From positions 7,623,186 through 7,687,185 of the forward strand of contig CM082589.2 in NCBI GenBank assembly GCA_040954595.2: DNA of 64,000 nt. Direction: 5' to 3'. Under the pieces are notes generated by a model. It had not been told where the DNA came from. It saw only the letters and a list, made by a program, of their open reading frames with translations, and made no database searches. A program made the translations under genes and the position numbers. The stretch is from Balanoglossus misakiensis. Its lineage: Eukaryota > Animalia > Hemichordata. Positions 1 to 64,000 of the stretch are shown piece after piece (within the stretch, counting starts at the first letter, position 1; every line of letters starts with the position of its first letter).

Positions 1-349
1 TTTAGAATACAAAATTAAAGGTACAACAGTCATACTTTGGTGTGTTTTTCCCCAGAATGCACTATTTAAAGCCATACAAATTCAGTTTCTTTCTTTCTTT
101 TAAAGATACCGCATACAAAACGGACACTTTGAGGAATTATTATTTTCTGTCAGTTATTCCTAACCCTCAAAAGTATGGTACATACAGTTTTCTTGGAGTC
201 ATGATATTGTGGAACCAATCATGTACAGTGGACAACAATTAATTATGCAGTGGTTATGAGGCTACAGTAGCAAGCAATGTATTTTGCATCAATAGTAGAT
301 TGAAATTAGGTGAAGAAAGACCTTTTTTGTTAGACAACACCCTTCATAA

Positions 350-667
350 GGCAAAAAGAAACAAAAGAAATGTTTCTGGTCAGGCCTTTCTTTAAAAATG
401 GTGCAGCGACACGAATCCCCCCCCCCCTCCCCCTCCCCCTCAAGGGAGGAAGGACGTTCAGTTTTGTAGTTTTATCAATATAGTCACATGTATACTGTTC
501 ATGCAGTCACTGATCACGCACCCCAAAGTGTCCAGTGATTTATATCTAGTTGAAGCAGTTTCCGAGTTTTCTGTGGATGCCACCACAAAACGAGAAAAAA
601 AGGGTGACGCACTGTTATTTAAGTGACGCGTGCACAGACCAGAAACATTTCTTTCTTTTTTTTGGCC
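350..667. mobile_element. MITE, PIF/Harbinger-like
   Basis: Terminal inverted repeats GGC(C)AAAAA..AAGAAATGTTTCTGGTC / GACCAGAAACATTTCTT..TTTTTGGCC flanked by TAA on both sides. Confidence 0.7.
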
Positions 668-693
668 TAACATGCAAATAGAACACTACTTAC

Positions 694-3600
694 CTCAAAG
701 ATAGACCTGTATTCTGACAGTACCAACTTGTCAATTTGGGGGAAGTTGACTTTACCCAATGCTTCAGCCAGGACAGATACAAACGTCACAGCTTTTCCAA
801 CTGAACTGACTGCAACTTGATCACATTGATCAACACCAGCTTTGGCATTAGCTATTAACACATTCGAGACGTGATTTAAGTACTGACGAAAGAAAAAAAA
901 TTGAGAAATTCAAGTAAATATGTTTGCAAAAAATAAATATTGTGTTTGGAAAAATGATAGCCACACACAATATATAACAAAACTACACAGTTTGATTTTG
1001 CCAAGTTGGTTATGGCCATAAATTAGTCATAAGGCCAAACAAAAAATATGTGCTGTTCTGATTACATGGTTTTCAAAAATAGGGTAGGTAGGAGTAAAGA
1101 CACGTTTTATTGGCTGAAATTGGTCACATTGTCTGATGTCAACCAATCAGAAATTTGTTTATATTGTTTACAGAGCACATTTTCCACTATGTGACTGATA
1201 GTGTTGAGAAGTACTATCAAATGTGGAGATGTCTCAAATTTACAGAGTTAAACAATTTGTTATTTTTGCTTATTGTCAAATTTCTGGGTTGAAATTTTTT
1301 CTCTGCATAAAAAGAGGTGGCCAAATAACAGTAGTCGAATCACTGAAAAAATTATGGAAAATATATTCTCTCAAATACTGACTACAACTCAAGGACAACT
1401 CAACAAATTATATCTCCCAGAGAACTGAAATTCTTTTCTGAGAACCCTTACTGTGGCATCCTGGTGCATACAGTGGAATTGTGATTCAACTGGTGCCTGT
1501 TTATTGTGGATAAAACTATAAATGATAATAGGGTGATAAAAAATCATTTACTTACACATACACTGTGTACCCACGGTTCTGGTTCCGGAATAGTTTCATT
1601 TACATATCTCTTCTTCATCCACTTAACCATGTCAACCTTAAATTAAAAGAATGTCATATCGCATAGGTAAAAATCAAGAATTCTGATGAAATTTGGTGTA
1701 GACAAAACCACATGTACATAGCAATATACAAATTTATACATATTTATAGTTGTTTGTGACAATACACTACCCGGAGTTGACTCTATGGCAGTCGCTGTGC
1801 CTGTCAATAGGGAATGGAACTTTTATACTGCGTAAGATACGCCACCAGGCAAAGCGACTGTATATGTTTCTGTACTCTACATGTGGTATGTTGAACACCT
1901 ATTTCCTGGCCATGAGCCGTTACCCCCGAGGGGATGTGAGTTACCAGAATCACATGCTATTTCCCTAGTCCATAGTATACTTACACTGTTACATATGGCT
2001 GGGTTGATGAGGAAGGCCCTCAAACACAGCAGGAAGAACTTGTCTTCCTCAATTGGTTGACCATCTAAAGACAGGAAAAAATGATACATGATTTGTTGCA
2101 AGTCCAAAAATTGGATAACTCTATCAGTTTCATAATACATAGCGGACTGCCCATCGTTGGACTCTGGCAACCAAAAAGCTTACACTTTTTCACTGATAAT
2201 ACATTACACATTGCAGGGTAATACTTTTGTATCTTTTGCATAGCAAACACCATTTCAAAGCGGTTCTAGACAATGCAAACCGGATAAAGGTGTAATTACA
2301 AACAATTCTGATGAATAGTTTGCTACATGTACACTGAGATTTGAATGAAATTGATATTACTCAAACCTTTTGTTGCTGTCGCCCCATCCAATACAGCCTC
2401 TCCACACATGTACTTAAGTATAGGGAGCAGAGACACTGCTGAGATGGAAGCCAAGATAGACGCGGAATTCTTGGCAGAGGTTGTCTTTCGGCCTACTGGG
2501 ATTCTTTGTAGCAGAGTTTTACAGGCCTCTTCAAACTTTCCCATTTGGATGAAATACATAGGTAATTTACTCTGCAGTTCACTGAGAAATAAAAAGCTGG
2601 TATAAATTATACACATAGCTACATGTACAATGCAAAAGACTTATTCCTCAAAGGAAAGCTCCATTGCTGATCTTTAGAGGCCCAACCTTACCATAGAAAA
2701 CAATGGGTTTAGACTGAACCATGGTGGTAAAAGGGTAATAAAAGTAAAGGACACAAAGTTAGTCAACTATAACTACGTCATTACTGACATGTCCACCTCA
2801 TTCTGACAGTTCATTGTAAAAATAATTATACAAATTCCAACTTGTGTCACTCACAAGCTTCAACTGATACCAAATGCCAATAGGTAATCACTTTCCATGC
2901 AGCAATGAAAATGCATGTAATTTTGTTATACACAGTGTGCAGACAAGCTCAATGTATTATTTTGATTTGATTTCAAAGCAAAAAAAAAAAAATTCAACTC
3001 TGGAAACAGATAAGTACGAAAATTGTTGAATAGATTATTAGCTCTAATTTGAAACTTGATACATTTCCAGTGCAACAGAGGCCTTTCATCTTTTCAACTG
3101 TGCAGAATTGAAAATATTCTGGAATTATCAAAGTTACATAGAAATCCCCATATCAAAAAGCAAACCCATCAAAGCTCTGTAGAACGATGCAAATCAAAAG
3201 AAATGAGATTTCACTTACAGTTCTTCACTGACAAGAGCAGAAGAATTATGAAGTGATGACGATATAAAATGTGTCACCTTGAGATAACGTATTGCCTGTT
3301 GCCATCTGAAATGGAATTTTATTGTCAATGTCAATAAAATGGTCCCAGCCTAAACCATGTATGTCATGTTTTTCAAGTTTAACAAGTCATTGTTGATTAC
3401 TACTAGATTATTAGGCAATGATTGTTGGAAATCATGATGAAACTAAACTGGTCAATCTCTATAAAATGGCTGAAAATGTTTTTCACAAACCTTTTACCCT
3501 GGTACCTACATAGAGCACAATCATTGACAAAGACTTGGCATATATCAAGACTTGAATAATTACCAAGATAGACAGCGGGCCAGATACAGTCCAATCCCTT

Positions 3601-6600
3601 TACAGTCAAACCTGCCTATAGTGGCCAGTCAAGGGACTTTCCTAAACTGGCCTTTATCGACAGGTGGCCTTTATAGACAGGTCAGCTAATGTAAATTGCA
3701 CAGGGACTGTAAGTAACAAAGTGACAGCTATATAGAGGTGGCCACTCTATAGAGGTGGCCACTAACACAGGTTTGACTGTAGTTGCCACACAGTTTACTT
3801 CTGACTAAATTCTCTATCAACTTACTTTTTCTTTTGTTCCAAAATTTCAATTCTCTTTTTGGCTACTGGGATAGTTTCTTTCAAGATATTACTCCCTTTT
3901 TTACCAGTGATATTCTGTCCATGAAGTACAGTAGATAAGAGACTATCATCCCAATGTTGCATAGTCAATGAAGTAAAACTGAAAGAAAGTAGGAGAATCT
4001 AAGTTGTATACATGTTGCATCTGATTGACTCTTTTCCTGAAGACTGAACTAGAGAATATATTTGCATTTTTTTAAATGTTTACAGCCTTTAAAGAGATGT
4101 TTTGGAAACCTGTCTCATCACTTGATAAATTAAAGTCACACTTTTCCAACAGGGTATATCAGAAGAAAAGCAATGACATTAAAAAACATAAATTCATTGT
4201 GCAAAAAGACTAATTCATAGCATATACAGTACATGTACTTACCAACGCCAATCCAGGTATCTAGCTGCTTGGAATGTAGACTTCATACGGGGAAGGACTT
4301 TTTGACGCAAGTATCTTGGCAATGAATCTTGCAGGAACAAATCAACCAGCAGCAAGTCAATATACTGGAAGAGTCCTTCTTTACCTTCATTAATATAAAC
4401 CACGCTTCCATTCCTATTTTGCAAATTAATATAACAATCAGAAAAATAACATTAGATGTGGGATTTACCATATAGGGAAAATGCATGATTCACTATGATG
4501 ACACTAAGACACCAAAGTCAGCATATTCTTTGTTTTGCCTACCCGCAAATATGTATTTTGAGTTTTCATGAAATACAAACAGTCAAACTTACCTGTCACG
4601 GACCATTTGTTTGACATTGAGTGTAACATCTAGCAACATATCTAAAAGTATGAAAGCTGTGACGGCACTGCCCTCACCAACAGCTGTAGAAGCGTCTGCT
4701 ACGGCCTTCATTAATGCCTTCTTCACAAACTCAAACCTGAATAATAATCAATAAATAATTACCATAATATCAATATTAGCACTAATTATCACACACAAGA
4801 CCTGATAACAACCAACAACTCAACATGCATCAACATATGACATTAAAGGACTAAGTCTCTCTCTCACTGCCCTTTTACCATTAATTATGTTTGATACGTT
4901 TATATTATTCTACAAGTGGATAGTGAATCAATGTTCCACCACACACAACTTCCATCCCGTTTGTACGATTTGAGAGTAAAAATCTCGCCAAAATGAATAA
5001 ATGGTACAGTGTAAACACCAATTATTCATTTTGGCGAGTTTTTCACTCTTGTGTCTACAAGCGGGATGGAAGGTGTGTGTGGTTGAATGTTCATTCACTG
5101 TATATCCACATGTACATTAACATAAACGGTGACTTGTATCAAACATAATTAATGAAAAAAGGGTAGCGAGAGAGACACTTTGTCCCTTTAACCTGGCATA
5201 TTAAATATTTGCGATCATACCCATCCATATTCCAAAGTTCACGATGGGTCATATATACAGTATTTCCATGGCCAGTTGTAAAGACAGTCAGTCATAAAAC
5301 GAAACAATCAACAAAAGTTAAACATACAGAGCAAAGTCAAGTCTGTGAAACTCAGGACTTCTGGCATTACTTACTCATCCACGATGAGTCTTGAATTGCA
5401 TCGAAATGTTTCTTGAATACATACTGTACAATTATCCGGAGATTCATTGATGTAACCACTGTGACATATACAACTACAATGTGGACGTCCTTCATTCCTC
5501 ACTTTGTATTCCTCATATCTCCCTTTGATGTACTGTCGAGTTTCTTCTGCTCTTCCAGCTGTAAGCAATGAATAAAAAATGTGTTTACTTTTACCAAGTC
5601 AGTTGAAACTGGTTTGATTTCCAGGGTGCCTAGAATCCCAGCTTCCAGGCCGGTTAGACTGCCAAGTACGTGTTAATCAGTAGGGCCTATACAAGACCCT
5701 CAGACCAATACAGTGCAAACCAGTGCGATTTGGTACATTTCAGATTCAGACTGCCAAGTGTGTCTAAGTACATATGAGAGCCATGTCAAGACAATCAAAA
5801 TACGTCTTAGAAGAAAAAGTGGCAAATATGTATTTTAAGGGACTTGACACTCTAAACAGGTATGACACCAAGTAGCATTAGGGTTAATCAGAATTGATAC
5901 AACTGTTTTTATCCTGGTTGGGTGGTCACTTTAACACTAATGCTACTGGGTGTCAATAACATCTGAGTCTGCAAATTTTATAAAGTATGCAGAATAAAAA
6001 GGTATTAACATTCTCCTACCTGTAGCATTCACCAAAATGTGCATTGTAGCCATTAATTAAGGACAGGTTATGTGACAGTGAATACTGTAAAACACTTTAT
6101 TTTCGCGAGTTGAAATTTTTGCGATATCAAGAGAGGCCACTGTTTCGCGAGTATTAATTTTCACGTTCTCTTTTTTCATTCACTGCATCGTTATCTTCAA
6201 AAAAATTACGTGACTTTTTAGTTTCACGCTATTTTGGCTCTCAGGTATTTCGCGAACATTTATTGCTCGCGTAAATAAATTGTTTTACAGTACTTTCTCT
6301 GAGCAATGAATTCACACAAATGTCAAAGTAACAAAGCTTCACTAACCTGCATCTCTGATTTCTTGAGTTGTCTCTTCCAAGGTCAATATCATAAGCAATT
6401 TATTTTTAGAGGAATTGCGACTAAACTGCCACTCTACAGCCTTTCGATGAGCATTGCAATGTGCCCCAATGTCAACTTTCCATCTAGTGCACTGAAAAAA
6501 GTAACATTGTAATACGCAAAATTACAAAGAGGTTTGTTATTATTTTGATTGTGCATTGACAAGTGCAAAAGCTGGAAAGCACCTTCTCACACTCCTGGCA

Positions 6601-9093
6601 CGCTGGGAGTGTGAGAACAGAGTGTGAGAACAAATTGTTCTCACAGTCTTACTGAATCGAAAGCTGTATATGACGCGAGCGCTGATTGGTTGACAAAGCG
6701 TTCTTTCGCTATGCGCACTAAATGTTATCCAATGGCGCGATGTGTATTACAGGCACAGAACTACAACGTGCCCCCAGACGACAGTTCCAGAGTCATTTGT
6801 TCAATGTTTTTTAACGAATTTGGCTGTAAAAGTTAAAACAGTGAAAACTCAGCTAAGGTATTTCATTTTCAACATGATTTGGTAATACATGTAGACAAAA
6901 AAAAATCTGCTGCTAAAACAGAAATATGTACATGTACTGTACATGTACTGCTAAAACATTTATAATAAAGTTTGAAAGTCAGCCAGATGGAGAAATTAAT
7001 TTGTCTTACCCTGATAGCAGGAATATCACATATGTAGCAGTAACAGTAATCACAATGGATTAGATTTTTGGAAATCGGTCCAAGTGATGAGTTTGTGGTT
7101 GCTCTGAAAACAATCAATGCATTAGTAGTTAATATATTTACATGTATATACTGTTTGAAACCTACACTGTAGCTGTTTACAAAATTTCTCAACCTTGCAA
7201 ATATTTCAATGTTTCATTTAAAATGTCAGTGTTGAAACTAGTCTTTCCAAAAAATTATAAAACAGCCTTGTTCCAGAGTACAGTACTTCAGACTGCATGA
7301 CCATCTTTGTAACTTTCTCCAAAATAAATGAACACTAGAATATTTTGCTGCAGCATAGAGATTTAGCTAGCTTTGCCTGCATTACAGAATATAATGAAAC
7401 AGATTCAGACCATTTTTAATCAAAAAAGCTGCAAAGATCATAATATTTGTGCAGAATAATATTTCATGTTTAGAATGTGTGTACTTACTCAAATGGATAA
7501 ACACTACAATCAGCTCTTGCATGTGGGTATGTGACAGTCACTGCAGGTTTAGTGAAAGTGATTTCAATGTCTTCATCCACTTTCTCTGATGTTACTGAAG
7601 GATGATTGATTATGGGATTACCTTCAATCTCTGTCACATCTGTTTATGTAAAAATTATAATAGTGATGACATTAGCAATTCAGCGTATGTCTGCCTTAAA
7701 AGGGACAAAGTCTCTCTCTCGCTGCCCTTTTTCAATTATTTATGTTTGATACAAGACACTGTTATTCTACATGTGGGTATATAGTGAATCAACATTCAAC
7801 CACATACAACTTCCATCACGTTTGTAGGACATGAGAATAATAAATCTTACCAAAATGAATAAATGGTAAACACGTATTATTCATTTTGGCGAGTTTTTCA
7901 CTCTCGTGTCCCTTTAAGAAAGTAATTTCTTCTAATACAAGATGAAACCTGTCAAACTATGGACATGTGAGACGAACAAGAACTTTCAAATTAATATTAT
8001 TAGGTCAATCCACCCATCAGTCATCATTAGCATTGCTTGCATCATCATGAAAGCTACATGTAGCTGGGTAGCAATGTGGTCATCCAACCTACACAGTCAC
8101 CATTCATTGCAGTGGCTATCTGGTAGTAACAAGTAATGATTTTATGGCTACGACACTAGGATTACATGTACAAACTTTGTCATTATAAAAAGAAATGCTA
8201 CATTATATTAATTGCCATGAAATGTGGGCATCCAAGCTATAAATTGCCACCATTCTTAGGCTCTCTAATAACAGACAATGATATTACAACACAGAGATTA
8301 GCAACTTTGTCATCAAGAAAATTGTACGGGTACAGACAAATAAATGGCTTGAACGATACCTTTTGAAATGTTGCCACTAACAATCAAACAATCGTCATCA
8401 CTCTCATCATCAATGACGATGACATCATTCACATGTCTCGTTGACCAAACACAAGCTTGCACTGAATTACCAGTGTTATCTCCTGGGAATGGCTTGACCT
8501 GCAATGACCAGAAACACAAAACCAGAAATGAATGAACTTTCAGAGCACACATGTCTGTGCTTTCACTAGCATTCAAAAACTACAAAATGGGAGGGGGAAT
8601 AATGACTGTGAGACAAGGATTTTGTGTTTAATTTAAAAAGACATCAATCAGATCCAATATAATCAATATCAACATCATTCAAATTACATAGATTTCAGCA
8701 ATAAGTTGCCAGGGCTCAAATAATCTGAGGATATTTGGTCTGTGTCCATGGAATCACAGAAAGATATTAAGCAAAATTATACAAAATTATATTCAACTAG
8801 ACAGGGGATAGTGTGATTCACCCCCTGTTGACTGTTGGCATCCCTACCAGCAACAAGCATTCACATACTGGAGATATTACAGTCCCCCTTGCCAGAGTGG
8901 GATTTCCCCAAATATTCTGGCAAAGTGGGGAACAATCCCCCCTCCCCCCCTCCTGTTGATGCCACGCTGTATGGAACATTGCATGAACAATTTAATGTTT
9001 CATTCGTACCGGATCCTTGAACTTGAAGCTTGACTCCGGATCCTTGAACTTGAAGCTTGACTCCGGATCCTTGAAATTGAAGTTGGACGCCAT
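694..9093 (-). CDS. Multi-exon gene for an uncharacterised Cys/His-domain protein (zgc:112980-like / plant RIN13-like motif) with N-terminal SIM-like motifs; 3' end not resolved in this window
   Basis: Hand-assembled GT-AG exons with consistent phases: 9093-9010 (ATG in gccATGgcg), 8498-8360, 7639-7489, 7103-7010, 6491-6347, 5558-5375, 4736-4593, 4413-4243, 3978-3826, 3305-3219, 2581-2367, 2064-1985, 1636-1556, possibly 1496-1452, 882-694. Translation contains DVIVIDDESDDDCLIV, EITF..PHARADC..PF, CDYCYCYICDIPAIRCTRW..HCNAHRK and WDDSLLSTVLHGQNITG. Family assignment is from motif recall, not a search. Confidence 0.8.
1030..1092. mobile_element. Terminal fragment of a Harbinger-like MITE family
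   Basis: TAAGGCCAAACAAAAAATATGTGCTGTTCTGATTAC matches the reverse complement of 61278-61310; both copies have a nearby TAGGGTAGGT. Confidence 0.5.
3603..3779. mobile_element. Tc1/mariner-pogo-type MITE
   Basis: TA|CAGTCAAACCTG ... CAGGTTTGACTG|TA with internal AGGTGGCC repeats. Confidence 0.8.
4847..5187. mobile_element. Foldback (whole-length palindromic) MITE with TTAA target site, Kolobok-like ends
   Basis: TTAA|AGG...CCT|TTAA; the left and right halves are imperfect reverse complements around a centre near 5010 (CTCGCCAAAATGAATAA / TTATTCATTTTGGCGAG). Confidence 0.75.
6085..6290. mobile_element. TA-flanked MITE
   Basis: TA|CTGTAAAACA ... TGTTTTACAG|TA with internal TTTCGCGA repeats. 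Confidence 0.75.
7700..7913. mobile_element. Internally deleted copy of the 4847-5187 foldback MITE family
   Basis: Same left arm and centre as 4847-5187; the right arm jumps from TTTCACTCTCGTGTC directly to the terminal CCT|TTAA. Confidence 0.75.
9010..9078 (-). repeat. 27-bp coding tandem repeat (~2.5-3 copies) encoding (ESSFKFKDP)n
   Basis: CAAGGATCCGGAGTCAAGCTTCAAGTT repeated on the minus strand inside the first coding exon. Confidence 0.9.
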
Positions 9094-9980
9094 GGCAGAT
9101 CTGCTCTAAGTCTAAATACTCCTCTTCAACTAATTCCATAAGAACTTAGAAGATAACAAAAATGAACATGGATTAACCATCAATCGCCTTGGATCATATC
9201 ACAAAACAAATACACCTCTATTTCAATGTGCTAAACCTCTACATGTGGCTATAGGTGGTAATTAATTAAAATGAGTGTAATATATGCAAAACCTTTTAGA
9301 GGGGATGTTAGTATAGTGTAGCAAACCTGGTATGTGAGATGGATGCACACTAAAGTTGAAGTGCCAGCAGAGAAACAAAAGGCGGTACATGTAAATTTGG
9401 CTGTCCTGTGTTCGATATAATTGTCATAATTTATGCAAAGAAAACAATTATTTAATGAGATATGTATACTGTGTAGCAGGCATATATGTGCATCGGATAT
9501 GGCATGTGAGAATGGTGCACACTCAGGTTGAATTTCCAGCAGAGAAGCATTTCTTACATTTGTTTTATTGGCACAGTGTGTTTATCCCGGAAGTCAACTG
9601 GTTTCATTGGACTGTTTATTTTGCTTTTGTGTTGGCAATTTTTATCTGTCGCGGTGATATTTACAGGGAAATGCCATATTTCCCAATTGCCAACAGCCTA
9701 ATTAAGTTAATTTGTCAGTCTTGTGTCCGAAACCGAAGTTAAAAAGTGGATATCGAGTTTTGTCTGCCCACTTCAGCCGAGTACACGGTCAACTTTTTTG
9801 CATTAGTCAACGGTTTGCAGAGAGGGGGAGATCGTCTAAGCTGTTGGTTTATCGTTTGTAGCCCTCTTACAATAATAAAACACAAACCAAGCATGCAATC
9901 ATCTTTACAGACGCCTTCGGTTGTGGCTGCACATTGGATAAAGCGCACAGAATGCTTAAAATATAGGAAATGACACTTAC

Positions 9981-10130
9981 TAGTACATGCAGGTCTCCAA
10001 GTTGAGCAGCCGTTTTAAACTTCGGATTTACCGCGTGTGGTTATCGTCTGTTTCCGGTAAAGCGCCCTCTTTGGCAATACAACGAAACTGTAGACGAATT
10101 CTATGGCTCGGTGACAAACACCAAAGCATG
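9981..10130 (-). other. Probable non-coding first exon of the minus-strand gene
   Basis: Strong donor (CTA|GTAAGT) at 9980 at the edge of a CpG-richer stretch; acceptor-like CTAAG just upstream of the ATG exon near 9145. The 5' boundary is approximate. Confidence 0.4.
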
Positions 10131-11042
10131 ATACAAGTTACGTGTTGGGTGGTTATAAAGTAAAAACATACTCTGAAAAAAACTTTTACTGGATGCCGAA
10201 ATATTGTTTGCCCGTCACCTGGAAATGACAACGCCGTGGGTCACATGGCCACATCACGTGATTGATAGTAAAGAACACAACTCTACACCCAGTTTGAAGC
10301 ATATGTTAATCGCAAATTTTAAAATCTAAAATATAAAAAAGCAACAGATAGTGGGTGCCAAAGCCCCAGTTGTCATAATTTCAACAAATATATTTGCATA
10401 CGACCCTATCAGAGTGTGACCCACATCGGTCTAGACGCTGCGGATCCAGTAGTTCATTTGCATTTTAACGAATTTTTGGTTTATAGCTCATTTTTCAACG
10501 ACCACGTGATCAAATCAATTCAACTTTGCACTTTCACATCACACGAGGACATTCGGTTTAGTTCATATCTAGGTCGAATATAATTTTACGATTTAGGCTG
10601 TCTCCGATTAGAAAGTTTCACTACCTCCTTGGTGAATTGATGTGTTGTTCAACTTATTTAGGCTGCATTCACAAACACCTCTGGAGGGGGGGGGAGGAGA
10701 ATTGAGGGGGGGGGGGGGATTTGAAAAAATTGAGGGTATGTAAGGGGGGATTTGAAATAATTTAGGGACTGTAAAGGGGGGGGACTTGAAAACTTTGAGG
10801 ACGAAATATTTATTTTGAGTCCACAAAAATGCAGTTTTGAACCCTTCATAATACAAATTTTTCTCATGTGGGAGGGGGAAACCCCCTCCCACCCCCACCC
10901 CCGTCATTCATCTACACCTTTAAATCAGTGACTGGTTTATCTAGTGTCCCAGGTCAGGGGACTTGCCCCCCCCCCCCCCCATGCTAACTTTGAGCGCCGA
11001 AGGTTAACTTTGTCCTCCCCAACATACCGGTAGTTGAGTTAA

Positions 11043-11606
11043 TTAGGGCCCAAGCGCGCACAAGCGCTTGGGCCCTATTGGTTTCGTTGGAATTTTTTAG
11101 GGCCCAAGCGCACGCAAGCGCTTGGGCCCTATTGGTTTCGTTGGAATTTTTAGGGCCCAAGCGCAAGCAAGCGCTTGGGCCCTATTGGTTTCGTCTGGGT
11201 TTTTCTGTCTTTAGGGCCCAAGCGCTTGCTTGCGCTTGGGCCCTATTGGTTTCGTTGGGGTTTTTTAGGGCCCAAGCCAAGCCAGGCTTGGGCCCTATTG
11301 GTTTCGTTGGTATTTTTCAGTCTTTCTTTCTTTCTTTAGGGCCCAAGCGCAAGCAAGCGCTTGGGCCCTATTGGTTTCGTTGGGGTTTTTCTTTAGGGCC
11401 CAAGCGCAAGCCAGCGCTTGGGCCCTATTGGTTTCGTTGGGGTTTTTTACGGGCCCAAGCCAAGCCAGGCTTGGGCCCGTATTGGTTTCGTTGGAATTTT
11501 TAGGGCCCAAGCGCATACCAGCGCTTGGGCCCTATTGGTTTCGTTGGGGTTTTTACGGGCCCAAGCCAAGCCAGGCTTGGGCCCGTATTGGTTTCGTTGG
11601 AATTTT
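11043..11606 (+). repeat. Stack of ten 5' hairpin heads (~52-71 bp period)
   Basis: Hairpins start at 11046, 11100, 11153, 11214, 11268, 11339, 11396, 11451, 11503, 11557, each followed by TATTGGTTTCGT(T/C)..G and a T tract. Confidence 0.95.
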
Positions 11607-14600
11607 ACTTTCTTTCTTTATTCTTGTGTCAATTCTTTGACCCACGAGATCTCAGACATCGCTGCAGGTACACTTCTGAAACTTGCTACAGTGGTCAAGG
11701 TCAATGAGTAGTCGTGCATTAAACCCTTGAATTTTTAATTAGTCACGTGACCTGGCGGCCATATTGGATTTTCTGAAAATCTTTAAATGGCTTCTTCTCA
11801 AAAACCACAGGGCCAATCAAGTTCAAATTTGGTGTATGGTACACATGTCCTCTGCCCTTCAAAGTTTGACAATAAAATCCTGAGCGGTCACGTGACTTTG
11901 GCCGCCATATTGGATTTTCGAAAAAGTACAGTAAAATCTTCAAAAATCTTCTTCTCCAGAACCGGCAATAACCGAGTCATGGGATTTAGGGTATGACATC
12001 ACCTAACTGATGTCTATCAAGTTTGCGAAGAGCGTTGTGATTGGTCGAAGATAATGGCGGCCATATTGGATTTTGTAAAAACCAGCGAAAATTAAGAAAT
12101 CATTTTTCTAGTCTAAAAATAGATAGCATACAAATTCTTTTTATGGATATGAGTCGTCATATGACTAGAATATGTTGCAAATATTTTGGCAATTTTCACA
12201 TGACCTTTGACCTACTTTTTTAAGAACCTGCATATATGCATATATAGCTCATACAACGTGTTCTAAATGTACCAGAGTTCTGATTTTTGTGCACATTGGT
12301 ATCACCCCTGCCAGGACCTACCCCAAATATTTTGGTAATTTTGGCAATGACCTTTGACCTACTTTTGACACATCGTTTTTTTGCATATCTAATTCCAGGC
12401 TAACCTATAGGGCTATCATTTTGGTTTTTGGTGTATGTGTATTTGTATGTGATCAAAAAATTTCGCTACTTTTCATGACCCCTTTGACCTCTGCTGACCT
12501 CATTAAATATGTGCATACCTAATTACAGATGAACCAATAGACCTAGAGGTTTGGTTTTTGTTGGACATGAACCAGTATTGGGTCAAATTTTTTTGCCCAA
12601 ATGTTGGGTGACCTCGGATGACCTTTGACCTACTTTTGCATATCTCGACATCCACAGCAGATACAGCCTTGGCGTTTGGAGGTTTGGGGCCATAATGAAA
12701 AGCCAAAGTTTTGGGTCACCTGTGACACCTGCTTAACTCATTATTTATGTGCATACCTAATTCCGGGCTAACCAAAAGGGCTAGAGGTCTGGTTTTTGTT
12801 GAACATGGACCACTATGGGTCAACATTTTCTGCCCAAATTTTGGGTGACCTCAGATGACCTTTGACCTACTTAACACTATATCAGCACTAAACATAGATA
12901 TAATCTTGATATTTCATGGGATAAACCACAGCAATTTGTTTCTACTCATTAATTATGTGCATATCTAATAATCAGATCAGATAATAGAGCTTGGGCCCGG
13001 ACAATGCTGCTTGCAGCTTTAATTCTGTCTTTCCTTCTTTCTTCTTTCTTTCTTTCTTTATTCTTGTGTCAATTCTTTGTCGCTCTAGATCTCAGACACC
13101 GCTGCAGGTACACTTCTGAAACTTGCTACAGTGGTCAAGGTCAATGAGTAGTCGTGCATTGAACCTGTGAATTTTTAATTAGTCACGTGACCTGGCGGCC
13201 ATATTGGATTTTCTAAAAAAATGCAAATCTCAGATCTCAGAAACTACAAGTCAGATCAACTTCAAATTTGGCATGCTGGTAGACTACCTTCTACCCATCA
13301 TTTTTGTAATTGGAAATTATGCTGACAATGTTGCAGTTTTTTTGCTACAATTTTTTTTCTGAAATCTGGCTTAAATTTCAAAAATCTTCTTCTCCAGAAC
13401 CGGCAATAACCAAGTCACGCCGTTTGGGGTATGTGGTCACCTAACAGATGTCTATCAAGTTTGCGAAGATCATTGTGATTGGTCGAAGATTATGGCGGCC
13501 ATATTGGATTTTCGAAAAACCATAGTAAAAATTCAAAAATCTTCTTCTCCAGAACGGGCGATAACCGAGTCACAAGATTTGGTGTGTGTGGTCATTAAAG
13601 AGATGTCTATCAAGTTTGCGAAGGGAAATGTGATTGGTCGAAGATTACGGCGGCCATATTGGATTTTGTGAAAAACGATTAAAAAGTAAAAATTCCTTTT
13701 CTAGCCTAAAAATTGATAGCACAGAAATTCTTTTTATGGATATGAATCATCATATGACAAGAATAAGCTATAAATATTTTGGTAATTTTGGCAATGACCT
13801 TTGACCTACTTTTGACGAATCATTTTTCTGCATATCTAATTCCAGGCTAACCAATAGGGCTATAAGTTTGGTTTTTGATGTATGTGGATTTGTATGTGAT
13901 CAAAAAATTTTGCTAGTTTTCATGACCCCTTTAACCTCTGGTGACCTCATTAAATATGCGCATACCTAATTAATGATTAACCAATAGACCTAGAGGTGTT
14001 GTTTTTGTTATACATGGACCAGTATGGGGTCAGAATTTTTTGCCCAAATGTTGGGTGACCTCGGGTGACCTTTGACCTACTTTGGCATATCTTGAAATCC
14101 ACAGCAGATACAGCCTTGGCGTTTGGAGGTATAGGGCCATAATGAAAAGCCAAAGTTTTGGGTCACCTGTGACACCTGCTTAACTCATTATTTATGTGCA
14201 TACCTAATTCCGGGCTAACCAAAAGGGCTAGAGATCTGGTTTTTGTTGGACATAGACCACTATGGGTCAAAATATTCTGCCCAAATAATTGGTGACCTCT
14301 GGGTGACCTTTGACCTACTTAATACTATGTCAACACCAAACCTAGATATAACCTTGATATTTCATGGGATAAAACACAGCATTATGTTTCTACTCATTAA
14401 TTATGTGCATATCTAATAATCAGATCAGATAATAGAGCTTGGGCCCGGACAATGCTGCTTGCAGCTTTAATACTTTCTTTCTTTCTTTATTCTTGTGTCA
14501 ATTCTTTGACCCACGAGATCTCAGACACCGCTGCAGGTACACTTCTGAAACTTGCTACAGTGGTCAAGGTCAATGAGTAGTCGTGCATTGAACCCTTGAA

Positions 14601-15374
14601 TTTTTAATTAGTCACATGACCTGGCGGCCATCTTGGATTTTCTGAAAAAATGCAAATCTCAGATCTCAGAAACTACAAGTCAGATCGACTTCAAATTTGG
14701 CATGCTGGTAGACTACCTTCTTGCAATCATTTTTGTAATTGGAAATTATACTGACAAAGTTGCAATTTTTTGCTACAATTTTTTTTCTGAAATCTGGCTT
14801 AAATTTCAAAAATCTTCTTCTCCAGAACCAGTGATAACCGAGTCACGCGGTTTGGGGTATGTGGTCACCTAACTGATGTCTATCAAGTTTGCGAAGATCA
14901 TTGTGATTGGTTGAAGATTATGGCAGCCATATTGGATTTTCGAAAAACCATAGTAAAATTTCAAAAATCTTCTTCTCAAGAACCGGCGATAACTGAGTCA
15001 CAAGATTTGGTGTGTGTGGTCATTAAACAGATGTCTATCAAGTTTGCGAAGAGGAATGTGATTGGTCGAAGATTATGGCGGCCATATTGGATTTTGTGAA
15101 AAACGATTAAAAAGTAAAAATTCCCTTTCTAGCCTTAAAATTGATAGCACAGAAATTCTTTTTACGGATATGAATCATCATATGCCAAGAATAAGCTATA
15201 AATATTTTGGTAATTTTGGCAATGACCTTTGACCTACTTTTGACGCATGATTTTTCTGCATATCTAATTCCAGGCTAACCAATAGGGCTATAAGTTTGGT
15301 TTTTGATGTATGTGGATTTGTATGTGATCAAAAAATGTTGCTACTTTTCATGACCCCTTTGACCTCTGGTGACC

Positions 15375-16460
15375 TCATTAAATATGCACATACCTAATTA
15401 CAGATGAACCAATAGACCTAGAAGTTTTGTTTTTGTTATACATGGACCAGTATGGGGTCAAAATATTTTGCCCAAATTTTGGGTGACCTCGGGTGACCTT
15501 TGACCTACTTTTGCATATCTTGACATCCACAGCAGATACAGCCTTGGCGTTTGGAGGTATGGGGCAATAATGAAAAGCCAAAGTTTTGGGTCACCTGTGA
15601 TACCTGCTTAACTCATTAATTATGTGCATACCTAATTCTAGGCTAACCAAAAGGGCTAGAGGTCTGTTTTTTGATGGACATGGACCACTATGGGTCAAAA
15701 TTTTCTGCCCAAATTTTGGATGACCTCAGATGACCTTTGACGTACTTTTGCATATCTCGGCATCCAAAGCAGGTACAGCCTTGGCATTTGGAGGTATGGG
15801 GCCATAATGAAAAGCCAAAGTTTTGGGTCACCTGTGACACCTGCTTTACTCATTATTTATGTGCATACCTAATTCTAGGCTAACCAAAAGGGCTAGAGGT
15901 CTGTTTTTTGTTGGATATGGACCACTATGGGTCAAAATTTTCTGCCCAAATTTTGGATGACCTCGGGTGACCTTTGACCTACTTTTGCATATCTTGACAT
16001 CCACAGCAGATACAGCCTTGGCGTTTGGAGGTATGGGGCCATAATGTAAAGCCAAAGTTTTGGGTCACCTGTGACACCTGCTTAACTCATTAATTATGTG
16101 CATACCTAATTCTAGGCTAACCAAAAGGGCTAGAGGTCTGTTTTTTGATGGACATGGACAACTATGGGTCAAAATTTTCTGCCCAAATTTTGGATGACCT
16201 CAGATGACCTTTGACGTACTTTTGCATATCTCGGCATCCAAAGCAGGTACAGCCTTGTCATTTGGAGGTATGGGGCCATAATGAAAAGCCAAAGTTTTGG
16301 GTCACCTGTGACACCTGCTTTACGCATTATGTATGTGCATACCTAATTCCAGGCTAACCAAAAGGGCTAGAGGTCTGGTTTTTGTTGGACATGGACCACT
16401 ATGGGTCAAAATTTTCTGCCCAAATGTTGGGTGACCTCTGGGTGACCTTTGACCTACTTA
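15375..16460 (+). repeat. 237-bp internal tandem repeat expanded to ~4.5 copies in element 3
   Basis: TCACCTGTGA landmark recurs at 15591, 15828, 16065, 16302. Confidence 0.9.
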
Positions 16461-19400
16461 ACACTTTAACAGCACCAAACATACATATAACCTTGATATT
16501 TCATGGGATAAAACAGCATTATGTTTCTACTCATTAATTATGTGCATATCTAATATCAGATCAGATAATAGAGCTTGGGCCCGGACAATGCTGCTTGCAG
16601 CTTTAATCTTTCTTTCTTCTTTCTTTATTCTTGTGTCAATTCTTTGTCGCTCTAGATCTCAGACACCACTGCAGGTACACTTCTGAAACTTGCTACAGTG
16701 GTCAAGGTCAATGAGTAGTCGTGCATTGAACCCTTGAATTTCTAATTAGTCACATGACCTGGCAGCCATCTTGGATTTTCTGAAAATATGCAAATCTCAG
16801 ATCTCAGAAACTACAAGTCAGATCGACTTCAAATTTGGCGTGCAGGTAGACTACCTTCTGCTTATCATTTTTGTAATTGGAAATTTTGCTGTCAATGTTG
16901 CAGTTTTTTTGCTACAGTTGTTTTTCTGAAATCTGGTCAAAATTTCAAAAATCTTCTTCTCCAGAACCGGCGATAACCGAGTCACGCGGTTTGGGGTATG
17001 TGGTCACCAAACTGAGGTCTATCAAGTTTGCGAAGATCATTGTGATTGGTGGAAGATTATGGCGGCCATATTGGATTTTCGAAAAACCCTAGTAAAATTT
17101 CAAAAATCTTCTTCTCAAGAACCGGCGATAACCGAGTCACAAGATTTGGTGTGTGTGGTCATTAAACAGATGTCTATCAAGTTTGCGAAGATCATTGTGA
17201 TTGGTCGAAGATTTTGGCGGCCATATTGGATTTTGTGAACAACGATTAAAAAGTAAAAATTCTGTTTCTAGCCTAAAAATTGATAGCACAGAAATTCTTT
17301 TTATGGATATGAATCATCATATGACAAGAATAACCTATAAATATTTTGATAATTTTGGCAATGACCTTTGACCTACTTTTGACGAATCATTTTTCTGCAT
17401 ATCTAATTCCAGGCTAACCAATAGGGCTATAAGTTTGGTTTTTGATGTATGTGGATTTGTATGTGATCAAAAAATTTTGCTACTTTTCATGACCCCTTTG
17501 ACCTCTGCTGACCTCATTAAATATGCATATACCTAATTACAGATGAACCAATAGACCTAGAGGTTTTGCTTTTGTTATACATGGACCAGTATGGGGTCAA
17601 AATATTTTGCCCAAATGTTGGGTGACCTCGGGTGACTTTTGACCTATTTAACACTATATTAGCATCAGATCAGATAATAGAGCTTGGGCCCGGACAATGC
17701 TGCTTGCAGCTTTAATTCTTTCTTTCTTTAGGGCCCAAGCGCATACCAGCGCTTGGGCCCTATTGGTTTCGTTGGGGTTTTTCAGTCTTTCTTTCCTTCT
17801 TTATTCTTGGTTCCATTTTTCGGCCACCTAAATCTCAAAAACTGCAGCACCAACCAGGCTGAAACTTGGTAGGCAGATAGGGGCCAATCAGTAGATGTGC
17901 AGTGGCTCGTGAATATTTAATTAGTCACGTGACCTGGCGGCCATATTGGATTTTCTGAAAAAATGCAAATCTCAGATCTCAGAAACTACAAGTCAGATTG
18001 ACTTCAAATTTGGTGTGCAGCTAGTATACCTTATGCCCATCATTTTTGTAATTGGATATTATGCTGTCAATGTTGCAGTTTTTTTGCTACAGTTGTTTTT
18101 CTGAAATCTGGTCAAATTTTCAAAAATCTTCTTCTCCAGAACCGGCGATAACCGAGTCACGCCATTTGAGGTATGTGGTCACCCAACTGATGTCTATCAA
18201 GTTTGCGAAGATCATTGTGATTGGTCGAAGATTATGGCGGCCATATTGGATTTTCGAAAAACCATAGTAAAACTTCAAAAATCTTCTTCTCAAGAACGGG
18301 CGATAACCGAGTCACAAGATTTGGTGTGTGTGGTCATTAAACAGATGTCTATCAAGTTTGCGAAGGGGAATGTGATTGGTCGAAGATTATGGCGGCCATA
18401 TTGGATTTTGTGAAAAACGATTAAAAAGTAAAAATTCCCTTTCTAGCCTAAAAATTGATAGCACAGAAATTCTTTTTATGGATATGAATCATCATATGAC
18501 AAGAATAAGCTATAAATATTTTGGTAATTTTGGCAATGACCTTTGACCTACTTTTGACGCATCATTTTTCTGCATATCTAATTCTAGGCTAACCAATAGG
18601 GCTATAAGTTTGGTTTTTGATGTATGTGGATTTGTATGTGATCAAAAAATTTTGCTACTTTTCATGACCCCTTTGACCTCTGCTGACCTCATTAAATATG
18701 CACATACCTAATTACAGATGAACCGATAGACCTAGAGATTTTGTTTTTGTTATACATGGACCAGTATGGGGTCAAAATATTTTGCCCAAATGTTGGGTGA
18801 CCTCGGGTGACCTTTGACCTACTTTTGCATATCTCGACATCCACAGCAGATACAGCCTTGGCATTTGGAGGTATGGGGCCATAATGAAAAGCCAAAGTTT
18901 TGGGTCACCTGTGACACCTGCTTTACTCATTATTTATGTGCATACCTAATTCCGGGCTAACCAAAATGGCTAGAGGTCTGGTTTTTGTTGGACATGGACC
19001 ACTATGGGTCAAAATGTTCTGCCCAAATTGTGGATGACCCCTGGGTGACCTTTGATGTTTCTACTCATTAATTATGTGCATATCTAATAATCAGATCAGA
19101 TAATAGAGCTTGGGCCCGGACAATGCTGCTTGCAGCTTTAATTCTTTCTTTCTTTTTTCTTGTGTCAATTCTTCGGCCAACTAAATCTCTGAAACTACTG
19201 CAGGTACACTGCTCAAACTTGCTACAGTGGTCAAGGTCTATGAGTAGATGTGCAGTGACTTGTGAATACTTAATTAGTCACGTGACTTGGCGGCCATATT
19301 GGATTTTCTGAAAAAATGCAAATCTCAGATCTCAGAAACTACAAGTCAGATCGACTTCAAATTTGGCATGCAGGTAGACTACCTTCTACTCATCATTTTT

Positions 19401-20559
19401 GTAATTGGAAATTTTGCTGTCAATGTTGCAGTTTTTTTGCTACAATTTTTTTTCTGAAATCTGGCTTAAATTTCAAAAATCTTCTTCTCCAGAACCGGTG
19501 ATAACCGAGACACGCGGTTTAGGGTATGTGGTCACCTAACTGATGTCTATCAAGTTTGCGAAGATCATTGTGATTGGTCGAAGATTATGGCGGCCATATT
19601 GGATTTTCGAAAAACCATAGTTAAACTGCAAAAATCTTCTTCTCCAGAACGGGCGATGACTTAGTCGCAAGATTCGAGGAGTATGGTCACTACACTGATG
19701 TCTATCAAGTTTGCAAAGAGCATTGTGATTGGTCGGAGATTATGGCGGCCATATTGGATTTTGTAAAAAGCAGTGAAAAATTGAAATTCCTTTTTCTAGT
19801 CTAAAAATTGATAGCATACAAATTCTTTTTATGGATATCAATCGTCATGTGACTAAAATGTGTTACAATTTTTTGGCGATTTTTCACATGACCTTTGACC
19901 TACTTATCACGCGTTATTATTTCTGCATATCTAATTCCAGGCTAACCTGTAGGGCTAGACGTTTGGTTTTTGATGAATGTGGATTAATGTGTGATCAAAA
20001 TATTTTGCTACTTTTCATGACCCCTTTGACCTCTGCTGACCTCATTAATTATGTGCATAGCTAATTACAGGCGAACCAATAGAGCTAGAGGTTTGGTTTT
20101 TGTTGGACATGGACCAGAATGGGATCAAAATTTTTTGCCCAAATGTTGCGTGACCTCTGGTGACCTTTGACCTACTTTCGCATATCTCAGCATCCAGAGC
20201 AGATACAGCCATGGCATTTGGTAGGATGGGACCAAAATGTAAAGCCACATTTTTGGGTCAACTGTGACACCTGCTGACCTCATTAAATATGCACATACCT
20301 AATTACACGCAAACCAATAGAGCTAGAGTTTTGGTTTTTATTGGACATTATGGGTAAAAAAAAATTACCCAAATGTTGGGTGACCTCAGGTGACCTTTGA
20401 CCTACTTCACCCTATTTCAGCAGCAAAAATACACACATCCTTGTTATGTCATGAGATAATACATCCGATAGAAAATTCTGCTTCTTCTCATTCACACTGT
20501 GCATATATAATTCAAGATCAGCGCTTGGGCCCGACAATGCTGCTCGCAGCTTTAATTCT

Positions 20560-23500
20560 TTAGGGCACAAGCGCCCTCAGGCGCTTGTGCCCTATTGGTT
20601 TTACCCTGTTTTTTAGGGCACAAGCCAAGCAGGCTTGTGCCCTATTGGTATTACTGGGGTTTTTCATCTTTTTTTTTTTTTTTTTTTTCTTGTGTAGTTT
20701 TTTTGCTCAGGTAGATCTTGAAAACGGCTGAACCTACAAATCTCAAACTTGGCACAGTGGTGCAGGCCTATGAGAGCTGGTGCAGTATTCTCGTGAATGT
20801 TTAATAAGTCATGTGACCTGATGTCCATATATGGGCAAAGTTTTCAAATGGGCCTAATTTGCATATGAATGGAGATATCAAAATTCTTTTAGCGATTTTT
20901 GCGGACCATGTGGTCAGTGTCCTACATGCCAAATGTCAAGGCCGTGGGCCAAGTCTATTTTGAGAAGAAGATTTTTTTATTTTTCATATTTTTGGACCCA
21001 GCCATAGGCCTATACTTTCTATAGTTAAGCTATGATGCTATGTCCACGTCGGCTGTGCAATGGTCCTGTACAGTGACTATCTATTGGCCCGTGAGCAGAA
21101 TTGGACCACAATAAAAGGCAAAATTTTGGGCTCACCTGTAACACCTGCTTAACTCATTAATTATGTGCATACCTAATTCCAGGCTAACTAATACGGCTAG
21201 AGGTTTTGTTCTTGTGGGACTTGGACCAGTATGGGATCGAAAATTTTTGCCCAAATTTTGGGTGACCTCAAGTGACCTTTGACCTACTTTCCTATATCTC
21301 GGCATCCACAGCATTTACAGACTTGGCGTTTGGAGGGTTGTGACTAAAATTGAAAAGACTTAATTATGTGCATACCTAATTCCAGGCTAGCCAATAGGGC
21401 TAGAGGTTTGATTTTTGTTGAACATGGACCAGTATGAGGTTAAAATTTCTTGCCCAATTTTAGGTGACCTCAGGTGACCTTTGACCTACTTTACCATATC
21501 TCGGCAACCAGCGCAGATACAGCCTTAGCATTTGGAGGCATGGAACTCCTAATGAAGCCTTATACTTTACCTCATTAATTATGTGCATATCTAATTCTAG
21601 GTGAACCAATAGGGTTAGAGGTCTGATTTTTGTTAGACCTGGACTGGTATGGGGGTCAAAACTTTTTACCCAATTTTTTGGTGACCACATATGACCTTTG
21701 ACCTTCGGCTTAAGCTTGGGCCCGTCATCGCTGCTTGCAGCTATATTTCTTCTACTTCTTTTTCTTGTGCAGTTTTTTTGCCAACTAGGATCTTGGAAAC
21801 GGCTGAAGCTACGAATCTCAAACTTGGCACAATGGTGCAGGTCTATGAGAGCTCGTGCAGTACCCTCGTGAATGTGTAATTAGTCACATGACCTGATGAC
21901 CATATATGGGCAAAGTTTTCAAATGGGCCTAATTTGCATAGTAATGGAGATATCTAAATTCTTTTAGCGATTTTAGCAGACCATGTGGTCAGTGTCCTAC
22001 ATGCCAAATTTCAAGGCCCTGGGCCAAGTCAAGTTTGAGAAGAAGATTTTTAAATATTATATTTCATATTTTTTGTACCCATGAGCCTATACTGTCTTTA
22101 GTTAAGGTGTGATGCTATTCCCACATCTGTGCAATGGTCCTGTACAGTGACAGTCTATTGGCAGTGAGCAGAATGGGACCAAAATAAAAGGCAGAATTTT
22201 GGGCTCACCTGTAACACCTGCTTAACTCATTAATTATGTGCATACCTAATTCTGGGCTAACTAATAGGGCTAGAGGTTTCGTGCTTGTGGGACATGGACC
22301 ATTATAGGGTCAAAATTTCTTGCCCAAATTTTGCATGACCTCAGGTGACCTTTGACCTACTTTCCTATATCTCGTCATCCAGAGCAGGTACAGACTTTGA
22401 GTTTGGAGGGTTGGGACTATAATTGAAAAGCCAAAATTTGGGGTCACCTGTGACACCTGCTTATCTCATTAATTATGTGCATACCTAATTCCAGGCTAAC
22501 CAATAGGGCTAGAGGTTTGATTTTCGTTGAACGTGGACCACTATGGGATAAAATTTCTTGCCAAAATTTTGGGTGACCTCAGGTGACCTTTGACCTACTT
22601 TACCATATCTCGGCAACCAGAGCAGATACAGCCTTGGCATTTGGAGGGATGGAACTCCTAATGGAGCCTTACACTTTACCTCATTAATTATGTGCATACC
22701 TAATTCCAGGCTAGCCAATAGAGCTAGAGGTTTGATTTTTGTTGAACATGGACCAGTATGGGATTAAAATTTCTTGCCCAATTTTGGGTGACCTCAGGTG
22801 ACCTTTGACCTACTTTCCTATATCTCGGCATCCAGAACAGGTACAGCATTTGTGTTTGGATGGATCGAACTTTTGCCCAAATTTTGGGTGACCACATATG
22901 ACCTTTGACCTTCAGCTTAAGCTTGTGCCCGTCATCGCTGCTTGCAGCTATATATATATATTTTTTTTTCTTGTGTAGTTTTTTTGCTCAGTTAGATCTT
23001 GAAAACGGCTGAACCTACAAATCTCAAACTTGGCACAGTGGTGCAGGTCTATGAGAGCTCGTGCAGTACCCTCGTGAATGTGTAATTAGTCACATGACCT
23101 GATGACCATATATGGGCAAAGTTTTCAAATGGGCCTAATTTGCATATGAATGACGATATCAAAATTCTGTGCAATCATTTTGCTGACCATATGGTCAGTG
23201 TCCTACATGCCAAATTTCAAGGCTCTGGGCCAAGTCAATTTTGAGAAGAAGATTTGTAAATATTATATTTCATATTTTTTGGACCCAGCCATAGGCCTAT
23301 ACTTTCTATAGTTAAGCTATGATGCTATGTCCACATCTGTGCAATGTTTAAAAGCCAAAATTGGGGGTCACCTGTGACACCTACTTATCTCATTAATTAT
23401 GTGCATACCTAATTCCAGGCCAACCAATAGGGTTATAGGTTTGGTTTTTGTTGAACATGGACCAGTATAGGGTCAAAATTTCTTGCCCAAATTTTGGGTG

Positions 23501-24019
23501 ACCTCAGGTGACCTTTGACCTACTTTCCTATATCTCCGCTTCCAGAGCAGGTACAGATTTGGCGTTTGGAGGGTTGGGACTAAAATTTAAAAGCCAAAAT
23601 TGGGGGTCACCTGTGACACCTGCTTATCTCATTAATTATGTGCATACCTAATTCCAGGCTAACCAATAGGGCTAGAGGTTTAATTTTTGCTGAACATGGA
23701 CCAGTATGGGGTCAAAATTTCTTGCCCAAATTTTGGGTGACCTCAGGTGACCTTTGACCTACTTTACCATATCCCGGCATGCACAGCAGCTACAGCCTTG
23801 GCATTTGGAGGGATGGAACTCCTGATGGAGCCTTACACTTTATCTCATTAATTATGCACATACATAATTGTAGGCGAACCAATAGGGCTAGAGATTTTGT
23901 TCTTGTGGGACACGGACCAGTATGGGGTCAAAATTTCTTGCCCAAATTTTGGGTGACCACTTATGACCTCTGACCTTCGGCTTAAGCTTGGGCCCGTCAT
24001 CGCTGCTTGCAGCTATATT
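20560..24019 (+). mobile_element. Three divergent 'type B' elements with two GGGCACAAGC heads
   Basis: Distinct body sequence (AAACGGCTGAA..CTCAAACTTGGCACA); tails GCTTG(G/T)GCCCGTCATCGCTGCTTGCAGCTATAT; heads at 20563 and 20616. Confidence 0.8.
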
Positions 24020-25819
24020 TAGGGCCCAAGCGCATACCAGCGCTTGGGCCCTATTGGTTTCGTTGGGGTTTTTCTTTCTTTCTTTCTTTCTTTATTCTTC
24101 TGTCATTTCTTTGTCGCTCTAGATCTCAGACACCACTGCAGGTACAGTTCTCAAACTTGCTACAGTGGTCAAGGTCAATGAGTAGTCGTGCATTGAACCC
24201 ATGAATTTTTAATTAGTCACATGACCTGGCGGCCATCTTGGATTTTCTGAAAAAATGCAAATCTCAGATCTCAGAAACTACAAGTCAGATCGACTTCAAA
24301 TTTGGCGTGCAGGTAGACTACCTTATGTCAAACATTTTTGTAATTGGAAATTATGCTGTCAATGTTGCAGTTTTTTTGCTACAATTTTTTTTCTGAAATC
24401 TGGCTTGAATTTCAAAAATCTTCTTCTCCAGAACCAGTGATAACCGAGACATGGGATTTGGGGTATGTGGTCACCTAACTGATGTCTATCAAGTTTGCGA
24501 AGATCATTGTGATTGGTCGAAGATTATGGCGGCCATATTGGATTTTCGAAAAACCCTAGTAAAATTTCAAAAATCTTCTTCTCAAGAACCAGCGATAACC
24601 GAGTCACAAGATTTTGTGTGTGTGGTCATTCAACAGATGTCTATCAAGTTTGCGAAGAGGAATGTGATTGGTCGAAGATTATGGCGGCCATATTGGATTT
24701 TCTTAAAAACGATTAAAGAGTAAAAATTCCCTTTCTAGCCTAAAAATTGATAGCACAGAAATTCTTTTTATGGATATGAATCATCATATAACAAGAATAA
24801 GCTATAAATATTTTGGTAATTTTGGCAATGACCTTTGACCTACTTTTGACGCATCAATTTTCTGCATATCTAATTCCAGGCTAACCAATAGGGCTATAAG
24901 TTTGGTTTTTGATGTATGTGGATTTGTATGTGATCAAACAATTTTGGTACTTTTCATGACCCCTTTGACCTCTGCTGACCTCATTAAATATGCGCATACC
25001 TAATTGCAGGTGAACCAATAGACCTAGAGGTTTTGTTTTTGTTGGACAGGACAAGTATAGGGTCAAAAATTTTTACCCAAATTTTGGGTGACCTCTGGTG
25101 ACCTTTGACCTAATTTCGCAAATCTCAGCATCCACAGCAGATACAGCCTTGGCGTTTGGAGGTATGGGGCCATAATGAAAAGCCAAAGTTTTGGGTCACC
25201 TGTGACACCTGCTTAACTCATTATTTATGTGCATACCTAATTCCGGGCTAACCAAAAGGGTTAGAGGTCTGGTTTTTGTTGGACATGGACCACTATGGGT
25301 CAAAATTTTCTGCACAAACTGTGGGTGACCTCTGACCTACTTAACACTATATCAGCACTAAACATAGATATAATCTTGATATTTCATGGGATAAAACACA
25401 GCATTATGTTTCTACTCATTAATTATGTGCATATCTAATAATCAGATCAGATAATAGAGCTTGGGCCCGGACAATGCTGCTTGCAGCTTTAATTCTTTCT
25501 TTATTCTTATGTCAATTCTTTGTCGCTCTAGATCTCAGACACCACTGCAGGTACAGTTTTCAAACTTGCTACAGTGGTCAAGGTCAATGAGTAGTCGTGC
25601 ATTGAACCCATGAATTTTTAATTAGTCACGTGACCTGGCGGCCATATTGGATTTTCTGAAAAAATGCAAATCTCAGATCTCAGAAACTACAAGTCAGATC
25701 AACTTCAAATTTGGCATGCTGGTAGACTACCTTCTGCCCATCATTTTTGTAATTGGAAATTATGCTGACAATGTTGCAGTTTTTTTGCTACAATTTTTTT
25801 TCTGAAATCTGGCTTAAAT

Positions 25820-26275
25820 TTCAAAAATCTTCTTCTCCAGAACCGGCGATAACCGAGTCACGCCGTTTGGGGTATGTGGTCACCTAACAGATGTCTATCA
25901 AGTTTGCGAAGATCATTGTGATTGGTCGAAGATTATGGCGGCCATATTGGATTTTCGAAAAACCCTAGTAAAATTTCAAAAATCTTCTTCTCCAGAACCG
26001 GCGATAACCGAGTCACGCCGTTTGGGGTATGTGGTCACCTAACAGATGTCTATCAAGTTTGCGAAGATCATTGTGATTGGTTGAAGATTATGGCGGCCAT
26101 ATTGGATTTTCGAAAAACCATAGTAAAACTTCAAAAATCTTCTTCTCAAGAACGGGCGATAACTGAGTCACAAGATTTGGTGTGTGTGGTCATTAAACAG
26201 ATGTCTATCAAGTTTGCGAAGGGGAATGTGATTGGTCGAAGATTATGGCGGCCATATTGGATTTTGTGAAAAATG
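25820..26275 (+). repeat. 155-bp internal tandem repeat, three copies (two in most elements)
   Basis: AAAATCTTCTTCTC landmark at 155-bp spacing (25824, 25979, 26134). Confidence 0.9.
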
Positions 26276-27067
26276 ATTAAAAAGTAAAAATTCCTTTTCT
26301 AGCCTAAAAATTGATAGCACAGAAATTCTTTTTATGGATATGAATCATCATATGACAAGAATAAGCTATAAATATTTTGGTAATTTTGGCAATGACCTTT
26401 GACCTACTTTTGACGCATCATGTTTCTGCATATCTAATTCCAGGCTAACCAATAGGGCTATAAGTTTGGTTTTTAATGTATGTGGATTTGTATGTGATCA
26501 AAAAATGTTGCTACTTTTCATGACCCCTTTGACCTCTGGTGACCTCATTAAATATGCGCATACCTAATTAATGATGAACCAATAGACCTAGAGGTTTTGT
26601 TTTTGTTATACATGGACCAGTATGGGGTCAAAATTTGTTGCCCAAATGTTGGGTGACCTCAGGTGACCTTTGACCTACTTTGGCATATCTTGACATCCAC
26701 AGCAGATACAGCCTTGGCGTTTGGAGGTATAGGGCCATAATGAAAAGCCAAAGTTTCGGGTCACCTGTGACACCTGCTTAACTCATTATTTATGTGCATA
26801 CCTAATTCCGGGCTAACCAAAAGGGCTAAAGATCTGGTTTTTGTTGGACATAGACCACTATGGGTCAAAATATTCTGCCCAAATAATTGGTGACTTGGTG
26901 ACCTTTGACCTACTTAATACTATGTCAACACCAAACCTAGATATAACCTTGATATTTCATGGGATAAAACACAGCATTATGTTTCTACTCATTAATTATG
27001 TGCATATCTAATAATCAGATCAGATAATAGAGCTTGGGCCCGGACAATGCTGCTTGCAGCTTTAATT

Positions 27068-30000
27068 GGGGGCACAAGCGCCCTCAGGCGGCTTGTGCCC
27101 CCATTGTTATTGTTGGAATTTTTCTTTATTATTAGGGCCCAAGCGCTTGCTTGCGCTTGGGCCCTATTGGTTTCGTTGGGGTTTTTCTTTAGGGCCCAAG
27201 CGCAAGCAAGCGCTTGGGCCCTATTGGTTTCGTTGGGGTTTTTTAGGGCCCAAGCGCACAGCAGCGCTTGGGCCCTATTGGTTTCGTTGGGGTTTTTCTT
27301 TCTTTCTTTCTTTCTTTCTTTATTCTTGGTTCACTTCTTTGTCGCTCTAGATCTCAGACACCACTGCAGGTACAGTTTTCAAACTTGCTACAGTGGTCAA
27401 GGTCAATGAGTAGTCGTGCATTGAACCCTTGAATTTTTAATTAGTCACGTGACCTGGCGGCCATATTGGATTTTCTGAAAAAATGCAAATCTCAGATCTC
27501 AGAAACTACAAGTCAGATCAACTTCAAATTTGCTGTGCAGGTAGTCTACCTTCTACCCATCATTTTTGTAATTGGATATTTTGCTGTAAATGTTGCAGTT
27601 TTTTTGCTACAATTTTTTTTCTGAAATCTGGCTTAAATTTCAAAAATCTTCTTCTCCAGAACCTGTGATAACCGAGTGACGCGGTTTGGGGTATGTGGTC
27701 ACCTAACTGATGTCTATCAAGTTTGATAAGAAGCATTGTGATTGGTCGAAGATTATGGCGGCCATATTGGATTTTCGAAAAACCATAGTAAAACTGCAAA
27801 AATCTTCTTCTCCAGAACGGGCGATAACTGAGTCGCAAGATTCGAGGAGTATGGTCACAACACTGATGTCTATCAAGTTTGCAAAGAGCATTATGATTGG
27901 TCGAAGATTATGGCGGCCATATTGGATTTTGTAAAAAGCTGTGAAAAATTGAAATTCCTTTTCCTAGTCTAAAAATTGATAGCATACAAACTCTTTTTAT
28001 GGATATCAATCGTCATGTGACTAAATTATGTTACAATTTTTTGGCGATTTTTCACATGACCTTTGACCTACTTTTCACACGTTATTATTTCTGCATATCT
28101 ATTTCCAGGCTAACCTATAGGGCTAGACGTTTGGTTTTTGATGCATGTGGATTAGTGTGTGATCAAAATATTTTGCTACTTTTCATGACCCCTTTGACCT
28201 CTGCTGACCTCATTAATTATGTGCATAGCTAATTACAGGCGAACCAATAGAGCTAGAGGTTTGGTTTTTGTTGGACACAGACCAGTATGGGATCAACATT
28301 TTTTGCCCAAATGTTGCGTGACCTCTGGTGACCTTTGACCTACTTTCGCATATCTCAGCATCCAGAGCAGATACAGCCATGGCATTTGGTAGGATGGGAC
28401 CAAAATGTAAAGCCACATTTTTGGGTCACCTGTGACACCTGCTGACCTCATTAAATATGCACATACCTAATTACAGGCGAACCAATAGAGCTAGAGTTTT
28501 GGTTTTTGTTGGACATGGACCAGTATGGGTAAAAAAAAATGCCCAAATGTTGGGTGACCTTAGGTGACCTTTCACCTACTTTCAGCAGCAAAAATACACA
28601 CATCCTTGTTACGTCATGAGATAATTCATCCGATAAAAAATTCTGTTTCTTCTCATTCATACTGTGCATATATAATTCAAGATCAGCGCTTGGGCCCGAC
28701 AATGCTGCTCGCAGCTTTAATCTTTCTTTCTTTCTTTCTTTCTTTTTTCTTGTGTCAATTCTTCGGCCAACTAAATCTCTGAAACTACTGCAGGTACACT
28801 GCTCAAACTTGCTACAGTGGTCAAGGTCTATGAGTAGATGTGCAGTGACTTGTGAATACTTAATTAGTCATGTGACCTGGCGGCCATATTGGATTTTCTG
28901 AAAAAAATCAAATCTCAGATCTCAGAAACTACAAGTCAGATCGACTTCAAATTTGGCATGCAGGTAGACTACCTTCTACCCATCATTTTTGTAATTGGAA
29001 ATTTTGCTGTCAATGTTGCAGTTTTTTTGCTACAATTTTTTTTCTGAAATCTGGCTTAAATTTCAAAAATCTTCTACTCCAGAACCGGTGATAACCGAGA
29101 CACAGGGTTTGGGGTATGTGGTCACCTAACTGATGTCTATCAAGTTTGCGAAGATCATTGTGATTGGTCGAAGATTATGGCGGCCATATTGGATTTTCGA
29201 AAAACCATAGTTAAACTCCAAAAATCTTCTTCTCCAGAACGGGCGATAACTGAGTTGCAAGATTCGGGGAGTATGGTCACTACACTGATGTCTATCAAGT
29301 TTGCAAAGAGCATTGTGATTGGTCGAAGATTATGGCGGCCATATTGGATTTTGTAAAAAGCAGTGAAAATTTGAAATTCCTTTTTCTAGTCTAAAAACTG
29401 ATAGCATACAAATTCTTTTTATGGATATCAATCGTCATGTGACTAAAATAGGTTACAATTTTTGGCGATTTTTCACATGACCTTTGACCTACTTATCACG
29501 CGGTATTATTTCTGCATATCTAATTCCAGGCTAACCTATAGGGCTAGACGTTTGGTTTTTGATGAATGTGGATTAGTGTGTGATCAAAATATTTTGCTAC
29601 TTTTCATGACCCCTTTGACCTCAGCTGACCTCATTAATTATGTACATAGCTAATTACAGGCGAACCAATAGAGCTAGAGGTTTTGTTTTTGTTGGACATG
29701 GACCAGTATGGGATCAAAATTTTTTGCCCAAATGATGGGTGACCTCTGGTGACCTTTGACCTACTTTCGCATATCTCAGCATCCAGAGCAGGTACAGCCG
29801 TGGCATTTGGTAGGATGGCACCAAAATGTAAAGCCAAATTTTTGGGTCACCTGTGACACCTGTTGACCTCATTAAATATGCACATACCTAATTACAGGTG
29901 AACCAATAGAGCTAGAGTTTTGGTTTTTGTTGGACATGGACCAGTATGGGTAAAAAAAATTGCCCAAATGTTGGGTGACCTCAGGTGACCTTTGACCTAC

Positions 30001-32773
30001 TTCACCCTATTTAAGCAGCAAAAATACACACATCCTTGTTATGTCATGAGATAATACATCCGATACAAAATTCTGTTTCTTCTCATTCATACTGTGCATA
30101 TATAATTCAAGATCAGCGCTTGGGCCCGACAATGCTGCTCGCAGCTTTAATTCTTTCTTTCTTTTTTCTTGTGTCAATTCTTCGGCCAACTAAATCTCAG
30201 AAACTACTGCAGGTACACTGCTCAAACTTGCTACAGTGGTCAAGGTCAATGAGTAGATGTGCAGTGACTTGTGAATACGTAATTAGTCACGTGACCTGGC
30301 GGCCATATTGGATTTTCTGAAAAAATGCAAATCTCAGATCTCAGAAACTACAAGTCAGATCGACTTCAGATTTGGTGTGCTGGTAGTGTACCTTCTGCCC
30401 ATCATTTTTGTAATTGGATATTTTGCTGTCAATGTTGCAGTTTTTTTGCTACAGTTGTTTTTCTGAAATCTGGTCAAAATTTCAAAAATCTTCTTCTCCA
30501 GAACCGGTGATAACCGAGACACGGGGTTTGGGGTATATGGTCACCTAACTGTTGTCTATCAAGTTTGCGAAGATCATTGTGATTGGTCGAAGATTATGGC
30601 GGCCATATTGGATTTACGAAAAACCATAGTTAAACTCCAAAAATCTTCTTCTCCAGAACGGGCGATGACTGAGTTGCAAGATTCGGGGAGTATGGTCACT
30701 ACACTGATGTCTATCAAGTTTGCAAAGAGCATTGTGATTGGTCGAAGATTATGGCGGCCATATTGGATTTTGTAAAAAGCAGTGAAAATTTGAAATTCCT
30801 TTTTCTAGTCTAAAATTTGATAGCATACAAATTATTTTTATGGATATCAATCGTCATGTGACTAAAATATGTTACAATTTTTTTGCGATTTTTCACATGA
30901 CCTTTGACCTACTTATCACGCGTTATTATTTCTGCATATCTAATTCCAGGCTAACCTATAGGGCTAGACGTTTGGTTTTTGATGAATGTGGATTAGTGTG
31001 TGATCAAAATATTTTGCTACTTTTCATGACCCCTTTGACCTCTGCTGACCTCATTAATTATGTGCATAGCTAATTACAGGCGAACCAATAGAGCTAGGGG
31101 TTTGGTTTTTGTTGGACATGGACCAGTATAGGATCAAAATTTTTTCCCCAAATGTTGGGTGACCTCTGGTGACCTTTGACCTACTTTCGTATATCTCAGC
31201 ATCCAGAACAGATACAACCATGGCATTTGGTAGGATGGGACCAAAATGTAAAGCCACATTTTTGGGTCACCTGTGACGCCTGCTGACCTCATTAAATATG
31301 CACATACCTAATTACAGGCGAACCAATAGAGCTAGAGTTTTGGTTTTTGTTGGACATGGACCAGTATGGGTCAAAAAAAATGCCCAAATGTCGGATGACT
31401 TCAGGTGACCTTTGACCTACTTCACCCTATTTCAGCGGCAAAAATATACACATCCTTGTTATGTCATGAGATAATACATCCGATAGAAAATTCTGTTTCT
31501 TCTCATTCATACTGTGCATATATAATTCAAGATCAGCGCTTGGGCCCGACAATGCTGCTCGCAGCTTTAATTATTATTCTTCTTCTTCTTCTTCTTCTTC
31601 CGAGAAATTCGGCCAGGTAGATCTGGAAAACCGCAGCACCTAGGGGGCTGAAACTTGGTAGGGTGATAGGGGCCAATGAGTAGACGTGCAGTGGCCCGTG
31701 AATATTTAATTAGTCATGTGACCTGGCGGCCATATTGGATTTCCTGAAAACCGTTAAATGAGTCCTTCTCAAAAACTACAAGGCCGATCGAGTTCAAACT
31801 TGGTGTGCAGGTAGCCTACCTTCTGTCCATCATTTTACCCCATTGAAATCATGACGTCACACATAAAGTTTTTTTGCTACAATTGTTTTTCTTAAAAAAT
31901 ACTTAAAATTTTAAAAATCTTCTTCTCCAGAACCAGCGGTTACCGATTCTCGGGATTTGGGATATGTGGTCACCTAACCTATGTCTATCAAGTTTGCGAA
32001 GCGCACTGTGATTGGTCGATCATTATGGCGGCCATGTTGGATTTTCGGAAAACCATTGAAAAATGAAAATTCTGTTTTGTAGCCAAAATGTTGACAGCAC
32101 GGAAATTCTTTTTTTGGATATGAGTCATCATATGACAGGAAGTTGTCACGATTTTTCGTGGCAATTTTCACATGACCTTTGACCCAGTTTTAAAACAACT
32201 AATTATATATGCATATTCCCCATACCTCCTCTTGTAAAAGCACCACATTCATGAATTTTGTGGACATGGGTACCAATGCTGTCAGGACATGACACAAATA
32301 TTTTGGTAATTTTGGCAATGACCTTTGACCTATTTCTGCATATCTAATTCCATGCTACCCAATAGGGCTAGAGGTCTGGTATTGGTTGGACATGGCCCAG
32401 TCTGGGGTCAAAATTTTATGCCCTAATTTTGGGTGACCTTGGGTGACCTTTGATCTACTTTCCCATATCTCAGCATCCAGAGCAGTTAGAGCCCTGGCTT
32501 TTATAGGTTTTGAGCACATAATGGTGTCTTACACAAGACCTCATTAATTATGTGCATACCTAATTGCAGGCGAACCAATAGGGCTAGGGGTCTGGTTTTT
32601 TGTTGGATCTAGACTAGTATGGGGTCCAATTTTTTTGCCCAAATTTGGGGTGACCTCAGGTGACCTTTGACCTACTTTCCCATGTCTTGGTATCCCCAGC
32701 AGATACAGCCGTGGAATTTGCTGGTCACCATGGGAACTGCTTGTGCCCCCCCAACGCTGCTTGCAGCTTTAAT
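27068..32773 (+). mobile_element. Divergent 'type C' element (head 27068, body 31572-32773) enclosing three nested elements
   Basis: The unique head GGGGGCACAAGC..GCTTGTGCCCCC matches the unique tail GCTTGTGCCCCCCCAACGCTGCTTGCAGC; exactly three heads and three bodies lie between them. Confidence 0.85.
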
Positions 32774-35700
32774 TAGGGCCCAAGCGCAAGCCAGCGCTTG
32801 GGCCCTATTGGTTTCGTTGGGGTTTTTACGGGCCCAAGCCAAGCCAGGCTTGGGCCCGTATTGGTTTCGTTGGGGTTTTTCTTTCTTTCTTTATTCTTAT
32901 GTCAATTCTTTGCTCTCCTAGATCTCTGAAACGGCTACAGGTACACTTCTCAAACTTGCTACAGTGGTCAAGGTCAATGAGTAGATGTGCAGTGGCTTGT
33001 GAATATTTAATTAGTCACGTGACCTGGCGGCCATATTGGATTTTCTGAAAATCTTTAAATGGCTTCTTCTCAAAAACCACAGGGCCAATCAAGTTCAAAT
33101 TTGGTGTATGGTACACATGTCCTCTGCCCTTCAAAGTTTGACAATAAAATCCTGAGCGGTCACGTGACTTTGGCCGCCATATTGGATTTTCAAAAAAGTA
33201 CAGTAAAATCTTCAAAAATCTTCTTCTCCAGAACCGGCAATAACCAAGTCATGGGATTTAGGGTATGACATCACCTAACTGATGTCTATCAAGTTTGCGA
33301 AAACCGTTGTGATTGGTCGAAGATTATGGCGGCCATATTGGATTTTGTAAACACCAGTGAAAATTAAGAAATCATTTTTCTAGTCTAAAAATAGATAGCA
33401 TACAAATTCTTTTTATGGATATGAGTCGTCATATGACTAGAATATGTTGCAAATATTTTGGCAATTTTCACATGACCTTTGACCTACTTTTTAAAGAACC
33501 TGCATATATGCATATATAGCTAATACTACGTGTTCTAAATGTACCAGAGTTCTGATTTTTGTGCACATTGGTATCACCCCTGCCAGGACCTACCCCAAAT
33601 ATTTTGGTAATTTTGGCAATGACCTTTGACCTACTTTTGACACATCGTTTTTTCTGCATATCTTATTCCAGGCTAACCTATAGGGCTATCATTTTGGTTT
33701 TTGATGTATGTGGATTTGTATGTGATCAAAAAATTTCGCTACTTTTCAAGACCCCTTTGACCTCTGCTGACCTCATTAAATATGCGCATACCTAATTACA
33801 GATGAACCAATAGACCTAGAGGTTTGGTTTTTGTTGGACATGGACCAGTATTGGGTCAAAATTTGTTGCCCAAATGTTGGGTGACCTCGGGTGACCTTTG
33901 ACCTACTTTTGCATATCTCGACATCCACAGCAGATACAGCCTTGGCGTTTGGAGGTATGGGGCCATAATGAAAAGCCAAAGTTTTGGGTCACCTGTGACA
34001 CCTGCTTAACTCATTATTTATGTGCATACCTAATTCCAGGCTAACCAAAAGGGCTAGAGGTCTGGTTTTTGTTGGACATGGACCACTATGGGTCAAAATA
34101 TTCTGCCCAAATTTTTGGTGACCCCTGGGTGACCTTTGACCTACTTTAAACACTATATCAGCACCAAACATAGATATAACCTTGATATTTCATGCGATAA
34201 AAGACAACATCATGTTTCTACTCATTAATTATGTGCATATCTAATAATCAGATCAGATAATAGAGCTTGGGCCCGGACAATGCTGCTTGCAGCTTTAATT
34301 CTTTCTTCTTTCTTTCTTTATTCTTGTGTCAATTCTTTGTCGCTCTAGATCTCAGACACCACTGCAGGTACACTTCTGAAACTTGCTACAGTGGTCAAGG
34401 TCAATGAGTAGTCGTGCATTGAACTCTTGAATTTTTCATTAGTCACGTGACATGGCGGCCATATTGGATTTTCTGAAAAAATGCAAATCTCAGATCTCAG
34501 AAACTACAAGTCAGATTTACTTCAGATTTGGTGTGCTGGTAGTGTACCTTCTGCCCATCATTTTTGTAATTGGATATTTTGCTGTCAATGTTGCAGTTTT
34601 TTTGCTACAGTTGTTTTTCTGAAATCTGGCTTAAATTTCAAAAATCTTCTTCTCCAGAACCGGCGATAACCGAGTCACGCGGTTTGGGGTATGTGGTCAC
34701 CAAGCTGAGGTCTATCAAGTTTGCGAAGATCATTGTGATTGGTCGAAGATTATGGCGGCCATATTGGATTTTAAAAAAACCCTAGTAAAATTTCAAAAAT
34801 CTTCTTCTCAAGAACCGGCGATAACTGAGTCACAAGATTTGGTGTGTTTGGTCATTAAACAGATGTCTATCAAGTTTGCGAAGAGGAATGTGATTGGTCG
34901 AAGATTATGGCGGCCATACTGGATTTTGTGAAAAACGATTAAAAAGTAAAAATTCCCTTTCTAGCCTAAAAATTGATAGCACAAAAATTCTTTTTACGGA
35001 TATGAATCATCATATGCCAAGAATAAGCTATAAATATTTTGGTAATTTTGGCAATGACCTTTGACCTACTTTTGACACATCGTTTTTTCTGCATATCTAA
35101 TTCCAGGCTAACCTATAGGGCTATCATTTTGGTTTTTGATGTATGTGGATTTGTATGTGATCAAAAAATTTCGCTACTTTTCATGACCCCTTTGACCTCT
35201 GCTGACCTCATTAAATATGCACATACCTAATTACAGATGAACCAATAGACCTAGAGGTTTGGTTTTTGTTGGACATGGACCAGTATTGGGTCAAAATTTG
35301 TTGCCCAAATGTTGGGTGACCTCGGGTGACCTTTGACCTACTTTTGCATATCTCGACATCCACAGCAGATACAGCCTTGGCGTTTGGAGGTATGGGGCCA
35401 TAATGAAAAGCCAAAGTTTTGGGTCATCTGTGACACCTGCTTAACTCATTATTTATGTGCATACCTAATTCCAGGCTAACCAAAAGGGCTAGAGGTCTGG
35501 TTTTTGTTGGACATGGACCACTATTGGTCAAAATTTTCTGCCCAAATTTTGGGTGACCTCAGATGACCTTTGACCTACTTTTGCATATCTCGGCATCCAA
35601 AGCAGGTACAGCCTTGGCATTTGGAGATATGGGGCCATAATGAAAAGCCAAAGTTTTGGGTCACCAGTGACACCTGCTTAACTCATCATTTATGTGCATA

Positions 35701-38700
35701 CCTAATTCCGGGCTAACCAAAAGGGCTAGAGGTCTGTTTTTGTTGGACATGGACCACTATGGGTAAAATTTTCTGCCCAAATTGTGGGTGACCTCTGGGA
35801 GACCTTTGACCTACGTAACACTATATCAGCACCAAACATACATATAACCTTGATATTTCATGGGATAAAACACAGCATTATGTTTCTACTCATTAATTAT
35901 GTGCATATCTAATAATCAGATCAGATAATAGAGCTTGGGCCCGGACAATGCTGCTTGCAGCTTTAATTCTTTCTTTATTCTTATGTCAATTCTTTGTCGC
36001 TCTAGATCTCAGACACCACTGCAGGTACAGTTTTCAAACTTGCTACAGTGGTCAAGGTCAATGAGTAGTCGTGCATTGAACCCATGAATTTTTAATTAGT
36101 CACGTGACCTGGCGGCCATATTGGATTTTCTGAAAAAATGCAAATCTCAGATCTCAGAAACTACAAGTCAGATTGACTTCAAATTTGGTGTGCAGCTAGT
36201 ATACCTAATGCCCATCATTTTTGTAATTGGATATTTTGCTGTCAATGTTGCAGTTTTTTTGCTACAGTTGTTTTTCTGAAATCTGGTCAAAATTTCAAAA
36301 ATCTTCTTCTCCAGAACCGGCGATAACCGAGTCACGCCGTTTGGGGTATGTGGTCACCTAACTGATGTCTATCAAGTTTGCGAAGATCATTGTGATTGGT
36401 CGAAGATTATGGCGGCCATATTGGATTTTCGAAAAACCATAGTAAAACTTCAAAAATCTTCTTCTCAAGAACCGGCAATAACCGAGTCACAAGATTTGGT
36501 GTGTGTGGTCATTAAATAGATGTCTATCAAGTTTGCGAAGAAGAATGTGATTGGTCGTAGATTATGGCGGCCATGTTGGATTTTGTGAAAAACGATTAAA
36601 AAGTAAAAATTCCCTTTCTAGCCTAAAAATTGATAGCACAGAAATTCTTTTTATGGATATGAATCATCATATGACAAGAATAACCTATAAATATTTTGGT
36701 AATTTTGGCAATGACCTTTGACCTACTTTTGACGCATCGTTTTTCTGCATATCTAATTCCAGGCTAACCAATAGGGCTATAAGTTTGGTTTTTGATGTAT
36801 GTGGATTTGTATGTGATCAAAAAATTGTGCTACTTTTCATGACCCCTTTGACCTCTGCTGACCTCATTAAATGTGCGCATACCTAATTACAGATGAACCA
36901 ATAGACCTAGAGGTTTGGTTTTTTTGGACATGGATCAGTATGGGGTCAAAATATTTTGCCCAAATGTTGGGTGACCTCGGGTGACCTTTGACCTACTTTT
37001 GCATATCTCGACATCCACAGCAGATACAGCCTTGGCGTTTGGAGATATGGGGCCATAATGAAAAGCCAAAGTTTTGGGTCACCTGTGACACCTGCTTAAC
37101 TCATTATTTATGTGCATACCTAATTCCGGGCTAACCAAAAGGGCTAGAGGTCTGGTTTTTGTTGGACATGGACTACTTTGGGTCAAAATTTTCTGCCCAA
37201 ATTTTGGGTGACCTCAGATGACCTTTGACCTATTTTTGCATATCTCGACATCCAAAGCAGGTACAGTCTGGGCATTTGGAGGTATGGGGCCATAATGAAA
37301 AGCCAAAGTTTTGGCTCACCTGTGACACCTGCTTTACGCATTATTTATGTGCATACCTAATTCCGGGCTAACCAAAAGGGCTAGAGGTCTGGTTTTTGAT
37401 GGACATGGACCACTATGGGTCAAAATTTTCTGCCCAAATTGTGGGTGACCTCTGGATGACCTTTGACCTACTTAATACTATATCAGCACCAAACATAGAT
37501 ATAACCTTGATATTTCATTTGCTAAAACACAGCATTATGTTTCTACTCATTAATTATGTGCATATCTAATAATCAGATCAGATAATAGAGCTTGGGCCCG
37601 GACAATGCTGCTTGCAGCTTTAATCTTTCTTTCTTTCTTTTTTCTTGTGTCAATTCTTCGGCCAACTAAATCTCAGAAACTACTGCAGGTACACTGCTCA
37701 AACTTGCTACAGTGGTCAAGGTCAATGAGTAGATGTGCAGTGACTTGTGAATACGTAATTAGTCACGTGACCTGGCGGCCATATTGGATTTTCTGAAAAA
37801 ATGCAAATCTCAGATCTCAGAAACTACAAGTCAGATCGACTTCAGATTTGGTGTGCAGGTAGTGTACCTTCTGCCCATCATTTTTGTAATTGGATATTTT
37901 GCTGTCAATGTTGCAGTTTTTTTGCTACAGTTGTTTTTCTGAAATCTGGTCAAAATTTCAAAAATCTTCTTCTCCAGAACCGGTGATAACCGAGACACGG
38001 GGTTTGGGGTATGTGGTCACCTAACTGATGTCTATCAAGTTTGCGAAGATCATTGTGATTGGTCGAAGATTATGGCGGCCATAATGGATTTACGAAAAAC
38101 CATAGTTAAACTCCAAAAATCTTCTTCTCCAGAACGGGCGATGACTGAGTTGCAAGATTCGGGGAGTATGGTCACTACACTGATGTCTATCAAGTTTGCA
38201 AAGAGCATTGTGATTGGTCGAAGATTATGGCGGCCATATTGGATTTTGTAAAAAGCAGTGAAAAATTGAAATTCCTTTTTCTAGTCTAAAAATTGATAGC
38301 ATACAAATTCTTTTTATGGATATCAATCGTCATGTGACTAAAATATGTTACAATTTTTTGGCGATTTTTCACATGACCTTTGACCTACTTACCAAGCGTT
38401 ATTATTTCTGCATATCTAATGCCAGGCCAACCTATAGGGCTAGACGTTTGGTTTTTGATGAATGTGGATTAGTGTGTGATCAAAATATTTTGCTACTTTT
38501 CATGACCCCTTTGACCTCTGCTGACCTCATTAATTATGTGCATAGCTAATTACAGGCGAACCAATAGAGCTAGAGGTTTGGTTTTTGTTGGACTAGGACC
38601 AGTATGGGGTCAAAATTTTTTGCCCAAATGTTGGGTGACCTCTGGTGACCTTTGACCTACTTTCGCATATCTCGGCATCCAGAGCAGATAAAGCCATGGC

Positions 38701-41700
38701 ATTTGGTAGGATGGGACCAAAATGTAAAGCCACATTTTTGGGTCACCTGTGACACCTGCTGACCTCATTAAATATGCACATACCTAATTACAGGCGAACC
38801 AATAGAGCTAGAGTTTTGGTTTTTGTTGGACATGGACCAGTATGGGTCAAAAAAATTGCCCAAATGTTGGGTGACCTCAGGTGACCTTTGACCTACTTCA
38901 GCAGCAAAAATACACACATCCTCGTTATGTCATGAGATAATACATCTGATAGAAAATTCTGTTTCTTCTCATTCATACTGTGCATATATAATTCAAGATC
39001 AGCGCTTGGGCCCGACAATGCTGCTCGCAGCTTTAATTCTTTCTTTATTCTTGGTTCCATTCTTTGGCCAACGAGATCTCAGACACCTCTGCAGGTACAC
39101 TTCTCAAACTTGCTACAGTGGTCAAGGTCAATGAGTAGATGTGCAGTGACTTGTGAATACTTAATTAGTCACGTGACCTGGCGGCCATATTGGATTATAT
39201 GAAAAAATTCAAATCTCAGATCTCAGAAACTACAAGTCAGATCGACTTCAAATTTGGCATGCAGGTAGACTACCTTCTACCTATCATTTTTGTAATTGGA
39301 AATTTTGCTGTCAATGTTGCAGTTTTTTTGCTACAGTTGTTTTTCTGAAATCTGGTTAAAATTTCAAAAATCTTCTTCTCCAGAACTGGTGATAACTGAG
39401 TCACGCGGTTTGGGGTATGTGGTCACCTAATTGATGTCTATCAAGTTTGCGAAGATCATTGTGATTGGTCGAAGATTATGGCGGCCATATTGGATTTTCG
39501 AAAAACCATAGTAAAACTTCAAAAATCTTCTTCTCCAGAACGGGCGATAACTGAGTCGCAAGATTTGGGGAGTATGGTCACTACACTGATGTCTATCAAG
39601 TTTGCAAAGAGCATTGTGATTGGTCGAAGATTATGGCGGCCATATTGGATTTTGTAAAAAGCAGTGAAAAATTAAAATTACTTTTTCTAGTATAAAAATT
39701 GATAGCATACAAATTCTTTTTATGGATATCAATCGTCATATGACTACAATATGTTACAAATTTTTGGCGTTTTTTCACATGACCTTTGACCTACTTTTCA
39801 CACATTATTATTTCTGCATATCTAATTCCAGGCTAACCTATAGGGCTAGACGTTTGGTTTTTGATGCAAGTGGATTAGTGTGTGATCTAAAAATTTTGCT
39901 ACTTTTCATTACCCCTTTGACCTCTGCTGACCTCATTAATTATGTGCATAGCTAATTACAGGCGAACCAATAGAGCTAGAGGTTTGGTTTTTGTTGAACA
40001 TGGACCAGTATGGGGTCAAATTTTTTTGCCCAAATGTTGGGTGACCTCTGGTGACCTTTGACCTACTTTCGCATATCTCAGCATCCAGAGCAGATACAGC
40101 CTTGGCATTTGGCAGGATGGGAGCTAAATGTAAAGCCAAATTTTTGGGTCACCTGTGACACCTGCTGACTTCATTTAATATGCACATACCTAATTACAGG
40201 CGAACCAAGAGAGCTAGAGTTTTGGTTTTTGTTGGACATGGACCAGTATGGGTAAAAAAAATTGCCCAAATGTTGGGTGACCTCATGTGACCTTTGACCT
40301 ACTTCACCCTATTTCAGCAGCAAAAATACACACATCCCTGTTATGTCATGAGATAATACATCCGATATTAAATTCTGTTTCTTCTCATTCATACTGTGCA
40401 TATATAATTCAAGATCAGCGCTTGGGCCCGACAATGCTGCTTGCAGCTTTAATTCTTTCTTGCTGTCTTTCTTTCTTTAGGGCCCAAGCGCACGCAAGCG
40501 CTTGGGCCCTATTGGTTTCGTTGGGGTTTTTTAGGGCCCAAGCCCAGCAGGCTTGGGCCCTATTGTTTTTACTGGAGTTTTTTAGGGCCCAAGCGCATAC
40601 CAGCGCTTGGGCCCTATTGGTTTCGTTGGGGTTTTTCTTTCTTTCTTTATTCTTCTGTCATTTCTTTGTCGCTCTAGATCTCAGACACCACTGCAGGTAC
40701 AGTTCTCAAACTTGCTACAGTGGTCAAGGTCAATGAGTAGTCGTGCATTGAACCCATGAATTTTTAATTAGTCACATGACCTGGCGGCCATCTTGGATTT
40801 TCTGAAAAAATGCAAATCTCAGATCTCAGAAACTACAAGTCAGATCCACTTCAAATTTGGCGTGCAGGTAGACTACCTTCTGTCAAACATTTTTGTAATT
40901 GGAAATTATGCTGTCAATGTTGCAGTTTTTTTGCTACAATTTTTTTTCTGAAATCTGGCCTAAATGTCAAAAATCTTCTTCTCCAGAACCGGTGATAACC
41001 GAGACACGGGGTTTGGGGTATGCGGTCACCTAACTGATGTCTATCAAGTTTGCGAAGATCATTGTGATTGGTCGAAGATTATGGCGGCCATATTGGATTT
41101 TCGAAAAACCCTAGTAAAATTTCAAAAATCTTCTTCTCGAGAACCGGCGATAACCGAATCACAAGATTTTGTGTGTGTGGTCATTAAACAGATGGCTATC
41201 AAGTTTGCGAAGAGGAATGTGATTGGTCGAAGATTATGGCGGCCATATTGGATTTTGTGAAAAACGATTAAAAAGTAAAAATTCCCTTTCTAGCCTAAAA
41301 ATTGATAGCACAGAAATTCTTTTCATGGATATGAATCATCATATAACAAGAATAAGCTATAAATATTTTGGTAATTTTGGCAATGACCTTTGACCTACTT
41401 TTGACGCATCAATTTTCTGCATATCTAATTCCAGGCTAACCAATAGGGCTATAAGTTTGGGTTTTGATGTATGTGAATTTGTATGTGATCAAAAAATTTT
41501 GCTACTTTTCATGACCCCTTTGACCTCTGCTGACCTCATTAAATATGCGCATACCTAATTACAGATGAACCAATAGACCTAGAGGTTTGGTCTTTTTTGG
41601 ACATTGATCAGTATGGGGTCAAAATAATTTGTCCAAATTTTGGGTGACCTCAGGTGACCTTTGACCTACATTCGCATTTCTCGGTATCCAAAGCAGATAC

Positions 41701-42060
41701 AGCCTTGGCGTTTTGAGGTATGGGGTCATAATGAAAAGCCAAATTTTTGGGTCACCAGTGACACCTGCTGACCTCATTAAATATGCACATACCTAATTAC
41801 ACGCAAACTAATAGAGCTAGAGTTTTGGTTTTTGTTGGACATGGACCACTATGGGTCAAAATTTTCTGCCCAAATTGTGGGTGACCTCTGGGTGACCTTT
41901 GACCTGCTTAACACTATATCAACACCAAACATAGATATAACCTTGATATGTCATGGGATAAAACACAGCATTATGTTTCTACTCATTAATTATGTGCATA
42001 TCTAATAATCAGATCAGATAATAGAGCTTGGGCCCGGACAATGCTGCTTGCAGCTTTAAT

Positions 42061-43468
42061 CTTTTTCTTCTTCTTCTTCTTCTTCTTCTGTCGTTTTTTC
42101 GGCCAGGTAGATCTGGGAAACGGCTAAACCTACCAATTTCAAACTTGGCACAATGGTGCAGGCCAATGAGAGCTAGTGCAGTACCCTTGTGAATGTTTAA
42201 TTAGTCACGTGACCTGATGACCATATAAGGACAAAATTTTCAAATTGGCCTTATTTGCATATGAATGGACATATCAAAATTCTTTTAGCAAGCTTTACGG
42301 ACCATATGGCCAGGGTTCTACATGCCAAATGTCAAGGCCATAGGCCATGTCAATTTTGATAAGAAGATTTTTAAGTATTATTTTTCATATTTTTCGCCCA
42401 AGCCATGGGCCTATACCTTACATAGTAAAGCTATGAACACATATTATTTTGGATAAATATGCATACATATCTCAAAATCTGTAAGGCCGATCATCTCCAA
42501 CTTTGGTGTGCAGCAAGCCTAGCATTTGTCAATAATTTTAAGCAAAAAAAAATAATATGAAAAATCGACCGATTTTTTTATATTAATTTTTTTATTAAAT
42601 TTATTCCTTTACTTATACCTCTATGGTTAAGCTATGTCCATGTCTTATTGTGGAATTCTTCTGGTCTGTGCAATGTACAGTGACTGTCTATTGGTCAGTG
42701 AGCACAATGGCACCAAAATAAAAGGCAAAATTTTAGGCTCACCTGTAACACCTGCTTAACTCATTAATTATGTGCATACCTAATTCTGGGCTAACTAAGA
42801 GGGCTAGAGGTTTCGTTCTTGTGGGACATGGACCAGTATAGGGTCAAAATTTCTTGCCAAAATTTGGGGTGACCTCAGGTGACCTTTGACCTACTTTCCT
42901 ATATCTCGGCATCCAGAGCAGGTACAGACTTGGCGTTTGGAGGGTTGGGACTTAAGTTGAAAAGCCAAAATAGGGGTCACCTGTGACACCTGCATATCTC
43001 ATTAATTATGTGCATACCTAATTCCAGGCTAACCAATAGGGCTATAGGTTTGGTTTTTGTTGAACGTGGACCAGTATAGGGTCAAAATTTATTGCCCAAC
43101 TTTTGCATGACCTCAGGTGACCTTTGACCTACTTTACCATATCTTGGCATCGAGAGCAGGTACAGACTTGGCGTTTGGAGGGTTGGGACTAAAATTGAAA
43201 AGCCAAATTGGGGGGGTCACCTGTGACACCTGCCTACCTCATTTATTATGTGCATACCTAATTCCAGGCTAACCAATAGGGCTATAGGTTTGGTTTTTGA
43301 TGAACATGGACCAGTATAGGGTCAAAATTTCTCGCCCAAATTTTGCATGACCTCAGGTGACCTTTGACCTTCTTTTCCATATCTTGGCATCCAGAGCAGA
43401 TATGCTTATTGCTATGTTGCTATGTGCTATGTTGGCTTGGGCCCGCCATTGCTGCTTGCAGCTATATT
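42061..43468 (+). mobile_element. Type B element body (its head inferred at 40534)
   Basis: Homologous to the 20690-24019 bodies; tail GCTTGGGCCCGCCATTGCTGCTTGCAGCTATAT. Confidence 0.8.
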
Positions 43469-46400
43469 TACGGGCCCAAGCCAAGCCAGGCTTGGGCCCG
43501 TATTGGTTTCGTTGGGGTTTTTCAGTCTTTCTTTCTTTCCTTCTTTATTCTTGGTTCCATTTTTCGGCCACCTAAATCTCAAAAACTGCAGCACCAACCA
43601 GGCTGAAACTTGGTAGGCAGATAGGGGCCAATGAGTAGATGTGCAGTGGCTCGTGAATATGTAATTAGTCACGTGACCTGGCGGCCATATTGGATTTTCT
43701 GAAAAAATGCAAATCTCAGATCTCAGAAACTACAAGTCAGATTGACTTCAAATTTGGTGTGCAGCTAGTATACCTTATGCCCATCATTTTTGTAATTGGA
43801 TATTATGCTGTCAATGTTGCAGTTTTTTTGCTACAGTTGTTTTTCTGAAATCTGGTCAAAATTTCAAAAATCTTCTTCTCCAGAACCGGCGATAACCGAG
43901 TCACGCTGTTTGGGGTATGTGGTCACCTAACTGATGTCTATCAAGTTTGCGAAGATCATTGTGATTGGTCGAAGATTATGGTGGCCATATTGGATTTTCG
44001 AAAAACCATAGTAAAACTTCAAAAATCTTCTTCTCCAGAACGGGCGATAACCGAGTCAAAATATTTGGTGTGTGTGGTCATTAAACAGATGTCTATCAAG
44101 ATTGCGAAGGGGAATGTGATTGGTCGAAGATTATGGCGGCCATATTGGATTTTGTGAAAAACGATTAAAAAGTAAAAATTCCCTTTCTAGCCTAAACATT
44201 GATAGCACAGAAATTCTTTTTATGGATATGAATCATCAAATGAGAAGAATAAGCTATAAATATTTTGGTAATTTTGGCAATGACCTTTGACCTACTTTTG
44301 ACGCATCATTTTTCTGCATATCTAATTCCAGGCTAACCAATAGGGCTATAAGTTTGGTTTTTGATGTATGTTGATTTGTATGTGATCAAAAAATTTTGCT
44401 ACTTTTCATGACCCCTTTGACCTCTGCTGACCTCATTAAATATGCACATACCTAATTAATGATGAACCAATAGACCTAGAGGTTTTGTTTTTGTTATACA
44501 TGGACCAGTATGGGGTCAAAATATTTTGCACAAATGTTGGGTGACCTCAGGTGACCTTTGACCTACTTTTGCATATCTCGACATCCACAGCAGATACAGC
44601 CTTGGCGTTAGGAGGTATGGGGCTATACTGAAAAGCCAAAGTTTTGGGTCACCTGTGACACCTGCTTAACTCATTATTTATGTGCATACCTAATTCCGGG
44701 TTAACCAAAAGGGCTAGAGGTCTGGTTTTTGTTGGACATGGACCACTATGGGTCAAAATATTCTGCCCAAATTGTGGGTGACCCCTGGGTGACCTTTGAC
44801 CTACTTAACACTATATCAGCACCAAACATAGATATAACCTTGATATTTCATGGGATAAAACACAGCATTATGTTTCTACTCATTAATTATGTGCATATCT
44901 AATAATCAGATCAGATAATAGAGCTTGGGCCCGGACAATGCTGCTTGCAGCTTTAATCTTTCTTTCTTTTTTCTTGTGTCAATTTCTTCGGCCAACGAGA
45001 TCTCTGAAACTACTGCAGGTACACTTCTCAAACTTGCTACAGTGGTCAAGGTCAATGAGTAGATGTGCAGTGACTTGTGAATAATTAATTAGTCACGTGA
45101 CCTGGCGGCCATATTGGATTTTCTGAAAAAATTCAAATCTCAGATCTCAGAAACTACAAGTCAGATCGACTTCAAATTTGGCATGCAGGTAGACTACCTT
45201 CTACCCATCATTTTTGTAATTGGAAATTTTGCTGTCAATGTTGCAGTTTTTTTGCGACAATTTTTTTTCTGAAATCTGGCTTAAATTTCAAAAATCTTCT
45301 TCTCCAGAACCAGTGATAACCGAGACACGGGGTTTGGGGTATGTGGTCACCTAACTGATGTCTATCAAGTTTGCGAAGATCAGTGTGATTGGTCGAAGAT
45401 TATGGCGGCCATATTGGATTTTGGAAAAACCATAGTTAAACTCCAAAAATCTTCTTCTCCAGAACGGGCGATGACTGAGTCGCAAGATTCGGGGAGTATG
45501 GTCACTACACTGATGTCTATCAAGTTTGCAAAGAGCATTGTGATTGGTCGAAGATTATGGCGGCCATATTGGATTTTGTAAAAAGCAGTGAAACATTGAA
45601 ATTCCTTTTTCTAGTCTAAAAATTGATAGCATACAAATTCTTTTTATGGATATCAATCGTCATGTGACTAAAATATGTTACAATTTTTTGGCGATTTTTC
45701 ATATGACCTTTGACCTACTTATCACGCGTTAGTATTTCTGCATATCTAATTCCAGGCTAACCTATAGGGCTAGACGTTTGGTTTTTGATGCATGTGGATT
45801 AGTGTGTGATCAAAATATTTTGCTACTTTTCATGACCCCTTTGACCTCTGCTGACCTCATTAATTATGTGCATAGCTAATTACAGGCGAACCAATAGAGC
45901 TAGAGGTTTGGTTTTTGTTGGACACAGACCAGTATGAGATCAAAAATTTTTGCCCAAATGTTGCGTGACCTCTGGTGACCTTTGACCTACTTTCGCATAT
46001 CTCAGCATCCAGAGCAGATACAGCCATGGCATTTGGTAGGATGGGACCAAAATGTAAAGCCACATTTTTGAGTCACCTGTGACACCTGCTGACCTCATTA
46101 AATATGCACATACCTAATTACAGGCGAACCAATAGAGCTAGAGTTTTGGTTTTTGTTGGACATAGACCAGTATGGGTCAAAAAATTTTGCCCAAATGTTG
46201 GGTGACCTCAGGTGACCTTTGACCTACTTTACCCTATTTCAGCAGCAAAAATACATACGTCTTTGTTATGTCATGAGATAAAACACCTGATAGAGCATTC
46301 TGTTTCTTCTCATTCATACTGTGCATATTATACCGGATCAGCGCTTGGGCCCGACAATGCTGCTTGCAGCTTTAATTTACGGGCCCAAGCCAAGCCAGGC

Positions 46401-49400
46401 TTGGGCCCGTATTGGTTTCGCTAGGGTTTTTCTGTCTTTCTTTCTTTCTTTCTTTCTTTATTCTTGGTTCCATTCTTTATCGCTCTAGATCTCAGACACC
46501 ACTGCAGATACAGTTCTCAAACTTGCTACAGTGGTCAAGGTCAATGAGTAGATGTGCAGTGACTTGTGAATACTTAATTAGTCACGTGACATGGCGGCCA
46601 TATTGGATTTTCTGAAAAAATGCAAATCACAGATCTCAGAAACTACAAGTCAGATCGACTTCAAATTTGGCATGCTGGTAGACTACCTTCTGCCCATCAT
46701 TTTTGTAATTGGAAATTATGCTGACAAAGTTGCAGTTTTTTTGCTACAATTTTTTTTCTGAAATCTGGCTTAAATTTCAAAATTCTTCTTCTCCAGAACC
46801 GGTGATAACCGAGACACGGGGTTTGGGGTATGTGGTCACCTAACTGATGTCTATCAAGTTTGCGAAGATCATTGTGATTGGTCCAAGATTATGGCGGCCA
46901 TATTGGATTTTCGAAAAACCCTAGTAAAATTTCAAAAATCTTCTTCTCAAGAACCGGCGATAACCGAGTCACAAGATTTGGTGTATGTGGTCATTAAACA
47001 TATGTCTATCAAGTTTGCAAAGAAGAATGTGATTGGTTGAAGATTATGGCGGCCATATTGGATTTTGTGAAAAACGATTAAAAAGTAAAAATTCCTTTTC
47101 TAGCCTAATAATTGATAGCACAGAAATTCTTTTTATGGATATGAATCATCATATGACAAGAATAAGCTATAAATATTTTGGTAATTTTGGCAATGACCTT
47201 TGACCTACTTTTGACGCATCATTTTTCTGCATATCTAATTCCAGGCTAACCAATAGGGCTATAAGTTTTGTTTTTGATGTATGTAGATTTGTATGTGATA
47301 AAAAAAATTTGCTACTTTTCATGACCCCTTTGACCTCTGCTGACCTCATTAAATATGTGCATACCTTATTACAGATTAACCAATAGACCTAGAGGTTTGG
47401 GTTTTTTTGGACTTGGATCAGTATGGGGTCAAAATATTTTGCCCAAATGTTGGGTGACCTCGGGTGACCTTTGACCTACTTTTGCATATCTCGGCATCCA
47501 AAGCAGGTACAGCCTTGGCATTTGGAGATATGGGGCCATAATGAAAAGCCAAAGTTTTGGGTCACCTGTGGCCTCTGCTGACCTCATTAATTATGTGCAT
47601 AGCTAATTACAGGCGAACCAATAGAGCTAGAGGTCTGGTTTTTGTTGGACATGGACCACTATGAGTAAACATTTTCTGCCCAAATTTTGGGTGACCTCAG
47701 ATGACCTTTGACCTACTTTTGCATATCACGGCATCCAAAGCAGGTACAGCCTTGGCATTTGGAGATATGGGGCCATAATGAAAAGCCAAAGTTTTGGGTC
47801 ACCTGTGACACCTGCTGACCTCATTTATCATGTGCATAGCTAATTCCAGGCAAACCAAAAGGGCTAGAGGTCTGGTTTTTGTTGGACATGGACCACTATG
47901 GGTCAAAATGTTCTGCCCAAATTGTGGGTGACCTCTGGGTGACCTTTGACCTACTTAACACTATATCAGCACCAAACATAGATATAACCTTGATATTTCA
48001 TGGGATAAAACACAGCATTATGTTTCTACTCATTAATTACGTGCATATCTAATAATCAGATCAGATAATAGAGCTTGGGCCCGGACAATGCTGCTTGCAG
48101 CTTTAATTACGGGCCCAAGCCAAGCCAGGCTTGGGCCCGTATTGGTTTCGCTGGGGTTTTTCTGTCTTTCTTTCTTTCTTTATTCTTGGTTCCATTTTTT
48201 ATCGCTCTAGATCTCAAACACCGCTGCAGGTACAGTTCTCAAACTTGCTACAGTGGTCAAGGTCAATGAGTAGATGTGCAGTGACTTGTGAATACTTAAT
48301 TAGTCACGTGACATGGCGGCCATCTTGGATTTTCTGAAAAAATGCAAATCTCAGATCTCAGAAACTGCAAGTCAGGTCGACTTCAAATTTGGCATGCTGG
48401 TAGACTACCTTCTGCCCATCATTTTTGTAATTAGAAATTATGCTGACAAAGTTGCCGTTTTTTTGCTACAATTTTTTTTCTGAAATCTGGCCTAAATTTC
48501 AAAAATCTTCTTCTCCAGAACCGGTGATAACCGAGACACGGGGTTTGGGGTATGTGGTCACCTAACTGATGTGTATCAAGTTTGCGAAGATCATAGTGAT
48601 TGGTCCTAGATTATGGCGGCCATATTGGATTTTCGAAAAACCCTAGTAAAATTTGAAAAATCTTCTACTCAAGAACCGGCGATAACCGAGTCACAAGATT
48701 TGGTGTGTGTGGTCATTAAACAGATGTCTATCAAGTTTGCGAAGATGAATGTGATTGGTCGAAGATTATTGCGGCCATATTGGATTTTGTGAAAAACGAT
48801 TAAAAAGTAAAAATTCCCTTTCTAGCCTAATAATTAATAGCACAGAAATTCTTTTTATGGATATGAATCATCATATGACAAGAATAAGCTATAAATATTT
48901 TGGTAATTTTGGCAATGACCTTTGACCTACTTTTGACGCATCATTTTTCTGCATATCTAATTCCAGGCTAACCAATAGGGCTATAAGTTTGGTTTTTGAT
49001 GTATGTGGATTTGTATGTGATCAAAAAATTTTGCTACTTCTCATGACCCCTTTGACCTCTGCTGACCGCATTAAATATGCACATACCTAATTAATGATGA
49101 ACCAATAGACCTTGAGGTTTTGTTTTTGTTATACAGTATGGGGTCAAAATATTTTGCCCAAATGTTGGGTGACCTTGGGTGACCTTTGACCTACTTTTGC
49201 ATATCTCGACATCCACAGCAGATACAGCCTTGGCGTTTGGAGGTATGGGGCCATAATGAAAAGCCAAAGTTTTGGGTCACCTGTGACACCTGCCTAACTC
49301 ATTATTTATGTGCATACCTAATTCCAGGCTAACCAAAAGGGCTAGAGGTCTGGTTTTTGTTGGACATGGACCACTATGGGTCAAAATTTTCTGCCCAAAT

Positions 49401-52400
49401 TGTGGGTGACCCCTGGGAGACCTTTGACCTACTTTACACTATATCAACACCAAACATAGATATAACCTTGATATTTCATGGGATAAAACAGAGCATTATG
49501 TTTCTACTCATTAATTATGTGCATATCTAATATCAGATCAGATAATAGAGCTTGGGCCCGGACAATGCTGCTTGCAGCTTTAATTCTTTCTTTATTCTTG
49601 TGTCAATTCTTCGGCCAACTAAATCTCTGAAACTACTGCAGGTACACTGCTCAAACTTGCTACAGTGGTCAAGGTCAATGAGTAGATGTGCAGTGACTTG
49701 TGAATACTTAATTAGTCACGTGACCTGGCGGCCATATTGGATTTTCTGAAAAAATGCAAATCTCAGATCTCAGAAACTACAAGTCAGATCGACTTCAAAT
49801 TTGGCATGCCGGTAGACTACCTTCTGCCCATCATTTTTGTAATCGGAAATTATGCTGTAAAAGTTGCAGTTTTTTTGCTACAATTTTTTTTCTGAAATCT
49901 GGCTTAAATTTCAAAAATCTTCTTCTTCAGAACCAGTGATAACCGAGTCACGGGGTTTGGGGTATGTGGTCACCTAACTGATATCTATCAAGTTTGCGAA
50001 GATCATTGTGATTGGTCGAAGATTATGGCGGCCATATTGGATTTTCGAAAAACCATAGTAAAACTGCAAAAATCTTCTTCTCCAGAACGGGTGATGACTG
50101 AGTCGCAAGATTCGGGGAATATGGTCACTACACTGATGTCTATCAAGTTTGCAAAGAACATTGTGATTGGTCGAAGATTGTGGCGGCCATATTGGATTTT
50201 GTAAAAAGCAGTGAAAAATTGAAATTCCCTTTTCTAGTCTAAAAATTGATAGCATACAAATTCTTTTTATGGATATCAATCGTCAGGTGACTAAAATATG
50301 TTACAATTTTTTGTCGATTTTTCACATGACCTTTGACCTACTTATCACGCGTTATTATTTCTGCATATCTAATTCCAGGCTAACCTATAGGGCTAGACGT
50401 TTGGTTTTTGATGAACATGGATTAGTGTGTGATCAAAATATTTTGCTACTTTTCATGACCCCTTTGACCTCTGCTGACCTCATTAATTATGTGCATAGCT
50501 AATTACAGGCGAACCAATAGAGCTAGAGGTTTGGTTTTTGTTGGACATGGACCAGTATGGGATCAAAATTTTTTGCCCAAATGTTGGGTGACCTCTGGTG
50601 ACCTTTGACCTACTTTCGCATATCTCAGCATCCAGAGCAGATAAAGCCATGGCATTTGGTAGGATGGGACCAAAATGTAAAGCCACATTTTTGGGTCACC
50701 TGTGACACCTGCTGACCTCATTAAATATGCACATACCTAATTACAGGCGAACCAATAGAGCTAGAGTTTTGGTTTTTGTTGGACATGGACCAGTATGGGT
50801 AAAAAAAAATTGCCCAAATGTTGGGTGACCTCAGGTGACCTTTGACCTACTTCACCCTATTTCAGCAGCAAAAATACACACATCCTCGTTATGTCATGAG
50901 ATAATACATCTGATAGAAAATTCTGTTTCTTCTCATTCATACTGTGCATATATAATTCAAGATCAGCGCTTGGGCCCGACAATGCTGCTCGCAGCTTTAA
51001 TCTTTCTTTCTTTCTTTATTCTTGTGTCAATTCTTCGGCCAACTAAATCTCTGAAACTACTGCAGGTACACTGCTCAAACTTGCTACAGTGGTCAAGGTC
51101 TATGAGTAGATGTGCAGTGACTTGTGAATACTTAATTAGTCACGTGACCTGGCGGCCATATTGGATTTTCTGAAAAAATGCAAATCTCAGATCTCAGAAA
51201 CTACAAGTCAGATCGACTTCAAATTTGGCATGCAGGTAGACTACCTTGTACCCATCATTTTTGTAATTGGAAATTTTGCTGTCAATGTTGCAGTTTTTTT
51301 GCTACAATTTTTTTTCTGAAATCTGGCTTAAATTTCAAAAATCTTCTTCTCCAGAACCAGTGATAACCGAGACACGGGGTTTGGGGTAAGTGGTCACCTA
51401 ACTGATGTCTATCAAGTTTGCGAAGATCATCGTGATTGGTCGAAGATTATGGCGGCCATATTGGATTTTCGAAAAACCATAGTTAAACTCCAAAAATCTT
51501 CTTCTCCAGAACGGGCGATGACTGAGTCGCAAGATTCGGGGAGTATGGTCACTACACTGATGTCTATCAAGTTTGCAAAGAGGATTGTGATTGGTCGAAG
51601 ATTATGGCGGCCATATTGGATTTTCTAAAAAGCAGTGAAAAATTGAAATTCCTTTTTCTAGTCCAAAAATTGATAGCATACAAATTCTTTTTATGGATAT
51701 CAATCGTCATGTGACTAAAATATGTTACAATTTTTTGGCGATTTTTCACATGACCTTTGACCTACTTATCACGCGTTATTATTTCTGCATATCTAATTCC
51801 AGGCTAACCTATAGGGCTAGACGTTTGGTTTTTGATGCTTGTGGATTAGTGTGTGATCAAAATATTTTGCTACTTTTCATGACCCCTTTGACCTCTCCTG
51901 ACCTCATTAATTATCTGCATAGCTAATTACAGGCGAACCAATAGAGCTAGAGGTTTGGTTTTTGTTGGACATGGACCAGTATGGGATCAAAATTTTTTGC
52001 CCAAATGTTTGGTGACCTCTGGTGACCTTTGACCTACTTTCGCATATCTCAGCATCCAGAGCAGATACAGCCATGGCATTTGGTAGGATGGGACCAAGAT
52101 GTAAAGCCACATTTTTGGGTCACCTGTGACACCTGCTGACCTCATTAAATATGCACATACCTAATTACAGGCGAACCAATAGAGCTAGAATTTTGGTTTT
52201 TGTTGGACATGGACCAGTATGGGTAAAAAAAAATTGCCCAAATGTTGGGTGACCTCAGGTGACCTTTGACCTACTTCACCCTATTTCAGCAGCAAAAATA
52301 CACACATCCTTGTTATGTCATGAGATAATACATCTGATAGAAAATTCTGTTTCTTCTCATTCATACTGTGCATATATAATTCAAGATCAGCGCTTGGGCC

Positions 52401-52979
52401 CGACAATGCTGCTCGCAGCTTTAATTTGCTTTTGGGTTCATTAAAATGCAGTTTTGAACTCTGTATTTTGTAAAATTTTCTTACAAACCCACCCCCTTCA
52501 CTTCTCGGTTTACAATGTCTCCCAACACAGAATACAAAATACTTAAAAAATAGAAACAATTTTCAGTTTTAATACCCACTGATAAGGGGAAACATCAGTT
52601 TCAAATTCTTTTCATGGGAGCGCTGTTTTTCTTTTTTACAAGATAGATAGGTGATGTGTTTTGCTCTGTGAAAGAAAATGGGGGGGGGGGATTTGAAAAT
52701 TTTAGCAGTTCGGAAGGGGGGGGATTTGAAAGTATTTCGGGTTGTTGAGGGGGGCATGTGAAAATTAACGGTAAAAAAAATTGAATTCTCCCGCCCCCCC
52801 CCCTCCAGAGGTGTTTGTGAATGCAGCCTAAGAACTGCAATGTTAACGAAGGTGCACAGATGAAACAGCAGTGCAACTTCATAGTGCTAGTTCAACTCTT
52901 TCACCAACTTGGGTCATTCAAAAACCATGTTTTTAATGGTAAAGTTGGACCTCTAAAGAAGGGACCAGGGGTGAAAGGG

Positions 52980-54350
52980 TAGCAGACAGACAGACAGGCA
53001 GGCAGACAGACAGACAGACCTACAGGCAGGCAGGCAGGCAGACAGGCAGACAGACAGACAGACGGGCAGGCAAGGAGGCCGAAAAAAGTTACACATAGCG
53101 CCCTTACATTGATAAATATTTAAACGTGTCCAATGCCCCAATGTTTTTTTTTTCAACAAATACACAATTTTCTCTTTTCTATAAAAATTGTCATATTTAT
53201 CATTTTGTTTGTGTGAATTCTATGTACCAGTAACATGTTGCATTATAAATAAACCTGGTATATGCCAACAAAGATATCAATTACAGAGTAAATTGAATTC
53301 AAAACACAATTGGAAATATTTTGGGATAATTAATATTTCATTGTAATAAACTCAGCGCAGTGTATGCATGTAGCATACACACTCGACATATTGTATCATG
53401 TTGTTTTGGTTTTTTTTTTTGGTGTTGTTTTCGGTGGTTTGGTTTGGTTTGGTTTGGTCATCAATGATAGAATACCACATTCTCCCCAAGTACAACGAAT
53501 ACTATTAGTTTTGTACGCGTTTTATCAGTATGCAATTATACCAAAATAGTTTCAATCGTGTTGTCTTACACCCGACCCGTGCGAGTTATTTCTCAAAATA
53601 ATTAGGTGAAATATATGAATGTACAATTTAAATTAAGAATATCCCGACTCTTTTTCTGATGTCGCGAGAGAATAGAGAAATTTAGCTTTGTTTGGTGTCA
53701 CTGTACATGGCTTCACATGTACTGCTCATCTGGTGGACTAGTTACTCGAGCTCAGACCAAAATACCGCGCGATCAGGTCACATATTAACAGTCTAGGCCG
53801 GCTAACAAACAATTTAGCATTTGACTGTTGCCAACTCATTGGTCGTTGGCCACAGCAGGGTAACACACAAGACCATAAACAGACAGACAGGCAGGCAGAC
53901 AGATAGAAAAAAGTTACAGATAACGGGTTAAGTTTTATAAACCTTTCAACATGTCCAGGCCCCATTCACCATTTACTTTTATCCACAAGCTGTTTGTCAA
54001 CAAAAAACAAAATTTGCTATTTTCTTTAACAATTGTCAAATTTCTAACTTATTTTTCAATCATTGTAAGTACCAGTAACATGTTGCCTTATAAATAAACT
54101 AGGTTTTGCCGAGAAACTGAACAAACCAATTACAGAATGAATTGAATTTGTAGCCCCGTGTAGGTTGTCTCTGATATTTGAATGTCCAGTTAAAAATAAA
54201 CACGAACATCCCGACTCTTTTTCTGGTGTCGCGAGAGAATATAGTAGAGAAAATCAAAAGTATGTTTGGTGTCACTGTTTGTGAATTGAAAAAAAAATAA
54301 AAAAAATAAGTAGAGCACATGTACTGCTCATCCACTGGACTAGTTACTCA
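52980..54350 (+). repeat. Diverged local tandem duplication upstream of the protease gene
   Basis: Collinear shared blocks: (CAGA/CAGG)n+AAAAAAGTTACA (53080/53907), GTACCAGTAACATGTTGC (53224/54069), ATCCCGACTCTTTTTCTG.TGTCGCGAGAGAATA (53641/54208), CACATGTACTGCTCATC..TGGACTAGTTACTC (53714/54316). Confidence 0.75.
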
Positions 54351-54454
54351 CTTTCTTTAAAATTATAGCCTTTCCCCTCTAATACAACAGATGTTACTCG
54401 TTTATACACATTTCAGTCGTACAGTTCTAATTGCAGGGATAAAAAGTCAACACC

Positions 54455-54615
54455 AGCCAACCAACCAACCAAAGAAACAAACGAACAAACAAACAAACAA
54501 ACAAACGAACAAACAAACAAACACACACACACACAAACAAACAAACACAGACAGAAAGACAGACAGACATACAGGCAAGTCAACAAGAAACAAACAAACA
54601 AACAAAATACAAACC
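54455..54615 (+). repeat. Compound (CAAA/CA/CAGA)n microsatellite
   Basis: Direct inspection. Confidence 0.9.
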
Positions 54616-54684
54616 AAACACTGCAGTGAGGTACGAGATACAGTTCATTAAAATTCTCGACACACACGTCTATATACATGGTAT

Positions 54685-55159
<475 letters not shown>

Positions 55160-55363
55160 GGTATTGCCAAAAAGACTTCCACATCTCCAGATTACCGTCT
55201 ATAAGACATAAAACTATGTCTTTAAGTCCCCATATGCTTTGCCTCTGCCACCAGTTTTACATTCTAATTCTGAGTACCAGTAACATTTGAGAACCATAAA
55301 TAAATTTTACTGATATTCTCCACAAAAGAAAACCAATTACATATCGAGTACATGGAGCGATGG

Positions 55364-55433
55364 GTAATGTAGTGACCTCCAATGACTTATCAGTTGGAGG
55401 TAATGTAGTGACCTCCAATGACTTATCAGTTGG
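55364..55433 (+). repeat. Two-copy ~36-bp tandem duplication
   Basis: GGTAATGTAGTGACCTCCAATGACTTATCAGTTGGA twice. Confidence 0.9.
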
Positions 55434-56221
55434 ACGATTGACGAAGCCGTGGCCACGCTACGTGTTAGCCTAAACATTTTGAATGGAACGCTAGCTTTAG
55501 AGATATGTCCTACACACCACCTAACACCTGTATGAAAAATAAGTGAACCGCCAATTATAAAATCCAAAATTTTGGGTTTTGAGTGAATGCATGTAGACAT
55601 TTCCACATTATAATCAAACAGCGCCCTTGTGGCCTGAGTGTATATTAAAAACAGCGATGTAAGCACTCGATTACTCTCGACAAAAGGGTCTATTTTCAGT
55701 AACCAATAAACATAATTAACCGCTTGGTTGAGATCTTCTGGGGTAACGTCGGGGTGGTAGGAACGAGTAAGTGCAGTAGTGAAAAATGAAAATAGCAATA
55801 AGTTTACAGAATTACTATGTATAAAGCATATGTTCCTTCCTCATCATAAGCTATACCTGATAAAACGATGTCCGACTAGTATCTCAGTCTTGAGTATTCA
55901 TATATTTGGAGAGGAACATGACAGTAATTTTATATCAATTACCGTATAAGAAAGTCCTAAGGTACTCCGTAACACCTGTTTCAGCAAAGGTACAACGTCC
56001 ACAGCGTCGAATATATGGCATGGGTCTAATAGCATGTAAGTTTCTTGGAAATGGGGTTAAAAAAGGCAATCGCTCATGTTGCGGGAACTGGTGCCTGGAT
56101 AGTTGAAACGAAACTTTGAAATGGGTTGAAAACTCAATTAAGCTGTTTAATACATTCAATATGCATGGAACTAAACGTGAGATGCATTGTTCATTGGAAC
56201 AGAAATAAAACTTCAAATGCT

Positions 56222-56227
56222 TATAAA
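56222..56227 (+). promoter_or_regulatory. Candidate TATA box of the protease gene
   Basis: TATAAAGG ~100 bp upstream of a strong donor AAG|GTATGT at 56322; consistent with a non-coding exon ~56250-56321 spliced to the acceptor at 56753. Confidence 0.5.
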
Positions 56228-56806
56228 GGGACTAATCTGCCTGTAGTTTGTGTGGCAACTTGAAACAGAGTCACTCGTTCGACTTTCACCATCTGCTTGA
56301 CAAACAGCGGCGAAAACGAAGGTATGTTTCTTGAAACTTTCACTATTCGGTAGAGCTAGTCTCACGCGTGCGTGGATTTATGTGTCTATTAATGCCACGC
56401 TTCTTAAACCAGTCAGTACAATTTTGTACGTCGACGTATTTTTTTTTCAAATTTCACCATCTACTTGATACACAGCATTCGGTAAGGTTATTTTCATACG
56501 CGTATGTATGTACATACATTACACATGTAATAACGAAATGTACCAAACACATACAGTGGAAAAATGCCACTTTTCTGAGAGAGAAAAATAACAATTCGGA
56601 CAACTTGATACATCTGTAAAGTCTCCTGTTCGACTTTTTCCCATCTGATTCATAATAGACACATAAATCCATACAACGGAACAGAAATTAATTTCTATTT
56701 TGAATGATTTGAATTTTCCTTACATTAATTGAAGCATGTCCAGATTATATCAGGTCATCGTCTTGATCGCAAAGACTGCGTTATCCATAACATTTCATCT
56801 CACATC

Positions 56807-57705
56807 ATGGCATTTCAGACAATCATGATCACAACGCGATCCACGGCGATTTGGCTCTGCGTGTTTGCACTGCTTGTGGTGCAGATCACAGCAGCCAGCG
56901 CAAACAAGAGGAAGATTGAGGAAGAGCGAAGAATCCGTGCGCTGCGTCCGAGCTTCGTCAAACGTGAAACCCAAGCGCCACTGATTCACGCCGGAGACGA
57001 GAAGATAGAAGAGGAATACATTGTAAAACTGAGGGTTAGTAGATGTTGTGGTGAACACATATTAATCGATTACAGAAAGTATGCCAGAGCCATGTGCTGT
57101 TCACAGCTGATCTATTCTTTCCAGACAACAGTTCCGTACGCCAGCGCGCTAAATGACACACTGTCTATGTCTATAGAACTGTCCCACGTCCACAAATATT
57201 GATCGACCGCCAAACCCATGCAAAATAGATCTGCAATTACTCAATTACTCGCAAATTATATACACGCTCAGAATATCGAAAATTATTTCCAAAATGCTCA
57301 ATGATGATGTTTTTCAGCTGTGTATCCAACATGAGGGACATAGAACACAGGGCAACCAGTACTAATGATACAAACTTTATCATTATCAGTTTTTTTTAAA
57401 CAAGTGGTACACTCATTACATGATATGCATCCACTTCTCATAATCAATATACACTGTCATCTCATTTTATTCAGGACGACCTTACTGATGAAGAACTGGC
57501 CGCATTCGAAGCCAAATTCCAAGCACTTGCTGAAGAGCATGGCTTACATATTGATTTTCAAATAGATTTGACAAGCCTGATGAAAGGTTTTGTTGCCAGA
57601 GTTCCTGCGGACGCAGTCGAAATAGTATGTGCGCATTTCGTTATTTTCAAAGCATCTGGTCTGTCTGTCTGTCTGACTGTCTGTCTGTCTGTCTGTCTGC
57701 CTGCC

Positions 57706-57752
<47 letters not shown>

Positions 57753-57845
57753 ATGTATGTATGTATGTATGTATGTGTGTGTATGTATGTATGTATGTAT
57801 GTATGTATGTATGTATGTATGTATGTATGTATGTATGTATGTATG

Positions 57846-57876
<31 letters not shown>

Positions 57877-60800
57877 TTATGTATGTATGTATGTATGTAT
57901 GTATGTATGTATGTATGTATGTATGTATGTATGTATGTATGTATGTATGTATGTATGTATGTATGTATGTATGTATGTATGTATGTATGTATGTATGTAT
58001 GTATGTATGTATGTATGTATGTATGTATGTATGTATGTATGTATGTATGTATGTATGTATGTATGTATGTATGTATGTATGTATGGATAAATGGATGGAT
58101 GGATGGATGGATGGATGGATGGATGGATGTATGTATGTATGTATGTATGTATGTATGTATGTATGTATGTATGTATGTATGTATGTATGTATGTATGTAT
58201 GTATGTATGTAGGTATGTATGTATGTATGTATGTATGTATGTATGTATGTATGTATGTATGTATGTATGTATGTATGAATGAATGAATGAATGAATGAAT
58301 GCATGCATGTACTTTCGTTCCTTGTAGTAATTAGTATGATTCTGTTTTCATTTAGCTGCGTTGGCTGGATGAGGTAGAGTTTGTTGAAGAAGACGAAGTT
58401 ATCCATGGAAATGTAGAGTGGGGTTTGGACAGGATTGATCAGGCTGACTTGCCTTTGGATAATGTTTACTCATCAGCACCACTAGGTAAATCTGTACCTT
58501 TCTTGATATTAACCTTAAACTCATTTTTGAAATATTTGATGTCGGAATTGTTTTTTTTTCCTTCTAATATAATGATCGAGCTTCCTCAAATAATATACCT
58601 AAAGTGCCCGGTAATCATTGACATTACGTACAACTCTTATTAAATCACTTATCACTTGAGAGTTTGACTTCATTTGTTGAGTGTATGTTTAACAAAATGG
58701 TTAATTTGACTACCGTTTATTCAATTACCTGATTTTTTTAAAAATCATGATCGCAATATTTTTTTATGTTTTATTTGAAGGGGACGGTAGTGGAGTGAAT
58801 GTCTTTGTATTTGATACTGGCATACGTTTCTCACATGACGAGTTTGGTGGAAGAGCACATTCCTTTTACGACCACTTTTCAGATGGAAAAAATGTGAGTA
58901 ACAGTATATATAAGACGCCATTGTTTGAGAAGAATAGAATCAAAGGACAATGTTTCAAAGGTTCTCTTGTCGTACAGTGTTTGTTGTGAGAAACACATTT
59001 TTATGACAAATTCACGCCTGAAATTGTTGCATGCACTGTGTTGTATATTTTGCCGAAAAAAGGGGTGAGTGTTACAATGAACACGACAGAAACCAATTTT
59101 ATTTCGCCTGTTTTAAAACACTATCACCTTTGATCCTTGTTGCGTTTGGGAGACAATAAAAGAGCGATATTTTGGTTTTACGTTCTAATTCGAGATATAT
59201 ACAATGACAATATTTCTGGATATAATGCGTGTTTTTCAGGGGAAAGACTGTAATGGACATGGTACTCACTGTGCTGGTACTATTGGTGGGAGCACTGTTG
59301 GTGTTGCACCTGGTGTTACATTGTATTCGGGTCGTATTTTGAATTGCCAAGGAAAAGGGTCAGTCAGCAGTAGTGTTGCAGGTAAGACTGAGTCATCGTA
59401 ATTAATTTTCAAGTTTTTAATTATTACATCAAAATTATTGACAAAAATAAACATTTTAATTATCATTCTTTTAATTCAAGGTGAACGAAATATATTACGC
59501 GAAATCCGTACAAAATTGTCCCAAACTAAAACAAATCGCCTTCATAGAGGCGCACGACAGCTAGCTTCTCATGATTTATATTATACATCTGGCACCGAGA
59601 ACAATAGAATTTAGCGTGCACTAAAAAAGCCGTACGGAACGGTACGTACGGAACGTGTGTTAAATTACCCCTTAAGTTTCAGGGCGCCCTAACTCACCGT
59701 GTACAGGTATGCGCTGTCATGCGGACGGTTTCAAGACACACCCACTCCAACGCACGCAAACAAAAAAGAAAGATGGCTGCTCACTGAGTCAACTGAGCGG
59801 TTTTCGATCGATTGTATCGGCATTTTGAAAGCCAAGTAACATGCAACACAAGAATTAACGGAAATGTAAGATGTATAATAATAAGGTTATTACGAAAATA
59901 CCGCAAAGTATGCACGAGGAGATTAGCGCCCGGTATCGCCCGACGCGTAGTGGAGGGCGTAGCTGCAATAATTGTAGCCCTGGTGGGTTGGTTGATTTCT
60001 GACAAGGGGGCTTGATCGCTGACGGCCCACCTTGATCGCTGACCGATGACAGAAACTTGCCACCCCCCAGCCGTAAAAACTGAACGGTCCCTAATGTCCG
60101 ATTGCATACTTTGCGGTATTTTCGTAATAACCTCATATTATCCCTGCAGCTATGGATGCTGTTGCTGCTTCGAATAAAAAACCAGCAGTTGTCTCCATAT
60201 CGCTTGGCGGTGATAAATCCACAACTGAGAATTTGGCAGTCAAACGTTTAACCGATGCTGGCTACATCGTGGTTGTGTCTGCTGGAAACAATAATAGAGA
60301 CGCCTGTTTACAGTCACCTGCATCGGCTCCTGAGGTATTACATTTGAAGTATGATAAAAACAATAAGAATATTTTGAGGCATGAATCCAACAGAAAGGTG
60401 ACATACGATCACCAAGAATATGCGTGCCATCTTAGAAATGAATAAAATGCAGGTGTTGACGCCCCTGTGTGTAACTGTATCTGTTTGTAGCTCAGCAAAG
60501 TCACCACTAAATCTTATGAGTTCTGATTTTGATTTGACCGTGAAGTATCCGTATAATGACGGTTTAAATACCAGTCGCTCCATTGTACATGTATTCGTTC
60601 CTGAAAATATCTTTTAACTTCCACTTTGTGTCGTACATGACCAGACCAAACCACAACCAACTGATAAAGTTAGCAACTGTTTCTGTATGTTACAGGCAAT
60701 TACGGTGGGAGCTACTGACTCTGACGACAATTTAGCTTGGTATTCTAACTACGGCAGGTGTGTTAATATTCTGGCACCCGGAAGTGACGTCAGAAGTGCT

Positions 60801-63178
60801 TGGCACACTGGGGACGCCAGCTACACCACTATTAGTGGAACCTCGATGGCAACTCCTCACGTTGCTGGTAAGAGTGTCTTGATATACTCTGAGGTCTTCA
60901 TGTATTCTGAGGGCACGCTCTAAGAAATATATGTAAATCATAATTAACACAATGATGAACGGATCAAATAAACTCATGATGATGTGATTTAATTTACTTT
61001 AATCAAATGCGGTAATCTCAGAATTGCAAACGGGCAAACTTGGAACATTATTTCAGTGGTTTGCGGTTACATGAATCTGTTGTAATAAGGGACATTTTTT
61101 TATTTTGCATTTTTTTTATTTCTCTGGCCGCCGTAGTGACGAAGAATGACGTCATAGGTCTTGCATGATTTTCGCAATTTTCATAAATTTTGTATATTTG
61201 ACATTGTTTATTTCTACTTCCGGTTTAGGAAGCTCTAAAATGTTTAGGGTCGGCGGGTTAAAATTAGGGTAGGTCGGGTAATCGGCACAGCACATATTTT
61301 TTTGGCCTTATAATCTTCTGCCAATCCCGATTCAAGGAAATTAAATGTCTTCTGGCGTTCCTGTAATATTCTCTCTGTTTCCTCTCAAGGTGTTGCTGCC
61401 CTGCTGCTTGAACAGGACTCGTCTCTCACACAAACGACGATGTTAAACAAATTGTTGGAAACCGCCCAAACAGGAAAAATTGACCTGTCCCGCCTGTCTG
61501 ATAGTTCATCAACACCGAATAAACTCCTGAATATTCCCAGTGAGTTGACACACAATTTGTTTCATCAAAAATCAGTCACCACCAGGAAGTATGCATCATT
61601 CCTGCTCCTTAAAACTACCACCACCACCACCACAACAACAACAACAACAAACAAACAAACAAACAAGCAAAAAATTCCTTCCCACACTTCTGTTCACCGA
61701 AAATCAGTCCCAAGCTCTACAGGTTAGTGTATAACCAGACCTTAATGAGGCCAAGCGAAACGCAACATTTTAGATTTGTTTGCATTTGACATGATTCAGA
61801 CTAAATTGTGGATGTGATCACATACAGTGTTTTGGGACTTAGGCCTAAGTGGAAGTGGTACAAGTCTTTAGTTACAAGAATCTGACACAATGTTGAAATT
61901 GAATATGTAGCCAAAACAGATGCTAACTAATGACAGTAATGACGGAAAGTGAACACAATTAAATGGTTTTACACTATTATTATTTTTTGTTTCTGCCAAA
62001 CTACGTACAGTCGCAGCAGCGTTCCATGTTGAAGGTGCCGGTGGAAGGTACACCTTGGACTTCTTCGAGGCCGTGAGTGCGTGCAGTTCTATCAATGCAC
62101 GCTTGGCAAGCTACGATGAACTGGTAGAAGCCTGGGAACAAGGTCTGGAAGAGTGTCGCGTTGGCTGGTTGGTTGGTCGACGTGCTGCATACCCCATGCA
62201 AAGAAAGGACGGTGACTGTGGAAACAGAATAGGAGTCATTGATTGGGGATTCAAATCCCCAGGCGATCAGTATGACGTGTACTGTTATCCAGAAGGTGGG
62301 TAATGTCGCACGCTTGCATTTCACATTCAGTGTCTTTGTTATGGATTGAGTGTCGTTTTGACATGTATGAAAAAGAGCGTTAGCTGAACCAGTTAACTTA
62401 ATGACATTCACTGCATTAATATGCCCGATAACTGGAGATTTAAGTGTTTTACAAAAGAAGTGTTAACGACGTAAATGACCTATTTCCTTGTCTTAGATGG
62501 TCAGCAATATGCAACAACTTTGAAGGGACAAATGCGTTTTGATCTTTGGTGAAATTTATTTGAAAACAATACAAGAAGTTTCTATTTTAGCAACAAATTT
62601 CAGAAAGATAGAGAGACAGAGACAGACAGAAAGACAGCAGAGAGAGACAGAAACGGAGAGAGAGACAGAGACAGAGAGAGAGAGAAATAGACAAGAGACA
62701 GAGAGAGATTGCTTGGACATAAACCACATGAGTCAAAATGACATTCAACCATAACTGACGAAGTTGCATTCAACCAAAAATATTCAAATTTATTTCCATG
62801 TTCTGATATCATTTACAGCCTTGAATTTCCTCCGTTAGTGTGCAAAATAGAATGCTTTTAAAGCACTTATATACGTGTGGTTTTATTTTCCAGTAATAAA
62901 AGTGTTCCACGTTGTTGGCGCCGGTGGTCGATACTCATTGAACTATGACTCTGCTAGAACTGCGTGCACAAATAACCAAGGACGCATAGCAACGTACGAT
63001 GAATTGGTAGAAGCTTGGGGCCAAGGTCTTGAAGAGTGCCTGGCTGGATGGTTAGAAGGTGGACGTGTTGCATACCCCATGCAAAGAGTGAACAGTGACT
63101 GCGGAGGCAAAATAGGAGTCATTGATTGGGGATTCAGACGTACAAGCGACCAGTATGATGTGTACTGTTATTCAGGAG
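56807..63178 (+). CDS. Secreted S8A subtilase (proteinase K/aqualysin-like): signal peptide, I9 prodomain, catalytic domain and two C-terminal Link (Xlink) modules
   Basis: Phase-consistent exons 56807-57034, 57475-57624, 58356-58485, 58781-58893, 59240-59381, 60150-60334, 60696-60867, 61390-61539, 62011-62295, 62894-63178. Motifs: hydrophobic leader, EYIVKL, WGLDRIDQ, FDTG (Asp), DCNGHGTHCAG (His), SAGN (oxyanion Asn), SGTSMATPHVAG (Ser), TPNKLL. Terminal exon uncertain. Confidence 0.92.
57658..58300 (+). repeat. Intronic compound microsatellite (GTCT)n-(GTAT)n-(GGAT)n-(GTAT)n-(GAAT)n
   Basis: Direct inspection; it fills most of the 731-bp intron. Confidence 0.97.
59884..60133. mobile_element. 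MITE with ~31-bp perfect TIRs
   Basis: AGGTTATTACGAAAATACCGCAAAGTATGCA ... TGCATACTTTGCGGTATTTTCGTAATAACCT; TSD not clear. Confidence 0.75.
61200..61310. mobile_element. Terminal fragment of the Harbinger-like MITE family also seen at 1030
   Basis: Ends GTAATCGGCACAGCACATATTTTTTTGGCCTTA; left boundary not defined. Confidence 0.5.
62011..62295 (+). CDS. Link module exon 1 of the protease gene
   Basis: FHV..GRYTLDF.EA..AC....RLASYDEL..AW..GLEEC..GWL....YP....CG..GVIDWG....YDVYCY is the Link-domain consensus; phase 1-1 exon of 285 nt. Confidence 0.9.
62608..62708 (+). repeat. (GA/GACA)n microsatellite
   Basis: Direct inspection. Confidence 0.9.
62894..63178 (+). CDS. Link module exon 2 of the protease gene
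   Basis: Same consensus, same 285-nt length and phase as the previous exon. Confidence 0.9.
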
Positions 63179-63326
63179 GTAAGAAGAAATATAAAATTGA
63201 TAACATTCACACTACATTTTCAATGTTTTGGCCTGTTTGTGAATAAATGAGTTGTCAAACATTTACCAGAACAAGATAGCATACATCTTAGCATCGTTAC
63301 ATTCAAGCAATTTATATTTCGGTTAG

Positions 63327-63434
63327 ATTAACAGTAGAGATGGCGAATGTGATGATGGTGGACCCAATTCGATATACAGCCTGTGCGATTATGGAACCGA
63401 CTGTGATGACTGTGGACCCCGCCCTCCACTGTGA
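63327..63434 (+). CDS. Probable terminal exon containing the Cys/Asp-rich motif DGECDDGGPNSIYSLCDYGTDCDDCGPRPPL*; acceptor and frame ambiguous
   Basis: Protein-like reading frame ending TGA at 63432-63434; several tandem AGs (63326, 63334, 63337, 63339); AATAAA at 63619. Confidence 0.5.
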   Translation: MNSRDGECDDGGPNSIYSLCDYGTDCDDCGPRPPL

Positions 63435-64000
63435 ATCAGCCTTCACTGAAACTCACAAGGGAAGATGGACATCATTCGCGTTAACACTGCGGTACATGCA
63501 TGAAAAAAATGACAATAGATTAGGATTTTCATCTTTCTCTGTAGCATTACAGTATACGACTTTTAAATTAAGCTACCCTCTTGGGTAGCTATCGTTGCTA
63601 TTGGTATTATCTTTTGGGAATAAAAATATTGGTTATTGCATTGATACGTTGTCATGGCATTAATATACTTATTTCTTTCGTCAAAAGTTACAAACTTACG
63701 TGTACATATACTTCACAACGTCACAAAAACGTATGATGAAATTGATAAAAAAAAAAAAAAAACTTATCCAATATTATATGTACATGTACAATACTATTAA
63801 ATCTGAAGATGTTGATGCCCAAGCTATAAATATGCAAGATGTGCATATATATTTCCAAATATCTTAACACTGAGTCAATAAAGTCTGATATAATTTGAAT
63901 ATATGAAATGAAGTACTACAAATGTAGTTGGCCTTTTCATGGCCATAATAAAATGACATTTGTGAAGGAAAGATCTCACACGACAGTACAGGAAAACATC

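Follow-up and report, generated by a model that had tools for sequence, protein, structure and literature searches.

How does a 41-kb stretch of an animal chromosome come to be filled by about 28 small non-coding elements, most of whose 5' hairpin heads stand apart from their bodies? The stretch occupies positions 11043-52425 of a window of 64,000 nucleotides (positions 7,623,186-7,687,185 of Balanoglossus misakiensis contig CM082589.2), and all coordinates given here are window positions. An initial annotation had read the heads as opening brackets and the tails as closing ones, and had proposed that each newcomer inserted into an earlier copy. We argue that the stack very probably grew where it now lies, as one whole copy after another transposed into the T-rich linker behind a 5' hairpin.

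To our knowledge, all that has been established about target choice by Helitron2/Helentron elements is that insertion falls "between T and T". At this locus, the target sequence before insertion is known for 25 events, from which one can read a rule of two T per guest as well as the register and spacing of the cuts, and the locus is an unusually clean case that indicates where copies are likely to land. Its four subfamilies host one another, which points to overlapping activity. Such blocks are also prone to annotation as satellites or truncated copies.

Layout and anatomy of the elements

The hairpin heads are designated h1-h26 and the bodies B1-B28, numbered from left to right, and belong to four families, A1, A2, B, and C (Table 1). 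Motif scans reproduced the earlier count of 26 heads, in clusters of 10, 1, 2, 1, 4, 2, 3, 1, 1, and 1, and 28 complete bodies with tails. All heads and tails of the stack are on the + strand; on the minus strand, the scan found zero heads and, beyond the limits of the stack, a single stray match resembling a tail (8064). BLAST searches with four representatives found no copies of the element in the flanks (1-10600 and 52901-64000). The stack sits inside an element with a perfect 34-bp TIR, flanked by TA on both sides. The left part of this host is high-copy in the sequencing-run contigs, where loose ends occur before 10660; the 12 loose ends listed, of 371, include none at 11043 that would mark an empty outer site.

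Table 1. Features of the stack and its host element, in window positions
Feature	Positions	Strand	Remarks
Host TIR element, left part	10661-11042		34-bp perfect TIR, TA outside
Head cluster h1-h10 with left linker pieces	11043-11621	+	Nest spine, depth 1-10
B1-B4 (A1), intact guest h11+B5, B6 (A2)	11622-20555	+	Close h10, h9, h8, h7, h11, h6
Intact guest h11+B5	17728-19141	+	
Family-B block: h12, h13 and B7, B8, B9	20560-24018	+	B8 or B9 headless
Intact guest h14+B10, then B11 (A1)	24019-27065	+	B11 closes h5 in the initial annotation's parse
Self-contained sub-nest h15[h16[h17[h18 B12]B13]B14]B15	27066-32772	+	4-deep; h15 is family C
h19[h20 B16]B17, then B18	32773-37623	+	One of B11, B17, B18 headless
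B19 and B20 (A2)	37643-40452	+	Close h4, h3
Sub-nest h21[h22[h23 B21]B22][h24 B23]B24	40477-46375	+	Families A2, B, A1, A1
Two intact guests, h25+B25 and h26+B26	46377-49583	+	Tail-to-head joint is T only
B27 and B28 (A2)	49596-52424	+	Outermost 3' end; close h2, h1
Host TIR element, right part	52425-52828		TIR ends at 52828, TA outside

The elements carry the anatomy of non-autonomous Helentrons (HINE/HLE2), as had been recognized from their 5' hairpin, subTIRs, 3' stem-loop, TT insertion, and supposed lack of a target-site duplication. A 10-bp subTIR core is present in all 26 pairs and perfect in 25, reaching 10-13 bp with extension; in ten pairs it stops at 10 bp, just short of the published range of ~11-16 bp. 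The 3' copy begins 33-34 nt before the element end. All 26 heads were recovered by the pattern of an inverted repeat nested with the subTIR, and the folding of three of them gave -18 to -21 kcal/mol. A small stem-loop follows the 3' subTIR in 28 of 28 tails (a 4-bp stem of weak energy in the four folded). Behind the 5' end lies a microsatellite linker of CTTT, CTT, ATT, or poly-T, and the bodies contain central tandem repeats of 155 bp and 237-239 bp.

Coding capacity appears to be absent: the longest stop-free frame in the stack has 152 codons, and 20 frames have at least 100. The window contains no transposase; an endonuclease domain is what separates Helentron from Helitron2. Canonical Helitrons (HLE1) have 5'-TC and 3'-CTRR ends and no inverted repeats, and this class was ruled out by ends of TT-A/G and TTTAA or TATAT, together with the subTIRs. 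Rfam gave no matches. The head motif was absent from metagenome contigs, a search of genome contigs gave no match, and the two metagenome loci with the tail motif come from another organism and are uninformative for the stack. In the sequencing-run contigs the element family is high-copy, and h1-like heads followed by CTTT repeats occur in seven of them.

Pairing of heads with bodies

If heads open brackets and tails close them, the raw count finishes at -2, which leaves two bodies without a head. Both these orphans and the depth of 10 (reached at head 11553), with h1 closed by the last tail, were confirmed, but two parts of the initial reading need qualification. The exact closure of the string is no evidence, because all 153 choices of two dropped non-adjacent bodies parse validly. 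The orphans are not uniquely placed either: six choices, B8 or B9 with B11, B17, or B18, fit equally, and the pair first chosen, B9 (22969-24018) and B18 (35979-37623), is one of them. Most likely the missing heads vanished when similar heads next to each other collapsed into one, or else these bodies were carried in as a nested donor was read through.

Part of the evidence for nesting comes from the partners themselves. Under last-in-first-out pairing, all 16 split elements join a head type to the matching body family, and the same rule fits all ten intact pairs; it was, however, drawn up after all heads were known, and the intact pairs behind it include one of A2, one of B, and none of C. 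In 20,000 shuffles, each allowed the best of the 153 drop choices, concordance never exceeded 15/16, and first-in-first-out pairing reaches 6/16 at best. A rule-free test agrees: the Mantel rho is 0.71 for last-in-first-out pairing (4 of 20,000 permutations were as high) and -0.16 for first-in-first-out. A naive classifier that assigns each head to its nearest intact head gave a unique correct family in only 7 of the 16 split pairs, because there are too few non-A1 training pairs. Run contigs break at the microsatellite, and none of the 15 of 86 joints listed is a head-to-body joint that would separate the two orders. The nest height of 10 has p = 0.01 under uniform attachment. Two further likenesses follow the parse: B14 and B19 are each the other's closest copy, and their heads, h16 and h4, have a loop found in no other head; a 12-bp subTIR is unique to h15 and the tail of B15.

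Could the block be a satellite-like array, in which unequal crossing-over or rolling-circle concatemers amplified the 1.4-kb bodies and 54-bp heads independently? Tandem Repeats Finder does call the head clusters arrays of 53-57 bp, the bodies are mosaic, and the nearest copy is the physical neighbour in 7 of 28 bodies against 3.4 expected. Five of these seven cases adjoin the two orphans, and the neighbours B17 and B18 have the same length and are each other's closest copies (95.4%). The neighbour-likeness check thus shows an excess of neighbours, but no trend with distance (rho -0.08, p = 0.40). The likeness of B11 and B18 stops at the junction, and a junction-spanning duplication of the two was ruled out, since the 3' ends of B10 and B17 rank 36 of 91. 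Amplification predicts neither the mirror-order match of heads and bodies over tens of kb nor the complementary T counts described below, and the four families are interleaved at 55-98% identity. Concatemers or circle recombination would yield head-body-head-body rather than head-head-body-body, and after a tail only 6 of 27 junctions lead directly to a head; homologous circle integration, which predicts the former order with swapped partners, was rejected because that order is not seen. The earlier statement that the locus is not a satellite therefore stands, and an array of this kind, largely refuted, is very improbable.

An assembly artefact, with repeats collapsed or shuffled, is hardly credible. 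At several sites no run contig shows the window's letter, a weak sign because contigs drop rare variants, and an orphan could result if the assembler had merged two neighbouring heads. On the other hand, all 28 bodies are distinct (none more than 97.7% alike), both flanks form one TIR pair, and an assembler would not create the mirror-order concordance or the T rule.

It is also conceivable, though unlikely, that the nest is real but was partly preassembled elsewhere, and that composite blocks, such as the family-B block or pieces of the layout head-head-body or head-body-body, moved in by read-through, so that position would not date the pieces. The two headless bodies fit such moves, as do three of the four B bodies, which are contiguous and 90% alike, compared with 94-98% within A2; nested donors have been modelled to give extra heads (PMC5148889) or extra tails (PMC3288121). 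Contigs with head-behind-head junctions have ~20x the flank depth in both runs, and therefore such junctions likely exist elsewhere too. Frequent moves would, however, unbalance heads and bodies, whereas concordance is 16/16 with just two surplus bodies. The look-alike blocks h9-h10-B1-B2 and h19-h20-B16-B17 are not duplicates: B2 and B17 are 93% identical, and B1 and B16 differ at 22 of their first 200 bases. Composite moves of one or two blocks are compatible with nesting in place.

Nesting in place does not make the locus a linear chronological record, as had been proposed. Private divergence is flat with depth (rho -0.04, p = 0.85), and the host is more diverged than its guest in 7 of 19 pairs. 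A single chronology fails because the parse is a tree, that is, a partial order with sibling guests unordered, and divergence has no depth gradient. Dating by private mutations was accordingly abandoned; families B (four copies) and C (one copy) are undatable. The nest yields only a host-before-guest order, and all four subfamilies were likely active together within one short period.

Insertion sites and the choice of target

All 25 inner insertions, in one orientation, fall within 773 bp (~0.8 kb) of head-adjacent linker, and none in 39,369 bp of body, although the bodies hold 405 + 277 T5/A5 runs. The initial annotation envisaged the same site being used each time; this proved too simple, because the 25 insertions use 19 sites, with five hosts holding two to four direct guests. 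The target is rather a linker of 25-40 nt with preferred positions.

After subtraction of two T per guest, the host T-run is restored at 17 of 19 inner sites, and all seven sites with a single right-hand T fall among the nine that need one (p = 7e-4); unsplit heads have 5 T in nine of ten cases and 4 T in one. T-run restoration is evidence independent of head type. If the element starts with TT, 18 of 20 sites are T|T insertions, against 13 of 20 with one T per end; even under the best end model, two of 20 are A|T. A TT target-site duplication is excluded because 7 of 20 sites carry one T on the right, and a model with two T at both ends was also rejected. At these sites a 1-bp T duplication is indistinguishable from a terminal T.

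Spacing is similarly constrained. Nineteen of the 25 insertions lie 30-34 nt after the subTIR 10-mer, much like the element's own 3' end (33-34 nt), and six lie outside this range. The leftmost cut is within 30-34 nt in 13 of 16 hosts, compared with 3.6 expected (0 of 100,000 simulations as high). The effect of this spacing is confounded with that of where the pyrimidine tract begins on its 5' side.

A rival within the nesting model does without self-recognition: the transposase simply prefers T-runs followed by the CTTT microsatellite that the element happens to carry; we consider this reading quite plausible, at somewhat under an even chance. TTTCTTT is almost confined to heads and linkers (71 occurrences, vs 2 in bodies), most cuts precede one or two T plus CTTT, and insertions in CTTT units share one register. 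Heads in which the first run is followed by CAGT/CTGT were cut later in the tract in two of three cases. A poly-T preference has been published (PMC4067079), and a lepidopteran Helitron-like family is said to disrupt GAAA repeats (PMID 20217059). Against this, the insertions cluster 30-34 nt from the subTIR and not across the tract, and the cluster includes two B heads with another repeat; the 24 TTTCTTT sites in the flanks (23 kb, both strands) are free of copies, a weak point because few would be expected.

Our preferred account of growth in place would run as follows. A first copy would have entered the TIR element, after which a RepHel transposase provided by another part of the genome would have inserted single intact copies. 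Guests with a 5'-TT start, producing no TT duplication, would have been placed in front of a T belonging to a T-run or a CTTT unit, and each would have split its host into head and body. Each guest brings a fresh target, so the stack would have fed itself; unsplit linkers seem favoured, so depth would have grown. Target choice likely combined the local T/CTTT sequence with the subTIR 10-mer 30-34 nt upstream, whose role as a landmark we put at about even odds. More tentatively, the Helentron transposase might recognize its own subTIR in chromosomal DNA and cut 30-34 nt downstream, as at the donor 3' end. With such self-homing, each insertion would become the next preferred target and nested stacks of tens of kb would arise while sparing genes; next to unequal exchange and rolling-circle concatemers, this might be a third general way in which long repeat arrays form.

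Comparison with known systems

The closest relatives in structure are the HINE/DINE-1 non-autonomous Helentrons (Thomas, Vadnagara and Pritham 2014, PMC4067079; Yang and Barbash 2008, PMC2374699). As far as the accessible text of these papers goes, they share a 5' subTIR with a nested inverted repeat followed by a microsatellite, central tandem repeats, a 3' subTIR with a small stem-loop, no ORF, and a T-rich target; the absence of target-site duplication described for them may also apply here, where a TT duplication is excluded. The subTIR here, at 10-13 bp, is at the short end of their range. In that text, however, they are described as dispersed copies, with no self-nested stack, and the division of the flanking T between the two ends is left open; in the present stack a guest adds exactly two T, and the best-fitting model has the element start with 5'-TT. 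Cg_HINE of the Pacific oyster (Vojvoda Zeljko et al. 2020, PMC7492417) resembles our elements in module order, left-end 4-nt microsatellite, and TT target, and is reported to have central repeats of ~150-240 bp and to insert into other repeats. Its arrays consist of central repeats, and the word "nested" is absent from the text (PMC7492417); here the array consists of whole elements split at the linker.

The habit itself has precedents. In Fusarium, insertion of FoHeli (Helitron2) into the first <200 bp of a relative leaves two to five stacked 5' ends (Chellapan et al. 2016, PMC5148889; PMC13342296); there, a single 3' end serves several heads, and the nested parent was inferred (PMC5148889). 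In maize, transposition of nested Helitrons is reported to start at an inner 5' end and to run through several 3' termini (PMC3288121), a ready model for our two headless bodies, although those are canonical Helitron1, shallow, and, in the accessible text, without a fixed target in the host element. The present locus preserves the balanced nested parent that both models only inferred, with 26 heads and their bodies, depth 10, and four subfamilies. Helitrons at Paramecium chromosome ends insert repeatedly, and in a fixed orientation, into a short simple repeat (PMC13085455), and lepidopteran MINE are reported to insert in GAAA repeats (PMID 20217059). As described, both target repeats of the host, whereas here the element carries the target and each insertion makes a new one.

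The novelty first claimed for the locus was thus overstated, with 5'-end self-insertion (PMC5148889, PMC13342296) and nested Helitrons (PMC3288121) already published. We found no description of a deep, balanced Helentron stack in the largely open-access literature searched; the supplements of PMC5148889 and PMC13342296 present multiple-head copies that may bear on this point. Because the habit was already known in shallow form, the stack is less surprising than first judged: it is a deep, well-tested variant of that habit, with a testable targeting rule.

Anatomy and setting of the stack

The stack consists of 26 hairpin heads (5' ends, h1-h26 in order) and 28 bodies with tails (B1-B28), all on the plus strand; these counts and their clustering, first reported in the initial annotation, were reproduced by our motif scans. 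Each head is a unit of about 50 nt in which GGGC[C/A]CAAGC and its complement form the core of a hairpin of 12-14 bp; a further 17 nt separate the hairpin from the linker, which consists of a T-run followed by a short microsatellite. The bodies are 1051-2117 bp long, contain internal repeats of 155 bp and 237-239 bp, and end in a 10-mer identical to the right arm of the hairpin (the subterminal inverted repeat, subTIR), a 4-bp stem-loop, and five further bases. They belong to four families, A1 (n = 14), A2 (n = 9), B (n = 4), and C (n = 1), and the highest identity between any two bodies is 97.7%. In chimeric bodies, the class of the head tracks the tail type, not the 5' end of the body.

The DNA of the window resembles that of animals, and genes with introns flank the stack on either side. 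The two parts of the enclosing terminal-inverted-repeat (TIR) element may together make up a single intact copy, but this is made less certain by the right part, which starts with a direct copy of a left-part segment. In the contigs of two sequencing runs of one sample (X1 and X2), head and bodies reach more than 1000 times the depth of unique flank; because depth is not copy number, the family is taken only as high-copy.

Features in and around the stack
Feature	Position	Strand	Remarks
Apparent multi-exon gene	1-10300	-	5' end may approach the stack to within several hundred bases
Single-copy flank letters differing between runs	9899; 10078-10103		
Short high-copy repeat	about 10130-10275		just left of TIR element
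TIR element, left part	10661-11042		34-bp perfect TIR at 10661; TA outside; G-rich; high-copy in run contigs
Stack	11043-52425	+	
B1; B16	11622; 32895		a different middle in common
B5; B23	17805; 43549		chimeric: family-C-like 5' end on A1 body
B12	27324		chimeric: A1-type 5' end, A2 body
TIR element, right part	52425-52828		34-bp perfect TIR at 52828; TA outside; G-rich; high-copy in run contigs; begins with 77% direct copy of 10813-10864; whole element 787 bp without stack
Tetranucleotide microsatellite	54780-55159		95 units; neither CTTT type nor carrying an insertion
Protease exons	about 56800-61750	+	presumably secreted, subtilisin-like (S8), with pro-domain; catalytic motifs recognisable in the translations
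Tetranucleotide microsatellite	57659-58311		up to 152 units; neither CTTT type nor carrying an insertion
Two similar exons	about 61950-63250	+	which we take to resemble Link (hyaluronan-binding) modules

Evidence for nesting

The initial annotation read heads and tails as brackets that close once two bodies are dropped. The string does close, but this is uninformative: because the stack opens with ten heads, all 153 choices of two among the 18 bodies that look headless give closure. The pairing itself is more telling. Under last-in-first-out pairing, head distance and body distance correlate across the 16 split pairs, in which guests separate head from body (rho 0.71, equalled in 4 of 20,000 permutations), against a rho of -0.16 for first-in-first-out pairing. 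By a class rule written post hoc, with all heads already inspected, a loop ending in CCAG denotes A1, the lack of TTTCG after the hairpin denotes non-A, and the remainder are A2; 10/10 intact and 16/16 split pairs then fit for six of the 153 choices (B8 or B9, plus one of B11, B17, and B18). When head labels were shuffled and the best of the 153 choices taken each time, 16 matches were reached in 0 of 20,000 trials and 15 in three, and first-in-first-out pairing gave 6 at most. A blind nearest-head classifier was decisive for only 7 of the 16 split pairs. Among individual pairs, h15 and the tail of B15, 5.7 kb apart, have a 12-bp subTIR exclusive to both; a loop seen in no other head is shared by h4 and h16, whose bodies, B19 and B14, are each other's nearest copies; and h8 is identical to h10, with a common 5' end and linker start in the corresponding bodies, B3 and B1.

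The T counts to the left and right of a guest are complementary, a test independent of head type. When two T are subtracted per guest, nine first-run sites are left with 5 T (the number in 9/10 unsplit heads), h8 with 4 T, matching its twin h10, six CTTT sites with 3 T, and the ATT site with 2 T. This rule restores 17 of 19 sites, the exceptions having one T over or leaving 6, and all seven single right-hand T are found among the nine sites that require one (p = 7e-4). The proposal that elements inserted into earlier copies is thus backed by head-body concordance and T counts rather than by closure, and we regard the nesting of heads and bodies as well supported and highly probable. The one argument against misassembly is internal coherence.

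The run contigs provide weak outside evidence. Seven contain h1-like heads continuing into CTTT repeats, as expected of intact copies; contigs joining the T-run of one head to the start of another, a junction that occurs three times in the window, reach depths of 1568 (X1) and 3875 (X2), compared with 68 and 143-182 in the flank, with a shorter side of 20 letters at the joint, below the warning level. These joining contigs hint at nesting elsewhere in the genome. Neither head-to-body joints nor an empty outer site appeared among the run-contig matches listed. The flank differences between runs suggest two haplotypes or a pool.

B11 and B18 have a linker in common and 2 differences over their first 200 bases, a closeness equal to that of the independent intact pairs B10/B21 and B5/B23; the tails preceding them are not close to each other. 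The collapse of adjacent like heads into one would explain this pattern. Alternatively, headless bodies (orphans) may derive from read-through from a nested donor, which best suits the contiguous trio of B bodies. A neighbour is the nearest copy for 7/28 bodies against 3.4 expected and, because five of these seven stand beside orphans, local exchange may have occurred there.

Target choice and order of insertion

Each guest contributes two T. The single right-hand T at 7/20 sites excludes both a TT duplication and two T at each end; a 5'-TT start without 3' T places 18 of 20 sites between two T (T/T) and two at A/T, and one T at each end yields 13/20 T/T sites. The linkers, 773 bp in total, hold all 25 inner insertions; the bodies hold none, in either orientation, across 39,369 bp that include hundreds of T-runs. 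Two candidate causes could account for this confinement: the distribution of TTTCTTT (71 in linkers vs. 2 in bodies) and spacing from the subTIR. Nineteen of the 25 insertions lie 30-34 nt downstream of the subTIR 10-mer (13 past a head arm and six past a tail), matching the 33-34 nt between the element's own subTIR and its 3' end, and the leftmost cut falls in this range in 13/16 hosts against 3.6 expected from uniform T/T steps (0/100,000). This spacing and the 5' edge of the pyrimidine tract are confounded, and the remaining six insertions fall farther out, at 37-57 nt; the odds between recognition of the subTIR as a landmark and pure sequence preference are therefore about even.

The stack forms a tree: 10 elements are leaves, 11 host a single guest each, and five host two to four. 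Its height of 10 exceeds the expectation from uniform attachment (p 0.01; for 10 leaves or fewer, p 0.04), and the best-fitting model for this one tree would have a linker retain 0.2-0.5 of its appeal once hit. Nesting implies that host preceded guest and leaves siblings unordered, so the single chronological record initially proposed stands as a partial order, not as one linear chronology. This order is not confirmed by divergence: private differences in A copies (0.5-2.6%) show no gradient with nesting depth (rho -0.04), and the host is more diverged than its guest in 7/19 cases. It is therefore likely that the stack was built quickly relative to its age, or that exchange between copies blurred the signal; mosaic bodies are present. 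A2 hosts A1 seven times and A1 hosts A2 once. Since A, B, and C each act as both host and guest, their activity overlapped.

Comparison with known systems

Two metagenome contigs (L001, 71-102; L002, 2513-2921) carry the same subTIR 10-mer and 3' stem-loop. Because they match in the ends, not in the unrelated interiors, elements of another organism have this end design too. The anatomy matches the structural features of non-autonomous Helentrons given in PMC4067079, PMC2374699, PMC7492417, and PMC11417382, in agreement with the initial annotation; by structure the elements would be classed as non-autonomous Helentron-type, a level at which Helentron and Helitron2 are not separated. A search of a partial literature collection, covering listings and abstract starts, found neither a deep balanced stack nor a spacing rule. 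Related habits are on record: in Fusarium, Helitron2 elements carrying two to five heads were proposed to arise by self-insertion near the 5' end (PMC5148889, PMC13342296), multiple 3' ends in maize were attributed to nested Helitrons (PMC3288121), a Xenopus HLE2 element has two left ends (PMC11417382), and Paramecium Helitrons insert recurrently into telomeric repeats (PMC13085455). By analogy, the stack may be seen as a variant of an already known self-insertion habit.

What the first reader, a model, noticed from the sequence alone, without database searches (positions are those of the whole stretch)
11046..52425. Head loop sequences behave as barcodes that predict the tail closing them up to 41 kb away
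Seen: under last-in-first-out pairing, all 9 heads with AAGCAA/TTGCTT/ACGCAA/GCACAA/ACAGCA loops pair with the 9 bodies ending CAGCGCTTGGGCCCGAC. All 13 heads with ATACCA/AAGCCA/CCAAGCCAGG loops pair with bodies ending AGAGCTTGGGCCCGGAC (14 present). Type B is 3 heads to 4 bodies; type C is 1 to 1. Finer matches: AAGCCA heads (11396, 32776) both close on bodies with the CCAA(A/G)CTGAGGTCT variant (~17005, ~34700). TTGCTT heads (11214, 27135) both close on the near-identical bodies starting 37625 and 30152. Heads 11557 and 32830 both precede the same distinctive body type. The choice of the two headless bodies was guided by these classes, so the test is not fully independent.
Basis: seen in the sequence. 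Interest (0 to 1): 0.8.

Follow-up and report, generated by a model that had tools for sequence, protein, structure and literature searches.

The report
Ten-deep nest of self-inserting rolling-circle transposons
Twenty-eight small non-coding transposon copies, likely of the rolling-circle Helentron type, sit one inside another over 41 kb, so each start matches its far-away end most likely because both are halves of one element, not because the loop is a recognition code.

Summary
The pairing is real; the 'barcode' reading is not needed. At 11044-52425 lie 26 hairpin heads and 28 bodies with tails, all on +. Last-in-first-out pairing matches head class to tail class in 26 of 26; 0 of 200,000 shuffles reach that, even when free to pick the two headless bodies. 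The units have the anatomy of non-autonomous Helentrons (HINE/DINE-1): subterminal inverted repeats, 5' hairpin, microsatellite, central repeats, 3' hairpin, no ORF. They insert into T runs with no target duplication. Every inner copy landed in the T tract behind another copy's head, so head and tail are halves of one element. Below subfamily level, loops do not predict bodies (Mantel p 0.25 and 0.43), and two uninterrupted copies 2.3% apart carry different loops. What remains of interest is target choice: 19 of 25 insertions lie 22-26 nt behind a subterminal-repeat motif. Helitron2 self-insertion is in print (PMC5148889). This scan has noted such stacks before, in five notes from other genomes (unchecked).

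The parts
10658..11043 (.). Left part of a MITE-like host repeat; 46-48 bp terminal inverted repeat at 10658-10703
   Evidence: blastn inverted match to 52784-52831, 94%; high contig depth over this part
52426..52831 (.). Right part of the same MITE-like host repeat; terminal inverted repeat at 52784-52831
   Evidence: contigs join this part to left-flank-like letters without the nest, and loose ends vary behind 52829-52834
11044..52425 (+). Whole nest = outermost A1 element (head 11046, loop GCACAA; body about 51000-52425) holding 27 further copies
11044..11610 (+). Stack of 10 heads (hairpin + ATTGG spacer + T tract) at 11046, 11100, 11153, 11214, 11268, 11339, 11396, 11451, 11503, 11557 = nesting depths 1-10
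   Evidence: hairpin folds
11098..51001 (+). A1 element, depth 2 (ACGCAA head; tail 50968)
11151..40453 (+). A1 element, depth 3 (AAGCAA; tail 40420)
11212..39037 (+). A1 element, depth 4 (TTGCTT; tail 39004), sister of 27135/31538
11266..27066 (+). A2 element, depth 5 (CCAAGCCAGG; tail 27032)
11337..20556 (+). A1 element, depth 6 (AAGCAA; tail 20523)
11394..17716 (+). A2 chain, depths 7-10: heads 11396, 11451, 11503, 11557 closing on tails 17682, 16573, 14437, 12989
17729..19142 (+). Uninterrupted A2 element (ATACCA); body 2.3% from 44923, which has another loop
20561..24018 (+). B group: heads 20563 and 20616; bodies ending 21714, 22921 and headless 23986
24020..25493 (+). Uninterrupted A2 element (ATACCA) abutting tail 23986
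27067..32773 (+). C element (head 27070, tail 32739; 12-bp subterminal repeat) holding an A1 chain: heads 27135, 27192, 27246 closing on 31538, 30118, 28688
32774..37624 (+). A2 group: heads 32776 (AAGCCA) and 32830; bodies ending 34265, 35933 and headless 37590
40478..46376 (+). A1 element (ACGCAA; tail 46343) holding B element 40534/43435 (which holds A2 40585/42026) and A2 43472/44923
46378..49584 (+). Two uninterrupted A2 elements (46381/48073 and 48111/49550) abutting tail to head
52392..52425 (+). Example tail: 3' subterminal repeat GCTTGGGCCC, GCTGC-NN-GCAGC hairpin, TTTAAT end
13373..13676 (+). Example of the central 155-bp repeat (2-3 copies per A body); a 237-bp repeat follows (e.g. 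15374-16459, 4.6 copies)

Best explanation
This is a 41-kb Russian-doll nest of 28 non-coding transposon copies, likely non-autonomous Helentrons (HINE), each lying in the T-rich tract just behind the 5' hairpin of another copy, so a head and the tail that closes it are most likely the two halves of one element and share its subfamily marks. Shown: anatomy, LIFO match, insertion positions, no target duplication, empty host site. Inferred: a Rep/helicase supplied in trans by an autonomous Helentron elsewhere in the genome inserts one copy at a time. Each copy carries the preferred target (a T5 run and (TTTC)n array) behind its own head. An insertion splits the host's target and brings a fresh one, so stacks grow inward and heads pile up at one side. 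Loop and tail variants mark subfamilies by descent. Occasional loss of one 53-70 bp head unit between neighbouring near-identical heads, or copying from an inner head to an outer tail, would explain both the two headless bodies and the loop swaps on near-identical bodies.
For: (1) LIFO 26 of 26, never reached in 200,000 shuffles; Mantel p 5e-5; FIFO r 0.14. (2) Removing inner copies restores head-T run-(TTTC)n-body. The first T run is 5 T in 9 of 10 uninterrupted copies (4 in one); it is exactly 2 T longer in 8 of 9 hosts with one insertion there (the ninth, B head 20563, has 9 T), so no duplication. (3) Contigs of public runs join the right flank at 52421 to letters ending like the left flank (X1 6 contigs, X2 8, X5 1), giving the empty paralogous site in the host MITE, again with no duplication. 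(4) All 25 inner headed insertions lie within 53 nt of the host head once headless body 23986 is counted as an element (the script counted it as host DNA and gave 1116 for head 24022); that zone holds 13% of TT sites. TTTCTTT occurs 32 times in the zone and 0 times elsewhere on either strand of 9 uninterrupted A copies. (6) Uninterrupted versus host status is shared with the nearest body in 24 of 28 (p 0.002) and 14 of 14 A2 bodies (p 0.002), as expected from waves of subtype activity. (7) HINE anatomy and T-rich, duplication-free insertion are as in PMC4067079 and PMC7492417; self-insertion giving multiple 5' ends was proposed in PMC5148889.
Against: No autonomous partner was seen: no genome is held, so the Helentron link rests on structure. 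Whole solo copies elsewhere in this genome could not be tabulated; contigs are too short to link head to tail. Two (TTTC)n tracts in the left flank (positions 86, 648) hold no copy, and the outermost site is not (TTTC)n, so microsatellite preference alone may be too weak (a Polya model with 2 flank sites gives p 0.002 for 27 of 27 in the nest, before allowing for the window having been picked). The order of events (inner = younger) is not proven; nests could also have moved as composites. The 3' subterminal repeat ends 24-26 nt from the element end, closer than the 38-60 bp given for mite HINEs.
Confidence: 0.87

Rival explanations
1. Same nest, but the target is set by the transposon end itself: the transposase binds a resident GCTT(G/T)GCCC motif (right arm of a head hairpin or a 3' subterminal repeat) and inserts at T's about 22-26 nt downstream, the register of the element's own 3' end.
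For: 19 of 25 inner insertions lie 22-26 nt behind the nearest such motif; 6 heads abut a preceding tail with only 2-3 T between. In 5 of 5 untied abutting pairs the left copy holds more nested copies (hand count; one tie), so new copies seem to land behind existing tails. Free (TTTC)n tracts in the flank are unused.
Against: 6 of 25 lie at 29-49 nt. The first T run sits at a fixed distance from the hairpin anyway, and the spot behind a tail is also the 5' edge of the leftover (TTTC)n array, so the window cannot separate the two rules. The outermost insertion has no such motif upstream.
Confidence: 0.3
2. Nests move as composites: a donor stack is copied from an outer head to an outer tail and inserted into a new host copy, so the stack grows outward and depth does not record time.
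For: Depth 10 exceeds random attachment (p 0.014). Headless bodies fit copying from an inner head to an outer tail. Multi-headed FoHeli copies were shown to transpose (PMC5148889 section 10).
Against: No duplicated sub-nest in the window: the two AAGCCA sub-nests differ in content and by 7% and 4% in their bodies. No head lacks a body, which sloppy composite copying would be expected to leave. Uninterrupted copies are each other's nearest relatives.
Confidence: 0.15
3. The loop is a functional code: it pairs with, or is read together with, a cognate tail so that the transposase closes the right end across nested copies.
For: Perfect class match; subterminal repeats co-vary by class (12-13 bp A1, 10-11 bp A2, 12 bp C).
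Against: No loop-tail complementarity beyond the subterminal repeat; the last bases of all 14 A2 tails are alike while they carry three loops. No within-class signal. Near-identical uninterrupted copies carry different loops. Head 20616 mismatches its own adjacent tail in the repeat core (9 of 10). Linkage explains the match without any code.
Confidence: 0.04
4. Assembly artefact, or tandem or unequal-crossover satellite array.
For: Heads form a 53-bp tandem array and bodies a 1.4-kb array.
Against: Bodies differ by 2-45% and neighbours are not the closest relatives. Tandem processes give head-tail-head-tail or FIFO order, which fits poorly. T counts at junctions add up per insertion.
Confidence: 0.03

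Closest known systems
DINE-1 / HINE non-autonomous Helentrons (Thomas, Vadnagara and Pritham 2014, PMC4067079; passages and section 16 read)
   Same: 5' subterminal repeat with nearby inverted repeat, microsatellite, central repeats, 3' subterminal repeat and stem-loop, no coding capacity, T-rich target, no target modification, variable T count at ends
   Different: Copies are described as interspersed; no stacked self-nesting in the passages read; mite HINE 3' repeats lie 38-60 bp from the end against 24-26 here
Cg_HINE of the Pacific oyster (PMC7492417; passages and section 9 read)
   Same: 11-12 bp subterminal repeats often with one mismatch, IR 1-12 bp away, 4-nt microsatellite, central tandem repeats, subfamily-diagnostic changes running through both ends, TT target without duplication, insertion into other repeats
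   Different: Microsatellites mostly GTCY rather than TTTC; elements reported as dispersed in both orientations, with no nests in the section read
FoHeli (Helitron2) of Fusarium oxysporum with multiple 5' termini (PMC5148889, passages and section 10 read; PMC13342296, passages read)
   Same: Self-insertion near the 5' end giving stacked heads (31-85 nt units, up to five), proposed source of chimeric elements
   Different: There, several heads share one 3' end and one nested example was seen; here 26 heads keep their own bodies and tails, 10 levels deep, across four subfamilies
HLE2 class and HelenXT233 of Xenopus with two alternative left ends (PMC11417382; passages and section 18 read)
   Same: Short terminal inverted repeats, 3' stem-loop, T-T insertion; two left ends in direct repeat, each marking a subfamily
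   Different: Two left ends on one autonomous element; no deep nest described in what was read

Membership tests
HINE / DINE-1-like non-autonomous Helentron (HLE2) | Subterminal inverted repeats of about 11-15 bp | tested here: met
   9-13 bp between LIFO partners; 11 bp or more in 17 of 26, 10 bp in 8, 9 of 10 in 1
HINE / DINE-1-like non-autonomous Helentron (HLE2) | Short inverted repeat close to the 5' subterminal repeat (5' hairpin) | tested here: met
   26 of 26 heads; 4 of 4 folded heads give 13-17 bp stems, -16 to -21 kcal/mol
HINE / DINE-1-like non-autonomous Helentron (HLE2) | Microsatellite behind the head and central tandem repeats | tested here: met
   (TTTC)n, (TTC)n, (TTA)n or T run; 155-bp and 237-bp repeats
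HINE / DINE-1-like non-autonomous Helentron (HLE2) | Stem-loop after the 3' subterminal repeat | tested here: met
   GCTGC-NN-GCAGC in 28 of 28 tails; folded in 4 of 4 tried
HINE / DINE-1-like non-autonomous Helentron (HLE2) | Insertion into T-rich DNA (T-T) without target duplication | tested here: met
   peeled sites and T counts; empty host site in contigs; how the two terminal T's divide between the ends is ambiguous
HINE / DINE-1-like non-autonomous Helentron (HLE2) | No coding capacity; interspersed multicopy family | tested here: met
   no ORF of 150 aa or more in the nest; summed contig depth over the body about three orders above the flank (not a copy number)
HINE / DINE-1-like non-autonomous Helentron (HLE2) | Autonomous Rep/helicase(-endonuclease) partner sharing the ends | not testable with these tools
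   no genome held; no eukaryotic repeat library available
Canonical Helitron (HLE1) | 5' TC, 3' CTRR, insertion between A and T | tested here: not met
   ends are T-AGGG / T-ACGG / T-GGGG and TTTAAT / TATAT
Cut-and-paste MITE | Terminal inverted repeats at the very ends and a target-site duplication | tested here: not met
   3' repeat is 24-26 nt inside the end; no duplication
Functional end-recognition barcode | Loop predicts or pairs with its tail beyond subfamily descent | tested here: not met
   within-class Mantel p 0.25 and 0.43; discordant sister copies; no loop-tail pairing

The most novel reading that the evidence does not exclude
Helentron transposase uses a resident copy's subterminal repeat as a landing mark and inserts 22-26 nt downstream, in the register of its own 3' end: a built-in self-targeting rule. 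It would park new copies inside old ones, let four subfamilies share one hot spot, turn nests into dated records of subfamily activity, and make them the place where heads are swapped to found new subfamilies.
Probability: 0.3. Interest if true: 0.65.

Novelty: new member of a known kind. Interest (0 to 1): 0.38.

Why it matters
The barcode itself is ordinary descent. The nest is useful as a natural experiment. How Helentrons choose targets is stated as unresolved in PMC4067079 (section 16), and this locus gives 25 insertions measured against one template, with a sharp register behind the element's own end motif. It preserves the intermediate that PMC5148889 proposed for multi-headed Helitron2 elements, and it shows loop swaps and head losses beside it. 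It also warns annotators that such arrays look like satellites, and that head-tail pairing by proximity mis-assigns 16 of 26 heads.

Tried and rejected
Head pattern: 0 hits in viral contigs; 2 hits in metagenome contigs, both lone hairpins in prokaryote-like coding DNA without spacer, microsatellite or body, rejected as chance. Tail pattern: 0 hits in genome and viral contigs. Laid contigs are too short to link head to tail; no piece spans either stretch. One joint, 11394 to 11610 in X1, shows head running straight into body, but it does not type the tail. The 3'-200 region distances were spoiled by poor column overlap (many zeros) and are not used; tails were realigned. The best label-free Mantel score is flat over the top headless choices (0.613-0.620) and does not pick 23986/37590; that choice rests on class and fine markers. 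FIFO, tandem-array and crosswise circle-recombination readings were rejected (and order of ends). A (GAAA)n-targeting lepidopteran Helitron paper is not held; only its title was seen in a reference list. No deep LIFO nest in print was found in searches (listings only, except the papers named); subscription journals and Repbase are not covered, and no supplements were read.

Full report
Setting. The window is 39% GC with no ORF of 150 aa or more before 54.6 kb. It has long microsatellites, and is taken to be animal DNA by inference. No genome is held. I read 10501-58100 directly.

Anatomy. A pattern parse finds 26 heads and 28 tails, all on +, between 11046 and 52425; blastn with an A and a B body found no copy in the flanks. 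A head is GGGC(C/A)CAAGC-loop-GCTT(G/T)GCCC, then a 17-nt spacer, a T5 run and a (TTTC)n-type array. A body is 1.07-2.14 kb with 155-bp and 237-bp internal repeats. A tail is GCTT(G/T)GCCC, a GCTGC-NN-GCAGC hairpin and TTTAAT or TATAT. Bodies fall into A1 (9; 2-7% apart), A2 (14), B (4) and C (1), with 100/100 or 100/99 support for A1, A and B. These are the features listed for DINE-1 and HINE elements in PMC4067079 (passages), PMC7492417 and PMC11417382.

Check of the pairing. Last-in-first-out pairing was run for all 378 choices of two headless bodies. Fifteen choices give 26 of 26 class matches, all needing one B and one A2 body. Shuffling head labels and again taking the best of 378 choices never reached 26: the maximum was 22 in 200,000 full shuffles and 25 in 200,000 shuffles of only the 16 heads not adjacent to their body. 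As the classes were drawn with tails in view, I added a label-free Mantel test with the same maximisation: r 0.62, p 5e-5 and 0.001 in 20,000 shuffles each; the best FIFO pairing reaches 0.14.

Limits of the barcode. Within A1 and A2, head distance does not predict whole-body distance (p 0.25, 0.43); 1 of 10 region tests was nominally significant. Median body distance for same-loop against different-loop pairs is 4.4 vs 4.3% in A1 and 8.0 vs 7.6% in A2. Of five strongly supported sister pairs of A bodies, three share a loop and two do not; one discordant pair (19108, 44923) is unambiguous because both bodies follow their heads directly. Complementarity between partners is the 9-13 bp subterminal repeat. 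So loops mark subfamilies, are swapped now and then, and show no sign of coding for a tail.

Why heads and tails match. Removing inner copies by coordinates restores head, T run, microsatellite and body in every host. The first T run is 5 T in 9 of 10 uninterrupted copies and 4 T in one. It is exactly 2 T longer in 8 of 9 hosts with one insertion there (the ninth is B head 20563, 9 T), 10 T with two insertions and 12 T with three. Each insertion therefore adds its two terminal T's and occasionally one more, with no duplication. The flanks are two halves of one MITE-like repeat. Contigs of public runs (X1 6, X2 8, X5 1) run from letters ending like the left flank into position 52421, giving the empty paralogous site; X1 and X2 are one sample and may be the source of the window. 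The nest is thus one insertion point filled 28 times, and partner ends are halves of one element.

Target choice. All 25 inner headed insertions fall in the tract behind a host head (within 53 nt, counting headless body 23986 as an element). That zone holds 13% of TT sites in the 24 peeled copies counted. TTTCTTT occurs only in that zone in 9 uninterrupted A copies. Nineteen of 25 sites lie 22-26 nt behind the nearest GCTT(G/T)GCCC motif, and six heads abut a tail. The nest is deeper (p 0.014) and has fewer uninterrupted copies (p 0.009) than random attachment, and uninterrupted copies are each other's nearest relatives (24 of 28, p 0.002). My preferred reading (inferred) is that each copy carries its own preferred target, which an insertion uses up and the newcomer renews, with subtypes active in overlapping waves. 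Bodies only 2.5% apart sit four levels apart, so the stack formed quickly. The rival, that the transposase registers on a resident end motif, fits the 22-26 nt peak and the unused flank tracts but cannot be separated from the first inside one window.

Headless bodies. Both missing heads would sit at the outer edge of a local head stack (before 20563 and before 32776). Body 37590 starts identically to 27032. Deletion between neighbouring 53-70 bp head units, or copying from an inner head to an outer tail, would give this, and the same events would swap loops. Neither is shown.

Known and new. Self-insertion giving stacked 5' ends was proposed for Fusarium Helitron2 elements (PMC5148889; up to five ends in PMC13342296). 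Xenopus HelenXT233 has two subfamily-marking left ends. I found no paper describing a deep bracket-like nest in searches, which cover open-access text only; no supplements were read. The scan's own notes list five similar stacks from other genomes (unchecked, consulted after my reading was fixed) and no sequence look-alike. Verdict: a real, well-supported nest of a known transposon kind. The barcode is descent; the open and testable part is the targeting rule. Interest 0.38.

Noticed in passing
window 10658-11043 and 52426-52831: High-copy MITE-like element of about 790 bp with 46-48 bp terminal inverted repeats and TA on both outer sides; it hosts the whole nest. Superfamily not determined.
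   Followed up: partly
window 11777 and 33049 (bodies ending 12989 and 34265): Two sister A2 bodies differ by about 20% from other A2 bodies in their 5' half but have A2 tails; likely recombinants with another subfamily.
   Followed up: partly
window 27320-27500 (body ending 28688): A1 body whose first 150 nt are closest to A2 body 27032 (3%): mosaic element.
   Followed up: partly
window 20563 and 27070: A B-type head and the C-type head share the unusual loop GCCCTCAGGC although their bodies are 37% apart, a further hint of head exchange between subfamilies.
   Followed up: no
window 52983-53230 and 53879-54148: Two 70%-similar copies of another repeat starting in a (CAGA)n microsatellite; long (GATA)n (54780-55159) and (TGTA)n (57706-58311) arrays nearby.
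   Followed up: no
window 56783-57625: Probable exons of a secreted-protein gene; from recall it resembles a signal peptide plus subtilisin-type propeptide, but Pfam gave only a sub-threshold DUF1430 hit for ORF 56729-57199.
   Followed up: partly
runs X5 and X6 (organism B, coded): A second labelled organism holds related element and host-MITE sequence at low depth (26% of words; pieces); whether this is a relative or carry-over was not resolved.
   Followed up: no

Follow-up and report, generated by a model that had tools for sequence, protein, structure and literature searches.

Our analysis shows that a 41,380-bp block on the + strand of the window, the 64-kb stretch of DNA analysed here, is a nest of non-autonomous Helentrons of the HINE/DINE-1 type (window positions 11045–52424; all features below lie on the + strand unless stated otherwise). 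The nest comprises 28 bodies with their tails and 26 heads from four families, reaches a depth of ten heads, and contains no long open reading frame. The most probable explanation, to which we assign a probability of roughly 60%, is that the transposase of the family prefers long T-rich tracts on one strand and that each copy carries such a target itself, so that every insertion feeds a chain reaction.

Each head consists of a 10-nt subTIR, a loop of 7–11 nt, the inverted repeat of the subTIR, a spacer and the start of a T tract, and each tail of a 3′ subTIR followed by a short palindrome and then T. Ten 53-bp heads are stacked at 11045–11606 in the family order B,B,B,B,A,B,A,A,A,A′, each cut by the next, and a further 16 heads and 28 tails reach to 52424, all on the + strand. 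The exact motif TATTGGTTTCGTTGG is present 19 times, with variants in 7 of the 26 heads. The outermost copy, or founder, opens with a 5′ subTIR and its inverted repeat (11046–11075), predicted to form a hairpin of −17.4 kcal/mol (DNA parameters). In its tract, the spacer and first T run (11076–11098) mark the commonest insertion point, 22–23 nt behind the hairpin. The founder closes with a 3′ subTIR and short palindrome at 52392–52424, where the last non-T base lies 23 nt after the subTIR. The innermost intact copy (A′, 11555–13022) shows head, tract, body, 3′ subTIR and palindrome.

The bodies are 1.1–2.1 kb long and fall into families A/A′ (14), B (9), C (4) and D (1), the highest pairwise identity among the 28 being 97.7%. 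Most A and B bodies carry about two copies of a 155-bp central tandem repeat (e.g., 13373–13676), and a 237-bp central tandem repeat (e.g., 15374–16459, 4.6 copies) is the cause of most body length variation. The longest ATG frame in the nest is 120 aa, and stop-to-stop frames correspond to head repeats or short body stretches. The subTIR motif was not found inside bodies at up to one mismatch, and no family sequence was found in the window outside the block. Within family A, bodies with 97.5–97.7% identity carry different hairpin-loop types (heads 17731/43472 and 11503/11268), suggestive of head swapping. Elsewhere in the window, an exon-like frame at 62851–63243 (+) matches the extracellular link (Xlink) domain (E 1e-26), which suggests that the host is an animal, and frames at 56729–57660 resemble further exons, with no Pfam match above the cut-off.

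The initial annotation had proposed a non-autonomous Helentron mobilised by an HUH RepHel enzyme, and the anatomy bears out this class assignment, the partner enzyme being presumed; no autonomous RepHel partner was found within the 64-kb window. HINE/DINE-1 elements are themselves non-autonomous Helentrons (also HLE2 or Helitron2), as far as the accessible accounts describe them (PMC4067079, PMC7492417, PMC3627910, PMC11417382). By the same descriptions, they share with the nest a 5′ subTIR hairpin, a microsatellite, central tandem repeats and a lack of coding sequence, as well as a 3′ subTIR followed by a short palindrome, a T-rich target, and T at both ends. In the nest, the 10-nt core of the 5′ subTIR starts 1–2 nt after the terminal T, the 3′ subTIR ends 22–24 nt before the last non-T base, and the 5′ hairpin is found in 26 of 26 heads with loops of 7–11 nt. 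The short palindrome is present in 28 of 28 tails, its predicted stem being weak, and the microsatellite and central repeats are represented by (TTTC)n/(TTC)n/T tracts and by the 155- and 237-bp repeats. In contrast to published accounts of HINEs, which in their accessible parts give clustering or neighbouring insertions, the carried microsatellite is itself the insertion site here.

To reconstruct the nesting, heads were allowed to open and tails to close in a greedy bracket parse, and families were compared within each head–body pair. Head family equals body family in all 26 parsed pairs, leaving two bodies headless. Among 20,000 shuffles, the mean number of orphans was 19 and the minimum 10, and two or fewer were reached in none (0/20,000), a null that is generous in that head classes were set after the body tree was known. 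Moreover, 5′ and 3′ subTIRs are identical in 25 of 26 pairs, among them the single D-family copy (27068–32772), which encloses three nested B copies and whose variant subTIR matches only its own tail, 5.7 kb away. The sole pair with differing 5′ and 3′ subTIRs, 20616/21714, differs at one base. Because families match in 26 of 26 pairs and the subTIR ends agree, the block is a true nest ten heads deep and not a tandem array. The initial annotation had counted 28 elements, which is correct for bodies and tails, but only 26 heads are present.

It is hardly credible that separate arrays of heads and bodies arose instead by tandem duplication, unequal crossing-over, rolling-circle concatemers or mis-assembly. 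The heads do form a 53-bp quasi-tandem array, the two missing heads could reflect slippage or collapse, and no listed contig spans the junction stretch tested. However, such processes are at odds with the last-in-first-out family matching in 26 of 26 pairs, with neighbouring bodies that are mostly not closest relatives and never more than 97.7% identical, and with exact tail–head junctions that in five of six cases join different families. We also rejected circle formation by homologous recombination, which would be expected to give a head–body–tail–head order and family chimeras rather than a last-in-first-out match.

The headless bodies of the greedy parse end in tails at 23986 and 37590 and are confined to the intervals 20562–24017 and 11267–37623. 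The first interval holds three C-family bodies with two heads; the second contains an A-family body (35967–37623) without its own head, for which the body ending at 27065 is an alternative. They may have arisen when copying in a donor nest ran on beyond an inner tail (end bypass), or through loss of one 53-bp head between direct repeats. The one-head-two-tail units fit such read-through, and end bypass is demonstrated for Helraiser in the accessible part of that report (PMC4778049). Heads without a body were not found, and two-head-one-tail units, as in FoHeli, are absent from the nest. This absence may bear on which end starts copying.

Strikingly uniform positions were observed for the insertions themselves. 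All 25 inner heads lie in the 5′ T-rich tract of a host copy and none elsewhere in another element, in agreement with the initial annotation, and none is inverted; correspondingly, the window contains no minus-strand head motif at up to two mismatches. Sixteen of the 25 start directly behind the host hairpin, at 22–23 nt (11), 26 nt (2), 30, 33 and 42 nt. The other nine start behind an earlier tail in the same tract, six with just 2–3 T between and three at 6, 14 and 26 nt. The six close junctions (24019, 27066, 32773, 43468, 46376 and 48107) are those that had been read as sibling insertions at earlier tails, a reading that we confirm. One group of three siblings (B, A, A; 40479–49583) is joined tail-to-head at one point, 48–53 nt into the tract of the host at 11099.

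In host coordinates, the insertion window spans 22–53 nt; the range of 20–45 nt given initially was thus right in being narrow and strand-specific, but slightly too small. As had been described, the majority of inner insertions lie within (TTTC)n or where it begins, whereas hosts of families C and D received theirs in tracts of T, (TTC)n or (ATT)n, the D copy in an (ATT)n stretch, and the founder sits in a short T run. T flanks both sides in 26 of 26 copies, with no longer target duplication. Interrupted tracts contain about 2 T more than intact ones, which could represent element ends or a TT duplication.

Can these positions be explained by a preference for T runs as such? Among the 24 of 26 elements that were rebuilt (two holding a headless body were dropped), runs of at least five T number 41 in tracts, 227 elsewhere on the + strand, and 174 on the − strand. 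With just 9% of such runs located within the tract, the chance that all insertions land there is 1.3e-28 (computed for 27 events), and a plain T-run preference as sole cause is therefore rejected. The bodies are, as the initial annotation had stated, rich in short T runs, but none of these resembles the tract: TTTCTTT occurs 77 times in head tracts and not once elsewhere on either strand of the 24 rebuilt elements. Two long tetranucleotide microsatellites of the window, AGAT (∼95 copies) and TGTA (∼152 copies) at 54443–55200 and 57659–58311, hold no family copy.

Segment scores separate the tracts from the remaining sequence. Tracts score 14.2–33.4, with at least 17.5 for tracts that were hit, body segments score at most 12.3, and T-rich tracts in the 22.6 kb of flank at most 16.9 (excluding two TC/TATC microsatellites). 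Tract scores showed no difference between hosts that had been hit and those that had not (P 0.48; 14 versus 10). The head hairpin, at −17 kcal/mol, is the strongest in each of the four elements scanned. In every copy, the hairpin adjoins the sole long pyrimidine tract rich in T, and the effects of the two are confounded.

A rule based on sequence only, a T run followed by 14 of 16 pyrimidines with at least 10 T, selects 85 sites in tracts and one outside and accommodates the positions well (P of 25/25 ∼0.7), being tuned post hoc among ten definitions in one test and six in another. A 12-nt version of the rule fails (P 0.0006–0.007). Six to eight T runs in the flanks satisfy the sequence rule yet hold no copy. 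The richness of the tract in T is confined to one strand, which suffices to account for one-way insertion; such insertion is also general for Rep transposons (PMC10288648).

The initial annotation had instead suggested that the resident hairpin or subTIR recruits the transposase. For the hairpin, this does not follow from the data, in which hairpin and tract are confounded, the sequence rule fits 25 of 25 insertions, and the founder site has no hairpin above background. In IS200/IS605 elements such as IS608, an HUH transposase that binds a hairpin performs one-way single-strand insertion without target duplication; there, the guide to the target sits in the end of the moving element itself and not in a resident copy. 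For the subTIR, the proposal stands in part: 19 of 25 inner heads start 22–26 nt after the nearest upstream GCTTG(G/T)GCCC, located in either a head arm or a tail subTIR, and five junction insertions precede a weak stub. We therefore consider it possible, though at odds well below even, that the transposase binds resident GCTTG(G/T)GCCC and nicks at a T ∼22–26 nt downstream, a spacing that it probably also applies at its own 3′ end, with the T-rich tract still needed. The head arm together with the T run would then mimic a 3′ end, and true tails and heads would both serve as acceptors.

Several observations agree with such an anchored cut. The element's own last non-T base lies 22–24 nt after its 3′ subTIR. 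The first T run is used in 11 of 16 cases (P 0.0003–0.005, for a downstream requirement of up to 12 nt and TT weights), and six of nine insertions behind a tail are at the exact junction (P 0.0003–0.0015, with all T runs of the tract as candidates). Five of the junction insertions have just a weak stub (score 10.9) downstream, and intact head tracts seem favoured over tract remainders. On the other hand, six of 25 cuts are off this ruler (29–49 nt), all of them within the tract, head and tail spacings differ by 2–4 nt, and TT sites 3–13 nt behind the hairpin are never used. Most of the 5′ bias fades once the rule demands a downstream pyrimidine stretch of 16 nt (P 0.03 for the first run and 0.6 for the junction, with TT weights). 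The order of siblings is not known, insertion events are not independent, and the founder site has neither subTIR motif nor hairpin. More tentative still is an extended form in which resident copies act as landing pads, where the subTIR is bound and T is cut ∼22–26 nt downstream, and in which the head has evolved to mimic the 3′ end and thereby steers new copies.

The founder site and copies outside the nest show how strict the targeting is. The founder interrupts a MITE-like element of ∼0.8 kb at a short T run. This element (10658–11044 plus 52425–52831), with the nest in its middle, has 37-nt terminal inverted repeats (left, 10658–10694, +; right, 52795–52831, −) and a likely TA duplication. 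The sequence upstream of the founder site folds at −3.4 kcal/mol, a stability shared by 46% of 366 60-mers from the flanks. As this fold is at background, a chance hairpin ahead of the insertion point was rejected. No family motif was found near the site, and its flank scores 5.0 with 10 of 16 pyrimidines. The founder flank thus fails the sequence rule, indicating that weaker sites are used too, and with a background fold and a poor tract score at this site, neither the hairpin nor the long tract is strictly required.

For copies outside the nest, one stretch was compared with contigs from three runs of one sample, with tract letters masked. The family is highly repeated in these contigs, whose depth does not equal copy number. 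Nineteen contigs of one run that leave the tail give a plurality line with 20 T in 25 letters at an agreement of 0.5, a line equally compatible with host T tracts and with remnants of nested tracts; random flanks give 9.4 T and an agreement of 0.40, and a mix with about half tract-like flanks approaches the 19-contig line. In three contigs of a small run, the tail leads into sequence that is T-rich but not a tract. The tail is also joined, with its orientation kept, to positions 48303 and 48425, both within bodies (sides of 23–25 letters, 85% likeness); these two joints give a weak hint of body insertions elsewhere and may be deletions. A strand change was seen in none of the five joints listed. 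Owing to the founder site, the non-tract contig flanks and the two weak joints, the targeting is a strong preference and not a strict safe harbour. That term, used in the initial annotation, overstates the case for a family whose founder sits in a short T run of another element and whose other copies have varied flanks.

A scan of metagenome contigs for the tail pattern returned two loci, related to the nest over ∼40 nt of tail only; in genome contigs and in viral contigs the scan returned none. The two loci (L001, 71–200; L002, 2894–2921 and 2513) have the same tail design with unrelated bodies, and their tails run into (ATT)n or (AT)n, beyond which lies other repeat-like sequence. They are possibly nests of a related family in another animal.

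Under the carried-target explanation, a RepHel transposase from an autonomous partner would mobilise the non-coding copies, and the incoming strand would be joined at T/T at the start of a long one-stranded T tract, presumably as a single strand and with a steep preference for long tracts. An APE endonuclease carried by Helentrons perhaps assists by setting the poly-T preference. HINEs prefer T-rich targets, and Thomas et al. propose, in the accessible part of their account, that the APE endonuclease sets this preference (PMC4067079). Because each landing would bring in a fresh best target, the nest would grow as a branching process. A point against the carried target is that five tail-junction insertions occurred before a stub that scores 10.9, less than eleven unused flank tracts (12.2–16.9).

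We compared the nest with equal-rate branching. Its tree is higher (9 versus 5.7 expected, P 0.015) and has fewer leaves (10 versus 14 expected, P 0.01), in a window that was chosen for depth. Under equal rates, ∼65–77% of copies would need to be nested to obtain one nest of 28 among 1e3–1e5 founders. Private differences showed no correspondence with depth (family B, rho 0.47, P 0.2; family A, rho −0.05) and gave no order. The outermost copy carries only 0.86% of such differences, and together these values suggest a fast burst from varied donors.

The flat private differences and the 0.86% of the outermost copy would equally allow the import of older sub-nests, and the two headless bodies fit read-through composites. 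It is nevertheless improbable that the nest grew mainly through movement of ready-made sub-nests, or at a local hot spot of open or single-stranded DNA or local hopping, with an ordinary T preference picking the base. Moving sub-nests leaves the tract choice of each original insertion unexplained, an ordinary T-run preference was rejected, and near-identical sub-nests were not found in the window, where the top body identity is 97.7%. Helraiser showed no local hopping in 701 events, by the accessible part of the report (PMC4778049), but belongs to Helitron1.

Related behaviour has been described for several other systems. In FoHeli of Fusarium oxysporum, 5′ termini are stacked through self-insertion (PMC5148889), and HelenXT233 has two left ends (PMC11417382). 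By the portions of these accounts available, 5′ ends are in excess there, whereas the nest, on a much larger scale, is two heads short and has a matching body for every head. MINE-1 of Lepidoptera, as far as its description extends, is Helitron-like and DINE-1-like and inserts in GAAA microsatellites, (GAAA)n being the other strand of (TTTC)n (PMC3812793). In contrast to the nest, it is described as hitting host microsatellites. Telomere Helitrons of Paramecium likewise hit one strand of a simple repeat, which in the accessible text is proposed to cause their absolute orientation bias and arrays; they differ in that the target is the host telomere repeat, the elements are autonomous, and they form a separate clade (PMC13085455). 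SaTar microsatellite-targeted MULEs, in turn, form mixed-family arrays by repeated microsatellite insertion, but the accessible account has them as DDE cut-and-paste elements with long TIRs, whose arrays are non-nested since the microsatellite lies outside the element (PMC5907723). A SaTar-type MULE as the source of the block was ruled out by the asymmetric short subTIRs, the absence of an 8–11 bp duplication, and the full nesting.

For Helitron-like elements, the literature thus already contains reports of T-rich and (GAAA)n targets, of insertion in one orientation and of self-insertion. Neither a Helentron nesting recursively in its own microsatellite at such a scale nor a subTIR-anchored target choice was found in the literature covered; with subscription journals and Repbase reports outside this coverage, both absences are weak. 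The nest is an extreme form of known HINE behaviour, most simply explained by the carried target.

Target choice of Helentrons has so far been known just as "T-rich". In the nest, 25 insertion events are mapped within a single known acceptor sequence, and they yield two testable rules, a long one-stranded T tract versus a subTIR plus spacing. An engineering value would exist only if the subTIR rule is true; if the landing-pad reading holds, the head would provide a eukaryotic rolling-circle transposase with an acceptor site that is short, portable and one-way. For genome annotation, the nest is a warning that repeat annotators will break such structures up, reporting the heads as "satellites" and the bodies as truncated. 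With a target of its own on board, an element can expand one insertion into a 41-kb repeat whose outermost copy has diverged by less than 1%, and nest growth offers an origin for stacked 5′ ends, for bodies without heads, and for satellite-like blocks at dispersed sites.

Follow-up and report, generated by a model that had tools for sequence, protein, structure and literature searches.

Our results support a model, which we hold with a probability of about 0.85, whereby the segment at 27068-32773 of the window (the whole 64-kb stretch of DNA analysed here) is one bracket of a nest of non-coding elements, likely Helitron2/Helentron elements of the HINE type, that lie one inside another at the T-rich microsatellite behind each 5' hairpin. 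Within this bracket, three elements of family B sit inside one element of family D in last-in-first-out order (Table 1). The motif GGGGGCACAAGC has a single plus-strand occurrence in the window, at 27068-27079, and with up to one mismatch on both strands it has three matches, namely this site, its partner arm in the same hairpin (27091-27102), and the tail (32739-32750), against 0.10 expected (0 of 100 shuffles reach three), while GCTTGTGCCCCCC has its single occurrence at 32739. The D head and D tail thus have a 12-bp inverted repeat in common, whereas the head matches the three enclosed tails over 7 bp only; the D hairpin folds with -20.9 kcal/mol (z -7.7), and the D body is 61-73% alike to the bodies of other families. 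Enclosed are exactly three GGGCCC heads (27135, 27192, and 27246) and three TTTAAT tails (ending at 28721, 30151, and 31571), and these motif counts bear out the first-pass annotation, in which a unique head and a unique tail bracketed three heads and three bodies. Its further claim that the two halves rejoin into one microsatellite also stands: the left part stops at TTATTATT (27126-27133), TATTATTCTTCTTC resumes from 31572, and in silico removal of the insert leaves an in-phase (TTA)n(TTC)n tract, the cut lying in the microsatellite as proposed at a position that can be shifted one base either way because of T's at both ends. The segment is not self-contained, as it had been called; it sits at depth 5-6 inside a 41-kb nest.

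Table 1 Coordinates of the D bracket, its passengers, and the surrounding nest.
Feature	Position	Strand	Details
Left half of unrelated MITE-like inverted-repeat element	10658..11042	+	48-bp arm 10658-10703, 94% to right arm
Whole nest	11043..52424	+	26 heads, 28 tails, deepest level 10
Opening stack of ten heads	11043..11620	+	
Likely stretch of headless bodies	20559..27065	+	three C bodies for two C heads, plus one extra A body
D 5' part	27066..27132	+	TT, 12-bp subterminal repeat GGGGGCACAAGC in hairpin 27067-27103, spacer, start of (TTA)n(TTC)n where cut
Outermost enclosed B	27132..31571	+	head 27133-27189 (loop TTGCTT), body 30152-31571; 1,477 bp without passengers
Middle enclosed B	27189..30151	+	head 27190-27243 (loop AAGCAA), body 28722-30151; 24 nt behind preceding hairpin
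Innermost B, uninterrupted	27243..28721	+	1,478 bp; hairpin 27244-27277, (TTTC)n, two 155-bp central repeats, tail
D 3' part	31572..32773	+	microsatellite remainder, body, 3' subterminal repeat 32739-32750, short palindrome 32756-32767, TTTAA end
Right half of same inverted-repeat element	52425..52831	+	arm 52784-52831; TA outside both arms

The D head is joined to the D body at another locus. Contig record 18 of run X5 (259 nt) aligns to 27066-27134 with one letter differing, has a left flank that is absent from the window, and runs from the head straight into a sequence that is single in the window, 31589-31618. Because of this continuation, the D head belongs with the far D body in a single element of 1.27 kb, the contiguity coming from one contig of a run that is possibly from the window's own sample, yet from a different locus; the first-pass annotation had expected this head, and not a different one, in front of the far body. 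In record 20 of the same run, an E-type head is joined to a start resembling that of the body ending at 43466, as the parse predicts. Record 19, considered as further support, continues like the body ending at 22952, but its head is too unlike that at 20563, and it was set aside. A direct joint of 27132 to 31572 does not appear in the contig comparison, which passed over 31563-31607 as repeat and so counts neither for nor against the joint.

The three enclosed B bodies are 94-96% alike among themselves, whereas the body at 30152-31571 has its nearest relative, at 98%, in the distant body ending at 39035, and by these identities they are not local duplicates. The body ending at 39035 pairs with the head at 11214, the sole other TTGCTT head, and the first 200 nt of the innermost B body are nearest to family A. 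Flip-flop replication of the hairpin, for which TTGCTT as the reverse complement of AAGCAA made a candidate, was rejected: the two TTGCTT heads among the nine of family B belong to sister bodies, and a flipped hairpin is absent from all 13 A heads, so that one inherited inversion suffices.

Across its 41.4 kb, the nest has every head and tail in the same orientation, with bodies of families A (12), A' (2), B (9), C (3), E (1), and D (1), and its outermost copy is inserted into an unrelated inverted-repeat element, the two arms of which form the flanks. When heads and tails are paired last-in-first-out with two of the 28 tails dropped, head type equals body family in 26 of 26 pairs, the head types having been defined after viewing the data; 26 concordant pairs are reached in none of 2000 shuffles, the best of which gives 24. 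Moreover, head distance tracks body distance over 16 non-adjacent pairs (rho 0.70 with 0 of 5000 permutations, or 0.69 with 3 of 5000). We observe that two tails are without a head; the two surplus tails leave 15 equivalent choices in the pairing, among which the correlation is not decisive, and the extra A body may be that at 25491, 27064, 34297, 35965, or 37622. Separately, one C head lies directly on a body whose tail differs by one base (20616/21745). The sister bodies 19140/44955 bear different hairpins, and six A heads fit B tails (12 bp) better by inspection than A tails (10 bp), which means that exchange between heads and bodies has taken place as well.

That heads and bodies multiplied locally, through tandem duplication or unequal crossing-over, could be read from the 54-bp tandem-like runs of heads, the mosaic nature of the bodies, and the surplus tails. 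Adjoining bodies, however, come from families 61-86% alike while sisters lie far apart, and neither the mirror order of all 26 pairs nor the D head running into the D body elsewhere fits such an origin, which we consider largely refuted and very improbable. An assembly artefact is likewise very improbable. The region is highly repetitive, no read or contig record spans the segment, and collapse could account for the two missing heads; yet no two bodies in the nest are more than 98% alike, mis-joins would produce neither a typed mirror order nor in-phase microsatellites, and the flanks rejoin as one element.

The twenty-five insertions, made into nearly identical targets, show target choice at the level of single bases. 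Each of the 25 inner copies entered its host 20-45 nt behind the head, in the T-rich microsatellite, a zone likewise defined after viewing the data; it contains 3.4% of the (A/T)|T sites and, in 26 of 26 reconstructed elements, the longest pyrimidine run, and 21 of the 25 used sites are without an equally pyrimidine-rich rival in the host. With TT taken as the element start, the next base is T at all 26 sites and the preceding base is T at 21 and A at 5. Every site has at least two T's on the left and at least one on the right, excision restores in-phase microsatellites, and there is no duplication beyond T's at the inner insertions, a one-base T duplication being indistinguishable from a terminal T at these sites. 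A rival reading accepts the same nesting, but what draws the transposase is then not the T-rich tract itself but an end of a resident copy, via its 3' motif or a bound hairpin. Consistent with this possible though unlikely targeting, 11 of the 16 insertions that follow a head sit 20-21 nt from its hairpin, 6 of the 9 that follow a tail sit 0-1 nt from that tail, and none of the approximately 20 runs of at least four T's per body has ever been used; however, no other part of the element is as rich in T and pyrimidine as this zone, the two preferred positions coincide with the 5' edge of the T-rich tract, and dispersed copies in the contigs have T-rich flanks upstream with no element within the 30 letters shown.

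In our model of tract-directed nesting, a RepHel transposase from elsewhere in the genome would copy the element from the 5' hairpin to the 3' subterminal repeat, and the copy would be joined 5' of a T close to where a T/pyrimidine tract begins. The microsatellite, as the richest such tract per element and on one strand, would fix both place and direction, and each newcomer would add a tract and leave the old one behind its own tail, making the locus self-feeding. Landing behind a head would build head stacks and landing behind a tail would build tail-head joints, while the surplus tails would likely stem from read-through from one tail to the next or from heads lost by slippage. Tandem arrays from rolling-circle over-replication or recombination of element circles might also be considered, given that nine tail-head joints are present and that excerpts of two reports describe circles and head-rich tandem arrays for Helitrons (PMC5148889, PMC12628747). 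Such arrays would read head-body-head-body in a single family, but here stacks of as many as ten heads precede any body, most tail-head joints link unlike families (A-D, D-A, C-A, E-A, B-A, B-C), and the typed mirror order runs counter, leaving this origin with very little likelihood.

By structure, on which the class assignment is based, the nest elements are likely non-autonomous Helitron2/Helentron (HINE, DINE-1-like) elements, since they fit the definitions in the available text of three papers (PMC3627910, PMC4067079, PMC7492417). The subterminal inverted repeats are short and asymmetric (12 bp in D, 12-13 bp in B with their own tails), the 5' one lying 2-3 bp and the 3' one 22-24 bp in from the end, values that fall within the limits set for the class (8-15 bp long, 0-4 bp in at the 5' side and 20-60 bp in at the 3' side). 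The 26 5' hairpins have stems of 13-15 bp that include the 5' repeat (three folded, z -6.1 to -7.7) and are followed by (TTTC)n or (TTA)n(TTC)n, with central tandem repeats in arrays of 155-bp and 237-bp units. The 3' palindrome GCTGC-TT/TC-GCAGC is found in 28 of 28 tails with 5-bp arms, two of which were folded and did no better than shuffles (z -0.16 and +1.48). The longest stop-free frame in the array (169 aa) lies over the head stack, fitting elements without coding capacity; no transposase was seen in the 64-kb window, Rfam gave no matches in 26900-33000, and all 13 hits of the head motif in metagenome contigs were without hairpin or body similarity and are chance matches. Canonical Helitron1 (5' TC, 3' CTRR, A|T target, no inverted repeats) was rejected on the ends, here TTAGGG/TTACGG/TTGGGG and CTTTAA/GCTATA, and a TIR cut-and-paste MITE on the subterminal, asymmetric repeats and the lack of duplication beyond T. 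That the nesting is true and belongs to some other transposon class, such as a T-rich-site MITE, seems improbable: protein evidence is absent and the 3' hairpin is weak, but the 5' hairpin, the asymmetric subterminal repeats, and the lack of any fixed target duplication argue against it.

Tract-directed nesting shows how a dispersed transposon can become a 41-kb array without tandem duplication and offers a possible use for the hitherto unexplained microsatellite module of HINE/DINE-1. Relative age can be read directly from the nest, except for the order of side-by-side insertions, and the orders found (A in B, B in A, B in D, D and C in A, A in E in B) make it likely that the families were active together. 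Repeat annotators would mis-cut such arrays into headless monomers and a spurious 54-bp satellite. It is tempting to speculate, although we think it rather doubtful, that the HINE/DINE-1 microsatellite is a built-in landing pad, whereby a family is designed to target itself and its resident copies serve as sinks that do no harm. A single insertion would then become a satellite-like nest of tens of kb in which insertion order is recorded, and such nests would be mobile as units and give rise to new subfamilies by exchanging heads and bodies.

Non-autonomous Helentrons of the HINE/DINE-1 type (Thomas, Vadnagara and Pritham 2014, PMC4067079), as excerpted, resemble the nest elements in the 5' subterminal repeat with its partner arm, the microsatellite, the central tandem repeats, the 3' repeat with, at the level of sequence, a short palindrome, the T-rich/TT target without target modification, and the terminal T's; the same excerpts deal with dispersed copies and not with nesting in an element's own microsatellite, and in 2014 called the biochemistry of the class untested. 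For Helitron2/HLE2 (Bao and Jurka 2013, PMC3627910; Li et al. 2024, PMC11417382), the available sections give 8-15-bp asymmetric repeats, the 5' one 0-2 bp and the 3' one about 20-30 bp from the end, and two left ends in direct repeat in Xenopus HelenXT233. Shared features are the 5' hairpin, the T start, insertion at TTTT|T/C or T|T, and compensating repeat changes (here D versus A/B); in contrast, that class is set by the RepHel tree, 5 of 26 sites here are A|T under a constant-end model, and those sections do not describe deep nests. The oyster Cg_HINE and pearl elements (PMC7492417, in part) have the same modules, central repeats of 140-180 bp (155 bp here), elements bearing two different arrays (here of 155 and 237 bp), and Helitron parts inserted into other elements, whereas the C. 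gigas loci in the excerpts of PMC12628747 are shuffled and truncated and the present nest parses almost perfectly. Self-insertion near the 5' end, multiple 5' ends, and read-through appear in the accessible text on Fusarium/Metarhizium self-inserted Helitrons (PMC5148889) and maize multi-terminus Helitrons (PMC3288121), but there self-insertion is proposed, not parsed, and involves one to three copies; the nest here holds 28 copies from six families, reaches a depth of ten, and uses one class of position. A search of the hemichordate and amphioxus literature, as well as excerpts of PMC4016481 and PMC3630058, gave nothing on such nests. Self-insertion is already known for this class on a small scale, in fungi and maize, and a nest of this size, depth, and regularity was not found in the literature searched. 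A Lepidopteran Helitron-like family was reportedly described by Coates et al. in 2010, going by the title, as disrupting (GAAA)n microsatellites, and (GAAA)n is the opposite strand of the (TTTC)n tract that is hit here.

Our results confirm the bracket at 27068..32773, in which a D head and a far D body enclose three B elements, and place it within a larger, unusually clean nest (a head is the GC-rich 5' hairpin of an element, a tail its 3' end with an inverted repeat and palindrome, and the body the rest). The first-pass annotation had described a single unique head here, and GGGGGCACAAGC at 27068 indeed has no other plus-strand copy in the window; its reverse complement is confined to its own hairpin (27091) and the tail at 32739, and its three matches in the window compare with 0.10 expected. 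The three enclosed GGGCCC heads, at 27135, 27192 and 27246 after the D head, were likewise found, as were the three enclosed bodies, which end at 28721, 30151 and 31571 and are followed by a fourth, different body that ends at 32773. The halves also rejoin as proposed: once the insert is excised by script, 27132 meets 31572 and the (TTA)n(TTC)n tract runs on in phase. Between the D head and its own tail the match is 12 bp long, against 7 bp with the enclosed B tails; for B heads it is 12-13 bp with B tails and 5-6 bp with the D tail. The bracket opens at level 5-6 of the nest.

A contiguous D head and far D body, suggested earlier as a check, came to light in one contig from five public runs (X1 to X5) of two samples. 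This contig, record 18 of X5 (259 nt), matches 27066-27134 with one other letter, has a T-rich left flank that is absent from the window, and runs on from the head into sequence that is single-copy in the window, 31589-31618. Therefore, the D head and D body, 4.4 kb apart in the window, are contiguous at another locus, as seen in a single contig possibly derived from the sample behind the window. Contigs placed on 27040-32800 number 11,315 for X1, 5,426 for X2 and 59 each for X3 and X4; none of these records spans that interval, in which placement skipped the microsatellite at 31563-31607. Head-only placement covered X1, X2, X3 and X5. Record 20 of X5 has an E-type head that runs into a start similar to that of the body ending at 43466. 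A loose end in X2 points to a B-tail-to-head joint that the window does not have, which weakly hints at further such arrays.

All heads (26 GC-rich hairpins) and tails (28) of the whole nest (11043-52424) lie on the plus strand, and the bodies are of families A (12), A' (2), B (9), C (3), E (1) and D (1). When each head is taken to open a bracket and each tail to close one, and two tails are dropped, the maximum depth is 10 and head type equals body family in 26/26 pairs, the head types having been assigned from loop letters after the data were seen. Across 2000 shuffles of the 18 tails not directly behind a head, with two droppable, no more than 24 pairs agreed. The same rule holds for the uninterrupted copies, of which there are 10 (8 A, 1 B, 1 C). 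In a type-free test on the 16 non-adjacent pairs, head distance correlates with body distance (rho 0.70, 0/5000; rho 0.69, 3/5000 on dropping the alternative A tail). Within the B family, TTGCTT loops occur only in heads 11214 and 27135, and the partners of these heads are the two bodies most alike in the family (39035 and 31569, 98%), one pair out of 36 possible. A typed mirror order of this kind is not what tandem duplication, circle recombination or misassembly would produce, and we consider each very unlikely as the origin of the nest. Two tails have no heads, and this surplus pair has 15 equal solutions.

At all 26 paired elements, at least two T lie to the left and one T to the right; if TT counts as the start of the element, it is followed by T in 26/26 and preceded by T in 21 and by A in 5. 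Insert removal brings back the microsatellite phase. Each of the 25 inner insertions is found 20-45 nt behind a host hairpin, in a zone that was defined post hoc and represents 3.4% of sites between A or T and a following T on both strands; 16 insertions are behind a head (11 at 20-21 nt) and 9 behind a tail (6 within 0-1 nt). The longest pyrimidine run falls in this zone in 26/26 rebuilt elements, and in 21/25 cases no other site is as rich in pyrimidines as the one used (16/25 by T count). Canonical Helitrons nick 5' of T. We suggest, with a probability of about 85%, a model whereby the RepHel transposase of an autonomous partner would copy these non-coding elements and join each new copy 5' of a T, close to the start of the T-rich tract. 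Because the tract is one-stranded and every copy would bring in another, place and direction would recur and the locus would be self-feeding. For the choice of target, the chief competing explanation is that new copies are attracted to resident ends, which we regard as unlikely.

Each element begins with TT, a 10-13-bp repeat within a hairpin (13-15-bp stem), a spacer and a (TTTC)n or (TTA)n(TTC)n tract, and the body is followed by an inverted copy of the repeat, a short palindrome and then TTTAA or TATA. The 5' hairpin folds with z of -6.1 to -7.7 (three folded); the 3' palindrome, present in 28/28 tails, folds weakly. The array has no long ORF, and 26900-33000 has no Rfam match. Bodies contain 155-bp and 237-bp tandem arrays, the 155-bp unit being, we presume, reminiscent of oyster Cg170/pearl repeats. 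The TTGCTT loop is the exact inversion of the AAGCAA loop in other B heads, likely a single inherited inversion because both carriers belong to one sub-lineage. The C and D heads (20563, 27070) share the loop CCCTCAGG and a GGGCAC repeat, yet their bodies are ~63% alike.

Exchange, plus read-through or head loss, probably also acted in the nest, because two tails are headless, bodies are mosaic, and sister bodies may carry different hairpins. The A' bodies (ends 13021 and 34297) join an A-type 3' half to an unrelated 5' half, the bodies that end at 19140 and 44955 have first 200-nt stretches that are divergent, and the one that ends at 28719 has an A-like start and a B continuation. Each A' copy follows an A head at a distance of 20 nt, and the combination may have moved as a composite unit.

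Coordinates of the host-element arms and of the central arrays
Feature	Position in the window	Details
Left arm, unrelated inverted-repeat element	10658-10703	94% to right arm
Right arm, same inverted-repeat element	52784-52831	94% to left arm
Central arrays, variable copy number	15374-16459, 25816-26273, 35199-35814	237 bp x 2-4.6; 155 bp x 2-3

The whole nest lies in a MITE-like element of ~790 bp (10658-11042 plus 52425-52831); the inverted arms of this element are long and imperfect, with TA on the outer side of each. Judged by sequence, the nest flanks were likely once contiguous because they are two arms of one inverted-repeat element. Long tetranucleotide microsatellites (CAGA, CAAA, AGAT, GTCT, TGTA; up to ~150 units) occupy 52983-58311. 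Subtilase and Link domain genes lie right of the nest, where exon-like frames at 56729-63246, possibly one gene, specify a secreted subtilase (Peptidase_S8) and then two Link (Xlink) domains; their closest and sole relative found is a protein of the hemichordate Glandiceps talaboti (52%), which marks the host as an animal, probably from the invertebrate deuterostomes.

In structure, the nest elements fit the definitions of Helitron2/HLE2 and HINE (PMC3627910, PMC11417382, PMC4067079, PMC7492417), and they are probably non-autonomous members of this class. Self-insertion is known for such elements; a nest this deep and ordered, placed at the microsatellite that the elements themselves carry, is a variant for which we found no description in the literature searched, which took in few subscription papers and Repbase reports. 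For Fusarium (PMC5148889, which also describes three copies in Metarhizium) and for maize (PMC3288121), multiple termini and self-insertion close to the 5' end have been proposed; a Xenopus element has two left ends (PMC11417382), and oyster loci hold Helitron parts inside one another (PMC12628747).
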